Virus record (IMG/VR): IMGVR_UViG_3300033149_002975
Location: 38,812-102,811 of that record
Source: a virus
Direction: 5' to 3' (one strand)
DNA length: 64,000 nt
This document shows positions 1-64,000 of the stretch, one piece after another. The position numbers and the translations under genes are program-made. The number at the start of each line of letters is the position of its first letter. Position 1 is the first letter of the stretch. Below the pieces are notes generated by a model. That model saw only the letters and a program-made list of their open reading frames with translations. It had not been told where the DNA came from and searched no databases.

Positions 1-475
1 ACAGCACACCATTACCGTTTTTTTCCTCAAATTTTTGTGCTTCTATTTCATCATTTATATTCAAAAGTCTCAAATTGACCAGTTTACCACTTGGTAAAAC
101 TTTTTCGTATGGTTGTTTAAAATCAGCGGGGAGCGTTATAACATCCAATTCACCAAAATCAACAACGGCTTCAACTTCCGACAAACAGTATGAACATTTC
201 GTCAGAACCTTAACAATATTCGTATAGGATTTTGCATATTCCCAAACAATTATATATTGCAGGTCACCAATAGTTATATCTCCAGGATTAACACCAATTA
301 TCAAATCTTTTAAAATAGTTAGAAACTTCAATTCGAGATTTGACGGGTTTATTTCAGAAAGATATATTTCGTCTTTGCCTTGGTATGCCCTAATTTTTAC
401 ATCTTCTGGTTTTGTGTCTTTATAAACAAGACATTTCGAAGGAAGACTTATTGGAAGGAAATTTTCTATATTCAT
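1..475 (-). CDS. Baseplate hub assembly protein, T4 gp26-like (runs off window edge)
   Basis: Hand translation from ATG at 475: MNIENFLPISLPSKCLVY...IRAYQGKDEIYL...ITIGDLQYIIVWEYAKSY...KCSYC. RBS-like AGGGG upstream; lies downstream of the tube genes. Confidence 0.6.
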   Translation of the reverse strand, partial: MNIENFLPISLPSKCLVYKDTKPEDVKIRAYQGKDEIYLSEINPSNLELKFLTILKDLIIGVNPGDITIGDLQYIIVWEYAKSYTNIVKVLTKCSYCLSEVEAVVDFGELDVITLPADFKQPYEKVLPSGKLVNLRLLNINDEIEAQKFEEKNGNGVL

Positions 476-503
476 TCTATCACCCCTTTAAATATATTAT
501 TAA

Positions 504-1112
504 TTAACCGCCCAACAGATTTTTTGCAGCATTTATCACACCACCAACAGCATTAAATGCAGCCGATCTAATAGATCCTATTAAACTACTCACCTCCACA
601 TAATCAACAAATAGATCAACATTCCATTTTAAAACCGAATTTTCGGAATACGATAAAGATAACGGTGGACAATTTTTGGGAAAACAACCGTGCAATACAA
701 ATTTTGCCGACTGTATACCAGATCTGTCAAATAAAAACACATAGACATCACGTTTGTAATAACTTTTTGGATAAAAATATCCATCATCATCAACAATTAA
801 TCTTCTCCAGTCACGAAAATATTCATATACTGAATTATCCACCGGCATGATAAACGACATCGGAATTTGTTCAATATCTCTTAATCCGGAATAAAATCTT
901 CGTTCAGATCCGTATCTGGTAACAGAAATTTCCGCTATTGAATAATCACCAAATTTGATATCCTGGCAATACTGGGATATCAAAATTCCAGGAACATCAC
1001 TAACACCATCTGGAAGTATTATTTGCCAGTTATATGTACGTTGTAATGTCCATAATTTAGTTATTAGATTTCCTGCCACACCGGGCAAATCAAACCCTAA
1101 TTTCTGAGGCAT
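504..1112 (-). CDS. Tail tube-like protein (gp19 paralog or gp48/gp54-type tube initiator)
   Basis: Tube-fold pattern YFRDWRRLI...YKRDVYVFLFDRSG...LHGCFP...LSYS; adjacent to tube and sheath genes. Confidence 0.65.
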   Translation of the reverse strand: MPQKLGFDLPGVAGNLITKLWTLQRTYNWQIILPDGVSDVPGILISQYCQDIKFGDYSIAEISVTRYGSERRFYSGLRDIEQIPMSFIMPVDNSVYEYFRDWRRLIVDDDGYFYPKSYYKRDVYVFLFDRSGIQSAKFVLHGCFPKNCPPLSLSYSENSVLKWNVDLFVDYVEVSSLIGSIRSAAFNAVGGVINAAKNLLGG

Positions 1113-1627
1113 TATTCAACCATCTCCCACCTATCATAACTAAACGTTACCGTATAAATAATACCGGCATCGTTCGCGTAGGTCAATGGAACTTCGTCTA
1201 AAAGTTCAGGGTACGCACCTATTAATTTTATTTTTTTGGTGATTTTACCCTGCATATCCAATAAATTCAAATATATATCAGATTTGATCAGGGCATCCGG
1301 GCCTCCGATATTTAACCTGTCGTGAACTATTGATTGCTTCCACTTGTAAATAGCATCAAAAACTTTTCCATCAGTTCCTTCAACAAATGTGCAAGTCCAC
1401 GTCTGTGGCATCACCAATTTTCCCGGAAATTTAACGCCCGGCCCTTGCTTGTATGGAATTCGTATTGAACCAAAACTTCTTCCAGGCTGTGCAGTTGATT
1501 GACACCTGACATTTAATGCCTCCGAATCACCGCCGCCTATCGGATTGGCGAACAATACATCCCACAAAAAAACTTTTGCAAGGTTCGTTAAATTATTCTT
1601 TAAGTTATCACTGCTCATTTTAGCCAT
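1112..1627 (-). CDS. Tail tube protein (T4 gp19-like)
   Basis: 171 aa directly after sheath; KFPGK...WTCTFVE...IKLIGAYP...YTVTFSYDRWE. Confidence 0.85.
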   Translation of the reverse strand: MAKMSSDNLKNNLTNLAKVFLWDVLFANPIGGGDSEALNVRCQSTAQPGRSFGSIRIPYKQGPGVKFPGKLVMPQTWTCTFVEGTDGKVFDAIYKWKQSIVHDRLNIGGPDALIKSDIYLNLLDMQGKITKKIKLIGAYPELLDEVPLTYANDAGIIYTVTFSYDRWEMVE

Positions 1628-1644
1628 AATTTGTCCCTTTTATA

Positions 1645-3294
1645 TTATTTACCAACACCCCTTGAAATTATTTCTTCAAATGAGGCACCACTTGAAGTAA
1701 TAACGGTTTGTAATTGAATGTATTCTGCGGCCCTTGAAGGTTTGACAAAAACATCCACCCTCAATTCATTTTGATCAATAGTTACCCCTGTGTTGTTTGT
1801 CTCATCGCAAACAACGTTGAATCCTTTATCATTACCCTCCGTTTGAAAAGCGCCCTGTGCTGACAAATCATCCAAATAACTGTTCAATAAAGCCTCGACT
1901 CTGAACCTCGTAGTTTCATCATTTGGTTCGAAAACAAATGGTCTAAGAGAAATTGCCATTGCTTTTTCAATAACTATTAACAATCTGCGGACATTTATTC
2001 TGTCAAGAGCGGATGCTTTCTTTTGTAATGTTTTCTGTCCCCAAATGGCAAAACCTTCACCAACAAATGTCTGGAGTGGGTTAATCCCAGCGGCGTATAA
2101 TACGTCCCTTTCACCTTCCGTAAATATCAAATTACCATTTGGTCCGGTAATGGCCAATACATCAAGAAGTCCCCTATTTAATCCAGCCGGAGCCGTCCAC
2201 GGTTTACCAGCAAAATCATTGTACGCCATTTGTGCAGCAACATAACCAGATGAAGGAACATCAACTATTATATCATTGTATACATCATAAATTTGACACC
2301 ACCCGGCGGCCAAACAACCATAACTTGAATTAATGTTCATTGAATTTCTAAATATCACCATATCGGCTACAGTGTTCAATGAAGTCCACGGAATATCCAA
2401 AACCGCAATACAATCGGCTCTTGTTTCCGCAACCGTTTTTATCTTTGATTGAACACCGGCACCCGTTTCTCCACCATTAATCAAAATTCTGACATCAACT
2501 TTGTCCGGATTGATAAATTCATCCCAACCAGCAATCAATTCAGACGGCGATATTTCAGAGCCATCAGAACCCCCATCAAAATCTAATCTTACCGGTGAAT
2601 CTTCTACAACCGCCGATGCCTTCGGTAAAACAGTATCTGCCAAAGCCGAATCGGCGACCGTTATATATTTTGATACACCATTAATTTTATCCTCAAGATA
2701 TAGCTGCTTACCAAAACCATCAATCTTTTTCTTTCGTGAAACTTTCCAAGATTCAACCATTAACCAATTACCGTCGTCATCTTGCCAATAAACATTGATT
2801 TTAAATGTATATTGATCGGTTGGAACTTCGTCGGATCCGTCTTTCACTTCGGTAATCGTTATTCCTATCCTATTATTCCAAATCCCCTGGTTGGCCCCGA
2901 AAATCTGAATAGCAATCTCAGTATCCATCCCTGAATCAGCATTAAAAGCATTGGACAATCTGCCGGTAGCGAATGCTGCGTTGTTTTCCGATGAATCAGA
3001 TTTCATCACATTAACACCACCATACAACGCAGAATTGTGAACCCTTAAGCAATATAATGATTTGCCCTTTGCCAAATACGCCATTGCAGCATAATGAAAA
3101 TAATGACCAGACGATGGATCCGGTTTTCCATATTCATTAATAAAATCCTGAACATTGGTCATTAACATTATATCATTGGTTGACCCTTTAGCTGAATAAC
3201 CAACTAAGGCGGCAGAAGATGTTGCCACATTTGCGACAATATTTGAAACATCAGTTTCTTTTGCATAAACACCTGGCGACAAAAAAATACTCAT
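1645..3294 (-). CDS. Tail sheath protein (T4 gp18-like)
   Basis: FLSPGVYAKETD N-terminus; PWTAPAGLNRG; WGQKTLQKKASALDRINVRRLL; FVFEPNDETTR; VKPSRAAEYI. Confidence 0.95.
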   Translation of the reverse strand: MSIFLSPGVYAKETDVSNIVANVATSSAALVGYSAKGSTNDIMLMTNVQDFINEYGKPDPSSGHYFHYAAMAYLAKGKSLYCLRVHNSALYGGVNVMKSDSSENNAAFATGRLSNAFNADSGMDTEIAIQIFGANQGIWNNRIGITITEVKDGSDEVPTDQYTFKINVYWQDDDGNWLMVESWKVSRKKKIDGFGKQLYLEDKINGVSKYITVADSALADTVLPKASAVVEDSPVRLDFDGGSDGSEISPSELIAGWDEFINPDKVDVRILINGGETGAGVQSKIKTVAETRADCIAVLDIPWTSLNTVADMVIFRNSMNINSSYGCLAAGWCQIYDVYNDIIVDVPSSGYVAAQMAYNDFAGKPWTAPAGLNRGLLDVLAITGPNGNLIFTEGERDVLYAAGINPLQTFVGEGFAIWGQKTLQKKASALDRINVRRLLIVIEKAMAISLRPFVFEPNDETTRFRVEALLNSYLDDLSAQGAFQTEGNDKGFNVVCDETNNTGVTIDQNELRVDVFVKPSRAAEYIQLQTVITSSGASFEEIISRGVGK

Positions 3295-3331
3295 ATCATT
3301 TCTCCTTTATTTTAGGTTTAAATCTATTTTA

Positions 3332-3676
3332 TCAAACACGAATTTTATAACCTAAGCTTTCAATAAATGCTTCTATAACCATATCCATCAAATTGTCCTC
3401 AATACCCGCTTTTTCATCGTCATCTGCTATTTCTGTAATTTCCGGCAATAATTCATATAAATGCTCGTTTAAAGCGGGCACAACGTGTTCATACCAGTTA
3501 TCTTCGGCTGCCGTCCCAGAAAAGATACTGTCACCCTTTTTATTTAGGATTTTCTTTAGTTTCTTTTTTAATTCATCAATATTATATTTAATTTTTTCTT
3601 CTTTCAATTCTTTTCTTTTAACCAATTCTATTGGTTGATCCCATATAAATTGTAACATTCTTTCAAAAGTATTCAT
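3332..3676 (-). CDS. Putative internal head (cargo) protein with leader
   Basis: Leader MNTFERMLQF is near-identical to that of 5356..6171; LKEE site follows. Confidence 0.55.
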   Translation of the reverse strand: MNTFERMLQFIWDQPIELVKRKELKEEKIKYNIDELKKKLKKILNKKGDSIFSGTAAEDNWYEHVVPALNEHLYELLPEITEIADDDEKAGIEDNLMDMVIEAFIESLGYKIRV

Positions 3677-3680
3677 TATT

Positions 3681-4616
3681 TTATGCCTCCATCTTTTTTA
3701 TATTTCCATCCACAGTATCATCAACCAAATCTTCAATTAATTTTATTTCCGTATCGCCGTCAACAACCGATACTGAAAATATCGTATACGAACCATCATT
3801 ATTGGTCGATCCTTCAATAAATATTGTTTCGCCAACTTCAAAATCGCTGGATCTATCATCCGATATAGTTATCGTATTGTCAATCAAATTAACAGCAGAA
3901 ATTCCGTATAATGAGATTTTTTCCATCCTTAATTTCTGTTCCAATTCCGTGTCTTGTGATGAATCTTCAACCACTATTGATGAATAATCAGTTACGTAAT
4001 CTTTATCATATAATGTCATTCGTATTTTATTGATAATCCCAATATTATCATCACTCTTTAAAACCCACGCGTCCAATTTTATTGGCATTCTATAAACAAA
4101 ATACCTGCCTTTGTTATATTCAACTGGAACTGTAGATTCATCAACAATTTCCCCAAAATGCAACCACGGTTGTAACACGTACAAATCATTATACGTTATT
4201 TCCAAAGCCGGTGTTTCGTGTTGCCATAGTATGTAATTTTCAATTATTTGGTAGGCTTTATCCAAATTTTTTGTCCAAAACCACGCATTATAACGAATAT
4301 CTATTGGTTGTGCTTTTACTCTTCTAGGTAAACCATTATCTCTTGGAACAATCAAACCTTTTCTAGCTAATGGGGTTCTCTGTCTTTCCCAAGACGGTGA
4401 TGCGCCGACTCTATAAAAATTTATAAATTCTAAAGAATCATATCCACGTTTTTCAGAAATTGTTCTCAACGCCACATCTTTATGAATTTGTATAACACTT
4501 TTATTTATTTTATCGGAAACCTCCAATGCGTCACCAAATTCCAACTTGCTGTGCCATTTTGCAAAAAGCAAAGTTTTCATTGCATCATCATAACTTTTTA
4601 TAAAAGAGACCGACAT
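3681..4616 (-). CDS. Tail completion/terminator protein (gp15-like) with C-terminal beta domain
   Basis: Position just upstream of sheath; PIDIRYNAWFWTKNLDKAYQIIE pattern. Confidence 0.55.
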   Translation of the reverse strand: MSVSFIKSYDDAMKTLLFAKWHSKLEFGDALEVSDKINKSVIQIHKDVALRTISEKRGYDSLEFINFYRVGASPSWERQRTPLARKGLIVPRDNGLPRRVKAQPIDIRYNAWFWTKNLDKAYQIIENYILWQHETPALEITYNDLYVLQPWLHFGEIVDESTVPVEYNKGRYFVYRMPIKLDAWVLKSDDNIGIINKIRMTLYDKDYVTDYSSIVVEDSSQDTELEQKLRMEKISLYGISAVNLIDNTITISDDRSSDFEVGETIFIEGSTNNDGSYTIFSVSVVDGDTEIKLIEDLVDDTVDGNIKKMEA

Positions 4617-4874
4617 TTATTTCGCTTTCTTCTTATTATTCTTTTTTCCATTTCCCAAATCATATAACAATTGTGTAAATTTTGATATTACTTCATCCTG
4701 TAATGCTGCTCCATCCAATTTCTTCTTTGTCCACGATTCTGCAAATCCTTCCGGGCCAACAGCAAATATTTTAAATCTGGATAAATTGTTCTTGGCTTTA
4801 CAATAATCTTCAAACAACCGCTTTGCTATTATTGTAGTAGACATATCACGGTAAAAATAATTCTCGTTAATCAT
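4617..4874 (-). CDS. Hypothetical protein
   Basis: 85 aa ORF tightly packed between neck genes. Confidence 0.5.
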   Translation of the reverse strand: MINENYFYRDMSTTIIAKRLFEDYCKAKNNLSRFKIFAVGPEGFAESWTKKKLDGAALQDEVISKFTQLLYDLGNGKKNNKKKAK

Positions 4875-5356
4875 AATTTAATCCTTCTAGGTGCAATAGA
4901 AAAACATCTCACAATTTCCATATCCTGCATACCTTTTAATGAAAGGTTTACAATTTCGAATTCTGATGTTTTCTCAATACCTTCTGGAACTGTTTCTATA
5001 TCAATTTTAAAATATGATTGTTTACAAATAGATACGTCAACTTCCGATCCAGCATCCGATCCCTCTAAAGCTATGGCCTTTGTTCCAAACCAAGCAATAA
5101 TCGGTAAATTATCTTCTACGTATAATCCAAGTTTCTTTAAACGATAAGCGGTTGGTTGCCACTCAATAAAAACCAAAGCCTGATAACTTATATATTGAAT
5201 ATCAGATGGTGTTGCAAAAATATCAGATTTTTCAGCTTCATTGTACGATGCCACAGTTGGTATATATAGTATACAATCCTGCCCATAATTCGTCAGTGAA
5301 ACATTTACTTGGGTACGTAAGGCGTCAACTAATTCTTTTGGCAGCATTCTGGACAT
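4871..5356 (-). CDS. Neck/head-closure protein (gp14-like)
   Basis: YGQDCILYIP and LKKLGLY motifs; neck-gene context. Confidence 0.55.
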   Translation of the reverse strand: MSRMLPKELVDALRTQVNVSLTNYGQDCILYIPTVASYNEAEKSDIFATPSDIQYISYQALVFIEWQPTAYRLKKLGLYVEDNLPIIAWFGTKAIALEGSDAGSEVDVSICKQSYFKIDIETVPEGIEKTSEFEIVNLSLKGMQDMEIVRCFSIAPRRIKL

Positions 5357-6171
5357 TATTTTTCATTCTCTTCATATTCAACATTAAACGCTGAATCTTC
5401 GATATCTACTTCACCGGTTGGTTCTGATTCAATCCTCTTAGCTGCATCATTCAATTTGGATACCAAATTTTTTATGGCCTCAGCTTCAGTTTTACCATAT
5501 GCGAACGCCGTATATTTAGCAACTTTTCCAGGAACTTTTTCTGCTAATTCGTTAACTTTTGATTCAAATTGTCTTCCCCTCTTAAATCGCCTGTAAATTC
5601 TTTTTACGTATTCTTCATCAAAAAAATTTCTCAACATGTTTTGTGCTTCTTCATACGATATTGTATCCGTGTCTCCTAATCTATCTTCTCTTTCTTCAGG
5701 GGGTAAAGAATTCCAACCATTCATAAACCATTCAACAAAAGGCTCTTCGTAAGCAACATCCCCTCTAGTATCATCCCACCCGGATTCATTTAATTTTTCG
5801 TTCATCGTATCGTTAACATATTTGGTTAATTGGTTAACAATATCCTCTACCGAATCACCCTCCCAATAATCTTTATCTTCAGTTGACAGATCACCGGCAT
5901 TCCAAATTGCATCCAATTGCTCGATAGTTAATGGTTTATTGGATATAAACATAACTTTTGAATCAACTTCATCTTGATCATAATCATAAATAACTGCGTC
6001 ACCACCAACTTGTTGCGTGATTTTTACTATTTCTCTACCGGAAAAACTGTCCTTCCAGTCACAGGAAATTTGTGCTACCCTTATTTTATCCCCGGATTCA
6101 TTTAATTTTTTATCCGTAGGTTCTTCCAACTTATCCTGTACAAATTTTAACATTCTTTCAAAAGCATTCAT
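5356..6171 (-). CDS. Putative cargo polyprotein (leader plus about 3 domains)
   Basis: Segments delimited by KKLNE-SG, EKLNE-SG and ESKVNE. Confidence 0.6.
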   Translation of the reverse strand: MNAFERMLKFVQDKLEEPTDKKLNESGDKIRVAQISCDWKDSFSGREIVKITQQVGGDAVIYDYDQDEVDSKVMFISNKPLTIEQLDAIWNAGDLSTEDKDYWEGDSVEDIVNQLTKYVNDTMNEKLNESGWDDTRGDVAYEEPFVEWFMNGWNSLPPEEREDRLGDTDTISYEEAQNMLRNFFDEEYVKRIYRRFKRGRQFESKVNELAEKVPGKVAKYTAFAYGKTEAEAIKNLVSKLNDAAKRIESEPTGEVDIEDSAFNVEYEENEK

Positions 6172-7118
6172 TATTTTATACCTCCTACAATTTTTTTGGT
6201 TTTTTCAACATCTTTCGGGCTTAATTCCCCATCTTCTAATAGATCTTTTAACTCTTTTATAATACGTAAATATTGATAACGAACAATAAATTTAAATGTT
6301 GCGTTTTTATTCTTCCAAATTTTCTTTAAATTTTCATCCCCCATAGCTTGTTCTTTTGATTGTGGTTGTGAAGCCGACCGGCGGGTTTTTATTAAATCTG
6401 ACCTTTTTTTATACAACATTTCTATATCATTTTCTATCTCTTTCAATTTTCCTTCCAATTTGGTAAGAAACGATTTTTTTAAATCTTTGGGCATTTTAGC
6501 TATTGCTTGTTTTATCGTTTCATAATCTATGATGTCACGTTTCAACTCCCCCATTTGCAAATCAACACCCTTTACTTCTTTTCTAATTTCATCAAAAATT
6601 TCTGAATAATCTTCATATGGGTCATAATCCTCCGGAACTATCTTTGGTCCTTTTAACCAATTGTCAGACATTATATTATAACAAGCATCGGCCAAATATT
6701 CCTGGTTTATATTTGATTGTATATAAACTTCAATTGGATATTTTCCAAAATAACCATTGATTTTGTCTCGATTATCAGAAAACCAGTCAAGTACAGCTTT
6801 TGAAAATTGTTCATCCTCATAGTATTTGGAATCCGTTGGTATCACTATATGAACATCAATATCTGAATCCTCACTGTATTGATTGGTACATATTGATCCT
6901 GTAATGTGAATCATTTTTTCTGAATCTTCACCGGTAGCCGCCATATCAATCAAATCAACATCTTTGTATTTTCCCAAAACATTTAAAATTTTACGCCTTA
7001 CCAAAGGCTTAAGTGTATATTTACCATTTTTAAAATCCCAAATGGATTTATTTAGAGTTTCACCCCTTGGAAAATCAATTGAAGATTCGATGATTCTTTT
7101 ATATAATTGTCCAAACAT
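6171..7118 (-). CDS. Pol-beta-superfamily nucleotidyltransferase with leader (start reassigned to MFGQLYKRIIES)
   Basis: ITGSICTNQYSEDSDIDVHIV (hG[GS]..DxD motif) and PIEVYI. ATG at 7118 removes the overlap with the upstream gene. Confidence 0.75.
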   Translation of the reverse strand: MFGQLYKRIIESSIDFPRGETLNKSIWDFKNGKYTLKPLVRRKILNVLGKYKDVDLIDMAATGEDSEKMIHITGSICTNQYSEDSDIDVHIVIPTDSKYYEDEQFSKAVLDWFSDNRDKINGYFGKYPIEVYIQSNINQEYLADACYNIMSDNWLKGPKIVPEDYDPYEDYSEIFDEIRKEVKGVDLQMGELKRDIIDYETIKQAIAKMPKDLKKSFLTKLEGKLKEIENDIEMLYKKRSDLIKTRRSASQPQSKEQAMGDENLKKIWKNKNATFKFIVRYQYLRIIKELKDLLEDGELSPKDVEKTKKIVGGIK

Positions 7119-7125
7119 TATTTTT

Positions 7126-9408
7126 CTATTCTTTCCTATCTCCAACTGTCCGCCAAAATAGGTTTTCATCAAATCTTGGGTTGTCCTCTTTAAACATCCT
7201 GACCAAAGCTGAAGCAAAAGCTTTAACATCGTCATTCAATGGTACCAGCTTTTTTAATTCTTTGGCTATCTCTTTATAATGCTTTCTTGAAAAATGGGAT
7301 TCATTAACTTTTGATTCTTTCACAATTACTGCAAATTTTTGGGAATCTTCAGAATCCGGTATAACTACCCCGTTTTTCTCTCTCGCAATTCTGTCAGCTT
7401 CTTCTCTATCAACTATCCCTTTCGCGATAACTGTTCTTGTTTCCTTTTCTTCCTCATTAACTTTGGATTCACCAACTTTTATTGTTCCTTCTCTATTTGT
7501 TTCGTCTACCCTTGCATGCTCATCCAAATAATTTTCCAAAACAATTAACTTGTCACGATCAGATGTTGCATTCCCCGTTTCATATATTGCTTGTAGTGCT
7601 TCTTCAAAAACACATTGTGGCTCTTTAGTCCATACGGGGTCCGAATCAAAATGCACGGTAACTTTGTAATAACTTTCTTTTGGTGAAACATTCCTTGGCA
7701 ATCTGGCTTCATTAACCCCCGACATTTCAGACCCCAAATATTTTACACCATTTTCCTCAGCTAACTCTTCTCCTGTCTGATCTGCAAAATCTTTCAATTC
7801 TTCTATCGACAGTGCGTTTTCTGTTCCAGGTTCAGCTATTTGTTGACTATCAAGTCTATGATTTCCAGCGATATAAATTTCTCTATCGGATTTCGTGTCC
7901 ACTATTCTATATCCATATTTGTCTACTACCCCATAAAGATCACCCATTTTCGCGTCTTCATTGGTTTTTCGTTCCGGGAGAATATAAGTTCCATCCAAAT
8001 CTTTTATTTTTCTAGAACTAATGACACGTTTTTCCGGACTCTTCACTCTTGCCTTATTCATTGCGTCAACACGCGAATTGGCATCCAACTCCACAACTGA
8101 ACCGTCAAAAAATATAACTCTATATGTGCCGGGGTCAACGTGTACCCCAACTTCGTTCAATTCTCCGGTTATTTTCTCAACTCTTTCACTGCCACATTCT
8201 GTACATTTAGATTCATTAGCTCTAAAAGTTTTGCAACATTCATTACAAAGATAAAGGCTTTTCCTTGTTAATGATTCACTGGTTCTAAGACGACGGCCGG
8301 CAGTTCTTCTAGGACGGCCGGCAGTTCTTCTAGGACGGCTGGCAGTTCTTGCCCCACGTTCTGTATAACCACACGAATTACAAACCCACGAACCACGAAC
8401 TGGCGTCATTTTTTTATTGCATTTTGGGCACTTTTTTCCCGCCATTATTCTTTTGCCAACACCAAACTTTTGTCTCTGATATGATCCTCTACGAGGACCA
8501 GTTCCACTTCGTTCACCACTTTTAGTAAAAGATTCACCAACCTTTTTCATGCTACGGGTACCGGTTTCACTGTGAATCTTTTTACCTTTTGTATCTACTT
8601 TTTCTTCCGCCTGGGGGTTTTCCACCATCCCCACATCTTCCGCCTTTAACCCCTTTCCCTCTCCGGGTTTTTGGGTCTGGGGAACATTGGGTTTTGTTTT
8701 ATCCTTAACTTTTGCTTTTTTTGATGCCGGTGCAGCAGGTGTTGATTTGGCCTTTGAACCATCAGTAGCCACTACTCCTTCAGCAACCGTTGATTCACTA
8801 GTATCCCAAACAATATTATAAGCTGTTCCGGTTCCATCGTCATTTCGTTTGATATCTAATTCGCTAACTAGGAACCCATAGCTATCGGACAAATAATCAG
8901 CAACGGCCGTATCATTTCCCGCCTCTTGATCATCCATTATTTCTTTTGGAACATTATCGACCTTTTTTGGTAAATTATTGGCCTCACTTGTCACAGTTTT
9001 ACTACGTTTTCCTCTTAACCACCTTCGTTCGGGACCCCACAGGTGGGCACCAGGTAAAGCTTCTCTGATCTTTTTCTTTTCAGTAACTTCGGTATTGTCA
9101 AACAGTTCTCTAATTTTATTATTAATCTCTTTACTGTATGGCAATTCATTTATATCTTCCGGAACATAAATATTGGTAGTTTCTTTACCGTTGTTAAATT
9201 TTATTTCTTCTTTTATGCTGCCAGTAGCTGTTTCTACATAAACGTCAACATCTGAATCAACATCTTTGTATGCCCCAACGTATTGCCATATTCTATTGGC
9301 TTCTCTGATCTTTTTCTTTTCAGCTTCCCTTATTGCCCTATCGTTTTCAGCATAAGCTTTTTTCAACGATTCAAAGAGATCAAACATTCCTTGGTTCTGC
9401 ATTCTCAT
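7126..9408 (-). CDS. Putative cargo polyprotein, 760 aa
   Basis: Many short unrelated segments, including CPKC..CNSC and CNEC..CTEC Zn ribbons, separated by KKIREA x2, LNE, TNE, VNEA and ESKVNE x2. Confidence 0.65.
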   Translation of the reverse strand: MRMQNQGMFDLFESLKKAYAENDRAIREAEKKKIREANRIWQYVGAYKDVDSDVDVYVETATGSIKEEIKFNNGKETTNIYVPEDINELPYSKEINNKIRELFDNTEVTEKKKIREALPGAHLWGPERRWLRGKRSKTVTSEANNLPKKVDNVPKEIMDDQEAGNDTAVADYLSDSYGFLVSELDIKRNDDGTGTAYNIVWDTSESTVAEGVVATDGSKAKSTPAAPASKKAKVKDKTKPNVPQTQKPGEGKGLKAEDVGMVENPQAEEKVDTKGKKIHSETGTRSMKKVGESFTKSGERSGTGPRRGSYQRQKFGVGKRIMAGKKCPKCNKKMTPVRGSWVCNSCGYTERGARTASRPRRTAGRPRRTAGRRLRTSESLTRKSLYLCNECCKTFRANESKCTECGSERVEKITGELNEVGVHVDPGTYRVIFFDGSVVELDANSRVDAMNKARVKSPEKRVISSRKIKDLDGTYILPERKTNEDAKMGDLYGVVDKYGYRIVDTKSDREIYIAGNHRLDSQQIAEPGTENALSIEELKDFADQTGEELAEENGVKYLGSEMSGVNEARLPRNVSPKESYYKVTVHFDSDPVWTKEPQCVFEEALQAIYETGNATSDRDKLIVLENYLDEHARVDETNREGTIKVGESKVNEEEKETRTVIAKGIVDREEADRIAREKNGVVIPDSEDSQKFAVIVKESKVNESHFSRKHYKEIAKELKKLVPLNDDVKAFASALVRMFKEDNPRFDENLFWRTVGDRKE
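8290..8350 (-). repeat. 21-bp tandem repeat (about 3 copies) encoding RTASRPRRTAGRPRRTAGRR
   Basis: gacggccggcagttcttctag repeated. Confidence 0.8.
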
Positions 9409-9413
9409 ATTAT

Positions 9414-9857
9414 TTACTCCTTTATAGAATTTGACATATCTATAATTTTTGCTTTATTGCCATTAATATCCGTCCAATTACCAGCTTGTCCTGTATTTTC
9501 CCAATCAATTAGATCCTTAACTCTGTCATAAATTGTCTTTCCCCGCGTCCACATTGCAACCTCATATTTCCCATTTACATTTATCATCGGTTTATATTCA
9601 ACCGGTAAACGGGCAAAACGTGTATTTAACAATGCATGAACCACAGCCGGTGTATTTTTTTCAGACCCCAAAATCCAATTTAAAATATTGAGGGCCAATT
9701 TATCCTTGGGTAAGATACTAGCACCATTTTTTATCAAAATATCAAACAGTTTATCCACACCGGTACAAGGGGCATTCAATTTGTAATCACCCAGAATTTG
9801 CAACAAGTTTTTATAAACCGTTAAATTTTTAGCTTCAAACAATTTATTGATGTTCAT
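9414..9857 (-). CDS. Putative internal head protein with short leader
   Basis: MNINKLFE-A, the same KLFEA as the predicted capsid maturation site. Confidence 0.55.
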   Translation of the reverse strand: MNINKLFEAKNLTVYKNLLQILGDYKLNAPCTGVDKLFDILIKNGASILPKDKLALNILNWILGSEKNTPAVVHALLNTRFARLPVEYKPMINVNGKYEVAMWTRGKTIYDRVKDLIDWENTGQAGNWTDINGNKAKIIDMSNSIKE

Positions 9858-9859
9858 TT

Positions 9860-11275
9860 TTATTTTTCCTTTTTAATAACTAAATCATCTATTACATTTT
9901 TAATTCTTTGAAAAGTCCCCCGTTTAAACAAACCACCAACGGGCCAAATCGTACTGTACACAATTTTGATTCCCGATGTTATATCTTCCTCAATTGCATC
10001 GAGTAACTCTTTGTCGGCCACATAAATTGTCTGACTTGGGTTGTACATAAAATCTATAAGATATTCAAAACCTAAATGGTATCCTTCGTATAAAGAATTC
10101 ATTCTAGTACCAAATATGTAATCAAAATCCCTAAAAACATCAAAAGTATTCAATTCCGACTTATTGGATAATGCAGCAATTAGCATTTCCAAATTTCCGC
10201 GGTCTTCACCGTATTCACGTAATAGTCGTCCATAGATTCGTTGTATATCACGTTTCATTTTCTCATTAGAAACCGCAATTGATTCCCCGGAAGAAGTTGT
10301 ATATTGCACAACACCAAATACTGAATACCAATTCCACGCCATCTCTTGAAGTTTTATGAATTCCTTATTATGAAATAACGAATATAATTCAGTTTTTAAT
10401 TTTGAACGAAGTTTCTTCATATCCGCTTCATTGGCCTCGAATAAACGACGTTCCTCCAATGATTCCTTCATATTCCCGAGCTTCAACAATTTTCCGTTTA
10501 TCTTGTTGCCAAATATCTTCAAAAAACCATCCCAGTGTTTTTTGGGAACTAAAAACTTGACTTTATTTTTAATTATAAACTGTCGTGGGTCCAAATCATC
10601 TAAAATTTCCAAATCCCAATCAGGTTTTTCTTCAGCTAAAGTTGTAAGCATTGCTTTAACAGCTCCTAGTTGCGTCGGCAAATAAGAAATGTTGGACATA
10701 GTGGTGGATTCATTAATCTTTACTTCATTGGCGGTTATAAGTTCCATTTCCCGCTTACTTGCACCCAACAACCATTCCAATTGTTCTTTCGGATGAAGAC
10801 TTGGAATTGATATAGCCTTCTTAAACCATATAATTCTTCTGAACCCATACCTATCATATAGATTGCATATTGTATTAATTTGTTTGTCAGTTAATTTTTT
10901 CTTATTTTCTATATTAATTTCTTTATTACTAACTGAAACCACAACAGCCCCTGAATCAAGCATACGATATTTATCGTAAATATCACTATCTGTATATTCC
11001 AGGGCCAACTCCCCCAGCCGTCCTTCTCTGTATTTACGTTCCCCTTTTTTATAACCAAAATCTTTGTGTGCAAACGGTACGTGAATTAATGACCCATCAT
11101 TTAACAACCAAAATTTAACGTAATTACCTTCGCGAGGCCACGTGCTATATTTCTTATAATCAGCTTCTTTCGCAACGCCCCATTTCTTTTTTACCAATGA
11201 TTGGATATTGGGCAATCTCGACTCGTCAATCATTACTCCATCAAAGACTTTTGTTGCTAAATTGTATAAAGACAT
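9860..11275 (-). CDS. Putative cargo polyprotein, 471 aa
   Basis: Leader ends MIDE-S; internal EVKINE-S and ESLEERRLFE-A. Confidence 0.6.
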   Translation of the reverse strand: MSLYNLATKVFDGVMIDESRLPNIQSLVKKKWGVAKEADYKKYSTWPREGNYVKFWLLNDGSLIHVPFAHKDFGYKKGERKYREGRLGELALEYTDSDIYDKYRMLDSGAVVVSVSNKEINIENKKKLTDKQINTICNLYDRYGFRRIIWFKKAISIPSLHPKEQLEWLLGASKREMELITANEVKINESTTMSNISYLPTQLGAVKAMLTTLAEEKPDWDLEILDDLDPRQFIIKNKVKFLVPKKHWDGFLKIFGNKINGKLLKLGNMKESLEERRLFEANEADMKKLRSKLKTELYSLFHNKEFIKLQEMAWNWYSVFGVVQYTTSSGESIAVSNEKMKRDIQRIYGRLLREYGEDRGNLEMLIAALSNKSELNTFDVFRDFDYIFGTRMNSLYEGYHLGFEYLIDFMYNPSQTIYVADKELLDAIEEDITSGIKIVYSTIWPVGGLFKRGTFQRIKNVIDDLVIKKEK

Positions 11276-11295
11276 TTTTATCCCTTTAGGAGACC

Positions 11296-13461
11296 TTAGT
11301 ACGGACTTTCTTCCGGTAATCTACCAAGCTTTGTAAGAATCTGCCGCACCTCCTCAAGCCATTTATCTAATTGCAACCCACGTCTAGACTCAGGATCATC
11401 TATATCCATCACCAGATGTCCAAGTGCCGGAAAATCTCTGTGCCACTGATTAACAGCATTATCTAAAGCAACCAACGCCTCACCCGGGTCTTTTCTAATT
11501 ATTGCCGATTGAATTTCTTGTAATCTTTTTCTATACGCTTTATAAATTTCCTCATCTTCAATTTTATCCTGTTCGTATTTATCATACCACTCCAAATATC
11601 CTTTATAATAGCCCTTCATCATATATAAAGCTTCAAACACGTTTTCTGGTGATGGGTCGATACCCCTTTCTATGTCATGATAAACTTTATACAAAGCTTT
11701 GACCCCAGAATAATCAACGGATTCTTTTAACCGATTTTTCCAATATTCATTTTCCGCTTTAATACCATTTTCTGAAGTAAATTTTGATCCACCTTCCTCA
11801 AACCACCATTTAGTGTATTCATCAAAAAGATAAAAATCAGCGTAGTGACCCCAAAATTCTATATCGACCCATAATTTTAATTGTAATTCAGCCTCTAATT
11901 GTGCCTTTTCATTCCTTGATAATTTACCGTAAGCAAATTTATCAACTTTGAAATATTTTTCATAATCGGGTTCCCACCACCCCATCCAATCACCCGCCGG
12001 TACTGGTTTATTGGGTTTTCTATTTAATATATAAATCACCTTATTATTATCAAGAATTTTAACAGTATATTTATCATTCGATGCTTCGGCTATTGATTTT
12101 ATCGTTCCATTCGTGTAACCAGTTATTGTTCTTTTATCATTTTCATATTCATCATAAACGAATTTGGCAAATTTGTCTTCATTTATCGATTCTCTTAAAG
12201 CGTACCCACCACTAAATATACTGTACCCATTTTTATCCCTTGCATCAAACCATTTACTACTTTTTTTCTTTCTAAAAATAATAGCTGGTGAATTCTTATA
12301 CATAATTCCGGCAGGAACATGAACTTCAACCATTTCCCCGCCTTTATCAATAATTTTTACATTATCCAATTCCACAATATCCATTTTTGGGTGTGATCTA
12401 CTTCCGGACCATTCCGCCCATTTAACCTTAACATTTTCATATTCTTTTGGGTAACCAACAACCTTTTTTCTAGATAATTCTTTCATTTGTTTCAAATCTT
12501 CATCCGCTTGCATACGAGTATCTTCATCATAGTCTTGTGGGTTTATATAAACATTTATATCATAATAATCGGTCGGATTATACTTGCAACTTGTATGGTG
12601 CCACTCGGACGGGGAAAGAACTTGTTTTAATGCTTTAGTTGTTACACCCAATTTTTTTGCAGCAATGGAAGCAGGGAATTTTCCAATATGTTCCGCCTCA
12701 ACCGCCCTTTTACTTTTAGAATACCCAACATAACCTCTTTCATTAATTGATTCTTTGGTCTCTTCTTTCTCCGGCTCTTCCTTCTCCGGCTCTTCTTTTT
12801 TTATCTCTTTTCTCTTCCCTAATTCCTCGCCAGCCTTTTTGAATTCTTCGGATTCTTTCTTAGCTTCATCCTCGAATTCTTCAATATCTTTTCCATAAAA
12901 ATCATTCAACCATCGAGCAATCGTCGAATTGTAAAACGGCAAAGCCTTAAATAATGCGTCCAAATGCTTACACACAGCCCCATATTGATGTGGATTTCTA
13001 ATTCTTGGTGCCCTGGTTTCTTTATCCCCATATTTCGCATTATATTTATCTTTGCTTAATATATAATTGAAACCCCAATATTGCTGACAGGGACAATTAC
13101 ACGTGATTTTAACTTCCGCTTGATTACGAAATTCATTAGCCAACAACCTTAAATCAATTTTCGATTTATCACGTGTCCACAATCTTCGATCTTTTACCAG
13201 TTTTTCCAAAGTTGGTGTAATATTTGAAAATTTGATAACCGCGTCATACCATACAGACTTTTTAGTTCCAGAATGAATTTTAAAATGCCAGGATTCGGTT
13301 CCTAATCTATCCAACCTGACACCACCCATATGGCCAACCTTTTCCACACGCCCAGGGTGGGCTGGGAACAAAGAAGTGATGGTACGTTGCTTTCTTGTAA
13401 TATCAGCCACCGTTGCTTCATTTATTCTATCAATAGTTTTTGTTAATAATTTGTATAACAT
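11296..13461 (-). CDS. Putative cargo polyprotein with SWIM-like Zn finger, 721 aa
   Basis: Leader ends RINE-A; CNCP...CKHL; linkers KESINE, RESINE, LKES. Confidence 0.65.
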   Translation of the reverse strand: MLYKLLTKTIDRINEATVADITRKQRTITSLFPAHPGRVEKVGHMGGVRLDRLGTESWHFKIHSGTKKSVWYDAVIKFSNITPTLEKLVKDRRLWTRDKSKIDLRLLANEFRNQAEVKITCNCPCQQYWGFNYILSKDKYNAKYGDKETRAPRIRNPHQYGAVCKHLDALFKALPFYNSTIARWLNDFYGKDIEEFEDEAKKESEEFKKAGEELGKRKEIKKEEPEKEEPEKEETKESINERGYVGYSKSKRAVEAEHIGKFPASIAAKKLGVTTKALKQVLSPSEWHHTSCKYNPTDYYDINVYINPQDYDEDTRMQADEDLKQMKELSRKKVVGYPKEYENVKVKWAEWSGSRSHPKMDIVELDNVKIIDKGGEMVEVHVPAGIMYKNSPAIIFRKKKSSKWFDARDKNGYSIFSGGYALRESINEDKFAKFVYDEYENDKRTITGYTNGTIKSIAEASNDKYTVKILDNNKVIYILNRKPNKPVPAGDWMGWWEPDYEKYFKVDKFAYGKLSRNEKAQLEAELQLKLWVDIEFWGHYADFYLFDEYTKWWFEEGGSKFTSENGIKAENEYWKNRLKESVDYSGVKALYKVYHDIERGIDPSPENVFEALYMMKGYYKGYLEWYDKYEQDKIEDEEIYKAYRKRLQEIQSAIIRKDPGEALVALDNAVNQWHRDFPALGHLVMDIDDPESRRGLQLDKWLEEVRQILTKLGRLPEESPY

Positions 13462-13464
13462 AAA

Positions 13465-14268
13465 TTAGACCGCTACCAAACTCTCGGTATTGTGGGAACA
13501 GATACCATAATGTCCAATAGCAAAATTACAATTTCTGCATAAAATTCTAAAATCACTTGGAAAATTATTATAAATTATCCAATCATATATACCGGACCCA
13601 ACATCTTTTCTGTGTTTACAACCACCACCACAAATATGATCGACGGATAACACATCAAAATTCTCTTCCCCGCAGCATTCACACTTCCCACCATAATAAC
13701 CAATAACTGTACTCCTAATTCGTGCATAACGTCCATTAACACGTTTAATTGAATTAAGATATTTTAACCAATTACAATTATGACATAAAACCTGAAATCC
13801 TGATGGAAAATTATTATTAATTATCCACCGGTAAAACCCATAACCACTAAATGATTTAATTTGTTCTGTTCCGCCGCCATTAATATGATCTACGGTCAAG
13901 AACATTAAATTGGACTCACCACAACAAGCACATTTGCCACCATAATGGGTAATAATTTGTAATTTTATTTTCTGTCCATACTCAAAATGTCTCAATTTCT
14001 CTTCGGTGGCGTGATTATCCCTAAATTTCTTTCCGTACCTCCTTATTTCTTCAATATGTTCTTTTCGATACAAACCCCAATATTCATTAAACCGATCTTT
14101 GTTGTCCTTTCTATATGTACTCTTACATTCTTTACACTTTGAATACAAACCATCCGGTGAATATTTGTTTCTACTAAAATATACTGATGTAGCTGGTAAT
14201 TCTCTTTTACAACCAGAACAAATTTTAATACCATCATTAATCATATTTTGCGCGCGAATATGACCCAT
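13465..14268 (-). CDS. HNH-type endonuclease with two tandem HNH-like domains (likely homing endonuclease)
   Basis: N-terminal CSGC..CKEC; two copies of YGGKCxCCGE..L[TS]VDHI.GGG..NNFPS.F..LC.NCN. Confidence 0.75.
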   Translation of the reverse strand: MGHIRAQNMINDGIKICSGCKRELPATSVYFSRNKYSPDGLYSKCKECKSTYRKDNKDRFNEYWGLYRKEHIEEIRRYGKKFRDNHATEEKLRHFEYGQKIKLQIITHYGGKCACCGESNLMFLTVDHINGGGTEQIKSFSGYGFYRWIINNNFPSGFQVLCHNCNWLKYLNSIKRVNGRYARIRSTVIGYYGGKCECCGEENFDVLSVDHICGGGCKHRKDVGSGIYDWIIYNNFPSDFRILCRNCNFAIGHYGICSHNTESLVAV

Positions 14269-14948
14269 CTTGAATCTTCAGCCAATCTGTCTTCAAGTTC
14301 CTTGGCCCGTTCTTTTCCATCATTCACCATTGATTGCCCATCATTTGCTATATTAACAATTGATGATTTTCTCAATGTATTGCCTTCTATTTGCTGAAGT
14401 AGCGCTTTACTGTATCGTAACAGCCAATCGTATATCGGCTCAATTTTTACATCTTCAAATTCTGTGATTCTTTTTGTTCCTATGACGTATAACTTATCAG
14501 TTCCCGCCGGAACATTTATTGCATATAAATAACCGCCAACATTCATATCTTCAGATTTTTGCCATATAAATTGAAAATCAGTACCAACGTAAGCTCTATA
14601 CGATCTGAAAGCCTCTGAAAGCATTATCAAATCGCCGGTTACATTATCCAAAACCGTAATACCCATCAAAGTCCACAACGGATGATCATTCCAAATCCAC
14701 GTTGTGGTTTTTGATGGATAACAATCTGCTACTGCCTTAAATTGTGCATTCAATTGAACACGTTTGGTGCCGGGTGGAAAATCAACCATTGTTTCTATAC
14801 GATAAGCGGAATGTGTATTCCAATACCTAATGGCATTTTCTACTATTTGTTTTAACGTAGTATCTGGTGTTGCCAATTGCAGTGGTAGAAATTCTTGTTT
14901 CAACCATTTTATGTATTTATCATAATTTCGCTCACCTGATTCAGCCAT
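14241..14948 (-). CDS. Neck/head-tail adaptor (gp13-like)
   Basis: Directly after MCP; WLLRYSKALLQQIEGNTLRK...DGQSMVNDGKERAKELED. Confidence 0.7.
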   Translation of the reverse strand: MAESGERNYDKYIKWLKQEFLPLQLATPDTTLKQIVENAIRYWNTHSAYRIETMVDFPPGTKRVQLNAQFKAVADCYPSKTTTWIWNDHPLWTLMGITVLDNVTGDLIMLSEAFRSYRAYVGTDFQFIWQKSEDMNVGGYLYAINVPAGTDKLYVIGTKRITEFEDVKIEPIYDWLLRYSKALLQQIEGNTLRKSSIVNIANDGQSMVNDGKERAKELEDRLAEDSRWVIFARKI

Positions 14949-14962
14949 TTTTATTATTCCGT

Positions 14963-14994
14963 GGACTGCTGGCGTCCTTTATTGCCAGCAGTCC
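14963..14994. promoter_or_regulatory. 11-bp perfect inverted repeat upstream of the neck gene
   Basis: GGACTGCTGGC-N10-GCCAGCAGTCC. Confidence 0.5.
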
Positions 14995-15009
14995 GTATTA
15001 TATATATTA

Positions 15010-15040
15010 TAATAACAAGGGTGGTGAAAAATCACCACCC
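15010..15040 (-). terminator. Intrinsic terminator after the major capsid gene
   Basis: Minus strand GGGTGGTGA-TTTT-TCACCACCC followed by TTGTTATT. Confidence 0.7.
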
Positions 15041-15056
15041 ATTTTGCCCGCTCGGT

Positions 15057-16601
15057 CTAGGCAGTTGTTCCAATACCAGAAATTTTACCCTTTGTGAATA
15101 ATCCAGGATTTACAACCTTGAATCCCGCAGAACTTAGGAAACCTTTCTGTGACTGTAGATCACTGGTGATCAGCGTCGGAGTTGCAAACAACGGAATATA
15201 AGGTGCATAAATGAACGAAGAATACAAAAAGTTTTCGCCTTTATAGGCTTCAACATAACTGTTCTCGTCCATAAATGGATTCTGAACTACTATCATGTTG
15301 TTAACCGACGTAACATTTCCTATAACTATTGGACCTGTCGGGATATCCTTCTCCCAGTTAAACGAAGGTTTAAACGAACCCTCAAGACCAAACCCAGGAG
15401 TTAATTGGCGAAGCACTCTGGCAACATTATTACCGCAAATGCAAACATTACCAACACCTCTCAAGGTTTTCTTGAAAATAGCATTTGAACCCTGAATCAA
15501 ACGATCCGTAAACTCTCTGCAATGAAGTGTCCACGCCTGACCGGAACGTATTGCAGCGTTCCAAGTGTCATTGGATTCAGCGGCATCATCGTCGTCTGCA
15601 GCAGCAATCATCATATCAAGACCTCTCTGATCAATTGCAAACTTGGCCATACCGCCAACATACTTGATCATTTCATCTTCAAGATTGATGCCGTGCGCTT
15701 TCTGCAAATCGATGGCTGCACCCACCGAATATTGTGCACGTGCCGGAAAATCTTCAGCAGTTACTGTTTCCTGTACAACTTCAACATCAAATCCGGAAAC
15801 ACCAGTTTTCTTGTCGTTATCATCGGTCGGCAAATCATACTGATACCAGTAACTTATCAATACCGTATCATCCGAATCAAGCCCGGAAATTTCGATTGAA
15901 TAAGTACCGGCAGCAGTAATTGTTCCTGCAACCGTAACGCCATCATCATCTACATCAACCAGTGTGCCATCGGAATTACAAGTAGCAATTGTCGAATAAG
16001 TACCGGCAGCAGTTAATCTTTCGATGATTACATTATCAAGATGAATTAGTCCGGGATTGATGTCAGTTGGACCGGGACCATACGTTCCATCACCAACGCC
16101 AAGTGTCTCCCTTGAAACCGCAGCCATAGCGTATTTGCGGCCACCGCGCTTCGTGTTGACACCAGTTTTTGCCGATATCAACGATTCTCCAGCAGCTACC
16201 TCACCCTTCTTATTGGCGGCCAATACATTTAGATAAAACACAGCAGCAATTCTTCTATCCAACGGCTGAATGGTAGCTATTTGGTTGAGAACCAACGAAG
16301 GAAGCAATGCAGCAATTACCGGCAACTGAATGCCCAAAAAGCTAATGCTATCTTCAGTCGTGGCCTCAAACAGCTTGCTATGACGTCTAGACATCGCATC
16401 TTCGCGTGCATTCTGCATACACTGGGCAATGGACATCTTCTCGTACAAACTCATCTCACGTCCTTGCTCCGCCTTGACACCCTCTGCAACCATTTCTATC
16501 AACGGTTTGATCTCTGGATGCTCAAGGAGGCGCATTCGGCGACCCTCCATAAGGGCCATTTCTGATTTCTGTGCCTCTGTTAATGGCAACATGTTCTTCA
16601 C
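15057..16601 (-). CDS. Major capsid protein (T4 gp23-like)
   Basis: IATIQPL; AQYSVGAAIDLQKAHGINLEDE; FIYAPYIPL; N-terminal propeptide predicted to end at KLFE-A. Confidence 0.93.
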   Translation of the reverse strand: MKNMLPLTEAQKSEMALMEGRRMRLLEHPEIKPLIEMVAEGVKAEQGREMSLYEKMSIAQCMQNAREDAMSRRHSKLFEATTEDSISFLGIQLPVIAALLPSLVLNQIATIQPLDRRIAAVFYLNVLAANKKGEVAAGESLISAKTGVNTKRGGRKYAMAAVSRETLGVGDGTYGPGPTDINPGLIHLDNVIIERLTAAGTYSTIATCNSDGTLVDVDDDGVTVAGTITAAGTYSIEISGLDSDDTVLISYWYQYDLPTDDNDKKTGVSGFDVEVVQETVTAEDFPARAQYSVGAAIDLQKAHGINLEDEMIKYVGGMAKFAIDQRGLDMMIAAADDDDAAESNDTWNAAIRSGQAWTLHCREFTDRLIQGSNAIFKKTLRGVGNVCICGNNVARVLRQLTPGFGLEGSFKPSFNWEKDIPTGPIVIGNVTSVNNMIVVQNPFMDENSYVEAYKGENFLYSSFIYAPYIPLFATPTLITSDLQSQKGFLSSAGFKVVNPGLFTKGKISGIGTTA

Positions 16602-16609
16602 CTTTCCTT

Positions 16610-18949
16610 TTAAGATTTTAATCCTAATACATTGTTAATAATTGTTTTCTGACGTTTTCTAACTGGGTCGATTGGTTCTTTTCGCTTTTCAATTAATACC
16701 GTTTGCACCGGATTGGCATGAAGTGCACGCCTACGCGAAACATCGCGGCATTCGTCTAAAGCTTTATCGACCTCTTCAATTGTCTGACAACTTTCAAGAA
16801 GTGCTCGTTGGTTGTCAGAAATTTGTAGCCCATTTGATTCCTTTGTTAAATATTCTTTAATTATTCTTGCTCTAACTTTTTTTTCAGTTTGCTTTATTTT
16901 TTCATCAAATTTTTTGTTGGCCTCCGTCATTTCCCTATCATGCTTTTTCTTTAATCCTGCGGCCTTTTGTTTTAAATATGAAGTTACTTTTTTGATTTCT
17001 GCTTTTGCATTATTAAGTTTCTTCTCCAATATGTTTATCTTTGCTGTTAATTCATTGCTACGTTTCATTAAATCCTGTGCTGATTTTGCCTTCTCTTCAA
17101 GTTTTAACCTTAAAGCCAAAACATCATCAGATTCTGCATTCCTCATTTCTTTAAGCTTTTTGGTAAGAATTCGAAATTCCAAATCTTTATCAGCTATGGT
17201 ATTCAAAAATTCGACTGCCAAATCTCTTTCAGCGCGTGAGGTGGCTTCTTTAATTTGTAATTCCATGATATCTTTACCAATGGGTCTAACTATTTCCGGT
17301 TTCGATACAGACATTACCCCCTCTGGAACTGTTTCACTGAAAGAAGTTTTCAATATTCCGGCAATTACCTTCGCCATTTCAACAGCTTTTTCTTTTGTTG
17401 GAAAACTAAATGTCAAGTAAGCAGCACCATTTGCTGGCTTCCTATAAACACCGTATTTATCATTCAAAAAACCGGTCTCATCAACAAATAATATGTCTTT
17501 ATCCTCATTAATTTTTGACTCTTCAAGAACTATTATTTCATATTGTGATTCATCATACCAGTCATCAATACCGTCAATTTTTACGGCGGTCGTTCCTTCG
17601 GGTTCCGTTGTACTAACATCCACAACTTTTCCAAATGGAACAATTGTCGTGTTACCGTCTTTATCTTTTATTTGTACAATATTCCCAACTTTATAACGTT
17701 CATTTAACATTTCATTGATATAATCAATAATTTGTTCCACCGATTCATTCCTTTGGTGTGCCGGTTTTACGGCACGTTTCTTTCCCAATGCACCCATACA
17801 ACGCTTGTAGGCTTCTTTTTGCGTCATTTCTCCAGATTTGATTTTTGCCGCATAACCTGTAGCACATTTGTGGAAAGCTTTCGTGTGGACCCCTTTACCT
17901 TTTGGGGGTTTCAAACCTTTGCTGGTGTACAATTTTCTAATCTCTTCTGTTTCATTAACTTTTGATTCTTTCATATCTTCCGAATCCAAATCAAATTCCT
18001 CCTCAAAATCTTCGTCCGACAATTCGATATCTTCACCGGACGTATCATCGTCAACGTCCCCAGTTTCCGTTTGCGTCCCATCATCAGGTATAGCTATTTC
18101 ATCAGGTGCTCCTTGTGGGGGCGTTTCCACGGTAATTTCAACCGTTGAATCGGGTTGATCCGGTAACACATTAACCGATTTTACATCCCCGGTAGCAACA
18201 ATTTTTTGTGTATTTGGGTTCACTCCCACCGTTATTTGTTCTTCATTGGTCCTTGATTCAGACGATATTCTAATATTACCTTCAACTATTTTACATTCCC
18301 CTTTATCATTACACTCTATAGATTCCAAAAGTTTCATTGCAAATCGTTTCTCTTCCGGCTTTATTTTCTCGTTCTCAATTTCTTTGCGGACGGCAGACAT
18401 TATGTTTCTTTTTATGTCTATTGGGAAAGCACCAAATGTTGAAGGGTCTGCCGTAAAATCTGTAACTTTAAAATTATACGCTTCAGGAATTACATGATAA
18501 CATTTATTGCCGGACTCATCAATTTCTTCTCTCAAATCACCCTCAGCCCTCGTTGACACACCAATATTACATTTGGCAGCCAACAATGCGTCAATAATTC
18601 TGCCCTGCGGGGTATCCAGAACATCCATCTCAGTATATACTTTACTCTCGTCCATCCACATTTTAACAATTACGTGAGAAATTAATGGAGTTTTGGATTG
18701 AATGCCGTCAGGGTGCTCTGCGTGCCCAAATAACGAACGATTCTTTATTGAATCCATCAATTCTTTGTTTTCAAAGAGCCTTTCCCACACATCGCGTCCG
18801 TATATTCGGTGATTGGCATTAATTTTCCCTATATTACAAATGGGATAGACCACACGGCATAAAACACGATCCGGCAATTTGTCGGTTTTCACCAATCTCC
18901 CGCCTGTGGTAATCGATTCATCCAATTTTTGGTTTTTTAATATTCTCAT
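16610..18949 (-). CDS. Prohead protease (gp21/S80-like) fused to inserted domains and a C-terminal coiled-coil scaffold
   Basis: INANHRIY, FGHAEHP, LDTPQG, GVSTRAEG, DFTADPS; long C-terminal coiled coil; immediately upstream of MCP. Confidence 0.88.
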   Translation of the reverse strand: MRILKNQKLDESITTGGRLVKTDKLPDRVLCRVVYPICNIGKINANHRIYGRDVWERLFENKELMDSIKNRSLFGHAEHPDGIQSKTPLISHVIVKMWMDESKVYTEMDVLDTPQGRIIDALLAAKCNIGVSTRAEGDLREEIDESGNKCYHVIPEAYNFKVTDFTADPSTFGAFPIDIKRNIMSAVRKEIENEKIKPEEKRFAMKLLESIECNDKGECKIVEGNIRISSESRTNEEQITVGVNPNTQKIVATGDVKSVNVLPDQPDSTVEITVETPPQGAPDEIAIPDDGTQTETGDVDDDTSGEDIELSDEDFEEEFDLDSEDMKESKVNETEEIRKLYTSKGLKPPKGKGVHTKAFHKCATGYAAKIKSGEMTQKEAYKRCMGALGKKRAVKPAHQRNESVEQIIDYINEMLNERYKVGNIVQIKDKDGNTTIVPFGKVVDVSTTEPEGTTAVKIDGIDDWYDESQYEIIVLEESKINEDKDILFVDETGFLNDKYGVYRKPANGAAYLTFSFPTKEKAVEMAKVIAGILKTSFSETVPEGVMSVSKPEIVRPIGKDIMELQIKEATSRAERDLAVEFLNTIADKDLEFRILTKKLKEMRNAESDDVLALRLKLEEKAKSAQDLMKRSNELTAKINILEKKLNNAKAEIKKVTSYLKQKAAGLKKKHDREMTEANKKFDEKIKQTEKKVRARIIKEYLTKESNGLQISDNQRALLESCQTIEEVDKALDECRDVSRRRALHANPVQTVLIEKRKEPIDPVRKRQKTIINNVLGLKS

Positions 18950-18966
18950 CTTTATCCCTTTTTGAA

Positions 18967-21900
18967 TTATCTCTTTAAAAGCTTTCTAAGCAAATCTACA
19001 CCGCGTGAAGGAACAATAAAATCTTGTGGTTGCCTGGTTTCTTCCAATTTTTTGTCATTTTTCTTGATACGCACCGCTTCCGATATTTTTATTGATGGAT
19101 AAGCAGCGTGCACGGCACGTTTTACTTTATCCTGTAAACTCTTTAAGGACCCAGAATACCAAGGTGGTGACGACTTATAATGCTTACAATACGATAAAGC
19201 GGCCCTTGCTTGCTTGGCGGTATTAATTGGAAAATGATCTTTTTTGTCTTTTGATTTTTCTGCAGGAAATACGACCTTACCTCTATTACGGTTTTCGGCT
19301 TTTGGATTCAATTTCCTACCGGTTTTCTTGGAAACCATTGCTTCTCGTAATTTATTCATTTTTAACCCCTTTTCATTCATTGATTCCTTTAAAATCGGTG
19401 CTTCTACGCCCGGACTACCAAAAATATCTGGGCTTCCATAATACATCAACAAATCTGATACTCTATACGGTAATGGTTTTTTCATCCATTCTTCCTCTGA
19501 TCCTGCACCGGAAAACTTCACTACATCCTTGATATTAAACCGCCCACCATTTTCTATTAATTCTTTAAGATCATCCTCTGAAAATTCAGTAATGGAAAAT
19601 TTAGTATATTCATCAGGGTTTTCTTCACCGCCGTGTTGTGTTCCATAAATAAACAAGAAATTCCCATTACCCAAGTCTTTATGTATCAAACCATAATTGT
19701 AAAGACTTATTTCAACATTCGCATCAACGGAACCTTCAAAACCGTCATCAATGGCCCTAGTTAACGTGTAATCATTTGGAATTTCTTTCATAGTCTCATT
19801 AATTTTTGATTCTTTCAACATACCGGAATAAACATAAAATTTATTATCTATATCTATTACATAATCATAATTATCTGCATCTTCTTTAGCAACCTCGACC
19901 CATTCCGACAATTCGTCATTGTTCACATTAAACAGTATTACATACCCATTGTATTCTTCTATCAATTTATAACCGGAATCTTCAATCAAATCGATATGTT
20001 CGTTAATATTGGATTCATTTCTTGGTTTAAATTGACCCTCCCCACGCCTGGCTTGGTCCTCAGTTCTCTTTAATTCATCGCCGTGCAAAATGTAAGGATT
20101 TTCCTCATCTTCATCAGATTCCTCATCATTATTTTCCTCAGCACTCTGCTTGACCAAATCATCATATTCCTCTTGTTCCATATATGACAAGGCATCCAAT
20201 GCCAATTCCCGCAAACCTTCTTCCGACAATTCACCTTCTGAATTTCTCCACATAGAAGCAAAGTCCGAGTCAAAACGAAATTCACGACCATTTATGCTTA
20301 TCACTGTATCCAGTGTTCCATCATCTTCCAAATAAACATCAAATTCATTCGTTCCATCAGAAACTTTCATTTCAATTAACGGCTTATTCATTTTCGACTC
20401 TTTAAGAGACATGCTTCTCAACCATGCATGAATTTCCGGTTTATTATAATCAGTAAATAATGAAGACCTTATATAATCATTTATTTTGTCAATACTGCTA
20501 TTATTTGGTGTAAGCCCGCCGCTCCAATCCTTGAAATCAGCTATTATTGCATTTTTAGCATCCTCTGACAACAAATCGTTGGGACATTTTTCCCCTCTCA
20601 TTTTTCTTACACCTTTATCCCCATAAATGCTTCTTTGTGCAGAATCTTTGTATGGGCCAGTACCATCCCTTTTACCACGAATATTTTTTCCTTCACTAAT
20701 CTGTTTTAAAATTTTTGATGCCAAATCAATTTTTGATTGCAATTCGTTGATATCATCAAACGTCAACTTATAAGTTTTTATCAAGGTATCTATTACTAAA
20801 CGAGTTGTGTCCAAAGCCATATTTTCTCTTTTTTTAGTTGGATCACTCTTTACTTTAATTATGGCATCTGATACAATTTTTGCAATCTCTTCATCGTTTG
20901 GCAACGCCACTTTTTCAACAATATCTTTCATCATTTTAATCTTAAAACCCCTATCATCACATTGTGGACAAATACCACCTCTTCTTAGTTCAGAGTATTT
21001 AGCTTTATATCCACACATCGGACAAATGTATTCATCGGCTAGCAACCCCGCTTTTTCAACAATTTTCGATTCCTTTTTCTCCCTTTCAATCTCTGCCGGG
21101 TGTGGCGGCGGCTCAACTTTTGATCCTTTTTCCCCCGTATTTTCCTCTTCTTCTGGCTCTTCCTCTTCTTCTGGCTCTTCCTCTTCTTCTGGCTCTTCCT
21201 CCGGTTCTGGTGCTTCTTCTTCAGGCATTATATAATTCATCACTACATCCCTAGTTACTGAATCTATATCAACATCCCTTATTACCGAAGCAACAAACCC
21301 ACGTATATCTTTAACATCCAATAATTTTTCTTTTGCAGAATAAACTTTATTGCCCTCCTGATCAACCAATTGCAAATCCCCATCATCGGTCGTTACCATA
21401 TAATAATGGTTGTCTTCCGATTCCCCTACATATTCCTTCTCAATTGGGGCTTCTTCTGGTTCCGTATCAGTATCGGCCTTTTTCCCTAATTCCTGCTCTG
21501 GTCTAAATTTAGGTTTGTGTTCTGTTTTTGGTTTCAGTTCTTTGGGGATATCTTCATAGTTGGGTTCTTCTACATCCCCTTTTATTTCATCTTCATTAAC
21601 TCTAGACTCATCAACAATCAATGAACTAGATTCCGCGAATTTATCATAAAAAGCAATAAACCTATCTATCGCTTCTTCAACATTTTTTACAAAACGTTTA
21701 CTGTTCCTATCTTTCGTAGTATAGAATTGTGCAAGATTAAACTCTGGAGTATCAACGGAAACGTAAAAACCATCATCACGCTTTTTTACTTTAACATCTT
21801 TTCTCTCTATTCCTTCATTAACTTTGGATTCGGTGGCCTTTGCCAATTTTTTAACTTTTCTAGCAAACCTATTGATCCATCTTTCCTCACCGGTATCTTT

Positions 21901-22263
21901 TATGCGAATTTTTAATGATCTATTATCGGGACTTATATCCAAAATTTCGGCGTCGGACCATTGTTTGCCGCCTTTAGTAACAGCTTGTGATCCACCCACC
22001 GGGACTTTGACTATTTCACCGATTTTATAGGTTAATTTTCTATATATGTCTGGATCCGGAATATTGGATTCACCCACCAATGAATTGCGAATATTCTCTA
22101 CAGTTGTTATTCTCGTCGATTTATTAACCGATCGCAGCTTTCTGCTACCGACAGCAATTCTTTCAAAAAGCGACATATTGGGGTCTTTAAATTTTTTGGA
22201 ACTCGTCAACGAACTGTCTTTTATCCCCCTGCGCCTTTTTGCCAAATCTTCAAATAAGCTCAT
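18967..22263 (-). CDS. Putative cargo polyprotein, 1098 aa
   Basis: Linkers ESKVNE, ESRVNE, ESKIVE, ESNINE, ESKINE, ESMNE separate 40-150 aa segments (SH3/KOW-like, CPMC..CPQC, HFPINTAKQARAALSY). Confidence 0.65.
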   Translation of the reverse strand: MSLFEDLAKRRRGIKDSSLTSSKKFKDPNMSLFERIAVGSRKLRSVNKSTRITTVENIRNSLVGESNIPDPDIYRKLTYKIGEIVKVPVGGSQAVTKGGKQWSDAEILDISPDNRSLKIRIKDTGEERWINRFARKVKKLAKATESKVNEGIERKDVKVKKRDDGFYVSVDTPEFNLAQFYTTKDRNSKRFVKNVEEAIDRFIAFYDKFAESSSLIVDESRVNEDEIKGDVEEPNYEDIPKELKPKTEHKPKFRPEQELGKKADTDTEPEEAPIEKEYVGESEDNHYYMVTTDDGDLQLVDQEGNKVYSAKEKLLDVKDIRGFVASVIRDVDIDSVTRDVVMNYIMPEEEAPEPEEEPEEEEEPEEEEEPEEEENTGEKGSKVEPPPHPAEIEREKKESKIVEKAGLLADEYICPMCGYKAKYSELRRGGICPQCDDRGFKIKMMKDIVEKVALPNDEEIAKIVSDAIIKVKSDPTKKRENMALDTTRLVIDTLIKTYKLTFDDINELQSKIDLASKILKQISEGKNIRGKRDGTGPYKDSAQRSIYGDKGVRKMRGEKCPNDLLSEDAKNAIIADFKDWSGGLTPNNSSIDKINDYIRSSLFTDYNKPEIHAWLRSMSLKESKMNKPLIEMKVSDGTNEFDVYLEDDGTLDTVISINGREFRFDSDFASMWRNSEGELSEEGLRELALDALSYMEQEEYDDLVKQSAEENNDEESDEDEENPYILHGDELKRTEDQARRGEGQFKPRNESNINEHIDLIEDSGYKLIEEYNGYVILFNVNNDELSEWVEVAKEDADNYDYVIDIDNKFYVYSGMLKESKINETMKEIPNDYTLTRAIDDGFEGSVDANVEISLYNYGLIHKDLGNGNFLFIYGTQHGGEENPDEYTKFSITEFSEDDLKELIENGGRFNIKDVVKFSGAGSEEEWMKKPLPYRVSDLLMYYGSPDIFGSPGVEAPILKESMNEKGLKMNKLREAMVSKKTGRKLNPKAENRNRGKVVFPAEKSKDKKDHFPINTAKQARAALSYCKHYKSSPPWYSGSLKSLQDKVKRAVHAAYPSIKISEAVRIKKNDKKLEETRQPQDFIVPSRGVDLLRKLLKR
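21141..21220 (-). repeat. 18-bp tandem repeat encoding a PEEEEE acidic tract
   Basis: ttcctcttcttctggctc repeated three times. Confidence 0.8.
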
Positions 22264-22285
22264 ATATTTATTCCTTATTTTTTAA

Positions 22286-22606
22286 TTAAAAACCAAAAAT
22301 ATCTCCATTTGTAAAAGTCTTTTGCTTCTTAACGTCATCGGTATTTGCCGGTTCAGACCCATCCATTTTACTAACCACGTAATCATATCTGTGGCCTTTT
22401 GGTAAATCATCCGGAACCACCACCGGAAATTGGCCGTTCGTACCGGTTTCTATTAACATTATTGCCTGATCCCCATAATCCGGCAAATCAGCAAGCTTTT
22501 TATTCGTGTTATCCCATATCTGTCCGGTATCCGCCTCAATAAACCTAACATAATACGAATTTCCAGTATGTCCCTGAACGTCATATAAAGTATCAACAAT
22601 ATACAT
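22286..22606 (-). CDS. Hypothetical beta-rich virion protein (start reassigned to MYIVD)
   Basis: ATG at 22606 after AAGGG; avoids overlap with the upstream ORF. Confidence 0.5.
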   Translation of the reverse strand: MYIVDTLYDVQGHTGNSYYVRFIEADTGQIWDNTNKKLADLPDYGDQAIMLIETGTNGQFPVVVPDDLPKGHRYDYVVSKMDGSEPANTDDVKKQKTFTNGDIFGF

Positions 22607-22617
22607 CAATTTACCCT

Positions 22618-22803
22618 TTAATTTAATGAATAAAGTAATATTATACCAACCGCCAATGAAAAAGCTCCGGTTAACGCAGCGCCCAGAGCAGTGATGGTGA
22701 CCATCCAATGATGTTGTAAATGATTTGTAAATTGCTTAGACACTTCGTCCAATTTTACAATAACTTCTATTAATAAGTCGTGATCTGATTTTTTTAACGG
22801 CAT
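22618..22803 (-). CDS. Small membrane protein (coiled coil plus C-terminal TM; possibly lysis-related)
   Basis: DHDLLIEVIVKLD..NHLQHH followed by a hydrophobic C-terminus. Confidence 0.45.
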   Translation of the reverse strand: MPLKKSDHDLLIEVIVKLDEVSKQFTNHLQHHWMVTITALGAALTGAFSLAVGIILLYSLN

Positions 22804-22818
22804 AATACACCCAATCAA

Positions 22819-24351
22819 TTATTCATCTATTACTTTATTATCACTAGTAACTACCAATTCATCAGCAATTGCTGATTCACCGTCTATTAATATATCAATA
22901 CCCAACAACTTATCGCCGGTGGCAACCACGGTTTCAGGTTCTGGCTCAGGTTCGGGTTCCGGGGCCCCACCAAACACCCGCAATAATGGATAAGTTTCTG
23001 ATTCAGTTATCCACCAATCATTGTCAAAATCCCAATTGGTGAATGTTGCTTGCTGTTTCATTTCGGCGGTAGTCTTACCTTCAGCGTCCCCTTCATCCTC
23101 AGCACCACCGTCCACGGCTACCCCTGAAGTTTCAATATTCCAAAAAGAATTCGTTGCATATTGGGCAAATGTTGCGTCGTTAATATCTACTTCAACACCA
23201 GAAGCTATATTACCATTAAATTCCAAATCTATAAGAATGGAATCATCATCACTATCAAGTATGTTATACCACCCATCTGTATATTTGGCGTCATTAAATT
23301 CAACGGCTGCATACATTGAACCGGGAACCGTATTCTTGAATTCACCAGATTTGGTAAGTAAAACCTTGCCCCCTACACCTTCCGTTACCGCACAATGAGG
23401 ACTGGAAGTATAATCCACCAAATTCCAATGTAAATTTCCACAAAAACCACCAATGCGGGTCTTAGAAGATTGATCCCCTATATGGGTAAGTTTTCCCAAT
23501 GAATAACAATTGACACAATCCGTATTTATACTATCGCTACCTACAAAACCACCAAGATAGCACATAGAATCGGAAACAACCGTTACATCCACATCTGTCC
23601 AACAATTTAAGAAATACCCATTATTTGATTGTCCTATAAATCCAGCACCTATTGATGAAGAAACAATGGTCCCAGTAACATAACAATTTTTCACCGGAAA
23701 ACCTTTAGAAATACCAAAACCGAGACAAGCACCAATCATACCGGCACCGGATTTACAAGTAATATCAATATCTACCAACCCCAAATTTTTGATGGGGTTG
23801 TCGGTAAGAGAAGAATCTTGTCCTACGGATACATCTACCCCATTAGGTATAACGTGATTGAAGGGTAAATCAAGCACAATATAATCGTCATTAACCCCAA
23901 TTATATCATATGTACCATTTTCATACCAAATACTAACAAAATCTACAATCGCTTTCATTCCAACTTTTGAATGACCAAATCTGCCGGCCTGCGTTATCCT
24001 AACGTTGCCACCGTCATCCGACACTGCACCATCATCACAACTATCGACATCGGCTCCACTAACCGGATCTACTGCACCAAACAAACCCTGATTAACTTCG
24101 GTCGGACGATTTATTTTCATATTGGATATTATATGTCCTTGGCCGTCAAAAAATCCATTGAAAAAATCGCCGGAATTCCAAGATCCTATAGGCCACCAAC
24201 CCGTACCGTCCCCTTTTGGATCAACGCCTGTTAAATCCAAATCAGTGGTAAGTTTAAATAAATTGTCTTTCCATAATTTTCCGGCAAACTTCCCGGAAAG
24301 CAAGGTAAGATCAATTAAATCTTGAACGGAATCTATTGTGTACTCAGCCAC
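22819..24351 (-). CDS. GLUG-motif beta-helical protein with two inserted repeat domains and a PE linker
   Basis: FDGQGHIISNM, GLFG, IKNLGL, GGFVG/GGFCG, NSFWNIETSG, GKTTAEMKQQATFTNWDF, YPLL. Confidence 0.8.
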   Translation of the reverse strand: MAEYTIDSVQDLIDLTLLSGKFAGKLWKDNLFKLTTDLDLTGVDPKGDGTGWWPIGSWNSGDFFNGFFDGQGHIISNMKINRPTEVNQGLFGAVDPVSGADVDSCDDGAVSDDGGNVRITQAGRFGHSKVGMKAIVDFVSIWYENGTYDIIGVNDDYIVLDLPFNHVIPNGVDVSVGQDSSLTDNPIKNLGLVDIDITCKSGAGMIGACLGFGISKGFPVKNCYVTGTIVSSSIGAGFIGQSNNGYFLNCWTDVDVTVVSDSMCYLGGFVGSDSINTDCVNCYSLGKLTHIGDQSSKTRIGGFCGNLHWNLVDYTSSPHCAVTEGVGGKVLLTKSGEFKNTVPGSMYAAVEFNDAKYTDGWYNILDSDDDSILIDLEFNGNIASGVEVDINDATFAQYATNSFWNIETSGVAVDGGAEDEGDAEGKTTAEMKQQATFTNWDFDNDWWITESETYPLLRVFGGAPEPEPEPEPETVVATGDKLLGIDILIDGESAIADELVVTSDNKVIDE

Positions 24352-24359
24352 CTATTAAT

Positions 24360-24572
24360 TTATTCCTTTTTCTCGTTTAAATTTTGTTTTTTTAAAATTT
24401 TCTTTGATTCGTTTGTCCCATCGCCAATATCCGCTGCCGGTATTTCCTTATCTTTTGTCAAACTTAATATTTTGGCTACCGATTGTAGATTCTGTACACC
24501 GCCTTGCTTCAGCGCGATATCACACAACTGAACAATAACTTCACGTCCTTCTTTGTCAACTATTATTTCCAT
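24360..24572 (-). CDS. Hypothetical protein
   Basis: 70 aa ORF in the operon. Confidence 0.5.
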   Translation of the reverse strand: MEIIVDKEGREVIVQLCDIALKQGGVQNLQSVAKILSLTKDKEIPAADIGDGTNESKKILKKQNLNEKKE

Positions 24573-24993
24573 TATTCGCCCCCTTTAATATTGAATTGTA
24601 TATTTCTTCGTTTAAACGTTCCTGAATTGCAGGAATCAACATTCTGAATTCCAAATTACCTTGCTGGCATTCTATAATTACATGCGTCAAAAGACTCGAC
24701 AAACCCTTTGCCACCGTAAATCCGTCAATTTTTTCTTCCACCCCTTCGTGAATCTTTTTCCCACGGCATATTTGAAGAAGCGTTCTATAAATGTGCTTTT
24801 TATCCTTCAATTTTCCAATGATTTCCGCGGATAGATGATCCGGCGTTGGTAATTTTAAAATTTCTTGTTCACATAGTTCATATGAATGGTTAGTAAATAA
24901 TCTCATCGCCTTATCAACGATTTTTTGATACTTGGTCCCCGAAAGATAAATCTCGGCTTCCATTAATTTGGATAAAAGCTCTGCATTAATCAT
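24556..24993 (-). CDS. Hypothetical protein with leader-like N-terminus
   Basis: MINAELLSKLME-A. Confidence 0.5.
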   Translation of the reverse strand: MINAELLSKLMEAEIYLSGTKYQKIVDKAMRLFTNHSYELCEQEILKLPTPDHLSAEIIGKLKDKKHIYRTLLQICRGKKIHEGVEEKIDGFTVAKGLSSLLTHVIIECQQGNLEFRMLIPAIQERLNEEIYNSILKGANNGNNS

Positions 24994-25007
24994 TTTGTAT
25001 CATTCCA

Positions 25008-25868
25008 TCAGCGTTTTGTAAATCGGCGTTTCCGCAAATCAACGTGCCGCAAACTGGGTGGTGTTTCCAATGAATCATTATTTTCTTCATCAATTCTGGA
25101 TTCAACTGCGGGGGTTGGCTTCGTTAACTTCGCCAATGCTTCATCAGCCCACTTCTCACCTTCAAATTCAGCCAAAACTTTGGGACCAATATTTTCACCA
25201 CGTTTCAATCTCGCCTGTAATATCTCTCGTCGCCTTGCTTTTGCTGCGTCTGCTAATGGTTTTGGCTCCAATTCCGAAGCGTATCTTTTACCGTATTTTC
25301 TATCCCACGCTTGTTGTCTGATAAGTTGCTTATCCTGTTGAATTGCGGTAGCATGTGGGTTTATTAATGGACGAGGCGGTATTTCTGTAACTTTATCGGA
25401 TTCTGTGATATCCGTTTCTTCTGGTTCCACAGCACGTTGTAATATTTTGAGAAATTTTCTGCCCCATTCTCTGTCGTATTCTTTCATTTCTTCCGACAAT
25501 TCTTCATACGGTTTAAAGCATTCATCGTTCCAACGTTTAGCTCGTTCTTCACTTATTGCTTCGGTCTTTAAAATATCTTTAGCCCACGACATCCATTCTT
25601 CATGAACCAATGCCGACACTTTTTCCAATAAATCGCTCGGTTCGTCAGATTCCGCATCAACTTCTTTCAAGTATATATCGGAGACTACGGTTTTTTTGCC
25701 CTTGGTGGTAATTGCATCTATTACATAATCTTCAGCAGCCGCTTCTTCTTTTATACTTGGGTCGGTGGTTTCTATCAATATTTCCACCCGAAACGTTCTC
25801 TTAACGGCCGTGGCTTCCTGAAACCTTCTCAATCTATCGCCATCTATTACTTTATCAAAAATGCTCAT
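25008..25868 (-). CDS. Putative cargo polyprotein (start reassigned to MSIFDKVID)
   Basis: Leader resembles that of 25897..27270; VHEEWMSW..PYEELSEEMKEYDR (RyR-like motif); ITE-S and ESRIDE sites. Confidence 0.6.
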   Translation of the reverse strand: MSIFDKVIDGDRLRRFQEATAVKRTFRVEILIETTDPSIKEEAAAEDYVIDAITTKGKKTVVSDIYLKEVDAESDEPSDLLEKVSALVHEEWMSWAKDILKTEAISEERAKRWNDECFKPYEELSEEMKEYDREWGRKFLKILQRAVEPEETDITESDKVTEIPPRPLINPHATAIQQDKQLIRQQAWDRKYGKRYASELEPKPLADAAKARRREILQARLKRGENIGPKVLAEFEGEKWADEALAKLTKPTPAVESRIDEENNDSLETPPSLRHVDLRKRRFTKR

Positions 25869-25896
25869 AAAATTACACACTGGTTGAAAACATTAA

Positions 25897-27270
25897 TTAT
25901 TCTGTTTTGGTCGATTTATCCTCCGGTAATCTGGCACCGCGTAGATCGGCACCGCTCAACATTTCGTTTTTTGGCATCTTTGCACCAGACAAATCAGCAC
26001 CACGTAGATCGGCATCTTGTAAATCAGCCTTCTGTAAATCAGCACCAGGTAAGTCGGCGTTTCGTAAATCGGCGTTTCGCAAATCGGCGCCCCGTAGATC
26101 GGCGTCTTGTAAATTGGCATACGCCAAATCGACTTTTTGCAAATTGGCACCTTGCAAATTGGCACCATATAAATCCACATATGGTAGTCTAGCCCCCTGC
26201 AAATCAACATTCTGTAGATCGGCACTTCGTAGATTGGCACTGTGTAAATCGGCACCATGTAGATCGACACCCTGCAAATCAGCGCCGTGTAGATCTGCGC
26301 CGTGTAGATCTGCGTCTGGTTTTATTTTATATCCACGAACCTCAATTGGACGGGGTGGTATTCCCGTACCCCCTTCCTCATTAACTATTTCCTTCCGAAG
26401 AGATCTAAATATCTTACCAAATTCTTTCCATTTATTGCCTGGTATTTTTGATTCATTTCGATAAGTTGGTATCAAACTACTTAATTTATAATTCTTAATA
26501 AGTCCTAAACTGTTCAATTTATATCCACTAAATCCATGCCTTTTAAGTTCCGAAACCAATTTATCAATAACTTTATCCGCCGCATAATCCCCATCATCCA
26601 TAGAAAAATTGGAAGTAAATTCTATATCAAAAGTTTTTTGACCCAGATTGGGTGTTGCACACGTAACATTGGCTATATAATTATATGGTGCCCCATAAGC
26701 CTTGGCGGATTCTGTAACGGTCGGTTTATCCTTTGGCAATTTGGCGACCAGCAAATTGGCACCATCCATCAATCTGTCGTCTGGCATTTTAGCACCACGT
26801 AAATCAGCGTGATATAAATCAGCGTTTCGCAAATTGGCTCCTTCCAAATTAGCGCCCTGTAGGTTGGCTCCCTGTAGGTTGGCTCCCTGTAGGTTGGCGT
26901 ATTGCAATTTGGCTCCTTTCAAATCGACACCACGTAAATCAGCACCACGTAAATCGACACCACGTAAATCAGCACCACGTAAATTGGTATCCCGCAGGTT
27001 AGCGTTCCGTAAAGTGGCGCCATAAAATTTAACATCGTGTAAATCGGCGCCCGACAAATTGGTGTTTTGTAAATAGGCACCCTGTAAATTGGCGTCGTGT
27101 AGATCAATGCCCGACAAATCGGCGTCTGGGAAATAAACACTGTGTAAATCGGCACCGGGTTTTGCTTCGTATCCATTAATCTTAATGGGTGGTGCAGATT
27201 CCGTTAATGATTTTGATTCAGCTAACCTTTTTATTTTACCATCATCTACTATTTTATCAATAATGCCCAT
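25897..27270 (-). CDS. Putative cargo polyprotein with two pentapeptide-repeat domains
   Basis: A[DN]LxG repeats in two blocks; LAES/LTES, VTES, RNES and IVNE sites at domain borders. Confidence 0.85.
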   Translation of the reverse strand: MGIIDKIVDDGKIKRLAESKSLTESAPPIKINGYEAKPGADLHSVYFPDADLSGIDLHDANLQGAYLQNTNLSGADLHDVKFYGATLRNANLRDTNLRGADLRGVDLRGADLRGVDLKGAKLQYANLQGANLQGANLQGANLEGANLRNADLYHADLRGAKMPDDRLMDGANLLVAKLPKDKPTVTESAKAYGAPYNYIANVTCATPNLGQKTFDIEFTSNFSMDDGDYAADKVIDKLVSELKRHGFSGYKLNSLGLIKNYKLSSLIPTYRNESKIPGNKWKEFGKIFRSLRKEIVNEEGGTGIPPRPIEVRGYKIKPDADLHGADLHGADLQGVDLHGADLHSANLRSADLQNVDLQGARLPYVDLYGANLQGANLQKVDLAYANLQDADLRGADLRNADLRNADLPGADLQKADLQDADLRGADLSGAKMPKNEMLSGADLRGARLPEDKSTKTE

Positions 27271-27280
27271 TACTATTTCC

Positions 27281-27985
27281 TCAATTCAAGGGTATCAACA
27301 CTTTTTGCATTTTATATTTACGTAATACTTTATTAATTTCAGTAGTTGGGACGCTCCACGACACGCCTCTGCCACCCAATACCACGATGCCGACCATTAG
27401 ATTTTTATAATACAAACCGCCACCAGAATCGCCTTGGTGTACTGAATAATTACAAAATATGTACGATGTATCAACCCCTAATACTTTATTGAATACCAAT
27501 CTGCGAAAATTGTTTTTCCAGACTTTCCCATATATGATATCGTTGTCCCATATTCCTAAAGAGTTTCCTATGTTGTATACGTGCATTCCCTTTTTCAAAT
27601 CATTTGAATCCCCAAATTTCACGGCCGGTAAACCTTTTGCCGGAATCTTAATAAGCCCGACATCCGATACCTGACTTTCATAATAAACGGAAGTTTTAAA
27701 ACTTCTTCCATCATTCAAAGTTACTTTTATATAATTGGCATCTTTAACACAATGTCCGGCGGTCAATATTAAACCGTTGGGGTCTATGATTACCCCACTG
27801 CCTATCCACTGTTGTGATATTTGATACCCAGAATATTCAACACCTTCTATTAATACATTGTACGTTATTTGTTCTTTTGCTACGTGTCTTTCAACACATA
27901 AAGTAGTCGTTATATAAGTAGCAAATATTGCGCCAACCATCATTGTAGCAACCAACGAATTTTTAATCAATTTACCAATCATCAA
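27281..27985 (-). CDS. Trypsin-like (S1C/HtrA-type, no PDZ) serine protease with N-terminal TM/signal
   Basis: GSGVII, LTAGHC, DVGLIK, GDSGGG catalytic triad motifs. Confidence 0.88.
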   Translation of the reverse strand: MMIGKLIKNSLVATMMVGAIFATYITTTLCVERHVAKEQITYNVLIEGVEYSGYQISQQWIGSGVIIDPNGLILTAGHCVKDANYIKVTLNDGRSFKTSVYYESQVSDVGLIKIPAKGLPAVKFGDSNDLKKGMHVYNIGNSLGIWDNDIIYGKVWKNNFRRLVFNKVLGVDTSYIFCNYSVHQGDSGGGLYYKNLMVGIVVLGGRGVSWSVPTTEINKVLRKYKMQKVLIPLN

Positions 27986-28045
27986 CGATATCCCCAGTAT
28001 TTAACAATTTTATACAGTAAATAGCCTATACGTACTAAACAATAA

Positions 28046-28660
28046 CTAATTATTATTTGGAGTAGAATTTTCATTTGATGTCTTTGCTTTTGGCGATTGT
28101 ATACTATCAACAATGGCTTTTGTCCCAGGATTTTGTACAGAATCGTGGGCACATATAAAATCATACATAACAGTATCCATAGTTAATTCTTTTCTATCTT
28201 TCAGTGCTTTTTTGAATAAATCGCCGCCTTTTATTATTTCTTTTAGTGCCTGATCCTTGACTTTTAAAGCTTTTACCCGTTTGTAAATGGAAAGTATCAC
28301 CAACAACCCAACACCCACTATAAGAATAAGTGCCAGTATGTCAACATATAATTGTGGGATTAATTTTACACGTTCAACAAACAATGCCAATCCCAATATT
28401 GAACCACAACCCAAAACTCCGGCCATAAAATTTCTCCAACCCATTGCACCGGCAGCAACCGATATTCCTATCCCCAAAATCCCAGCAACATTTAACCAAT
28501 TCATTTCCTTAACGGTTTCTATGACTACTTGTGGAACATGTGGTGCGGGCGGCCCAACTATTGGGCCTTCAACGATTTCCGATTGCTGGCAGCCAACGAT
28601 AAATAGACAAAGAGAAAAAACTATTACTGTTAGAAATTTAATATATTTCACTATAACCAC
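28046..28660 (-). CDS. Membrane protein (lipobox-like FIVGC plus 3 TM segments)
   Basis: Hydrophobic segments; signal peptide ending in Cys. Confidence 0.55.
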   Translation of the reverse strand: MVIVKYIKFLTVIVFSLCLFIVGCQQSEIVEGPIVGPPAPHVPQVVIETVKEMNWLNVAGILGIGISVAAGAMGWRNFMAGVLGCGSILGLALFVERVKLIPQLYVDILALILIVGVGLLVILSIYKRVKALKVKDQALKEIIKGGDLFKKALKDRKELTMDTVMYDFICAHDSVQNPGTKAIVDSIQSPKAKTSNENSTPNNN

Positions 28661-29103
28661 CGACTTCCCCTTAAACTGGCGGAGATTGATACATAACGGT
28701 ATTCATCGCCCACCGGACCACATTCTTTATATTTTATCCATCGCTTATACCGAGCATTTGTATAAAGCTCAGTTGTCACCCCATAAGTTTTTCCACCAAA
28801 GTACAATCCAAATTTACCAATAGCTATCGATATAAACGGAAGAATAATAACGGGTATTCTGATAACAAACCAATATTCGCCACCTTTCCAGCAATTGTAA
28901 TTTATCCCAGACGTTGATTTTCTAAAAAGCCATTTCCAATAATCCCGTTTATAAAAACAAGGAACCGGCCGTAAAAGTTTTCCACACACTACGTGAAATC
29001 TTATCCCATATCCTTTCGGATGATACACAGTCTTATCGGAATCGTACCAAATACCTTTTTCAAAACTTCCAACAGTCAATGATATGCCATAAACTTTTTT
29101 CAT
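28651..29103 (-). CDS. Hypothetical protein
   Basis: 150 aa ORF in the operon. Confidence 0.5.
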   Translation of the reverse strand: MKKVYGISLTVGSFEKGIWYDSDKTVYHPKGYGIRFHVVCGKLLRPVPCFYKRDYWKWLFRKSTSGINYNCWKGGEYWFVIRIPVIILPFISIAIGKFGLYFGGKTYGVTTELYTNARYKRWIKYKECGPVGDEYRYVSISASLRGSRWL

Positions 29104-29104
29104 A

Positions 29105-29365
29105 TTAATTCCGGTCGTACCAAAGTAGGTGCCCTGCCACTACGCCTATTGCCCAAGGAGCAAAAGTTTCTGAACCACCAAATAACCACCAAACTATGAA
29201 TCCAACGATAACCAATATTATCTTGTCGATCCAATTTGGCAGTAAGTCGTGGTATAATCGAGAAATTGTTGGCTGTTTCTTATAAACTCTATATAAATCA
29301 TAAACAGCCAACGCCGCCAACAACACTATAAAAAGCCAAGAAATAATCATCTCTTTTTTCTCCAA
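29105..29365 (-). CDS. Small 3-TM membrane protein (holin candidate)
   Basis: Three hydrophobic helices in 86 aa. Confidence 0.4.
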   Translation of the reverse strand: MEKKEMIISWLFIVLLAALAVYDLYRVYKKQPTISRLYHDLLPNWIDKIILVIVGFIVWWLFGGSETFAPWAIGVVAGHLLWYDRN

Positions 29366-29366
29366 A

Positions 29367-29395
29367 ATCCCTGAAAGGGGGGGATTTCAGGGATC
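29367..29395. terminator. Hairpin, possible terminator or translational control element
   Basis: ATCCCTGAAA...TTTCAGGGAT 10-bp stem. Confidence 0.45.
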
Positions 29396-29397
29396 AT

Positions 29398-29631
29398 TTA
29401 TTGCATTCCGCGACAATCCTTGTAGAAACAACAATTTTTATATGGACAAACATCGCCAGCCTTTAGTTCACCGTAACAAACGGTATTGCCTTCTACTCTC
29501 TGGATTTCACGAATTGCTGAAAATTTGTTCATACCTTCAGTATTTATGCCCAAATATTTTGCCTTATCTTTTATCCAGTCCGGGATTTCCAATGAAAAAT
29601 CCTCTTCCGATAAACAATAAAAACTAAACAT
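29398..29631 (-). CDS. SAP-like domain plus Cys-rich small protein
   Basis: IKDKAKYLGI..IREIQRVEGNTVCYG..CPYKNCCFYKDC. Confidence 0.55.
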   Translation of the reverse strand: MFSFYCLSEEDFSLEIPDWIKDKAKYLGINTEGMNKFSAIREIQRVEGNTVCYGELKAGDVCPYKNCCFYKDCRGMQ

Positions 29632-29654
29632 CCTGTACCATCATACTATTTCAA

Positions 29655-30062
29655 TTACGTATCTTGGTGTTTTTGATCAAACAACACAGTTCTGGGTTTA
29701 ATTGGTCCTTCAAAAACTTTTGATACCTCATTCTTGTTTTTACGCAATAAATACAAAATATGATTGGCTAAATGCCTGGCAACTTTTGCCTCCAATATTA
29801 CCATATCGGCCCACAACGACCCACCGTTCAATATTCTCCACGCGTATTTTATACGTTCCCACATGGATAATCCGTCCCCATCAAATTTTGGATTACACGC
29901 CCAAAACGATATATCAAAGAATGGTCCCCCTTTGCAGCCCTCAAGTTCCACGTCTTTGGAAATACTAACTGTCAACCCTTCACCGGCACAATCACACGGG
30001 AAAAATTTTGTAACTTTGTCAATCATGATTTCACCTTCCTTTTCTTGGTTTTGGTTCTTCAA
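29655..30062 (-). CDS. Hypothetical phage protein
   Basis: CDC..E and LSMWERIKYAWRIL; the true start is probably MIDKV. Confidence 0.5.
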   Translation of the reverse strand: MKNQNQEKEGEIMIDKVTKFFPCDCAGEGLTVSISKDVELEGCKGGPFFDISFWACNPKFDGDGLSMWERIKYAWRILNGGSLWADMVILEAKVARHLANHILYLLRKNKNEVSKVFEGPIKPRTVLFDQKHQDT

Positions 30063-30630
30063 AAACTTTTAACAGTTTATCTATCAATTCAACCTGTTCA
30101 TCGGAGAAATGCCAACGAACGTCTTTTTGTTTATTAAACCATTCTCTTGCAGTGTTTGTTCCAAGTTCTTCAGACATAGCTTGCCAATCCGCCACCATTT
30201 CTGCAATGTCCAAATCCGGCATTGCGGAAGCGTCAACTACGTGCTCCGATTTGTCGCGATCCTCCGCCGACAAATTAACCTGTGATTTATCCAACACGTG
30301 GAACTCAGGGTGGTGGGAATTCGTCATTATATGATGTAACGTCGCTTTTCTTTCCTCTTCCGTCTGGGATTTGTCGCCGTGGGCTTTTTTCCAAATTATT
30401 TCTATATACGGAGTTAATTCCGGTTCTTCAAATTTCGAGGCGTCGTGGACTTTTGCTCTCTGTATTAACTCTTTAAATTCAGGATATGCATCGACTATTT
30501 TTTCACACGCACGTTTCACCAATGCTATGTGCTTTTTCGTTCTATTGACAAAGAATTTATATTTTTCGTCCTTCAAATTCTTCCTGTCGTTGGCTTCAGT
30601 TAGTCTTTTTAGTAATCTATCAAACATCAT
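30031..30630 (-). CDS. HD-like phosphohydrolase (DUF5662-like) with leader
   Basis: H..V, HDASKF, HH..NSHHPE, EMVADW; leader MMFDRLLKRLTE-A. Confidence 0.75.
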   Translation of the reverse strand: MMFDRLLKRLTEANDRKNLKDEKYKFFVNRTKKHIALVKRACEKIVDAYPEFKELIQRAKVHDASKFEEPELTPYIEIIWKKAHGDKSQTEEERKATLHHIMTNSHHPEFHVLDKSQVNLSAEDRDKSEHVVDASAMPDLDIAEMVADWQAMSEELGTNTAREWFNKQKDVRWHFSDEQVELIDKLLKVFEEPKPRKGR

Positions 30631-30857
30631 TCATCCGGTCTTTCACCAAATAAAGATATACGTATAGATTGGCAGGCGTCAATATAATCTTCACTCATAT
30701 GTTTTTCTTGTAAATTATTTGATGAAAATTTGTGTTTTCCACGCCAAAAAGTAATAAAATGATCAAGATATGCTCTCACATTCTTTTTGGTAAATTTCAC
30801 AGTCATTACATTATCAATTTTAACCGTATCATGTGGTTTCATCAGGCTTTGTTTCAT
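30627..30857 (-). CDS. Hypothetical protein
   Basis: 76 aa; YIDACQSIRISLFGE. Confidence 0.45.
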   Translation of the reverse strand: MKQSLMKPHDTVKIDNVMTVKFTKKNVRAYLDHFITFWRGKHKFSSNNLQEKHMSEDYIDACQSIRISLFGERPDE

Positions 30858-32586
30858 TTAACACTTTTTCTTCCACAACTTTTACATTTTCGTATAAAGA
30901 TTTCCAATGAGCCATATGCCGTTCATCAAAAAATTTCCCACCGGCATTCTCATTTAACGGTAAATAAGACATTAAATCAGAATTTGTAATACCACGAGCC
31001 GCAACTCGTCTGGCCTCTTCCAAATCGGCATCTTTTGCTTCAACCAACGACTCATTGGACAATACGTCGGGATTTGCTGGCTGTACTTTATTCAGTAAGA
31101 AATTGTTCAAATCAAAATCTTCCAACTTTAAAATCTTTTTATTTAAATAATCAATAATTTTCTTTCTATCTATTGTGTGGTCGGGATCTGCAGCATCTAT
31201 TGTATCAAGCATTTTTTGTACTACTTCCATTCCTTTATTTAATGAATCACGGGCTTGCTCTTCTTCTGCAGTCGATCCCTCATTCATACACACATCAAAC
31301 AGCGCTGGGTCCGGATCCATGTTCATATACGCAAGATGTATCTGACAAATTCTCTTTATAGCTTCCTTTAACGCCCTCTGCAATCTTCTGGCGGCCCTGG
31401 CAAATCCTATATCCAATTTTTCTATGGCTTCCGAACCCAAAGGTCCCGTTGCCTCTTTCGTATATCCGCCCAACAGTGATAGTGGGACGCGCAATGTACA
31501 GGCTAATTGCTGCCGCAATTCTTCGACGTCAACAATCCATCTAATATCAACATCTCCCCCTATCTTTTCCACGCTCAAATCATTAGTAGAATCGCCCCAT
31601 ACTGGAATTATTAAATCCTCATTGTTTGCCAATACCGAAAATTTGGAATCAAAATTTGGGGAGTTATCCGAAGTGTCCAATGCCCTGGCCTTTTTCAATA
31701 TTCCGGTCATTTGACTCATCAAAGCTTCCGTAGCTTCCGCATTTTGGGAATTAACGCGCAATTTCCATATATAACGAAGAATTCCCCTTGTTAATCGGGC
31801 CATCAATAAGGAATCCTCAGCTAATCTTAATCTCTTATAGGTGGGCAATGCGTCGACCAACAATGACACACCGTATCTTGAAGATATTTGGCGGGTATCA
31901 ATACCCGTCATCATATGCATAGTTCGAAATTCTGCATACATTGGGTCGCCGTATACCGAACGTTTTCTTTTCGCTCCCATAAGACGTGCATGAACCCACT
32001 GCCAGGGGGGAATTATTGCTTGTGGGCTGCTGCTCATTGAATTACCCTGTGGTGTTTTATAAAATCCTATTAGACACCCTTCGTGATCAATTCTTGAAAT
32101 ATTAAGTGGGTGCTCGTCATCGTTTATTGATACAATCCCTAGTTCTGGTTGTCCTTTTACTTCTAGAAATAAATCACCATAACCACCAACTGTCCATCCC
32201 CAATCCAATATTCTCTCTTCAATCCCTATTCGCTCAAGAAGTTTTGTTAGTTCCTTTTGATATTTGGAAGATTTGGAGGTGATCCAAACCGACGCGTTGT
32301 GCAATTGGTTAAAACTTGTTGCGTAGTCTGCGTACAAACCCAAAGCCGGACCCACAAACCAATGTTCCAGAGCTTTAGTAACTTCGGTGTAGAACCTCGA
32401 CCTATCATAATTTATGGTGGTCTCCAGCTCTATCTTCTTTGATAATTCGGAAAGCGTCATTCCCAGCTTGGAGATGATCTTGATTTCTTCCTTTGATAGC
32501 TTGCCTTTTAGTTGGGAAGCCGGGATTGATAAAGGTTTTGGGGTTAACTTCTGGAGTAATTTGAAAGGGTTGCCCGGTATTTTCAT
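30829..32586 (-). CDS. Portal protein (T4 gp20-like)
   Basis: YGDLFL, VHARL, RYGVSLL, LRLAEDSLLMARLTR, LACTLRVPLSLL, FARAARRLQ. Confidence 0.9.
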   Translation of the reverse strand: MKIPGNPFKLLQKLTPKPLSIPASQLKGKLSKEEIKIISKLGMTLSELSKKIELETTINYDRSRFYTEVTKALEHWFVGPALGLYADYATSFNQLHNASVWITSKSSKYQKELTKLLERIGIEERILDWGWTVGGYGDLFLEVKGQPELGIVSINDDEHPLNISRIDHEGCLIGFYKTPQGNSMSSSPQAIIPPWQWVHARLMGAKRKRSVYGDPMYAEFRTMHMMTGIDTRQISSRYGVSLLVDALPTYKRLRLAEDSLLMARLTRGILRYIWKLRVNSQNAEATEALMSQMTGILKKARALDTSDNSPNFDSKFSVLANNEDLIIPVWGDSTNDLSVEKIGGDVDIRWIVDVEELRQQLACTLRVPLSLLGGYTKEATGPLGSEAIEKLDIGFARAARRLQRALKEAIKRICQIHLAYMNMDPDPALFDVCMNEGSTAEEEQARDSLNKGMEVVQKMLDTIDAADPDHTIDRKKIIDYLNKKILKLEDFDLNNFLLNKVQPANPDVLSNESLVEAKDADLEEARRVAARGITNSDLMSYLPLNENAGGKFFDERHMAHWKSLYENVKVVEEKVLNETKPDETT

Positions 32587-32764
32587 TGATTTTTCCTATG
32601 AAAGAGGGAATTCTCTATTTAATAAAAAAAGTTCGTGGATAATAATAATAGTCTATTGGAACCCCCAATTAAGAAACAAGATGTCGGGAACGTTAGGAAC
32701 GTTACGAACGTTACCGCCGGAATATATCAAAGCTTCCGGGAGTACGGGGAATACAGGGGAAGAC

Positions 32765-32793
32765 TTGCAGGAACGCTTCCTGTATATTATAAT
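32765..32793 (+). promoter_or_regulatory. Sigma70-type early promoter, copy 1
   Basis: TTGCAG-17 bp-TATAAT, then GAAAGGGG RBS and ATG at 32815. Confidence 0.8.
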
Positions 32794-32814
32794 TTATATA
32801 GAAAGGGGTGAAAA

Positions 32815-33072
32815 ATGAAACTTCGACAAACATTAGCATATCCAGTCAACGGCTTTTGGTACGATGGTAAAAAACAAGTATTTGATTGGAAAATTGAAGG
32901 TGAACCGCAAACGGACGACAAAGGGAAATTTGTTCGTGTGGGTAGCTGGGAGGCTAATTTTTGGTTTAACGTCGCAATGGGACGTACCGAAAAATTGACC
33001 CTTAGCTATGCAAAACGGCGTTTGCAGTCGGGTACTCAAATCCCAAGTACGTTTGAATATATTGATGATTAA
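32815..33072 (+). CDS. Early hypothetical protein
   Basis: Promoter and RBS directly upstream. Confidence 0.65.
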   Translation: MKLRQTLAYPVNGFWYDGKKQVFDWKIEGEPQTDDKGKFVRVGSWEANFWFNVAMGRTEKLTLSYAKRRLQSGTQIPSTFEYIDD

Positions 33073-33267
33073 TTGAAAGATGGGACAATGACAGAACAAG
33101 AAGCGTATGAACAGTACGACGAAATGCTCAACGAATTATATCCATTGGACGGGATACATTGCAACCCATTCTCAACGCTACTCAAAGCGGGGGACCAAAT
33201 AGGATATCACGAGGGATTTTTAAATTGGTGTGATTCACAGGGCATCAACACCGATGAACTGGAATGA
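33073..33267 (+). CDS. Early hypothetical protein
   Basis: YDEMLNELY..LLKAGD.IGY..F.NWCD, a small-phage-protein pattern. Confidence 0.55.
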   Translation: MKDGTMTEQEAYEQYDEMLNELYPLDGIHCNPFSTLLKAGDQIGYHEGFLNWCDSQGINTDELE

Positions 33268-33285
33268 TCCAGGATATACTGTATT

Positions 33286-33460
33286 GAATGAAATGAAGAT
33301 ATATATGGTTGTTGGGGGTTACCCTACCTATTTCCCTCCAAATAAAAATAAAATTTTTATGGTATATTCATTCCGGAATGAAATTATGATAATTCCGGAA
33401 TGAAATATATATATTGTCGTGAATGAAGATATATAGTTGTGTATTTAATACGGGAATGAA
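33286..33460. repeat. GAATGAA repeat array containing a 16-bp palindrome (candidate origin or operator)
   Basis: GAATGAA at 33286, 33376, 33398, 33421 and 33454; TTCATTCCGGAATGAA at 33367-33382. Confidence 0.65.
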
Positions 33461-33527
33461 ATTATGACGATACGATTTGGAGAAATCATATTTATTGTCA
33501 AAATTGTCTAAACGTATAATTAATAAT

Positions 33528-33642
33528 GGCCAGTGGTATCCAAGTGGTTTAAGGAACTTTAATTGATCGGTTAAGTATGTCTTCGAAGCATACACCGAAA
33601 TGCTATGAAGTTTTTCACTGGTTCGAATCCAGTCCACTGGCC
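33528..33642 (+). ncRNA. tRNA-like RNA with a greatly extended anticodon arm (possible intron-containing tRNA)
   Basis: GGCCAGTGG/CCACTGGCC acceptor stem, D loop AGTGG, T arm ACTGG-TTCGAAT-CCAGT; TATAAT 7 nt upstream. Confidence 0.7.
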
Positions 33643-33669
33643 TTTGTTAAAATCAATGGGGGTTTATAG

Positions 33670-33816
33670 ATGAAGCCAGGTAAAGAATCAAAAAATTCAA
33701 TAGTCATCAAGTGCTCAAAATGCGGAAACGTTCAAAGAGTAAGAAAAGGCAGCCAATGCCACATTAAAGAATTATGTGGGAGATGCTGCTCGATGATGCA
33801 AGGGATAAAGCAATGA
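33670..33816 (+). CDS. Small Zn-ribbon protein (48 aa)
   Basis: Hand translation: CSKCG..LCGRC; GGGGG upstream. Confidence 0.45.
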   Translation: MKPGKESKNSIVIKCSKCGNVQRVRKGSQCHIKELCGRCCSMMQGIKQ

Positions 33817-33860
33817 TTACAACGAGACGATTCAGCAGACTATGATTTAAATGAAAAGAC

Positions 33861-33889
33861 TTGCACAGAGACTTTCCGTATATTATAAT
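33861..33889 (+). promoter_or_regulatory. Sigma70-type early promoter, copy 2
   Basis: TTGCAC-17 bp-TATAAT; downstream sequence shared with copy 1. Confidence 0.8.
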
Positions 33890-33911
33890 TTATATAGAAA
33901 GGACATTTATT

Positions 33912-34409
33912 ATGAATTTACCACAATTAATTGTTCGTGGATATGAAATAAAACCAGGCGCCGATTTGCAAGGTGCCAATTTACAGGGCGCCAATTTGTC
34001 GGGTGTCAATCTCTGGATCGCTAATTTACACGACGCTGATTTACGGGGTGCCGATTTGTCCGGCGCCAATTTGCAGTATACTGATTTATATCACGCCGAT
34101 TTACACGATGCCAGTTTAAATAACGCCCGTTTGCAGAATGCCATTTTATGGGGCGCCAATCTGTGGAATGCCGATCTGCAAGGTGCCGACCTACGTGGTG
34201 CCAATTTGAAAGGAGCCAATTTACAATACACCGATTTACGGGATGTTGATTTACGAGGTGCCTATTTGCGGGGTGCTGATTTACAGCGTGCCGATTTACA
34301 CGATGCAGATTTGCGAAACGCCGATCTACGAGGTGCTGATTTACGTGGAGCCAAAATGCCAAAAGATGAATTACTGAAAGGCGCCAATTTACAGGGAGCC
34401 AGATTATGA
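33912..34409 (+). CDS. Pentapeptide-repeat protein (stand-alone, early)
   Basis: ATG at 33912 after GAAAGGA; continuous A[DN]LxG repeats. Confidence 0.9.
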   Translation: MNLPQLIVRGYEIKPGADLQGANLQGANLSGVNLWIANLHDADLRGADLSGANLQYTDLYHADLHDASLNNARLQNAILWGANLWNADLQGADLRGANLKGANLQYTDLRDVDLRGAYLRGADLQRADLHDADLRNADLRGADLRGAKMPKDELLKGANLQGARL

Positions 34410-34585
34410 AAGCCAAAACAAACGGAGCAAATTGGATTAAGGTGCCGGTTTGGACCGATTTAATATTGCAGGGTAAACGTCGTCCATTCAGAACTGCATT
34501 TAAAACCAAGAAAATATTTGGTGACAAATATTATGCAACAGTCATTATGCCACCCGATTTGGAAAAGTAATTGGAGTTAATTATT

Positions 34586-34777
34586 ATGTTTTTGGATGAT
34601 GTTGGCGGCGTTGATTTTTCGTGCAAAAATTTGCCGAACAATAAACCAATAACAGATTTTGATTTGGTATGGGTTGCTGATATTATAACAGAACTTCCTA
34701 TATCAACATTACTTCCAATAGAATTTGTAAGGTTAGTTAATTCTTTATACGATGATTCGTTGTTTACTGGAGAATAA
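34586..34777 (+). CDS. Hypothetical protein, paralog of 62771..63037
   Basis: MFLDDVGGVDFSC.NLP.NKPIT shared; GGAG RBS. Confidence 0.6.
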   Translation: MFLDDVGGVDFSCKNLPNNKPITDFDLVWVADIITELPISTLLPIEFVRLVNSLYDDSLFTGE

Positions 34778-34779
34778 AA

Positions 34780-34974
34780 ATGGGCGTTAAATTGGTTACA
34801 GGTTCAATACCAACCCAACAAACCCAAGGGTTAACATATTGTAGACCGGAGAAAAAAGGTAAAGGTTCTCTTGGGAGAACAAGTGATAAATGGTGCAGTT
34901 GTGGGTTCAAAAGACGTGGACCAAATCACGATTGTGGAAACCACCACAAGGGAATAAAAATGAACCGCCGGTAA
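34780..34974 (+). CDS. Small basic Cys/His protein
   Basis: CSCGFKRRGPNHDCGNHH. Confidence 0.5.
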   Translation: MGVKLVTGSIPTQQTQGLTYCRPEKKGKGSLGRTSDKWCSCGFKRRGPNHDCGNHHKGIKMNRR

Positions 34975-35027
34975 AAAAATAATATTGAGAAATGTGGGGG
35001 TGAATTGGTCGAATTGGAGAATAAATT

Positions 35028-35357
35028 ATGAGATGTTTTCAGTTAATGGGGTTAACTCCTGAAGCGGAAAATTTTCTTTCTGTGAATTGTGCCACAGAGC
35101 CAGATATGAATAGTTTATGTCCACACTGCGGCAAGCCAACAAAAGAACAACGCATTGTACTGGGTGTTAAACACGTCGAGTCATTTTATACTGACGGCCC
35201 GGACCTGCATACTTATAAATTAAAGGATGGTCGAATAATTAAAGAAATTATACAGGCAGAACCTTGGTCGTCCGGTCCTGTATCTTTTTTGTGTCTTGAA
35301 TTAGAAGATGGCACAAGAATTGGTGAATGGTCACAGGAAGAAATTGATAATGTATGA
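35028..35357 (+). CDS. Hypothetical protein with CPHC motif
   Basis: GGAG RBS; QAEPWSSGP..FL.L motif. Confidence 0.55.
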   Translation: MRCFQLMGLTPEAENFLSVNCATEPDMNSLCPHCGKPTKEQRIVLGVKHVESFYTDGPDLHTYKLKDGRIIKEIIQAEPWSSGPVSFLCLELEDGTRIGEWSQEEIDNV

Positions 35358-35510
35358 AATTGGAATATAAATAATTATTATAATGCTGGCGGTGGAATCA
35401 TATTAATATTATTAAATTAAAAATATATATGTAGCCAATGGCTACAGCCGCCAGCAGCAATTATTTAATGAAAATTTTAATTCAAACGTATAATTAAATA
35501 AAAGGCAAGT

Positions 35511-36566
35511 ATGAACAGAAGATTTCAAGGCGTCTGGCTTCCACGATGGTTATATCTACATAAAGATTTCACGTGGATTGAAAAAATACTCATTGTGGAA
35601 ATAAATTCATTAGACAAAGACAACAATGGTTGTTTCGCTTCCAACCAACATCTTGCTGAATTTTTGAATTCTACGGCCGGTCACGTAGCAAATGTTATAT
35701 CAAAATTGAGAAAATTAGGATATATAAAAGATATAGAATCAAAAGACAATAAACGACATATAAAATTATCCGATGAATTAAAATTAAAATTAGGTTGTTA
35801 TGAATGTGAAACTAAGAATAACAATCATTCAATAAAAAACCAAACAGAAGATGTAGTTGATGAAATAGAAATTTCACCAATAGCAGACGAAGAGAAACAA
35901 GAATTTGTACTTAAAGGACCAAAGAATAAAGAATCGGTAGAATTAATATTTGATTTCTGGAATCAATACAAAGGACGGTCGCCGTGGAAATCACACAAAA
36001 AAATATCGTATGATATGTCAATAGCCATAAATGAAGCATTAAAGCACTACAGCGTTCAAGAAATTTGTACGGCCATTGATAATTATGCCGAAATTCTATT
36101 AAATGACAAATATTATTGGTCGCACGCTTGGTCATTATCAACATTTCTTTCAGTAAAAAATGGAATAACAAAAGACGCGCCTAAAAAATGGTACCAATTT
36201 TTACAGGAAAATTTCGTAAAAGAAGAATATTTGATAGAAAAACCAACCAAAAATATTAATGACAGTGAATATGATCAAAAATTGGTTAATGATTTGATAA
36301 AAGCTTATGGTTACCTGATAAACAATAAATCGTTTATCCCAAACCAGAGACAAAAACACAAATTTGTTGAATCATCAAAGATGGCAAAAGAATTTTTTGA
36401 AAGGTGTAAAATTCCAAAGGAAAATTGGGTTAAACATATAATGAACTGTCTGAATAATGTTTATGTAAATAAAGGTGAAGTGTTATATCCTGGACATTTT
36501 TCATCAGACAACACGTGGAATGTACTTCTTCCACAGTATATTGCAGAATTAGGAATTGGGGTATAG
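35511..36566 (+). CDS. Replication initiator-like protein with N-terminal winged HTH
   Basis: FQGVWLPR..EKILIVEINSLD..GCFASNQHLAEFL..ISKLRKLGYI; located upstream of DnaB. Confidence 0.75.
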   Translation: MNRRFQGVWLPRWLYLHKDFTWIEKILIVEINSLDKDNNGCFASNQHLAEFLNSTAGHVANVISKLRKLGYIKDIESKDNKRHIKLSDELKLKLGCYECETKNNNHSIKNQTEDVVDEIEISPIADEEKQEFVLKGPKNKESVELIFDFWNQYKGRSPWKSHKKISYDMSIAINEALKHYSVQEICTAIDNYAEILLNDKYYWSHAWSLSTFLSVKNGITKDAPKKWYQFLQENFVKEEYLIEKPTKNINDSEYDQKLVNDLIKAYGYLINNKSFIPNQRQKHKFVESSKMAKEFFERCKIPKENWVKHIMNCLNNVYVNKGEVLYPGHFSSDNTWNVLLPQYIAELGIGV

Positions 36567-36593
36567 AAAACATTTAAACGATAAGAAACAATA

Positions 36594-36998
36594 ATGGACG
36601 TATTATTTATAGATGATTCATTGGAAAGATACTACGAAATCAGTACGGCATTGATGGGTACTGATGCCACACTTGATCAGGCCAGAACCGCGAACGAAGC
36701 TTTAGAATATCTGGCCATACACAGATATGATTATATATTTCTTGATTATGATTTAGGAGAAAACGCCGGTTCCGGGAAAAAAGTTGCTAAATACATAGCA
36801 AAAAATATTGGAAAATTTGAAGAGTGTACAATTATTTTTCATTCTGCTAATACCGTTGGCTCCAAATATATGATAGATGAAATTACTAAAGCTATTATTA
36901 ACGTTGAAAGTTTTGGCAACCCAATGCACTTATTGCTTTATTATGTACCCCTTAAACACGCGGATAAATCAACGCTTGAATCAATAGGATTGTTATAA
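36594..36998 (+). CDS. Stand-alone receiver-like domain (cyclic-phosphate-processing receiver type)
   Basis: LFIDD..IFLDYDLG..G..VA..I..IFHSAN.VG..M. Confidence 0.7.
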   Translation: MDVLFIDDSLERYYEISTALMGTDATLDQARTANEALEYLAIHRYDYIFLDYDLGENAGSGKKVAKYIAKNIGKFEECTIIFHSANTVGSKYMIDEITKAIINVESFGNPMHLLLYYVPLKHADKSTLESIGLL

Positions 36999-37092
36999 TG
37001 AATAAAGATACAGTCGTATCACAATCCATACAGGATTCATTTTTTATCAGACAACACGTGGTTGGGTATAATTCAAACTTTGGGGATAAATA

Positions 37093-37356
37093 ATGTATGA
37101 AATACTATTGAAAGTGGCTGTAATTGGTCTTGTTCTTATAACGATCAAGGCCATATTTGTTGGTTCAAGTTTTAATTTTTATTATTGGATAAAATTTGGT
37201 AAAATTTACACCAAATGGTATTTTGATGAAAAGCGGGCATCGTTTACTCGATACCTGTGTGATAATTGGGACACCGTTTGGTCTGAATACTACAGATTAA
37301 AAAATAGTAAAATAAGTAATTCACCAGAAGGGATACAAAAAGATGAAAATAGTTAA
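37093..37356 (+). CDS. Small membrane protein
   Basis: N-terminal hydrophobic helix. Confidence 0.45.
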   Translation: MYEILLKVAVIGLVLITIKAIFVGSSFNFYYWIKFGKIYTKWYFDEKRASFTRYLCDNWDTVWSEYYRLKNSKISNSPEGIQKDENS

Positions 37357-38182
37357 TGGCTATAAAATAAAACCACACGCTGACCTGTGTAACGCTAACC
37401 TGTGTAACGCTGACCTGCGGGATGCTGGTCTATTTGGCGCTGATTTATATGGTGCCGACCTATATGGCGCTGACCTGTGTAACGCTATCCTGTGTAACGC
37501 TAACCTGTGTAACGCTGACCTGCGGGATGCTGATCTATATAGCGCTAGCTTGTGGAGCGCTAACCTATATAGCACTAGCCTGCGGGATGCCGACCTGCGG
37601 GATGCTGACCTGCGGGATGCTGACCTGCGGGATGCTGACCTGCGGGATGCTGATCTATATAGCGCTAACCTGCGAAATGCTAACCTGCGAAATGCTAACC
37701 TGCAGGGTGCTGACCTGCGGGGCGCTGACCTGCGGGATGCTAACCTGCGAAATGCTGACCTGCAGGGTGCTGACCTGCGGGGCGCTGACCTGCGGGGCGC
37801 TGACCTGCGGGGCGCTAATTTATCGGATGTTAAAGGTTTACTTATTGCTTCAGATTGGCTGTCTCAGTTCAAAAAAACTTCACGTGGGATTATAGTTTAT
37901 AAAGCATTTGGAGATACATATTTTTCACAAGAAAAATGGGGGAAAATTGAGGCCAAAAAAGTCCTAAAAGAAATTCCAAATCCTCTGCGTACAAATGATT
38001 GTGGTTGTGGAGTAAATTTTGGAACATTAAATTGGGTAAAGAGCGTTTTTGGGCATAAAAATGACACAGTTATACGAGAATGTTTAATCCCATATGAGAA
38101 ACTGGCTGATGTTATTGTGCCATATAATACTAATGGTAAAGCAAGATGTGGGTATTTAATTGTTGGAAAAATAGTAAAATAA
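37343..38182 (+). CDS. Pentapeptide-repeat protein with C-terminal domain
   Basis: Near-perfect 15-bp repeats (gctgacctgcgggat); C-terminal IVYKAF..CGCGVNF..VPYNTNGKARC domain. Confidence 0.9.
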   Translation: MKIVNGYKIKPHADLCNANLCNADLRDAGLFGADLYGADLYGADLCNAILCNANLCNADLRDADLYSASLWSANLYSTSLRDADLRDADLRDADLRDADLRDADLYSANLRNANLRNANLQGADLRGADLRDANLRNADLQGADLRGADLRGADLRGANLSDVKGLLIASDWLSQFKKTSRGIIVYKAFGDTYFSQEKWGKIEAKKVLKEIPNPLRTNDCGCGVNFGTLNWVKSVFGHKNDTVIRECLIPYEKLADVIVPYNTNGKARCGYLIVGKIVK

Positions 38183-38230
38183 GTAATGCACCAAAAACAA
38201 TAATCATTCTATTACACACGAGAAAATAAT

Positions 38231-39613
38231 ATGGGGATGGCAGATACAGTCGTATCACAATCCATACAGGATTCATTTTGTTATCTGGCAATAACTGATA
38301 CAAAATTTCTGCAGGCAGCTCGTCGGTCGATAAAACCACAATATTTTTCTTCCCAAGTTACTGAAGATATAATATCAATATGTTATTCGTATTTTGACCA
38401 ATTTGGTGTTGCACCGGATGCGCACTTTCACGACGAATTGGCTAGGTTTCTTCAAGATAAAACTGACGAAAAAAAGGATTTATATATAAAATATCTAACA
38501 AAACTCCAGTCAATTAATAAACCAAACCAAGCCTATATAATTAGTAGAATAAATAATTTTGTTCAAGCCAGAGAATTTGAAAAAGCTGCAGTTAATTTTA
38601 TAAAATTGGCAAAAGCTGGGGATTATGAAAAAGCAAAACAAATAATGACTTCCGCCATTCGTTCTGGAATAGCTAAAGAAGAAGTTGGTTTGAAATATTT
38701 AGAATGTAAGACACCGACTTATTATGAATCAGAATCCGGCAATGAATATCTAATGGGCACTGGATTTAAGACTTTGGATAAAAAATTGCCGCGAGGATTA
38801 AGGAGGACCGATTTTCTATTAATTGAAGGTGGGTATAAGGGTAAAAAATCGTGGTCGTGCGTAAGTTTTGGTAGAGAAGGATTAATACACGGATTAAAAG
38901 TTCTTCATATAACACACGAATTATCACTGGAAGAGACGGAGATGAGATACGATAGACAATTGGGTGGAATGACCAGCTACAACAAAGACCCCGTCATAAT
39001 TGAAAATATAGATTCTGAGGGAAATTTGATATCGACTGAAAAAATTATTGCTGATTCAGTATTTGATATTTCAAAAGTTATGCGTGCAAGGAAACGCATC
39101 GCAAGATTTGGTGGTGAATTGATTATCAAAAAATATCCTATGGGCCACTGTACAATGGATGAAATTATAAGATATCTTGATTACCTTGAAGCTTATGAGG
39201 ATTTTATTCCGGATGTGGTGATCAATGATTACATTGAAAAAATGAAATTACCAAAAATGGAAAGACGCGATGCAATAAATGATTATTATATGTTAAGTAA
39301 AGGAATAGCAGATGACAGGAAATTGTTAATGATTACGGTTTCACAAGTCACCAGAGACGCATTACAAAAACGTACATTAGGACAAAAAGATGCAGCAGAA
39401 GATATAAGAAAGATAGGAAATGCTGATATGGTATTGGGTATAAGCCAAACGAAAACACAATCAATCGAAAATCGAATGCAATGTACAGTGATGGCAAACC
39501 GCCACGGCGTGCAAGACATCGGTTGTGTATTTGCAACAAATCTTGACTTAGGACAATTAATAGTTAAAGATTGGGAAATCAAAAACAATATACAAGAAGC
39601 CGCAGGGGATTAA
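38231..39613 (+). CDS. dnaB: DnaB-like replicative helicase
   Basis: VLHITHELS, PDVVINDY, ITVSQVTR, AEDIRKIGNADMV, ANRHG; atypical Walker A GGYKGKKS. Confidence 0.85.
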   Translation: MGMADTVVSQSIQDSFCYLAITDTKFLQAARRSIKPQYFSSQVTEDIISICYSYFDQFGVAPDAHFHDELARFLQDKTDEKKDLYIKYLTKLQSINKPNQAYIISRINNFVQAREFEKAAVNFIKLAKAGDYEKAKQIMTSAIRSGIAKEEVGLKYLECKTPTYYESESGNEYLMGTGFKTLDKKLPRGLRRTDFLLIEGGYKGKKSWSCVSFGREGLIHGLKVLHITHELSLEETEMRYDRQLGGMTSYNKDPVIIENIDSEGNLISTEKIIADSVFDISKVMRARKRIARFGGELIIKKYPMGHCTMDEIIRYLDYLEAYEDFIPDVVINDYIEKMKLPKMERRDAINDYYMLSKGIADDRKLLMITVSQVTRDALQKRTLGQKDAAEDIRKIGNADMVLGISQTKTQSIENRMQCTVMANRHGVQDIGCVFATNLDLGQLIVKDWEIKNNIQEAAGD

Positions 39614-39615
39614 AG

Positions 39616-40113
39616 ATGAAGGTTCTTAAAGCAAAAGTTGAAAACAATGAATTGAGAATTCTCGTAGATAGAATACCATCATTATCCGAACTTGTTTTTG
39701 AGAAAAAATACCCTCTATATTTTGCCGAAAAAGAAGGCTATGTTGCATTTTTCTCATACCGAAACCCAGGCAATGGATACGGGGGGAGAACTTTTAATAT
39801 CAATATTAGGCAAAAAAATGGTAACACAACCAAAGAAGAGTTAATTGGCCCGTGGTCAAGTCGAACTGGAGTAATGAACAAAGTTGGGTTTATTCCGAGT
39901 ATGAGTGTTGCAATCACAGATGACGAGAATACTTTTAACAGAAGTTATACTTTCCACACCGGATATATTACTGTACAACTTGCAAAGGATTGTTTGCCAA
40001 AAGGTTATGTTCTAAAGAAAAAAATTAACGAGGATGGTGAAATTATCTATAAAGTAAATGAAATTAAAAATAATACACAAAGAATTGTAAAAAGTAATGG
40101 TTTTCATAATTAA
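39616..40113 (+). CDS. Hypothetical phage protein (start reassigned to MKVLK)
   Basis: GYGGRTF..GPWSSR.GVMN motif. Confidence 0.5.
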   Translation: MKVLKAKVENNELRILVDRIPSLSELVFEKKYPLYFAEKEGYVAFFSYRNPGNGYGGRTFNINIRQKNGNTTKEELIGPWSSRTGVMNKVGFIPSMSVAITDDENTFNRSYTFHTGYITVQLAKDCLPKGYVLKKKINEDGEIIYKVNEIKNNTQRIVKSNGFHN

Positions 40114-40124
40114 ACTGGTTACTT

Positions 40125-40571
40125 ATGAAATCAATTTTTCGTGTGATGATTAAAATAATCAGACATTTTTTGCATTTAGATTCATTGATTTATGGGATTA
40201 AAAACCTATATCATTGGTTCCCACTTATATGGCAAGACCGGCAATGGGATCAATCATATTTATTCGAAATTTTACGACTAAAATTATCATTGATGGAAAA
40301 ATATTTTGATTCCGATTTTTTATTGCCTACTGACAATAAAAAACAGGCAAAACGAATGAGAATTTGTCGTTTGTTAATTGAACGAATACTGATAGACGAT
40401 TATACATCACCATTTGATGAATTAAACGAAAACGTTGAAAATTTTGAAGAAACCAAACTAGGAAGAAAAAGGTTTAAATGGGAATGTGAACACAAAGAAA
40501 ATATGATAAAACAAGATTTGAATTTATTGTTTAAATTATTAAATAAACACATAAGGTATTGGTGGGATTAA
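40125..40571 (+). CDS. Hypothetical phage protein
   Basis: WFPLIWQDRQWD...YWWD pattern. Confidence 0.55.
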   Translation: MKSIFRVMIKIIRHFLHLDSLIYGIKNLYHWFPLIWQDRQWDQSYLFEILRLKLSLMEKYFDSDFLLPTDNKKQAKRMRICRLLIERILIDDYTSPFDELNENVENFEETKLGRKRFKWECEHKENMIKQDLNLLFKLLNKHIRYWWD

Positions 40572-40744
40572 TAGCATATGGAAATAAGACGAATTAAATG
40601 CAGGGCAACCGGTGAACAATTGATTATTACAAAACCGGAAAACATAAGAAGAATCGATGCCGGAGAACAATTATCTATTAGAGATATTACACACGAAAAA
40701 GATTTTCACTATACAGGCAGTGTTGTCGGATTGGATGGTGCACA

Positions 40745-41299
40745 ATGATATTTTTTACCGCCGATGAACATTTTGGTCACGCGAATATAATAAAATATTG
40801 TAATCGCCCATTCAGCAACGTTGAAGAGATGGATGAAATGATAATTGCTGCCCACAATCGTCTTGTGAATAATGACGATGTGGTCTATCATTTAGGGGAT
40901 TTTACATTAAAAAGAAGAAGTAAAGCACAACAAATCATTGAAAGATTAAATGGCAAACAACATATATTTATAAGAGGAAGCCACGATCGGTGGTTGGATG
41001 ACACTGCTCAACATATATTTGCACAGGAAAATGCACAACGAATTATTGAAACAAAAATTGAAGGACAAATAATAGTTTTATGCCATTATTCCATGCGTGT
41101 CTGGCACAAATCTCATTACAACAGTTGGCAATTATTTGGACACTCCCACGGATTATTAAAGCCCATAGGAAAACAATGGGATGTTGGTGTTGATAATAAT
41201 AATTTTGAACCAGTATCATTTGAAAAATTAAAAAAGATTATGGCCAAAAGACCTGACAATTTCAATTTTATACACAAAAATAAAACGTTTAGAGCATGA
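40745..41299 (+). CDS. Calcineurin-like metallophosphoesterase
   Basis: DEHFGH, LGDF, GSHD, LCHY, GHSH, DVGVD. Confidence 0.9.
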   Translation: MIFFTADEHFGHANIIKYCNRPFSNVEEMDEMIIAAHNRLVNNDDVVYHLGDFTLKRRSKAQQIIERLNGKQHIFIRGSHDRWLDDTAQHIFAQENAQRIIETKIEGQIIVLCHYSMRVWHKSHYNSWQLFGHSHGLLKPIGKQWDVGVDNNNFEPVSFEKLKKIMAKRPDNFNFIHKNKTFRA

Positions 41300-42783
41300 A
41301 TGATTTTTCGTACAAAACGTTAACCAAAGAAGAATTGGCTGAAATTTTTAAAGACCACAAATTTAAGATTCAGCCAAAACACCAAGTACTCATATCTTTG
41401 GCTTTTGTTATGGGCCAAAAATTAGATTCGGTTGCTTATTGGCTCCCAGTCAGATTTGGGAAAACAATCACCGCATTGTTAACTGCACAACTCTGGGGTT
41501 GTCAAAAAATGTTGGCTGTTTGCCCAAGCTCGGCTTTCGAAGCGTGGGATCGAGATATTCCAAAAGCTACCAATTATACATATAAATTTTTAACCGGCAC
41601 TAGATATGATAGAATTTATAAATTGAGACACACAAACAATAATATTTACATTATAAATTATGAAGGATTAAAAAGCATTTATGCCCATTTACACCCTGGT
41701 GATGCAATTAATAAAGGTAAATGGGAGATTTGTAATGATGAATTTGTTGATAACTTTGATTGTATAATATTTGACGAAGTACACAAAGTTACGGATTATA
41801 ATACTATACAATCAAATATTTGCTATGAATTGTCAAAGCGATCAAAATTTTGCATTGGAATGTCAGCCGACCCCATTAATAAACATTATTTGGAATTATT
41901 TAATATTTATAAAGTCATAGATTTGGGAGAAACTTTTGGCAACAATTTTTTTGCTTTTCGTCATAAATATTTCAAGCCGATAAATTTAGTTAATAGTAAA
42001 ACTAAAAAAGGCTTCCAAAAATGGGTATTAAAACATAATGCAGAAAAAGGAATACTGGAAAAAATAAGTAAACGCTCAATAAGTTTTGAAAGGTCTGAGT
42101 GTTCCAAAGTCCCGGACAACAAACCAACAACGATTTACATTAAGCCGTCAGAAGAATTTCTTGAATGGCAAAAGAATGTGATTGAAAATGATGAAATACA
42201 AATTAATGGTACACCGGTAGACGTTTCAAATCCGACCACAAAAGGTCAAAAGATGTTGCAGCTATCTGCTGGTTTTATTTATGACGAACACGGAAATCAC
42301 AATGTTCAAAGACTAAAAACCAACCCAAAATTAGATGCATTAATAAATTTGATAAATTTGTGTATTGGAAAAATCCTTGTATGGCACCATTATACTGAAG
42401 AAGCGTATATAATAGAAGAAGCATTAACAAAGAATGATATAAAATTTGTATCAATGCGTGGTTCGATAAAAGAATCCAAAAAATCAATAATGGCCAAATT
42501 TAATTCGAAGCCGGAAATTAAAGTGTTACTGGTACAGCAATCCATATGTGAGGGTTTTGATGCCAAAATAGCTTCTAATATGATGTTCTATACACCGGTA
42601 GCCGGACCGAGATTGAGAAATCAATGTGAAGGTCGAATTAAGGGTGATGGTCAAATTGATAATTATCAGATTTATGATTTAATAATGAAAAATTCTTTTG
42701 ATGAAAAAGTTATAAGAAATTTGAAGAAGAATACAAGTTTTAAATCAGCAGTTATGGCATATATAAAGGATTTTAATAAATGA
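41296..42783 (+). CDS. SNF2-like superfamily 2 helicase
   Basis: FGKT, INYE, FDEVH, NPKLDAL; motifs III and VI diverged. Confidence 0.8.
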   Translation: MNDFSYKTLTKEELAEIFKDHKFKIQPKHQVLISLAFVMGQKLDSVAYWLPVRFGKTITALLTAQLWGCQKMLAVCPSSAFEAWDRDIPKATNYTYKFLTGTRYDRIYKLRHTNNNIYIINYEGLKSIYAHLHPGDAINKGKWEICNDEFVDNFDCIIFDEVHKVTDYNTIQSNICYELSKRSKFCIGMSADPINKHYLELFNIYKVIDLGETFGNNFFAFRHKYFKPINLVNSKTKKGFQKWVLKHNAEKGILEKISKRSISFERSECSKVPDNKPTTIYIKPSEEFLEWQKNVIENDEIQINGTPVDVSNPTTKGQKMLQLSAGFIYDEHGNHNVQRLKTNPKLDALINLINLCIGKILVWHHYTEEAYIIEEALTKNDIKFVSMRGSIKESKKSIMAKFNSKPEIKVLLVQQSICEGFDAKIASNMMFYTPVAGPRLRNQCEGRIKGDGQIDNYQIYDLIMKNSFDEKVIRNLKKNTSFKSAVMAYIKDFNK

Positions 42784-43109
42784 TGAATGATGAAATGTAT
42801 AAAAAAGAATTACAAAAAGTTATTAATAAGTATAAAGTAATTGGGGTTGGAGACAACTATACTCATACTGAATGGTTGTATTCAATGTTTGCTAATCGTT
42901 GTAAAATTGCTGATGATAGATTAATATTAAATCTATATGGTGTATCCACCAAATTGAACACCGCTAATAGACCAAATAAAAAACAAAATTTTGATACCAT
43001 ATTTAAAAAAGCAATAATTCAAGCGATGCAAAATTGTTTGTATATGAATCAAATGCATCTCGAAGATTTACAAAAAGATTGTTTAACATCATTAATGGAT
43101 AAATTATAA
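42780..43109 (+). CDS. Hypothetical protein
   Basis: 109 aa ORF coupled to the upstream gene. Confidence 0.45.
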   Translation: MMNDEMYKKELQKVINKYKVIGVGDNYTHTEWLYSMFANRCKIADDRLILNLYGVSTKLNTANRPNKKQNFDTIFKKAIIQAMQNCLYMNQMHLEDLQKDCLTSLMDKL

Positions 43110-43123
43110 AATGGAGAATTTTC

Positions 43124-44341
43124 ATGAAATTAACTAAGGGTAAAACCAATAATGCAATAATCACAACATTAACAAATGTTCGTGAACACCCGAACGCCGA
43201 CAGACTAAAATTAGCTACGGTTTTGGGCACACAAGTAATTGTAGATTCGGAAGCGAAAAATGGTGATGTTGTTATATATTTTGATTCCAATTTGCGTCTA
43301 TCACAAGAGTATTTATATAACAACAATTTATTTTCAAGTCGAGAAATGAATAAGGATAAAACGAAAAAGGGTTATTTTGGAAAGAACGGAAGAGTAAAAG
43401 CCCAAAAATTTAGAGGAGAAATTTCAAATGGTTATGTGGCACCACTTGATTCATTGAAATTTGTAGCATCCATTGCCCCCGTTGAACCATTCCACGAAAT
43501 ATTAGCGAATATAAGAACTGGCGATGAATTTACCCATATTAATGGTGTGAAAATTTGTAAAAAATACGTAGTTGACAATTCGACATTTAATGTTGGCGTA
43601 AAGAAGAGATTCAAATCCACAATGTTTCACAGACATTGGGAAACCAAGCAATTGATGAGGGAATTATTGAATTCAATACCGGCGGATGCTACGTTTTACG
43701 TGGAAGAGAAGATTCATGGAACGTCTGGCCGTACCGGTAATGTTTTATGCGATAATAACAAAAAATGGTGGCAAATTTGGAAAGAAAAACAAGTATGGAA
43801 AGTTTTAAGTGGGACACGAAGAGTTGATAATATAGATACACATTTATCCAATATTAGAAAAGAAATTGAAGAAAAAGTTGCTCCAAATCTTCATAAAGGT
43901 GAAGAAATTTATTATGAAATATACGGTTATGGGGGGACATCAGAAATTCAAAAAGGTTTTTCATATGGTTGTAGACCAAATCAGTACAAAGTAATGCTAT
44001 ATAGGGTAACCATCACCACACCCGATGGTTGCTCCACAGATTTGAACAGAGAATTGGTTTATAAACGTGCGGAAGAATTGGGATTGGAAAAACCAGTTTT
44101 ATTGAGAAAAATAAACGAAAATTCGCCACTGATTAGTTTAAATGATAAAATTGAAGCAATCATCGGTTTGGCAAAAGGCAAATCGGCATTGGATCCGAAT
44201 ACGTTAAGAGAAGGAATTGTGGTGTGGTTCAAAGATTTAAATGGTGAATGGACGGCATTGAAACATAAATCAGAAGAATTTTTGGTATTTGAATCTGGAC
44301 AAAGGGATAAAAAAATAAATGATATAGAGGATAGTTTATGA
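43124..44341 (+). CDS. ATP-dependent RNA ligase (Rnl2/DRB0094-like) with N-terminal tRNA-binding OB domain
   Basis: HPNADRLKLA..FRGEISNG; EKIHGTS (motif I), YEIYG, REGIVV, ALKHKS. Confidence 0.85.
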   Translation: MKLTKGKTNNAIITTLTNVREHPNADRLKLATVLGTQVIVDSEAKNGDVVIYFDSNLRLSQEYLYNNNLFSSREMNKDKTKKGYFGKNGRVKAQKFRGEISNGYVAPLDSLKFVASIAPVEPFHEILANIRTGDEFTHINGVKICKKYVVDNSTFNVGVKKRFKSTMFHRHWETKQLMRELLNSIPADATFYVEEKIHGTSGRTGNVLCDNNKKWWQIWKEKQVWKVLSGTRRVDNIDTHLSNIRKEIEEKVAPNLHKGEEIYYEIYGYGGTSEIQKGFSYGCRPNQYKVMLYRVTITTPDGCSTDLNRELVYKRAEELGLEKPVLLRKINENSPLISLNDKIEAIIGLAKGKSALDPNTLREGIVVWFKDLNGEWTALKHKSEEFLVFESGQRDKKINDIEDSL

Positions 44342-44532
44342 AAAGGTTAATTTACAAAAAAAGAGTTCGACAATTAATTAGGGATAAACTAAAAACAATG
44401 CGCCCCGGTTGGGATTGTAAATTGATTTCTAAATCAGCAATCGATCAATTGGAGGCCAATTTTAGAGCAATGATTGTTCGTGCAATTCAGGCACACCCAA
44501 CAAAAGGCAAAACATTCAAAGAGATACAATAA
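44338..44532 (+). CDS. Putative histone-fold protein
   Basis: 64 aa, basic; LIYKKRVRQLI (alpha1), ISKSAIDQL..MIVRAI (L1-alpha2), KGKTF (L2); GAGGA RBS. Confidence 0.6.
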   Translation: MKRLIYKKRVRQLIRDKLKTMRPGWDCKLISKSAIDQLEANFRAMIVRAIQAHPTKGKTFKEIQ

Positions 44533-44548
44533 AAATATGGTGACGAAA

Positions 44549-44833
44549 ATGAAATTGAAATTAGAAGATTTGGATATTCTACTTTTTGATTTTGCCACTG
44601 AATGTTATTTTTCATTTAGGAATTATCCAAAGCATTACGAAGAGGACAAGAAAGCGATTTTAAAGATAGCACACAAAATGATCAGCCCGAATTTTTCTTC
44701 AACTAATCCTGGTATGACCATTCAACGTAAAATACGGGAAGAATTAGGATTAAATATTCCATTGTCAACTTGTAAACAAATAAACGATGGCTGGATAAGA
44801 ATTTCAAAATTAATGACTGCTTGGAATGATTGA
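44549..44833 (+). CDS. Hypothetical protein (start approximate)
   Basis: ORF 44474..44833 with internal MKLKLE start. Confidence 0.4.
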   Translation: MKLKLEDLDILLFDFATECYFSFRNYPKHYEEDKKAILKIAHKMISPNFSSTNPGMTIQRKIREELGLNIPLSTCKQINDGWIRISKLMTAWND

Positions 44834-45615
44834 TGTCTGTATATTTTGAAAAAGAAAATTTAAAAATCATTCACGACAAATGTAATGAAAACAAATTCAT
44901 TATAGACGCCGAAAGTATTGATTTGGTCCTGACTTCACCACCATATGCTGTGGGTATAGAATACGAAAATTACAACGACGCCACACAATATAATGAATAT
45001 TTAGATTTCAGTAAGCGGTGGCTAAATAATTGTTTTTATTGGCTAAAAGACGGTGGAAGATTGGCCTTAAATTGCCCATTTGAGACTGCAAAATTTGGTA
45101 AACAATCGGTGTACGCTGATTTGTTAAATATTGCAAAAAATTGTGGATTCAAGCATTATACAACGGCCATTTGGACAAAAGGCAATGTTCCAAGAGTTTC
45201 TTGGGGAACTTTTCAATCACCAAAAGCACCTTTATTGATACCGCCTGCTGAGAGTATAATTATTATGTATAAAAATAAATGGAACAAACAAGATTGTGAT
45301 GGAAAAATTACTGATATAACAAAAAGCGAGTTTGTAAAATGGTGTGATGTTGTTTGGCGCATTTGTCCGGAATCGGCTAAAAAAGTTCACCACCCGGCAC
45401 CGTTCCCAGTTGAACTGGCAAGACGTTGTATAAAACTTTTAACGTTTGTTGGTGACACAATACTTGATCCGTTCATGGGGTCCGGAACTTCATTAGTTGC
45501 TGCTTATCGTACGAACAGAAAAGGTATAGGGGTAGAAATATCTGAAAAATATTGTGAATTGGCAAAAAATAGATTAATTAGTGAAATTAAAATTCAAGCG
45601 GGAAAAATATTTTAG
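44830..45615 (+). CDS. Beta-class N4-C/N6-A DNA methyltransferase
   Basis: TSPPY precedes HPAPFP and LDPFMGSGT. Confidence 0.9.
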   Translation: MMSVYFEKENLKIIHDKCNENKFIIDAESIDLVLTSPPYAVGIEYENYNDATQYNEYLDFSKRWLNNCFYWLKDGGRLALNCPFETAKFGKQSVYADLLNIAKNCGFKHYTTAIWTKGNVPRVSWGTFQSPKAPLLIPPAESIIIMYKNKWNKQDCDGKITDITKSEFVKWCDVVWRICPESAKKVHHPAPFPVELARRCIKLLTFVGDTILDPFMGSGTSLVAAYRTNRKGIGVEISEKYCELAKNRLISEIKIQAGKIF

Positions 45616-45812
45616 ATGGGAGCATTAAAATGATTAGATTTTTGATAGTATTAATAGTTGGTATAATAATTGGGTATCTATTACAACCATCGTTGGAGCC
45701 AATTGTGAAAATTGTAAAACCAATAGCTATTACGCAGATTCAAAAATTAAGGTATAAATGAACGAGGTGGAAAAATATTTTAAATGGAAATAATACGGAT
45801 TAAAATAAAAAG

Positions 45813-46772
45813 GTGAATGAGCAGCAGATAATAGACATTTTACAAAAGATCAATATGCCATATACGACTGCACCGGCCAAAAATGTATCCGTTGGTTTTA
45901 TAGGCATTAAATGCCCATTCTGTGATGATCCTTCAAATCATTGTGGAATAGCGATTGGTGCCGGTAATTTCTCCTGTTGGAGATGTCGTGAATCGGGCCC
46001 TTTTATTAGATTGTTACGAAAACTTACAGGGGAATCGGAAAAATACTGCCAGGAATTAATAGATGGTATAAATTTACAATTTAAAGAAGATTCATTAGAA
46101 GTTATAAAAAAGATCATTGATTCACAAACAGAAAACCGGAATCCAGACAAGAGAAAATTTGAAGGTTTACCACGATTTTTTGAAGAAATAAAAATTGAGA
46201 TAGATTTTCCGTTACTTTATTCATATCTAAGCAGACGAAAAATTTCATTGGATACCGTTATAAAACATCACTGTGGAGTCTGCAGATTTGGTAAATATAT
46301 GAACAGGATGATAATTCCAATAATGTTCAATGGGAAAATTGTTTCTTATCAGGCGGCAGATTTAACAGGATTTGCGGATATTAAATACAGTACAGCACCA
46401 GGTGATATTAATCAATATTTATATAACTATGATTTGGTAAAAAATTCTGGGCGTATAATAATTACTGAAGGAATATTGGATTGTTGGAGATGCGGAGATG
46501 ATGCAGTGTGCAGCTTTGGAGCACATCTCACGGAAAAACAATTTAAACTTATCCTGGATAAAGAACCAAATGAATTAGTTTTTTGTCGTGATGAAGATTA
46601 TTATACAAAAGAGATAAAATATAATTCAGAAGTGGGACAATTTATGCCTTTTATAAAAAATATTAAAATAGTAAAATTTCCACGGGGAGAAGATCCCGAC
46701 AGTTTTGGTGCAAAATTTGGTGAACAAGCATTACAAAAATTAATAACAAATACGGAATATTGGGATGGGTAG
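45813..46772 (+). CDS. DNA primase (Zn finger plus TOPRIM)
   Basis: CPFC..HC..CWRC; ITEGILD; DED; EDPD. Confidence 0.88.
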   Translation: MNEQQIIDILQKINMPYTTAPAKNVSVGFIGIKCPFCDDPSNHCGIAIGAGNFSCWRCRESGPFIRLLRKLTGESEKYCQELIDGINLQFKEDSLEVIKKIIDSQTENRNPDKRKFEGLPRFFEEIKIEIDFPLLYSYLSRRKISLDTVIKHHCGVCRFGKYMNRMIIPIMFNGKIVSYQAADLTGFADIKYSTAPGDINQYLYNYDLVKNSGRIIITEGILDCWRCGDDAVCSFGAHLTEKQFKLILDKEPNELVFCRDEDYYTKEIKYNSEVGQFMPFIKNIKIVKFPRGEDPDSFGAKFGEQALQKLITNTEYWDG

Positions 46773-47607
46773 AATAATTGCACCAATACAGTGGCTTGGT
46801 GGTAAATATAGAATGGCGCCAAAAATTGTAAAATTTATTGAAGAAAGACCACATAAAATATATGTTGAACCGTTTGGTGGCGGTGCATCCGTATTGTTAG
46901 CAAAAACCCCATCACAATTAGAGGTGTACAATGATATCGATGGAGGATTAGTTAACTTTTTTAAAGTTCTAGCGAACAGTAAACTATTTGAAAGCTTTTT
47001 GAGAATTGTTTCTGTATTACCACACAGCAGATCATTGTATAATGAATACAAAAGAACGTGGATTAATGAAGATGACCCAGTAAAAAAGGCGGCTAAATGG
47101 TTTGTAATTGCCAGACAATCCTTCAGTGGAAATTTCGATAATTGGGGATATTCAATAAAAAGCCCGGTTGCCAAGAGATGGTTAAATTGTATTAACGGTT
47201 TACCGGAAGTCCATTATAGATTACAGAATGCAATAATAGAATGTTCTGATTGGTCAAATATTATCAAAAATTTTGATTCAGTTGATACATTATTCTATGT
47301 GGATCCACCATATTTGAAATCAACAAGAACAAAACATAGGTGCTACAGATATGATTTAACCGATGATGATCATATTAGATTAATTGAGATACTATTAACG
47401 TTAAAAGGACAAGTAATACTTAGTGGATATAAGAATGAAATATATAAACCATTAATAGACAACGGTTGGTGTTATCAAGAATTTACATCAATTTGTCAGG
47501 CTGCGAAAAGAACTAAAAATGTAAATTTGAATCACGGCAGAATAGAATGTATATGGGCAACACCTATTATTAAAGATTCAATAGAAACTGACATTAAAAT
47601 ATTCTAA
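46765..47607 (+). CDS. dam: Dam-family (D12) adenine methyltransferase
   Basis: WLGGK, YVEPFGGGASV, YNDID, YVDPPY. Confidence 0.9.
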   Translation: MGRIIAPIQWLGGKYRMAPKIVKFIEERPHKIYVEPFGGGASVLLAKTPSQLEVYNDIDGGLVNFFKVLANSKLFESFLRIVSVLPHSRSLYNEYKRTWINEDDPVKKAAKWFVIARQSFSGNFDNWGYSIKSPVAKRWLNCINGLPEVHYRLQNAIIECSDWSNIIKNFDSVDTLFYVDPPYLKSTRTKHRCYRYDLTDDDHIRLIEILLTLKGQVILSGYKNEIYKPLIDNGWCYQEFTSICQAAKRTKNVNLNHGRIECIWATPIIKDSIETDIKIF

Positions 47608-47937
47608 ATAGGTGGAGGTTAACGTGATAGCCAAAAAGAAACCCGGTGACATATTATGTGGTATGTTTGGTTGTGTTAACGAAGAAACATCAAAACAATC
47701 ACGTAGTTGCAGACAATGTGCTGAAATAAATCCAGAATTGTACAAAGAATGTATGAAACAAAATGCCTTGATGCGCATAAAAATAAATAGGTGGAGGTTA
47801 ACATGATAGCCAAAAAGAAACCCGGTGACAAATCGTGTGTAATGTTTGGGTGTGTTAATGAAGAAACATCAAAACAATCACCTCGTTGCAAACAGTGTGC
47901 CAAAATAAATCCAGAATTGTACAAAGAATGTATGAAA
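47605..47937 (+). repeat. Direct duplication of about 154 bp (period 179 bp) including RBS and Cys-rich domain
   Basis: taaataggtggaggttaac..tgtatgaaa at 47605-47758 and 47784-47937. Confidence 0.9.
47624..47806 (+). CDS. Cys-rich small protein (duplicated N-terminal domain of the next gene)
   Basis: GGAGG RBS, GTG start; C.MFGC..C.QC..C. Confidence 0.55.
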   Translation: MIAKKKPGDILCGMFGCVNEETSKQSRSCRQCAEINPELYKECMKQNALMRIKINRWRLT

Positions 47938-48360
47938 GAAGGTAATATACTTTTGAATACCAATATACGTGTTGATGTAAATGGAAAAACTTTTACAGAA
48001 ATTAAATTGCCAAATAAACGTTCTATTATAAAACCAACAGAAAGGAATGAAAGACATATGGAACCAAAAGTAGAAAAACCGGAACAAATGAAAACAAATG
48101 ATAATATAAACCTTACAAAGAATTTAGAACAAACTGGAGATAAGAAAACGACGGTTGTTCGTGGGGGTCAAACGGTTGGAATTTTGGAAACCGCCAAAAA
48201 GTTGTTGTTGGAAGGAAAATCATACAATGATGTATTGCAATCTCTGATTGCTATCTATATGGGGGTGGGCAGGGATGCTAAAAGAGCAAAGCATAATGCA
48301 CAAAGTACGGTTTTTAATGCTATGAAACGTCTTGGATTGAAAAAACCAACGGAAGAATAA
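47803..48360 (+). CDS. Cys-rich N-terminal domain plus C-terminal helical, possibly DNA-binding, domain
   Basis: GGAGG RBS, ATG at 47803. Confidence 0.55.
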   Translation: MIAKKKPGDKSCVMFGCVNEETSKQSPRCKQCAKINPELYKECMKEGNILLNTNIRVDVNGKTFTEIKLPNKRSIIKPTERNERHMEPKVEKPEQMKTNDNINLTKNLEQTGDKKTTVVRGGQTVGILETAKKLLLEGKSYNDVLQSLIAIYMGVGRDAKRAKHNAQSTVFNAMKRLGLKKPTEE

Positions 48361-48367
48361 CCAATAA

Positions 48368-48440
48368 AGGGGTATAGCTCAGTTGGTAGAGCAACGGCCT
48401 TTTAAGCCGTAGGTCCTGGGTTCGAGTCCCAGTGCCCCTA
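48368..48440 (+). tRNA. tRNA-Lys(UUU), CCA not encoded
   Basis: AGGGGTA/TGCCCCT acceptor; GCTC/GAGC D stem; ACGGC-CTTTTAA-GCCGT; CTGGG-TTCGAGT-CCCAG. Confidence 0.95.
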
Positions 48441-48496
48441 CTTTAGAAAAGCAAATAAAAACTGTTTAAAGATTCAAATAATCCAGGGAATGAAAC

Positions 48497-49573
48497 ATGA
48501 AAAATTCGGAGATAAAAATATTACAGGGATTAATTGAAACCCCATCACCGTCCGGATTTGAAGAAAAAATAGCCGAAATGATTAAGAATGAACTGCTTAA
48601 CTATTTACCAAGAACAAAGGTTAAAATAGATGAACAGAAAAATGTAATTGCAATCATTAAGGGAAAATCCAATAAAACAATAATAATCGATGCACACAGT
48701 GACCAAATTGGATTTATAGTTAATAATATAGACAAAGAGGGTTTTATAAGTTTACAATATATAGGGGGCGGTGATAAATCAATACTTAGTGCTAGAAATT
48801 TAATAATATTGACGGATAAAGGAAAAATAAATGCTGTTGTAAATAGAAAACATTCACATCTAATTGATGATGAAGATGATGAATCAATAGTGGAAATGAA
48901 AGATGTCGTAGTAGATATTGGAATAAGAAAAAAGAGAAGCGTTAAATCGAAAGTAAAAATTGGTGACCCGGTAGTTTATAAACCGCATTTTAGCCATTTA
49001 ACGGAAAGTTATTACTCCGGCTGTGGGTTTGATGATAAATCGGGGTGTTTTATATTAATAGAAACAATAAAAAACATTATAAAATCAAAAATCAAGCCAA
49101 TTCCTACATTAATTTTTACTTTCTCAACACAAGAAGAAGTTGGGGGCAAAAAGTTCAAACCGATTGTTAATAAATACAAACCAAATTTGTTTATAGAAGT
49201 TGACGCGACATTTGCAACCGATTGGAATGATGATGGTGTCTTGGAAAGAGAATCAGGAAATTGCAAACTTGGAGGCGGCATAGTTTTATTCCGTGGTGTA
49301 GATATAGATAAAAAGAGCTTAAAATTAATAACATCAATAGCAAGAAAAAATAGAATAAAAATTCAGTACCAGGCATCAACTGGTGACGGTGGAACAATAA
49401 ATTATTGTGTATCGTCGCTTGAAAATGGAATTAAAACTTTACTTATCGGTATTCCACTAAGAAATATGCATACGCCTGTTGAAATAATCAATTTAAGAGA
49501 TTTGAATTATGGTTCCCAACTTTTAACCAATTTCTTATTGAATAAAAGAATTGATATGATTTTTAATAATTAA
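48497..49573 (+). CDS. M42-family metallo-aminopeptidase
   Basis: PSPSGFE, DAHSDQIG, FDDKSG, TQEEVG, EVDATFA, RNMHTPVE. Confidence 0.9.
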   Translation: MKNSEIKILQGLIETPSPSGFEEKIAEMIKNELLNYLPRTKVKIDEQKNVIAIIKGKSNKTIIIDAHSDQIGFIVNNIDKEGFISLQYIGGGDKSILSARNLIILTDKGKINAVVNRKHSHLIDDEDDESIVEMKDVVVDIGIRKKRSVKSKVKIGDPVVYKPHFSHLTESYYSGCGFDDKSGCFILIETIKNIIKSKIKPIPTLIFTFSTQEEVGGKKFKPIVNKYKPNLFIEVDATFATDWNDDGVLERESGNCKLGGGIVLFRGVDIDKKSLKLITSIARKNRIKIQYQASTGDGGTINYCVSSLENGIKTLLIGIPLRNMHTPVEIINLRDLNYGSQLLTNFLLNKRIDMIFNN

Positions 49574-49590
49574 ATGTGGAGAATTAACAA

Positions 49591-50658
49591 ATGAATATTA
49601 ATAGACAGGAATTGATTGACAGTCTAGAAATAGTTGAACACGCATTGGGTGATAATAATGATCCAAATGAACAATCAAGAATGGAGCGTCAGAGCTTTAG
49701 ATTTAATGGGACCACAATATATGCAACTAATGGAAGAATGGCCGTCGAAACCCTGTTACCATTTGACGTTGGTGCACAATGCTGTGTCCATGGCAAATCT
49801 TTATTGAATTTTTTAAGAAGTTTGGGAAGTGATAGTGTATCCATAGAATTTGGAAAAAAACAATTGACGGTTTCTGCATCCGGTGTTGAGGGGAAATTTG
49901 TAACTTCTCCTTATAAAGAATACGAACATATCATTAACAAATATAAAAAACCAACAGCGTTAAAAAATCAAGTAAACGAAATATTGTCGGGGATGGAAAA
50001 TTGTAAAAAATTTGTATCGAAAGATAAAACATTAGGTTCATTGTGCGGGGTTAAAATCGATAAAAATTTCATAATAGCAAGTGATAGAACTAGAATAATT
50101 AAATATGAAGTACCATCGGTAATTACTGAATGTGTAATACCAACAGCGTTTATTGATGTTCTGTTAAAATATAAAGACGACATACGTGATATACAAATGA
50201 ACGATATGGGGTTATTGGGATTCTTTGGTGATTCAGCGATTGCAACAGCAATTTATGGTGACGGATACCCAGATTTAAATAAATATTTCCCAAAAGACGA
50301 AGCAAATTCTATTCGTATAATATTTGAAAAACCGGATGAATTTAAAAAAGCATTGGGTAGACACATCGCATTGTTGAAAGACGTTGATCTGTCGGAGAAA
50401 GACACTTGCATTGAAATATCAAATAAAATTTGCAAATTGACAACAACCAGTAAATCTATTGGGACAATAAAAGAATCATTCGAAATTGAAAAAACCGCAA
50501 TTAACACCACAGTAAAATTCTACGTGGACCCATTACTGCTAAAACAATCAATCGGCAATTGTTCCGGGTTTGCATTTTATCTGGAAACGAAACTTATACT
50601 ATTTGTTGATGAAAATTTAAAATGTTTACTGCAAACGAGGAGACCCGTCACAACGTAG
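49591..50658 (+). CDS. dnaN: Sliding clamp (DnaN/beta-like)
   Basis: 355 aa; INRQELIDSL, YATNG, IASDRTRI, YPDLNKYFP. Confidence 0.7.
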   Translation: MNINRQELIDSLEIVEHALGDNNDPNEQSRMERQSFRFNGTTIYATNGRMAVETLLPFDVGAQCCVHGKSLLNFLRSLGSDSVSIEFGKKQLTVSASGVEGKFVTSPYKEYEHIINKYKKPTALKNQVNEILSGMENCKKFVSKDKTLGSLCGVKIDKNFIIASDRTRIIKYEVPSVITECVIPTAFIDVLLKYKDDIRDIQMNDMGLLGFFGDSAIATAIYGDGYPDLNKYFPKDEANSIRIIFEKPDEFKKALGRHIALLKDVDLSEKDTCIEISNKICKLTTTSKSIGTIKESFEIEKTAINTTVKFYVDPLLLKQSIGNCSGFAFYLETKLILFVDENLKCLLQTRRPVTT

Positions 50659-50667
50659 GAAAATAAT

Positions 50668-50892
50668 ATGCAATTAAGTCCTGGAATTTATCACAAAGTT
50701 AAATGCGTTGATACGTTTAGTCCTGATATGCACATACAACAATTGTCAGATATTGAGATTGCGTGTCAAATAGCAAACAAAAAGGCAAAAAAGGGGGTGA
50801 AAATCATATGTTATTATGAAGATATAAGATGTGGGTTACAATTAATGGGCTTAAAAATCAATTGTAGTGATTGTCCATTTAGGAAATCATAA
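50668..50892 (+). CDS. Small Cys-rich hypothetical protein
   Basis: CSDCPF C-terminus. Confidence 0.45.
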   Translation: MQLSPGIYHKVKCVDTFSPDMHIQQLSDIEIACQIANKKAKKGVKIICYYEDIRCGLQLMGLKINCSDCPFRKS

Positions 50893-53459
50893 TGAATGAA
50901 CAAGGTACATTTTTTATTGGGGATATTGCAGAGATAACTGGTTCATCAAAAATCGGAAAACGCAGTCGTACTAGACATTCGACGAAAAAATCCGAACCAA
51001 AAATATTTGATTGCGAAACTTGCGGTCTGTATAAATCTTGCAAATCACCAAAAATCACTAAATTTGGAAAAGGTGAAAGATCCATATTATTTGTGGGTCT
51101 TTGTCCGGGTAGACAGGAAGATAATTCAAGACCCCCTACACCATTTGTTGGTGCTTCCGGTAATTTCTTGAGTAAAAATTGTGAATTGTGTGGTATTGAT
51201 TTATACAACGATTGTTGGAGAACGAATATCGTAGAATGCTATCCTGGAAGAGATGCCAGGGGCAGGGACAAAAAACCAACTAATACACAAATAAAATGCT
51301 GTTCACAAAATATCCAAAGAGAAATTGAGGAATGCAGACCACAATTGATTATTTGTCTTGGGACGGAAGCCACGAAAGCTATATTGAAAACTACTGCGAT
51401 TTCCTCACCAAATGTTACACAACTTCACGGAAAAGTTTTCCCATACCACAAATTGAATTGCTGGGTCGGTGTTTTATATCACCCATCTTATTTTTTACAC
51501 AAAAAGAATAATGATGATGGAGTGTCCAGCGAATTAATATTTACTTACGATTTAGCAAACATTTTGGGGGTCTTGGATTTACCATTACCAAAACCATTTA
51601 CAAATGAGAATAATGAATTTGTTACGAATGTTGACGAAGCATTAAAAATTTTTGATAAATTTTCGAAATCAGAAGATGTAGTAGCATTTGATTATGAATG
51701 CACAAGCTTGTCACCACTAACACCGGGTGCAAGAATTATTAATATATCATTATCTAATGATAAAAATAAAGGTTATTATATACCAATAGACCTAAAAGAT
51801 AACATCACCAACAAATATTTTTGGAATGATATTGATAGGCAAAAAATCAAAGAAGCTCTGAAAAGTTTTATAACAAGTGATTCACCAAAGACAATCCAAA
51901 ATTATCAGATGGAGGAATTGTGGAGCAGGGTAGTTCTTAACGTATCAATAAATCATTTTGTCCACGACACGATGATTTCCAATCACGTAATAAATAATAA
52001 AACCGGTACAAATAATTTAGCATTTCAAGCATATGAATTTAATGGTCAGGAATATAAAAACGAAATTAATATAGAAAAAATTGAAGAATGTGATATAGAA
52101 AAACAAGTTAATTATGCGTGTTTTGACAGCCGTCATACAATAGCTGCTTATCATGATCAACACAAACAATTAAAGTCCGATAAAAAATTAGCGGCTTTTA
52201 ATGAAATGTTTACCCGCAGTTTACCAACATTGGTTAATTTGAAAGAACGTGGAATAAGAGTCTCCGTGGAAGCTTTGGACGACGTTGAATCAAAATTTAC
52301 TAGAAAATTAAATGAAAAATTAGCAGCTATACGGCAAAACGAGCAAGTGCGGAAATTTGAAAAAGATACTGGAACAACATTCAATCCAAATTCACCAAAA
52401 CAATGGAATAAAATATTATACGGTGGGTATAAATTACCACCAATATTAACTGACGCCGGTAATGAATCAACGAGCAATGAAGCATTGGAAATTATATTGA
52501 CAAAAACTGGCAATCCGGAAGTCAAAGAATTGTTGGGGCACTTATTTAGGTATAGAAAATATGTAGATGTTATAAAAAAAGTTGCTTCTAAACCATCTGA
52601 AAATTCAAAGCAAATTGGTTTGTTTAGAAGATTAATATATCCAGATGGGAAAATTCACCCAACGACAAATCTTCATACAGTGCCTACCTATCGCTCATCG
52701 GTGACTAATCCACCAACACAAAATATGTATAAACACGACGCAGAGTGTAGAGAAGTCCGTCGATGTTTTATTCCGGAACCCGGACATGTTTTATTAGAGG
52801 GTGATTATAAAGCCCACGAAGCACGAAATATAGGAATGGCATCTGGTGATGTAGAATTAATTAGACAAACCGTGGCAAAAATTGATATTCATAAAAAATG
52901 GGCGGGAAAAATTTATAATGTACCAATAGATAAAGTATCAAAGGATCAAAAGTGGTTAGGCAAAAACGGGTTTGTATTTCCATCAATTTATGGATCAAAA
53001 CCACCGGCAATTTCTAAACATTTAGGTGTTTCCAAAGATTTAATTAGTAGATTACAGGAAGAATTATGGGCTGAGTTTTCTGGTGTTCACGAATGGCAAA
53101 AACGGCTGATAAAATTCTACAATGAAAACGGATATGTCGAAGGTTTAACAGGTTACAGATGTTATGGACCGTTGACTGCATATCAAATTTTCAATTTTCC
53201 CATACAAGGGGGAAGCTTTCACATATTATTAGATTCAATGGTTGAACTTGATAATTATTTAATAAATAATGGATTTAAAAGTCGAATAATCAATGAATGC
53301 CACGATGCAATAATTATAGACACGGACCCGGAAGAAATAGATGACGTGGTGGCTGCCGGTACTGAAATAATGACAAGGAAACGATGGCCGTGGATGACAG
53401 TCCCTCTCGATGTGTCGTGGGAGTGTGGACCAAATTACTTTGAAATGAAAGAAATATAA
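50892..53459 (+). CDS. polA: Family A DNA polymerase with N-terminal family-4 UDG-like domain and 3'-5' exonuclease
   Basis: CETC..C, PFVGASG, YHPS; FDYEC, HDTM, YACFD; YRSS..P..QN, DYKAHE.R, K..FVFPSIYG, NFPIQG, HDA. Confidence 0.92.
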   Translation: MNEQGTFFIGDIAEITGSSKIGKRSRTRHSTKKSEPKIFDCETCGLYKSCKSPKITKFGKGERSILFVGLCPGRQEDNSRPPTPFVGASGNFLSKNCELCGIDLYNDCWRTNIVECYPGRDARGRDKKPTNTQIKCCSQNIQREIEECRPQLIICLGTEATKAILKTTAISSPNVTQLHGKVFPYHKLNCWVGVLYHPSYFLHKKNNDDGVSSELIFTYDLANILGVLDLPLPKPFTNENNEFVTNVDEALKIFDKFSKSEDVVAFDYECTSLSPLTPGARIINISLSNDKNKGYYIPIDLKDNITNKYFWNDIDRQKIKEALKSFITSDSPKTIQNYQMEELWSRVVLNVSINHFVHDTMISNHVINNKTGTNNLAFQAYEFNGQEYKNEINIEKIEECDIEKQVNYACFDSRHTIAAYHDQHKQLKSDKKLAAFNEMFTRSLPTLVNLKERGIRVSVEALDDVESKFTRKLNEKLAAIRQNEQVRKFEKDTGTTFNPNSPKQWNKILYGGYKLPPILTDAGNESTSNEALEIILTKTGNPEVKELLGHLFRYRKYVDVIKKVASKPSENSKQIGLFRRLIYPDGKIHPTTNLHTVPTYRSSVTNPPTQNMYKHDAECREVRRCFIPEPGHVLLEGDYKAHEARNIGMASGDVELIRQTVAKIDIHKKWAGKIYNVPIDKVSKDQKWLGKNGFVFPSIYGSKPPAISKHLGVSKDLISRLQEELWAEFSGVHEWQKRLIKFYNENGYVEGLTGYRCYGPLTAYQIFNFPIQGGSFHILLDSMVELDNYLINNGFKSRIINECHDAIIIDTDPEEIDDVVAAGTEIMTRKRWPWMTVPLDVSWECGPNYFEMKEI

Positions 53460-53492
53460 TTTAAATAAATTTTTACAAAGGAAATCATAGTT

Positions 53493-53903
53493 GTGAAAAA
53501 AATTGTTATATGGGTTTGCGAAGATGATAAATCTCTTTGGGAGTACCAAAGAGAAGTTATAAAGGAAGAATTTCCTAAAGCAAGAGTAAAGTTTTTCCTT
53601 AATGCCGGATACGCTGCAAGAGAAACTGGAAGTCCCGATTTTATACTTATAGATGTTGGTGGCTTAATGAGTTTAGGTTGTGATGTAGTTTTTCTAACAA
53701 GAGCTAATATAGAGGGTTTAGCTGATTTACATCCGGGGACTATTTTTATTATAAATTCGGCAATAGGTATATATGCAAAAGACGTTTATGATGAATTAAA
53801 ACCAGAAATTAAAGCCGTATCAAAGTGGTGTGATGGTTGTAATATGGATGAAAAAATTCTTAATACAATAAAAGAATACTTGGGAGGTGGAACCCACGAA
53901 TAA
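53493..53903 (+). CDS. Receiver-like domain protein
   Basis: IWVCEDD..PDFILID..IINSA. Confidence 0.55.
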   Translation: MKKIVIWVCEDDKSLWEYQREVIKEEFPKARVKFFLNAGYAARETGSPDFILIDVGGLMSLGCDVVFLTRANIEGLADLHPGTIFIINSAIGIYAKDVYDELKPEIKAVSKWCDGCNMDEKILNTIKEYLGGGTHE

Positions 53904-53970
53904 AGTGTTAGAAATACCCAAACGTATAATTAAAGTAGCGGGGTGGTATTAAGATATATAGGGGTTTAAT

Positions 53971-54918
53971 ATGTTATACCAAAAAGTTCGCCCAAAAAAT
54001 TTGGATGATATAATTGGCAACAACACGACAATGTCCGCCATTAAATCAATGTTGGTATCAAGTGAGAAACCGCACGTTATATTGATAAAAGGACCGACGG
54101 GTTGTGGAAAGACCACTGTTGCAAGAATACTAGCAACGAAATTTGATTGTAAACCAGAAAATATATTAGAATATAACGCTGCCAATACGCGTGGTATAGA
54201 TACAATTAGAGAGATATCAAATGGGTCGTACACGTTTGGTATTGGTGGTGGCAATAAAACTTATCTAATTGATGAATGTCACCAATTAACAAAAGAATCA
54301 CAAGAAGCAATGTTAAAAATTCTTGAGGATTGTTCAGAACACTGTTATTATATATTATTAACAACAAATCCAAACAACATAATAAAAACTGTTCGCAATC
54401 GGTGTACTGAATATGAGTTAAATAAATTAACAGAAAAAGAAATTAAAACTTTATTAAACAATGTTTGTAAATCGGAAAAATTGGAAATTGACCAAGATTT
54501 AATAGAAGCGATAGCTTGTACGTGCGATGGTTCACCAAGGGCGGCGTTAGTTTCTTTGGAACAAATAATTGGCGTGGAAAATATTGATGAAGCTTTGGAA
54601 TTATTGGTTAAAGGGACGATAAAAGACGCAAACATTTTAGATTTATGTAAATTATTAATAATGGATCCAGAATTACGATTCAAAAGGTGGCAAAAAATTA
54701 TTCAAACGTTCAATGAAATAAAAGTTGAACCAGAAGTAATAAGAAAAAGTATTATGACGTTCATATATAACAAATTGGTAAGGTGTAATAAGATTGAAGT
54801 AGCTATGGATTATGAATATTTGTTACATATATTTAATGTCTCTACATTTTATGGAGGTAAACCAGCATTGGGTGCATTAATTGCAAGAGCTTGCCTTAAT
54901 AAATCAAAGAAAATATAA
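53971..54918 (+). CDS. dnaX: Clamp loader (DnaX gamma/tau-like AAA+)
   Basis: LYQKVRP..IIGN, GPTGCGKTT, IDECHQLT, TVRNRC, DGSPRAA. Confidence 0.9.
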   Translation: MLYQKVRPKNLDDIIGNNTTMSAIKSMLVSSEKPHVILIKGPTGCGKTTVARILATKFDCKPENILEYNAANTRGIDTIREISNGSYTFGIGGGNKTYLIDECHQLTKESQEAMLKILEDCSEHCYYILLTTNPNNIIKTVRNRCTEYELNKLTEKEIKTLLNNVCKSEKLEIDQDLIEAIACTCDGSPRAALVSLEQIIGVENIDEALELLVKGTIKDANILDLCKLLIMDPELRFKRWQKIIQTFNEIKVEPEVIRKSIMTFIYNKLVRCNKIEVAMDYEYLLHIFNVSTFYGGKPALGALIARACLNKSKKI

Positions 54919-54931
54919 AAAGGGGTTAATT

Positions 54932-55477
54932 ATGCCATACATTAAATCAGAAAAAAGACTTGAGTATGATAAAATAGTTAATAATTTAATTGATTTATGT
55001 GTTAGTCCATTCAAGGTATCACGTCATAATAAATCAATAGACGTGGAGGTAGAAAACGCTGTTAATTTATTGAATAAATACACCATTGTTGCTAATTATA
55101 CAGATAGTTGGAAAGGTGAACTAAATTATTTGATAAGCAAATTTATTCACGAATTAATAAGAGTTAACGGATTGAGATACCATGTATTAAATGATATCAT
55201 TGGGATGTTAGTTGGTTGTCAGTCCAATTTAGGTGCATTGTATTGGCGTGTTCCAAATGGATGGAAAAACGTATTTATATTGTTTATCACTCGTCTAATA
55301 CGTAATATAATTCCACAGGGTGATTTGTTGACAGTTAGTAATGAATTAAGGGGTGTTCTTGAATGTGTAAAATTAGAAATGTATCGTACAGTAGCTGCTA
55401 ATTATGAAGACAAGAAACGTTGGGAAAATGGTTCGGTTTCAAAAATAGACGATATATCAAGGGATAGAATGCGGTAA
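54932..55477 (+). CDS. Conserved phage protein (MPYIK..GELNY..LECVKLE.YR..YEDKK..NG type)
   Basis: AGGGG RBS, ATG at 54932. Confidence 0.6.
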   Translation: MPYIKSEKRLEYDKIVNNLIDLCVSPFKVSRHNKSIDVEVENAVNLLNKYTIVANYTDSWKGELNYLISKFIHELIRVNGLRYHVLNDIIGMLVGCQSNLGALYWRVPNGWKNVFILFITRLIRNIIPQGDLLTVSNELRGVLECVKLEMYRTVAANYEDKKRWENGSVSKIDDISRDRMR

Positions 55478-55534
55478 TGAACAACAAGAATGTTGAAAAA
55501 TTAACAAAATAACAAATTTAATAAGGGGTTAAAA

Positions 55535-56446
55535 ATGGGTAGTGAAAGAGCACAAGCAATGGTAAATGAAGCAAAAAATCCTTATGGAAAGCCAAGATGG
55601 TTGTACGTAGATCGGGATGAATTGGAAAGACTGGGCATTACGGAATTTAGAGCTGCGGTTGGTGACAATATAATAAGGATTATTCCACCGTCAGATCCAC
55701 GTACGCCGTGGGCAAAGCGTATATTTATTCATCGAAATATTGGAGCCAACAATTCAACATTTCTTTGCTTGGATAAGATGTTCAATAAGCCGTGTCCAAT
55801 TTGCGAATATGTTCAAAAATTAAAAGACGAAGACACGGATAGAGACACATTGTCGGCACTTTGGCCAAAACTCAGACACCTGATATTTCTCTATGATGTA
55901 ACCAGCCAACAAGAAGAAGAAAAGGGTCTTAGATGGTGGAACGCTCCAGCGTCAAAATCTTGCGCAATAGTTGAAAATATTGTTGCATTATCAAAAGATC
56001 CAAAAACCGGGGCACCATTGGATGTTTCAGATCCTGAGACAGGAATGGACATTAAATTTGTAAGAAAGGGTACTGATAGACAAACCACTTATATGGGTTA
56101 TCAATTAATAGAAAATGGTGCAATACCCAAAGAGTGGTACGAAAGTGTTCCAACATTTGAAAGCGTACTGGATATTCCAACTTATGAAGAAATGTATAAA
56201 GAATTACACGGTGTTTTACCGGAGAATGATGTAAAATCGCCTACTGGTGTTGATGAAAAAGAAACACCAGTTAATATACAACAGGAAACAGAACAACCAA
56301 CAGCACAGGAAACGAGGACAAGGCGATCATATAGAAGTGTTAATCAACAGGTAAACTCATCGGAGGATTCAAATATCGAACAATCAATTAATCAAAGACT
56401 TGAAGAAATAAAGAGAAGGCGTGCAGCAAGGGTTGACGGGGAATAA
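55535..56446 (+). CDS. Single-stranded DNA-binding protein (gp32-like)
   Basis: IRIIPP..H..CL..CPICE; DPETG.DI...RKG; position before uvsY and recA. Confidence 0.75.
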   Translation: MGSERAQAMVNEAKNPYGKPRWLYVDRDELERLGITEFRAAVGDNIIRIIPPSDPRTPWAKRIFIHRNIGANNSTFLCLDKMFNKPCPICEYVQKLKDEDTDRDTLSALWPKLRHLIFLYDVTSQQEEEKGLRWWNAPASKSCAIVENIVALSKDPKTGAPLDVSDPETGMDIKFVRKGTDRQTTYMGYQLIENGAIPKEWYESVPTFESVLDIPTYEEMYKELHGVLPENDVKSPTGVDEKETPVNIQQETEQPTAQETRTRRSYRSVNQQVNSSEDSNIEQSINQRLEEIKRRRAARVDGE

Positions 56447-56471
56447 ATTAAATTTAGAATAAAACCAAACA

Positions 56472-57029
56472 TTGGAGATTAAACAAATGGTCGATCAAGG
56501 AATGCTTCAAGAAATAAAAGATAAGTTGGAAACTTTTAGACAGCAATTACCAATAAATCAATTTCAATTGGAACTTGCTTGTATTGATCAGCCGGTATTG
56601 TATGACGAAGTCGGTCAATTGGTAACTGAATGGCGATCTATGGAAAAAATGGCAAATGATAAATTATCATTTATCCACGCAGACCAATCCGCAAGAATTC
56701 GTACTTCACCCGAAAAATATGGGGTGACAAAAATTACTGAAGGTTCTGTAGAATCAGCTATTCTATTGACCAGAGAGTATCAGGAAGCCGTAAAAGATAA
56801 AACAGAGATTGAAAAAATCGTTGGTTATCTGAAAACTTTGCAAACAGCCTTGGATCACAGAAAATCAGAACTAAACAATTTAGTTCAATTGTGGGTTCAT
56901 AATTATTACAGCAAATTGCAAGATATGGATATTGAAAGAAAAACCGTTGGTGAAATAACGGAACAACAAATTGTTCAGGAAAGAATTAAAAATGCTAAAA
57001 GGCGTAATGAAGAGGCAGAAACCAAATAA
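56472..57029 (+). CDS. Recombination mediator (UvsY-like)
   Basis: Helical; KITEGSVESAI..EYQEA..ALDHRK..L.NL; between SSB and RecA. Confidence 0.6.
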   Translation: MEIKQMVDQGMLQEIKDKLETFRQQLPINQFQLELACIDQPVLYDEVGQLVTEWRSMEKMANDKLSFIHADQSARIRTSPEKYGVTKITEGSVESAILLTREYQEAVKDKTEIEKIVGYLKTLQTALDHRKSELNNLVQLWVHNYYSKLQDMDIERKTVGEITEQQIVQERIKNAKRRNEEAETK

Positions 57030-57093
57030 AAATATCTGCAAATACTGAAAATCCACGCAAAGACCTGGATAGAATAAAATAAAGGAAAAGATA

Positions 57094-58215
57094 ATGGCAA
57101 AAAAAGATAAAAAAAGAAATAATTCTGATGAATTGGGTGAAATCACCAATGAAATTGCAGATTCTGCTGCAGCCGCGAATGAAGTAACACAATTACCAGC
57201 CGTCAGCGAATTTTGTCCAACGGGTTGTACACTTCTTGATTTAGCAATTGCCAACAAATTACCTGGTGGGATTCCTATTGGAAGAATTGTTCATATATTT
57301 GGTGCCGGGTCAACGTGTAAAACAGTTTTAGGGACTACGGTATTGGGCTATGCACAAAGATCCGGAAAACTTGCTTATATGGCAGATGTTGAACATACAT
57401 TGGATCCGGTGTTTGCTCGTATTTATGGATTGGATTGCTCTGATTCTAAAACCTTTAAATTGACAACAAAATTAGACCCGGATCCTAAAAAAGAAAATTC
57501 CATAGAAGGGATGTTTGAAAAATATTTGGGAGGTATTATATACCCAAATGGTCGTGGAAAAAAGATGAATACCGCACCAAAAGTAATAGTTATAGATTCG
57601 ATTACCGCCCTGCCTTCGGAGGTTGAACTTGAGGAGTCGATGGAAAAATCGTCATACGCCGTTACCAGAGCTAAACAAATGAGTCGTGGTTTCAGAAAAT
57701 ATATATTCCCCATAGCAACGTCCAATACTACACTGTTTTGTATTGACCAAACAAGAACTAACATCAATGCGATGTTTGGTGCCCCAAGAGAAGTAACATC
57801 AGGTGGCCGTGCACTGGAATTTTATTCTTCAGTTCAGGTTCTCCTAAAACACGATTCCAACATAACAAATAGCAAAGGGGTGACAACCGGTATATGGGTT
57901 AAGTTTAAAATAATAAAGAATAAAGTGTCTCCCCCTTTCCGCAGTGGACGTTTCAAAATTACTTGGGAGTATGGATTAGATGATATTTCAAGTAATTTGT
58001 ATTTCCTGGCCGTTGATCAAGTTGGAAAAACTGCAGCGAAAAATCGTTCAACGAAATTATCATTATTTGGTGAGGAACATCAAATACATCATTGGGTTAA
58101 AGTTATCGAAGATAATAATATGGAGGAAGAATTACGACAGGAAGTATGGAAAGTTTGGAAATTAATGTACAGAGAAGAACCCGTTGGTGTTGAGAGAAAA
58201 GCCAGGGTATGGTAG
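57094..58215 (+). CDS. recA: RecA/UvsX recombinase
   Basis: TGCTLLDLA..GGIPIGRI, DVEHTLD, IDSI, TSGGRALEFYSS, KNKVSPPFR. Confidence 0.93.
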   Translation: MAKKDKKRNNSDELGEITNEIADSAAAANEVTQLPAVSEFCPTGCTLLDLAIANKLPGGIPIGRIVHIFGAGSTCKTVLGTTVLGYAQRSGKLAYMADVEHTLDPVFARIYGLDCSDSKTFKLTTKLDPDPKKENSIEGMFEKYLGGIIYPNGRGKKMNTAPKVIVIDSITALPSEVELEESMEKSSYAVTRAKQMSRGFRKYIFPIATSNTTLFCIDQTRTNINAMFGAPREVTSGGRALEFYSSVQVLLKHDSNITNSKGVTTGIWVKFKIIKNKVSPPFRSGRFKITWEYGLDDISSNLYFLAVDQVGKTAAKNRSTKLSLFGEEHQIHHWVKVIEDNNMEEELRQEVWKVWKLMYREEPVGVERKARVW

Positions 58216-58755
58216 ATGAAACGTGTTGAATCAACTGTTATTGGTGTTGATCCCGGATTGAAAGGTGCCATAGTTGTAATTTTCCCGGACGGTGTAACAC
58301 TGGCGTTTGATATGCCGGTAATTGTTGTAAAAGAAAAAAAGAAAAAATCCAAAAAGCACGTGTATGATATAGACAAAATTATTAAAATTATAAAGGATAT
58401 AAAATCTGTAACGTCTTTATGTTGGAACAAAAATATTATAGTATTTTTAGAAAAAGTTCAAATATTACCAAGGGGATTTACAATAAAAAGTAATTTGGGA
58501 TTAGCAAGGTGCGAAGCAATATTCGAAACGATACTGCATTTTCTTGATATAAAATATGAATTTGTAAATCCACGCGTATGGCAACGTTTTTATGGGATTT
58601 CCAGCAAAAATGGGGATACTAAAGAACAATCAATCAAAAAAGCTAAAGAATTATATCCGCGAATAATTTTAGAAACCAAAAGAGGCAGGGTACTGGACGG
58701 GAGAGCAGACGCCGTACTGGTGGCCAATTATGGTTTGGATAAGATGAATAAATGA
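58216..58755 (+). CDS. RuvC-like Holliday junction resolvase
   Basis: IGVDPG, FLEKV, P..WQ, DGRADA. Confidence 0.85.
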   Translation: MKRVESTVIGVDPGLKGAIVVIFPDGVTLAFDMPVIVVKEKKKKSKKHVYDIDKIIKIIKDIKSVTSLCWNKNIIVFLEKVQILPRGFTIKSNLGLARCEAIFETILHFLDIKYEFVNPRVWQRFYGISSKNGDTKEQSIKKAKELYPRIILETKRGRVLDGRADAVLVANYGLDKMNK

Positions 58756-59876
58756 TTAAATCTATAAAACTTAAAAATTTATTCTCCCACGAAGATTCAT
58801 TATTAAATTTTTCCCCTGGTGTAAATATTATATGTGGGAAAAGTAATGATGGTAAATCTGCGATCCGTCGAGCCATATGTTGGGTAGCCGACAATCGCCC
58901 ACTTGGTGTGGGGATGATAAGATATTATTACATAAACGGCGAAAAACATTTAACAGAAGAAGCGTTGGCGGAATTAGTAAAAGATGCAAATGGAAAAATA
59001 ATCACCGTTTCTAGATCAAAAACCAAAAATTCTAATGGTAAATATACGATAGCTGATGGTGAGTCAAAAATTTCATTAAGTTCTTTTGGTCAGGCACCAC
59101 CCCCAGAAGTATTGGATGTAATAAATTTAAATGAAATAAACATTCAACGCCAACTTTCCCCATATTTTCTGGCATTTGATCCACCCGGACAAGTAGCAAC
59201 TTTTCTCCGTTCTATCACGAAATTGAACGAAATCGATTCAGTGTGCAATTTAATTTCCAGCAAATTAAGAAAAGTACAAAAAGAAATTGACAGTAATAAA
59301 TCAGAATTGTGTGATACGAATGCGCGTATCGGGGAATTGGAAAGGATAAATCTTGAATCATTGGAACAAAAAATCAAAGAATCGAAAAAAATAATAGATA
59401 CGAATACGGTTCTTGAGACAAAAATAAAAAAATTATTTACTATTGTGTGTCAAATCGATGACTTGTTAAAAAAATCAATAAATATTCCGGATAATTGTGA
59501 AAAGATATTACAATCATCGTTGTTTTTAAAGAACCAACACAATGAATTAATCAATGATTATCGTAATCTTAAATCAATAATTTTTAATATAAAGTCTATT
59601 AGAAATACAGAAATAAACGTTGTGGACGCCAATGGAATTTTGGAACAAAACGAAAAAATCATTAAAACGTATAATAAATATAAGAATAATTATGACAAAT
59701 TGTTCAAAATAATAGAGAAAATAAATAAAATTAACGCATTAACTAATGATATTAAACACAAATTGGAATTGGAAGAAAGATCTAAAAAGGAAATAGAAGA
59801 ACAATTAGTCGAATGTCCAAAATGTGGGGCGAAATTAACAGAAGAATCAAAACATAGAGTATTAAACGATTATTAA
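58752..59876 (+). CDS. SbcC/Rad50 N-terminal half (Walker A, coiled coil, Zn hook)
   Basis: IKLKNLFSH, GKSNDGKS, C-terminal CPKCG; no Walker B. Confidence 0.85.
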   Translation: MIKSIKLKNLFSHEDSLLNFSPGVNIICGKSNDGKSAIRRAICWVADNRPLGVGMIRYYYINGEKHLTEEALAELVKDANGKIITVSRSKTKNSNGKYTIADGESKISLSSFGQAPPPEVLDVINLNEINIQRQLSPYFLAFDPPGQVATFLRSITKLNEIDSVCNLISSKLRKVQKEIDSNKSELCDTNARIGELERINLESLEQKIKESKKIIDTNTVLETKIKKLFTIVCQIDDLLKKSINIPDNCEKILQSSLFLKNQHNELINDYRNLKSIIFNIKSIRNTEINVVDANGILEQNEKIIKTYNKYKNNYDKLFKIIEKINKINALTNDIKHKLELEERSKKEIEEQLVECPKCGAKLTEESKHRVLNDY

Positions 59877-59887
59877 AAGGAGAATAA

Positions 59888-60256
59888 ATGAGAACCACAA
59901 TTGAAATAACGAGAGAAGAATTTTTGAATTTAAAAGACGGAAGAGAAGAGGGTTATTCTGAATTGGACGGTAGGTATTTCTGCCGCTTTAGAGACAAAGA
60001 ATTTTTACAAAAGCAAGTTGATGCAATTATTGCGGGTAAATCCGAGAATGTTGTATTTTTGATGGAAGTGAGTGTGTCTCCTGCGCTATATCGTTCGGCT
60101 GTAGAAGAGAAACCGTCCCATTACAAACCACCCGAAATAAAAATGACAGTAAGAAAAGCGACTCTTGTCGAAGAACACGCAAAAGAAATCAAATTATCTG
60201 TAACTCCGGAGGATTTTCTACGCGACAAATACATTAAATCTGAAACGGGGATATAA
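59888..60256 (+). CDS. Hypothetical protein
   Basis: AGGAG RBS. Confidence 0.55.
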   Translation: MRTTIEITREEFLNLKDGREEGYSELDGRYFCRFRDKEFLQKQVDAIIAGKSENVVFLMEVSVSPALYRSAVEEKPSHYKPPEIKMTVRKATLVEEHAKEIKLSVTPEDFLRDKYIKSETGI

Positions 60257-61167
60257 TGATTCTTGGTATATTAGGAGATACACAATTCACAACGTCACAA
60301 CCAAAGCGTAGGTTGGATAATTATTGGGAAACTCAGAAATCAAAATTTAATGAAGCGTTGGAAATATTTCGTGATAAAAAATGTGACAGAATTATCCAAC
60401 CTGGGGATTTAGTTAACAGCCCCAATGTATCAAATATTGTGATGTCAGCATTGATTAATATGCTTAAAAAATATCGTGTGCAATTGGATGTGGCGTGGGG
60501 CAATCACGATGTTTCCGGTGTCTCGTCAGCAACATTACCGACTAGCCCGCTTTCTGTATTAAAAGCCGCCAGGGTCATACACGTGTTAAATAATGAACCA
60601 CACCAATTCGGAAACGTGATGATATATGGTGCTGGATTTAATGAAGAACCGCCAATACCCAAAAATCAAAATGATTATAATATACTGGTAATTCACGCTA
60701 TGATAGGCAACCGGCCATTATTCCCAAACCAGGAATTAAAAAACCCAAAAAATTTTCTAAAACAGCATCCACATTATAATTTGGTTGTTTGTGGTCACTA
60801 TCATTACAGGTTTATAGAAACTTATGAAGGACGAACAATTCTTAATGCGGGGGCGTTGGTTCGTGAATCAATAGGTAAATTTGATTTGGAACACAAACCC
60901 GGTGTAATTATATTTGATACCGATACGAATAGAGTAGAAATTGTCGAATTAACAATAGAACCGGCAGAAAGTGTATTTGATCTTTCTCCGATAAAAAAAC
61001 GGGATAATGAAATACTCAATAAATTTATCGAGAGACTGAAAAATAGAGGCAAATCAGCAATTTCCGGTTGGAAGCAAATTTTAGTAAAAATCACAGATGA
61101 AAAAAACACAAGTGATGGTGGGAAATTGGTGATAGACCAATGTCTGGAAGAAATAAACGCGAAATAA
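60256..61167 (+). CDS. SbcD/Mre11 nuclease
   Basis: GDTQ, PGDL, GNHD, VIH, GHYH, NAGAL.R. Confidence 0.88.
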   Translation: MILGILGDTQFTTSQPKRRLDNYWETQKSKFNEALEIFRDKKCDRIIQPGDLVNSPNVSNIVMSALINMLKKYRVQLDVAWGNHDVSGVSSATLPTSPLSVLKAARVIHVLNNEPHQFGNVMIYGAGFNEEPPIPKNQNDYNILVIHAMIGNRPLFPNQELKNPKNFLKQHPHYNLVVCGHYHYRFIETYEGRTILNAGALVRESIGKFDLEHKPGVIIFDTDTNRVEIVELTIEPAESVFDLSPIKKRDNEILNKFIERLKNRGKSAISGWKQILVKITDEKNTSDGGKLVIDQCLEEINAK

Positions 61168-61191
61168 ATATAATGAATAAGGAACATACTA

Positions 61192-61452
61192 ATGTCCAAT
61201 GATATTATAGAGCAATTAAAAAATAAAGAATCAATAATTAATGATCTGATACAGAAAAAATCCAGACAAGATGGACAAAAAGAACAGCTTTTTTCACAAT
61301 TAAAAGCCGAATTTGGTGTTGATTCATTGAAATCTGCTGTTGATTTATTGGATGATTTACAAGAAAAGGTTACTGAAAATGAGAAAAAACTTATTGACTT
61401 GGATTCAGAAATGGCTGAAATCATTGCTTCGGCCGAAAATAAATCTTCGTAA
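61192..61452 (+). CDS. Coiled-coil protein (possible third SbcC fragment)
   Basis: Heptad-rich 86 aa directly after SbcD. Confidence 0.5.
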   Translation: MSNDIIEQLKNKESIINDLIQKKSRQDGQKEQLFSQLKAEFGVDSLKSAVDLLDDLQEKVTENEKKLIDLDSEMAEIIASAENKSS

Positions 61453-61659
61453 TCCGGAAGTAATTGGTAGAGCTATAATTAAAAAGGATAAGAAATCCGG
61501 TGCTAAATATTGGCTAACCACTGACAGTAATTGGCTTGACCGTGATGAATTACCATTTAATGAACCGCTATCGATTTCTGTTAGATTATTTAAAGCCGGA
61601 ACGACGATAGAGATTGTTGGTGAAATAGAAGAAAATATAAAAATAGAGAAAAAACAGAA

Positions 61660-62220
61660 ATGATTGTGAGAAATATATCAATAATTTTTAATATTTTTTT
61701 ATTTGTTTCATTTACAAATACATCTATTCAAGCCAATCTGGTAGATATGTCAATTGAACCAGCAGTAGATACAGTTAGTGTTGGTGATTATTTCAATGTG
61801 GGCATATGGCTACGCGATGATGGGCAGACTGGTATTACTACTGTTGTTGTTAATTTTGGTTGGGATGAAAACTTTTTGCAATTAAATAACGTGAGCCAGG
61901 GAGATTATAAGTGGAACAGTTTTGTTGAAAATAACCTTTCCGGCAATCCGGATTATACAATATCCGCAAAACGACCCAGATCTAACCCAACAACGGATTT
62001 CCTTTTCGCTTCAGTAAATTTAAAAGCTTTGGCCCAAACTCCTAATACTAATATTGTGATATATAATGTGGGTCTTTCCCCGACACAAGTTCTTGTTAAG
62101 AAGAATAATGTAACGGGGTCGTTTATAGATGGAAATATTATAATCGTTCCTGAACCAACAACAATATGCATCCTGGGTCTTGGTTGTCTGCTGTTTTGCA
62201 AAAATGGAAAAATTAAATGA
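61660..62220 (+). CDS. Secreted cohesin-like domain protein with PEP-CTERM sorting signal
   Basis: Signal peptide; VSVGDYFNV..WDENFLQL; C-terminus VPEPTTICILGLGCLLF plus basic tail. Confidence 0.8.
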   Translation: MIVRNISIIFNIFLFVSFTNTSIQANLVDMSIEPAVDTVSVGDYFNVGIWLRDDGQTGITTVVVNFGWDENFLQLNNVSQGDYKWNSFVENNLSGNPDYTISAKRPRSNPTTDFLFASVNLKALAQTPNTNIVIYNVGLSPTQVLVKKNNVTGSFIDGNIIIVPEPTTICILGLGCLLFCKNGKIK

Positions 62221-62744
62221 ATAATTTATATAAAGAAATCATTGGCAATGCGTTGGAACCAGCAATTAATCCAACAGATTTTTATAAAATTGGCAAAGTG
62301 ATAATTACTCCACACGTTTGCAACAACGCCGGGAGATTTGGGGCTGGGTTTGCAAAAACTGTTGCTGAGAAATATCCAGAAGTTAAAGAACGTTATTTAC
62401 AGGAAATTACCCAGGTGCCGACACAACTTTGTCTTGGTGATTGTCAATTCATACCGGTTAATATGCATGATCCACGTATAGTAATGAAAACATTTGTTGT
62501 TAATATGATAGCACAAGATGGTGTACGAGGACCAAATAACCCAATACCGTTAAAATACGAAGCACTAATCAAATGTATGGTATACATTAGAGAATCTATT
62601 TTACCAGAAATGAAATTTAATTCGTCGATACATTGTTGTAAATTTGGATCCGGTTTAGCTGGTGGTAATTGGGATTTCATCAAAATATTAATCAAGGAAA
62701 TTTGGTGTGATCACGGAATACCGGTAACAGTATATAAATTATAA
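62217..62744 (+). CDS. Macro domain (ADP-ribose processing) protein
   Basis: HVCNNAGRFGAGFA, VVNMIAQ, KFGSGLAGGNW. Confidence 0.88.
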   Translation: MNNLYKEIIGNALEPAINPTDFYKIGKVIITPHVCNNAGRFGAGFAKTVAEKYPEVKERYLQEITQVPTQLCLGDCQFIPVNMHDPRIVMKTFVVNMIAQDGVRGPNNPIPLKYEALIKCMVYIRESILPEMKFNSSIHCCKFGSGLAGGNWDFIKILIKEIWCDHGIPVTVYKL

Positions 62745-62770
62745 CAATTTGGGGTAATTGGAGACAGATT

Positions 62771-63037
62771 ATGTTTTTAGATGATGTTGGTGGCGTTGAT
62801 TTTTCATGCGCCAATTTGCCAGACAATAAACCAATAACAATTCTCGATCTGTTATGGGTTGACAATATTTTATGGGGAATGACGTCCATTCCTTTTGAAA
62901 AAGCACAATCACTGGTTAATGCTGATACAGGAAAAGTAAAAAACGTACCATTACCAATTTTGATAACCCAAAAGGAATTTACGAATTTGATTAAATCTTT
63001 ATACGGCAAATCGGCTTTTATTGGGAATGGTCAATGA
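62771..63037 (+). CDS. Hypothetical protein, paralog of 34586..34777
   Basis: MFLDDVGGVDFSC N-terminus. Confidence 0.6.
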   Translation: MFLDDVGGVDFSCANLPDNKPITILDLLWVDNILWGMTSIPFEKAQSLVNADTGKVKNVPLPILITQKEFTNLIKSLYGKSAFIGNGQ

Positions 63038-63657
63038 ATTTGGATAAATACACAAAATTTTTAAATACCCAAAAAGCAAAGCTTGAGATATTAACTGACA
63101 AACGGTCGAATCTCGAATTCACATTGGCTTCATTAAACAAATCATTATCCGATATAAGAGAAGCTGATGATGTAATGAATGCAGTCTCTATATTGGCACA
63201 AGAAAATTCTAAAAATGTTATTGAAGAATTGGTAACTTTAGCTCTACAATCAGTATACGGTGAAAGTCATTCTTTTGAAATCGACAATAAAATAAATCGT
63301 GGACAGCCGGAGACATTTTTGTATGTAGTAGAAAACGGTGAGCGTTGTTTATTAAAAAATGCCGATGATTATTTTGGTGGTGGGGTAGTTGATGTATGCA
63401 GTTTTGCTTTGCGAGTCGTATCCTGGGCCATTCAGGATGAAAAATCGGATAATGTATTGCTGTTGGACGAGCCAATGAAAAATCTGGATTCGTCCAGATT
63501 AACACTAGCTGGAGAAATGATTAAGGAATTATCTAAAGCTTTAAATCTACAATTCATAATAATAACACATGAAGATGAATTAAAGATGACTGGTGATTCA
63601 ACATTTCTTGTCATAAAAACTAATAATATATCAAATGTGGAGAAAACAGATGTTTAA
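63034..63657 (+). CDS. SbcC/Rad50 C-terminal half (signature, Walker B, H-loop)
   Basis: FGGGVVDVCSFALR, LLLDEP..NLD, IIITHE. Confidence 0.85.
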   Translation: MNLDKYTKFLNTQKAKLEILTDKRSNLEFTLASLNKSLSDIREADDVMNAVSILAQENSKNVIEELVTLALQSVYGESHSFEIDNKINRGQPETFLYVVENGERCLLKNADDYFGGGVVDVCSFALRVVSWAIQDEKSDNVLLLDEPMKNLDSSRLTLAGEMIKELSKALNLQFIIITHEDELKMTGDSTFLVIKTNNISNVEKTDV

Positions 63658-63952
63658 AACAAAAAATTGTATTAACGTTCAAGTAAATGGTGGAGACATA
63701 TGTCAAGTCGCAATTTATAGGGTGTCCAATTTTATCATAAATGAAACAGAAATAGCTAAACCATCGGATTTATATAAACAAGATTGGTTTTTATTCGAGC
63801 CACACCAACCATTCTCCTGTAATATGCAATTATTACAAAAAATTGCCGAATGGTTTGTTATCAATACGCCGTTATGTTATAAAGCCACTGCAATATTAGA
63901 TGGTTGTTGCAAAGCTTCTTATATAGAATCAGATAAACTTCCGGTTTATTGA
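63635..63952 (+). CDS. Hypothetical protein
   Basis: 105 aa ORF. Confidence 0.4.
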   Translation: MWRKQMFKTKNCINVQVNGGDICQVAIYRVSNFIINETEIAKPSDLYKQDWFLFEPHQPFSCNMQLLQKIAEWFVINTPLCYKATAILDGCCKASYIESDKLPVY

Positions 63953-64000
63953 AAGGGAAAAAGAAAATGACAAAGACTCCATTTCACGACAAAAAGGGAA

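Follow-up and report, generated by a model that had tools for sequence, protein, structure and literature searches.

The window, the whole stretch of DNA analyzed here (64,000 nucleotides of IMG/VR record IMGVR_UViG_3300033149_002975), belongs to the ~103-kb (102.8-kb) genome of an uncultured phage with a T4-type head. An earlier note had described several of its head genes as polyproteins of small domains joined by a recurrent peptide, and an ORF check showed that the listed ORFs are real and all lie on the minus strand. The genes and their principal parts are as follows (arrows mark presumed or predicted cuts).

5356..6171, minus strand: 271-aa protein with a leader, two KLNE↓S sites, and one ESKVNE
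6171..7118, minus strand: Pol-beta-type nucleotidyltransferase (PF01909, 24.4 bits; cut-off, 21) with a leader ending in I-I-E(11)↓S
7126..9408, minus strand: 760-aa multi-module protein with Zn-ribbon modules, a basic module, and a 45-aa mini-module
9414..9857, minus strand: conserved 147-aa head-module protein with a leader ending in L-F-E(8)↓A, conserved in 18 relatives
9860..11275, minus strand: 471-aa protein with a leader, an extra 171-aa module, a KINE junction, and a conserved C-domain
11296..13461, minus strand: 721-aa protein with a leader, a conserved SWIM module (aa 16–241), and then variable modules
15057..16601, minus strand: gp23-type major capsid protein with an N-terminal propeptide (Pfam PF07068, E 7.5e-31)
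16365..16373, minus strand: presumed capsid maturation site L-F-E(79)↓A, F78 and E79 invariant
16610..18949, minus strand: protease-cargo-scaffold fusion of 779 aa, with an N-terminal propeptide, S77 protease, variable middle modules, and a C-terminal coiled coil
16613..17281, minus strand: coiled-coil scaffold part of the fusion (aa 557–779), long helices with pLDDT 70–91, conserved in relatives
18323..18916, minus strand: mature protease domain (aa 12–209), delimited by invariant L-x-E↓S sites (E11 and E209)
18967..22263, minus strand: 1098-aa multi-module protein encoded just upstream of the protease gene; six strong linkers
25008..25880, minus strand: 290-aa protein with a leader (FQE↓A), an RyR domain, and ESRIDE at 25086–25103
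25897..27270, minus strand: 457-aa protein with a leader (LAE↓S), two pentapeptide-repeat domains, and a middle module; borders VTE↓S and IVNE
30031..30630, minus strand: stand-alone DUF5662 protein (PF18907, E 1e-27) with a leader ending in L-T-E(12)↓A
33861..34409, plus strand: stand-alone pentapeptide-repeat paralogue, start codon uncertain, with 49–55% identity to both domains of ORF 25897–27270

The protease of the fusion is of the gp21 type (MEROPS S77) and has an assemblin-like fold. It matched PF03420 (Pfam) at 32.4 bits (cut-off, 27) and PHROG 207 with an E value of 5e-28, and the best Foldseek matches were the T4 gp21 chains of 5JBL (E 7.8e-7; probability 1.00; TM 0.69–0.78; rmsd 2.2–2.7 Å), with herpesvirus proteases next. 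Residues E11, H79, S132, and E209 were invariant among 32 protease sequences; H79 sits in E-H-P and S132 in S-T-R, and from knowledge of the family we take these two to be the catalytic pair. The AF2 model of the fusion contained a confident protease (aa 21–210), a low-confidence stretch (aa 215–331), a helical module (aa 333–418), and a coiled coil (aa 557–775). In 31 relatives, the N- and C-terminal parts of the fusion were conserved and the middle was variable, giving ORFs of 533–1545 aa. The capsid protein has at least 290 uncultured relatives; F78 and E79 were invariant in 29 capsid sequences (45–92% identity), with a conserved mature N-terminus directly after them.

Leaders ending in hydrophobic-x-Glu are enriched among the head-module ORFs: hydrophobic-x-E↓[S/A] occurred within the first 30 residues of 13 of the 30 head-module ORFs, compared with 4 of the 103 others (P = 4.5e-7). 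In more than 25 relatives, homologues of the 471-aa protein (~290 aa) match it from aa 187 on and have their own short leaders, mostly with the same ending. The 25 residues past KINE189 were 44% identical to the capsid sequence past LFE79. The nucleotidyltransferase, whose start we placed at Met40 of ORF 6171–7235, stands alone in most relatives, and where it is fused behind another module (L013 and L020) its mature N-terminus is unchanged and comes after VTE↓S and VSE↓S. In three proteins, the mature N-terminus after hydrophobic-x-E stayed the same behind a leader and behind another module alike.

The ESK[VI]NE linker

The linkers and one related junction, all on the minus strand, are listed below.

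5548..5565, minus strand: ESKVNE, aa 203–208 of ORF 5356–6171, exact hexamer
7300..7317, minus strand: ESKVNE, aa 698–703 of ORF 7126–9408, its DNA identical over 23 nt to that of the linker at 17951–17973
7453..7470, minus strand: ESKVNE, aa 647–652 of ORF 7126–9408, exact hexamer
10709..10720, minus strand: junction K-I-N-E(189)↓S of ORF 9860–11275; counterparts in relatives RLLE↓ATT, IFE↓TTT, and MNE↓TTT
12178..12192, minus strand: ESINE (variant motif), aa 424–428 of ORF 11296–13461
12739..12753, minus strand: ESINE (variant motif), aa 237–241 of ORF 11296–13461, at the end of the SWIM module
17504..17521, minus strand: ESKINE, aa 477–482 of the fusion, within a pLDDT<50 stretch (aa 467–523)
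17951..17968, minus strand: ESKVNE, aa 328–333 of the fusion, its first four residues ending a pLDDT<50 stretch (aa 271–331)
18242..18259, minus strand: ESRTNE, aa 231–236 of the fusion, within a pLDDT<50 stretch
19372..19386, minus strand: ESMNE, aa 960–964 of ORF 18967–22263, pLDDT<50, upstream of the confident DUF6582 fold (aa 993–1063)
19795..19812, minus strand: ESKINE, aa 818–823 of ORF 18967–22263, in a pLDDT<50 stretch
19999..20016, minus strand: ESNINE, aa 750–755 of ORF 18967–22263, nearly all pLDDT<50, after a fold at aa 624–713 (pLDDT >90)
21055..21072, minus strand: variant ESKIVE, aa 398–403 of ORF 18967–22263
21592..21609, minus strand: ESRVNE, aa 219–224 of ORF 18967–22263
21814..21831, minus strand: ESKVNE, aa 145–150 of ORF 18967–22263

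The motif is genuine and strongly enriched; it is restricted to head-module proteins, and a large uncultured clade conserves it at the peptide level. Our recount agreed with the earlier note: exactly seven copies of ESK[VI]NE occur in four minus-strand head-module ORFs (5356–6171, one; 7126–9408, two; 16610–18949, two; 18967–22263, two), and a sequence scan found none on the plus strand or in any other frame. All of the variants named there were also present, i.e., ESRVNE (a single copy), ESNINE, ESINE (twice), ESMNE, ESRTNE, ESKIVE, ESRIDE, KLNES (twice), and KIREA (twice). The enrichment test that it had called for was clear: seven copies were observed in the 7,190 head-module residues, against 0.002 expected from within-protein shuffles, and none in the remaining 26,252 residues of the proteome of the 102.8-kb genome. 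At the DNA level, the degenerate pattern for the hexamer matched seven times (0.01 expected). Tandem pentapeptide repeats aside, ESKVNE was the commonest repeated hexamer of the proteome. The linkers occur in three settings: within the protease-cargo-scaffold fusion, in the large ORF that precedes it, and in ORFs that follow the capsid gene. Because the residues flanking them are unrelated and synonymous codons differ among the copies, the linkers are not copied blocks of DNA.

The window genome together with 36 related loci contained 62 instances of ES[KR][VILMT][ND]E, including those of the window itself. The linker-bearing genomes range from 36 to 55% GC, and serine is encoded by both TCN and AGY codons beside unconserved flanks, so selection acts on the peptide. 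Lineage variants (ESKTNE, ESKVDE, ESVNE, and ESIIKE) retain a hydrophobic-x-acid or amide-E shape. The nearest isolates (capsid identity ~26%) lack these polyproteins. Some members of the clade may infect Asgard archaea, since relatives were found in three Asgard genome bins.

Linkers and module borders

The earlier note had placed the motif at domain borders. Homology boundaries and two AlphaFold models bear this out, although the support is uneven. In both models the linkers lay in low-confidence stretches (pLDDT<50), adjoining confident folds where the neighbors were well modeled; for instance, the helical module of the fusion begins at aa 333, the last residue of ESKVNE 328–333. The case that would have spoken against the proposal, motifs buried within folds, was checked in the models and homology boundaries, and the linkers lay between modules, outside the confident folds. 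A test of whether the ends of homology segments (HSPs) coincide with linkers was of only modest significance (61 of 274, against 28 ± 13.5; P ~0.02), and because the AF2 models were shallow in several modules, a position between folds was well tested for some linkers only.

The earlier note had asked whether the pieces are autonomous domains. The in silico evidence is that they are, since modules change places between ORFs and also exist as genes of their own: relatives have them in a different order, within different ORFs, and as free proteins of 79–140 aa. Within ORF 18967–22263, the modules at aa 268–350, 503–589, 615–715, 818–960, and 984–1076 are reordered in relatives and found in other ORFs, with stand-alone forms of 79, 131, and 107–140 aa; aa 984–1053 match DUF6582 (Pfam). 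In one relative (L001), the module homologous to that at ESKINE 818–823 begins at its own ESKVNE. The mini-module of ORF 7126–9408 (aa 653–697) fits exactly between two ESKVNE copies and recurs in at least eight relatives, with a variant linker just upstream in five of the eight copies examined. The module at aa 138–211 of ORF 5356–6171 recurs within a protease-scaffold ORF (L025), and a homologue of the DUF5662 protein (59% identity) is fused behind a SWIM module, after an ESKDE linker, in another relative (L003). The SWIM N-module, which ends at ESINE 237–241, is conserved in ~30 relatives, alone or with other C-terminal parts; it belongs to a widespread viral SWIM family, and some of its structural neighbors are T4-type portal-domain proteins. 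Each pentapeptide-repeat domain of ORF 25897–27270 (PF00805, E 4e-83) matches the plus-strand gene 33861–34409 border to border, and L001 carries a pentapeptide block inside its large polyprotein. The RyR domain of ORF 25008–25880 just passed its threshold (PF02026, 27.5 bits; cut-off, 27.4). A Foldseek search with the modules gave no significant match for function.

Predicted processing and its relation to known systems

The gp21 of T4 has a LIE-9 site and follows an L/I-x-E rule (PMC9026906), to which the invariant L-x-E↓S sites of the present protease are parallel. The appeal of the earlier note to this rule holds, in that ESK[VI]NE fits hydrophobic-x-Glu and Pfam and Foldseek identify a gp21-type protease in the genome. 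S77 was also the sole protease found alongside linkers in the related loci. Because the hexapeptide fits the cutting rule of the phage's own head-maturation protease, the modules are probably taken into the capsid and separated by cleavage inside it, and on sequence grounds we consider the linkers to be, with fairly good confidence, cleavage sites for the prohead protease in capsid-internal polyproteins. The multi-module proteins would reach the core by means of short amphipathic leaders at their N-termini, or through direct fusion to the protease and the coiled-coil scaffold, and the capsid shell would close around this core. The protease would then release itself at L-x-E↓S (E11 and E209), trim the capsid protein at LFE79↓A, strip the leaders, and cut the linkers after their final Glu, so that one gene product would yield several small proteins within the capsid. 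With linkers standing between independently folding modules of prohead-core proteins, modules could be gained or lost, change their order, or pass from one gene to another, because selection would keep only the linker.

What becomes of the products is less certain. That they are kept in the head and then ejected into the host is somewhat short of an even chance, and we regard only as tentative the broader reading of a clade-wide "cut here" joint, at which any small protein could be spliced into capsid-bound polyproteins, even between protease and scaffold, with a few dozen shuffled proteins ejected with the DNA. The "dozens of effectors" of the earlier note are an upper bound: 15 strong linkers plus the leader sites would give roughly 25–40 products, depending on how weak sites are counted. 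Some of the presumed cargo belongs to the core genes: the SWIM module, the C-domain of ORF 9860–11275, and the nucleotidyltransferase are conserved in nearly all relatives and may be structural or assembly proteins rather than the expandable payload that it proposed.

The strongest competing explanation, which we consider unlikely, accepts the cuts but takes the modules to be scaffold, core filler, or assembly factors that are degraded or expelled before DNA packaging. The presence of linkers in the scaffold-bearing protein, the acidic, low-complexity character of several inter-linker stretches, and the status of several modules as core genes in nearly all relatives agree with this, as do the multiple cuts by which SPN3US strips long propeptides (PMC10052503) and the parallel of T4 gp22. 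However, many modules are modeled as confident compact folds of 60–170 aa, whose exit from a closed shell seems improbable; modules are also kept as stand-alone genes elsewhere, and the pentapeptide-repeat module stands alone in the plus-strand arm as well.

It is considerably less probable that the linker is uncut and serves as a docking motif (for the capsid interior, portal, or scaffold) or as a flexible linker whose DNA promotes recombination. In its favor, the six conserved positions go beyond what gp21 is known to require, and certain linkers share 20–25 nt of exact DNA identity within the genome. The length of this island relative to the three-residue gp21 rule and the atypical P3 threonine of ESKTNE also weigh against the cleavage reading, in that the motif could serve another reader as well, and so does the lack of any resemblance of LFE↓A and LLE↓S to ESKVNE beyond hydrophobic-x-E. 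Against an uncut linker, DNA homology cannot explain a peptide conserved across that GC range with both serine codon families, the protease rule is obeyed by the last three residues of the linker without exception, hydrophobic-x-E is all that equivalent junctions in relatives need, and one would not look for a pure docking motif at each border between modules. Glu-specific enzymes are known in the S1 family, but cleavage by the trypsin-like S1 protease (27281–27985; PF13365) of the same gene block, or by a Glu-specific host protease, is very improbable, because the former has a predicted N-terminal membrane segment and none of the 36 linker-bearing related loci has an S1 homologue within 10 kb of the capsid gene.

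Prohead-protease cleavage remains our preferred explanation, and the system is best read as T4 CTS/gp21 processing and polyvalent proteins in altered form. The T4 internal proteins IPI, IPII, IPIII, and Alt share with it a gp23-type capsid protein and gp21-type protease (PMC9026906), N-terminal leaders ending in hydrophobic-x-Glu, cleavage after Glu (here predicted), and cargo that varies from phage to phage. However, T4 uses a separate gene and one leader per cargo protein, Alt being also trimmed C-terminally, and repeated cuts are confined to core proteins such as gp22 (PMC9026906), whereas here several unrelated modules per polypeptide are joined by a conserved six-residue linker, and cargo modules are inserted between protease and scaffold in one gene. 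Pfam and PHROG searches found no similarity to T4 IPI–III or Alt in any ORF. In phiKZ-like giant phages, e.g., SPN3US (gp245), many head and ejection proteins are likewise cut after Glu at a short motif by a gp21-related protease (PMC10052503, PMC5694885), and several cuts per protein are possible (here predicted). The SPN3US motif is A-x-E, the cuts mostly remove and fragment N-terminal propeptides from a single mature product, and a linker that recurs between shuffled autonomous modules has not been reported there.

Polyvalent proteins (Iyer, Burroughs, Anand, de Souza, Aravind 2017, PMC5512222) are multi-domain products of genes that lie among virion genes; they are predicted to be packaged, to be delivered together with the DNA, and perhaps to be set free by proteolysis. 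The proteins described here also carry several unrelated domains per polypeptide among virion genes. However, polyvalent proteins have a known repertoire (MuF, ART, zincin-like peptidase, ParB-like, and others) with peptidase domains of their own; Pfam detected no MuF, ART, zincin-like peptidase, or DdrB-ParB domain here, only S77, NTP_transf_2, Pentapeptide, RyR, DUF6582, and DUF5662. The unifying feature of this phage is instead a uniform linker matching its prohead protease. The herpesvirus assemblin precursor shares the protease fold and the layout of N-terminal protease, self-release site, linker, and C-terminal scaffold. To our knowledge, its linker is without cargo domains, and the consensus at its cut sites is (V/L)-x-A↓S, not one that ends in Glu.

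If the linkers are cut, the phage can enlarge and reshuffle its capsid cargo without a new targeting signal for each protein, because a module needs only placement beside a six-residue joint. This would explain the fast turnover of internal head proteins. The virion cargo of metagenomic phages could then be predicted by a sequence rule, and, by a simple design, a single gene could serve to load several foreign proteins into T4-type capsids. Should the reading of the linker as a universal joint be true, it would represent a modular grammar of cargo loading that has not been described for any phage.

Genome setting and linker counts

The source virus record is 102,811 bp long with 114-bp direct terminal repeats; the window covers its bases 38,812-102,811, and the virion genes form the left arm of the window on the minus strand. 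The capsid and protease genes are as follows:

15057-16601, minus strand: gp23-type major capsid protein (PF07068, E 7.5e-31)
16610-18949, minus strand: 779-aa protein with an N-terminal gp21-type S77 prohead protease, directly upstream of the capsid gene (PF03420, 32.4 bits with a cut-off of 27; PHROG 207)

There is no close cultured phage; among 50,697 phage records, the top capsid matches had approximately 26% identity. The closest cultured phages, Listeria phage LIS04 and Bacillus phage HSE3 (∼26% capsid identity), both have a protease-scaffold fusion, and the large multi-module head polyproteins were absent from LIS04, the sole isolate of the two in which the region was examined. For the capsid protein, at least 290 relatives were found in metagenomes, with identity reaching down to about 43% among the 120 listed. 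As a single-sequence query against viral contigs, the capsid protein returned no loci, and an alignment-based query returned 36 loci with capsid identities of 38–70%. The locus contexts come from IMG/VR plus a single contig of a genome collection, and the gene calls were simple ORF calls. No matches to Amidase_2, Phage_lysozyme, or SLT were found in the window genome.

The earlier note had claimed seven exact copies of the linker hexamer ESK[VI]NE in four head-module ORFs and none in the plus-strand proteins. Both counts were confirmed: seven ESK[VI]NE and one ESRVNE occur, all in frame on the minus strand, neither peptide occurs in the other frames or on the other strand, and every variant listed in that note was found. 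The four ORFs are as follows:

5356-6171, minus strand: linker-bearing head-module ORF
7126-9408, minus strand: 760-aa multi-module protein
16610-18949, minus strand: the 779-aa protease-cargo-scaffold fusion
18967-22263, minus strand: 1098-aa multi-module protein, directly upstream of the protease gene

The enrichment proposed as a check was also present: ESK[VI]NE was observed 7 times in the 7,190 aa of head-module proteins against 0.002 expected from within-protein shuffles, and 0 times in the remaining 26,252 aa of the proteome. The degenerate DNA pattern gave 7 matches against 0.01 expected from dinucleotide shuffles, and these shuffles and pattern counts together rule out chance or low complexity as the source of the motif. 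Tandem pentapeptide repeats aside, ESKVNE is the commonest repeated hexamer of the proteome. The motif copies in the window have unrelated flanks and differ at synonymous codon positions.

ESKVNE or ESKINE was present in many of the 36 loci (L003, for example, has five ESKVNE and one ESKINE), and other lineages have the variants ESKTNE, ESKVDE, ESVNE, ESKKVNE, ESKLNE, and ESIIKE. Two matches to the 1098-aa ORF among 1.84 billion representative proteins carry five ESKVNE and one ESKVDE (P0129) and four ESKVNE and one ESKKVNE (P0135). In the window genome and related loci together, ES[KR][VILMT][ND]E occurs 62 times, and residues outside the six-residue island are unconserved. The linkers occupy the same three places in all loci, namely the protease-scaffold ORF, the large ORF on its immediate upstream side, and ORFs downstream of the capsid gene. 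The GC content of the related loci ranges from 36% to 55%, the motif codons track the usage of each genome, and both codon families, TCN and AGY, are used for serine, which argues for selection on the peptide rather than on a DNA element. A DNA-level repeat element is ruled out by this codon variation and by the differing GC of the genomes. Some linkers within the window genome share exact DNA identity of 20–25 nt, which cannot explain conservation across genomes of differing GC.

Exact DNA repeats were seen at linker-coding sites in two different genes (23 nt, 7300-7322 and 17951-17973) and within ORF 7126-9408 at EKKKIREA (25 nt, 9059-9083 and 9299-9323, spacing 240 bp). Such repeats may provide microhomology for module exchange or otherwise help recombination. 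Another peptide, EGK[VS]P[NDS], recurs close to the N-terminus of large head-module proteins from some relatives (loci L014, L025, L029, and L032; proteins P0132 and P0142), at times in multiple copies. Capsid relatives were also found in three Asgard archaeal genome bins (Thorarchaeota, Hodarchaeota, and Borrarchaeum; L037, P0024, and P0065), where mis-binning is possible. L037 covers 21 kb of a 179-kb contig of the Candidatus Borrarchaeum weybense MAG; the contig has no terminal repeat, and the locus has the same head module as the window and likewise ES-K-x-[N/D]-E linkers.

Modules between the linkers

Comparison of the sequences indicates that the modules are autonomous units, with shuffling at the linker junctions. 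In the protease-scaffold ORFs, aa 1-215 (protease) and aa 555-778 (coiled coil) are conserved and the middle is variable, with ORF lengths of 533–1545 aa. Five modules of the 1098-aa ORF (aa 268-350, 503-589, 615-715, 818-960, and 984-1076) are reordered in relatives and also occur in other ORFs: the homologue of 818-960 comes before that of 615-736 in L001, and the homologues of 503-589 and 616-714 are swapped in L006. The search for modules as stand-alone genes, suggested in the earlier note, was successful for module 621-715 (79 aa), module 839-951 (131 aa), and the DUF6582 module (many genes of 107–140 aa). Both pentapeptide-repeat domains of ORF 25897-27270 (457 aa) match a stand-alone plus-strand gene from border to border, and a pentapeptide block lies inside the large polyprotein of L001.

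A 45-aa mini-module of ORF 7126-9408 is exactly flanked by two ESKVNE copies. It was found in at least eight relatives, once within a protease-scaffold ORF, and in 5 of the 8 copies examined a variant linker lies just upstream (ESKVTE, ESKIEE, ESIRE, EAKVQE, or ESVANE). In three proteins, the same mature N-terminus follows hydrophobic-x-E regardless of the upstream part (arrows mark the putative cut). The nucleotidyltransferase has a leader ending IIE↓SSIDFP in the window and follows other modules at VTE↓SLIDFP (L013) and VSE↓SAIDFP (L020). The C-domain of ORF 9860-11275 follows a 171-aa module at KINE↓STTMS in the window and short leaders, mostly hydrophobic-x-E↓ATT or TTT, in relatives. DUF5662 follows a leader at LTE↓A in the window and a SWIM module plus ESKDE linker in L003. 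A basic Gly-rich module of ∼45 aa (R-[DS]-G-T-G-P ... C-P) was also observed in ORF 7126-9408 (8350-8520, minus strand), ORF 18967-22263 (∼20575-20710, minus strand), and many relatives, at varying positions.

No linker fell inside a confident fold in the two AlphaFold models, which agrees with the border position described in the earlier note; the module alignments feeding these models were shallow. In the protease-scaffold model, ESRTNE 231-236 lies in aa 215-331, a region predicted almost entirely at low confidence. This region ends within ESKVNE 328-333, whose first four residues belong to it, and at the last residue of that linker a helical module (aa 333-418) opens. ESKINE 477-482 lies within a stretch with pLDDT < 50 (aa 467-523), and the coiled-coil scaffold (aa 557-775) is confident. 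Because a MAFFT alignment of 150 phmmer matches was unusable outside the C-terminal module, the 1098-aa protein was folded over aa 604-1098 only, from a curated sequence set. This model has folds with pLDDT > 90 at aa 624-713 and 993-1063, and ESNINE 750-755, ESKINE 818-823, and ESMNE 960-964 fall entirely or nearly so in stretches below 50. The model is poor for the module flanked by ESKINE 818-823 and ESMNE 960-964, so the positions are informative for only some linkers. Foldseek gave no meaningful matches for the aa 604-1098 model in the PDB and BFVD, and the Atlas gave no results for module aa 616-720. Internal HSP ends lay ≤ 12 residues from a linker site in 61 of 274 cases, compared with 28 ± 13.5 for random sites (P ∼0.02); the HSPs are not independent, so this crude global BLAST comparison is weak support.

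Protease, probable cleavage rule, and leaders

The AlphaFold model of the whole ORF 16610-18949 has a confident protease domain (aa 21-210), whose top structural match was T4 gp21 (5JBL, E 7.8e-7, TM 0.69–0.78), followed by herpesvirus proteases; gp21 was reached by this structural search and not by phmmer or profile searches of PDB sequences. In 32 aligned protease-scaffold ORFs, H79 (in E-H-P) and S132 (in S-T-R) are invariant, as are E11 at the N-terminus (L-x-E↓S) and E209 at the end of the protease domain (L-L-E↓S). In the capsid alignment, F78-E79 is invariant and is followed by a conserved mature N-terminus. In T4, gp21 cleaves L/I-x-E sites behind the Glu, and its own N-terminus has a matching LIE-9 (PMC9026906). 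The invariant protease-end and capsid sites and the gp21 fold thus point to T4-type maturation chemistry in the clade, with hydrophobic-x-E↓[S/A] as the probable general site. The final three residues of every linker (V/I/T/L/M, N/D/K, E) match the hydrophobic-x-E rule. For a cut behind the first Glu (E↓S), only about half of the motif copies have a hydrophobic P3, so a further cut upstream may occur in some linkers, though not in linkers generally.

Another protease lies nearby:

27281-27985, minus strand: trypsin-like S1 protease, apparently with a membrane segment at the N-terminus, missing from the related loci examined

Its gene sits among small membrane proteins, with the portal on one side and head genes on the other. 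This enzyme was rejected as the reader of the motif because a homologue is missing near the capsid gene in every linker-bearing related locus.

Hydrophobic-x-E↓[S/A] occurs in the first 30 residues of 13 of 30 head-module ORFs, compared with 4 of 103 others (Fisher P = 4.5e-7). The leaders, in the window and in relatives, look like short amphipathic helices and resemble the T4 capsid targeting sequence, of which 10 residues are enough for loading and which gp21 removes (PMC9026906). At the start of the 1098-aa ORF (22120-22263, minus strand) the leader is doubled, MSLFEDLA being followed 29 residues on by MSLFERIA, which may represent a second, internal start or a duplication of the targeting signal. 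A 25-residue stretch right behind the KINE junction of ORF 9860-11275 (10640-10720, minus strand) is 44% identical to the mature N-terminus of the capsid protein behind LFE79 (16295-16373, minus strand), with E 0.006 for the pair, and the C-domain and capsid protein may share an N-arm or binding segment.

Two further proteins of the head-gene region were observed. The SWIM-type module of ORF 11296-13461 (minus strand, aa 16-241) belongs to a widespread stand-alone viral family of about 250–290 aa, and its structural neighbours in the Atlas include T4-type portal-domain proteins (769 aa), which hints at a portal-associated role. Between head genes, a Cys-rich protein (13465-14268, minus strand) contains an internally duplicated segment (a 58-nt repeat with 76% identity and copies spaced by 246 bp) and looks like a tandem HNH-type nuclease; it had no Pfam matches and, among the related loci, a homologue in L003 only.

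Proposed processing of the polyproteins

The component parts of this system are already known: gp21-type processing and capsid targeting sequences in T4, the many cut head and ejection proteins of phiKZ-like phages, the multi-domain polyvalent proteins predicted to be packaged (PMC5512222), and the protease-scaffold fusion of herpesvirus precursors. A literature search for the hexapeptide returned no papers, and we found no description of a uniform clade-wide six-residue linker that joins autonomous, shuffled modules, nor of the insertion of cargo between protease and scaffold.

We infer linker cleavage, packaging, and the fate of the products as follows. A leader, or fusion to the protease and scaffold, would bring the multi-module proteins into the prohead core. 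Once the shell is closed, the S77 protease would free itself, trim the capsid protein, strip the leaders, and cut the linkers, turning one polyprotein into several small proteins. Alternatively, much of the polyprotein material may be core filler that is lost ahead of packaging, like T4 gp22 or the SPN3US propeptides (PMC10052503), which is more probable for the acidic stretches of low complexity than for the remaining material. Three points speak for retention and ejection of the modules: they have compact conserved folds, they also occur as free genes, and one module type, the pentapeptide-repeat module, is also a separate gene in the other arm. Pentapeptide repeat proteins are a class known for DNA mimicry.
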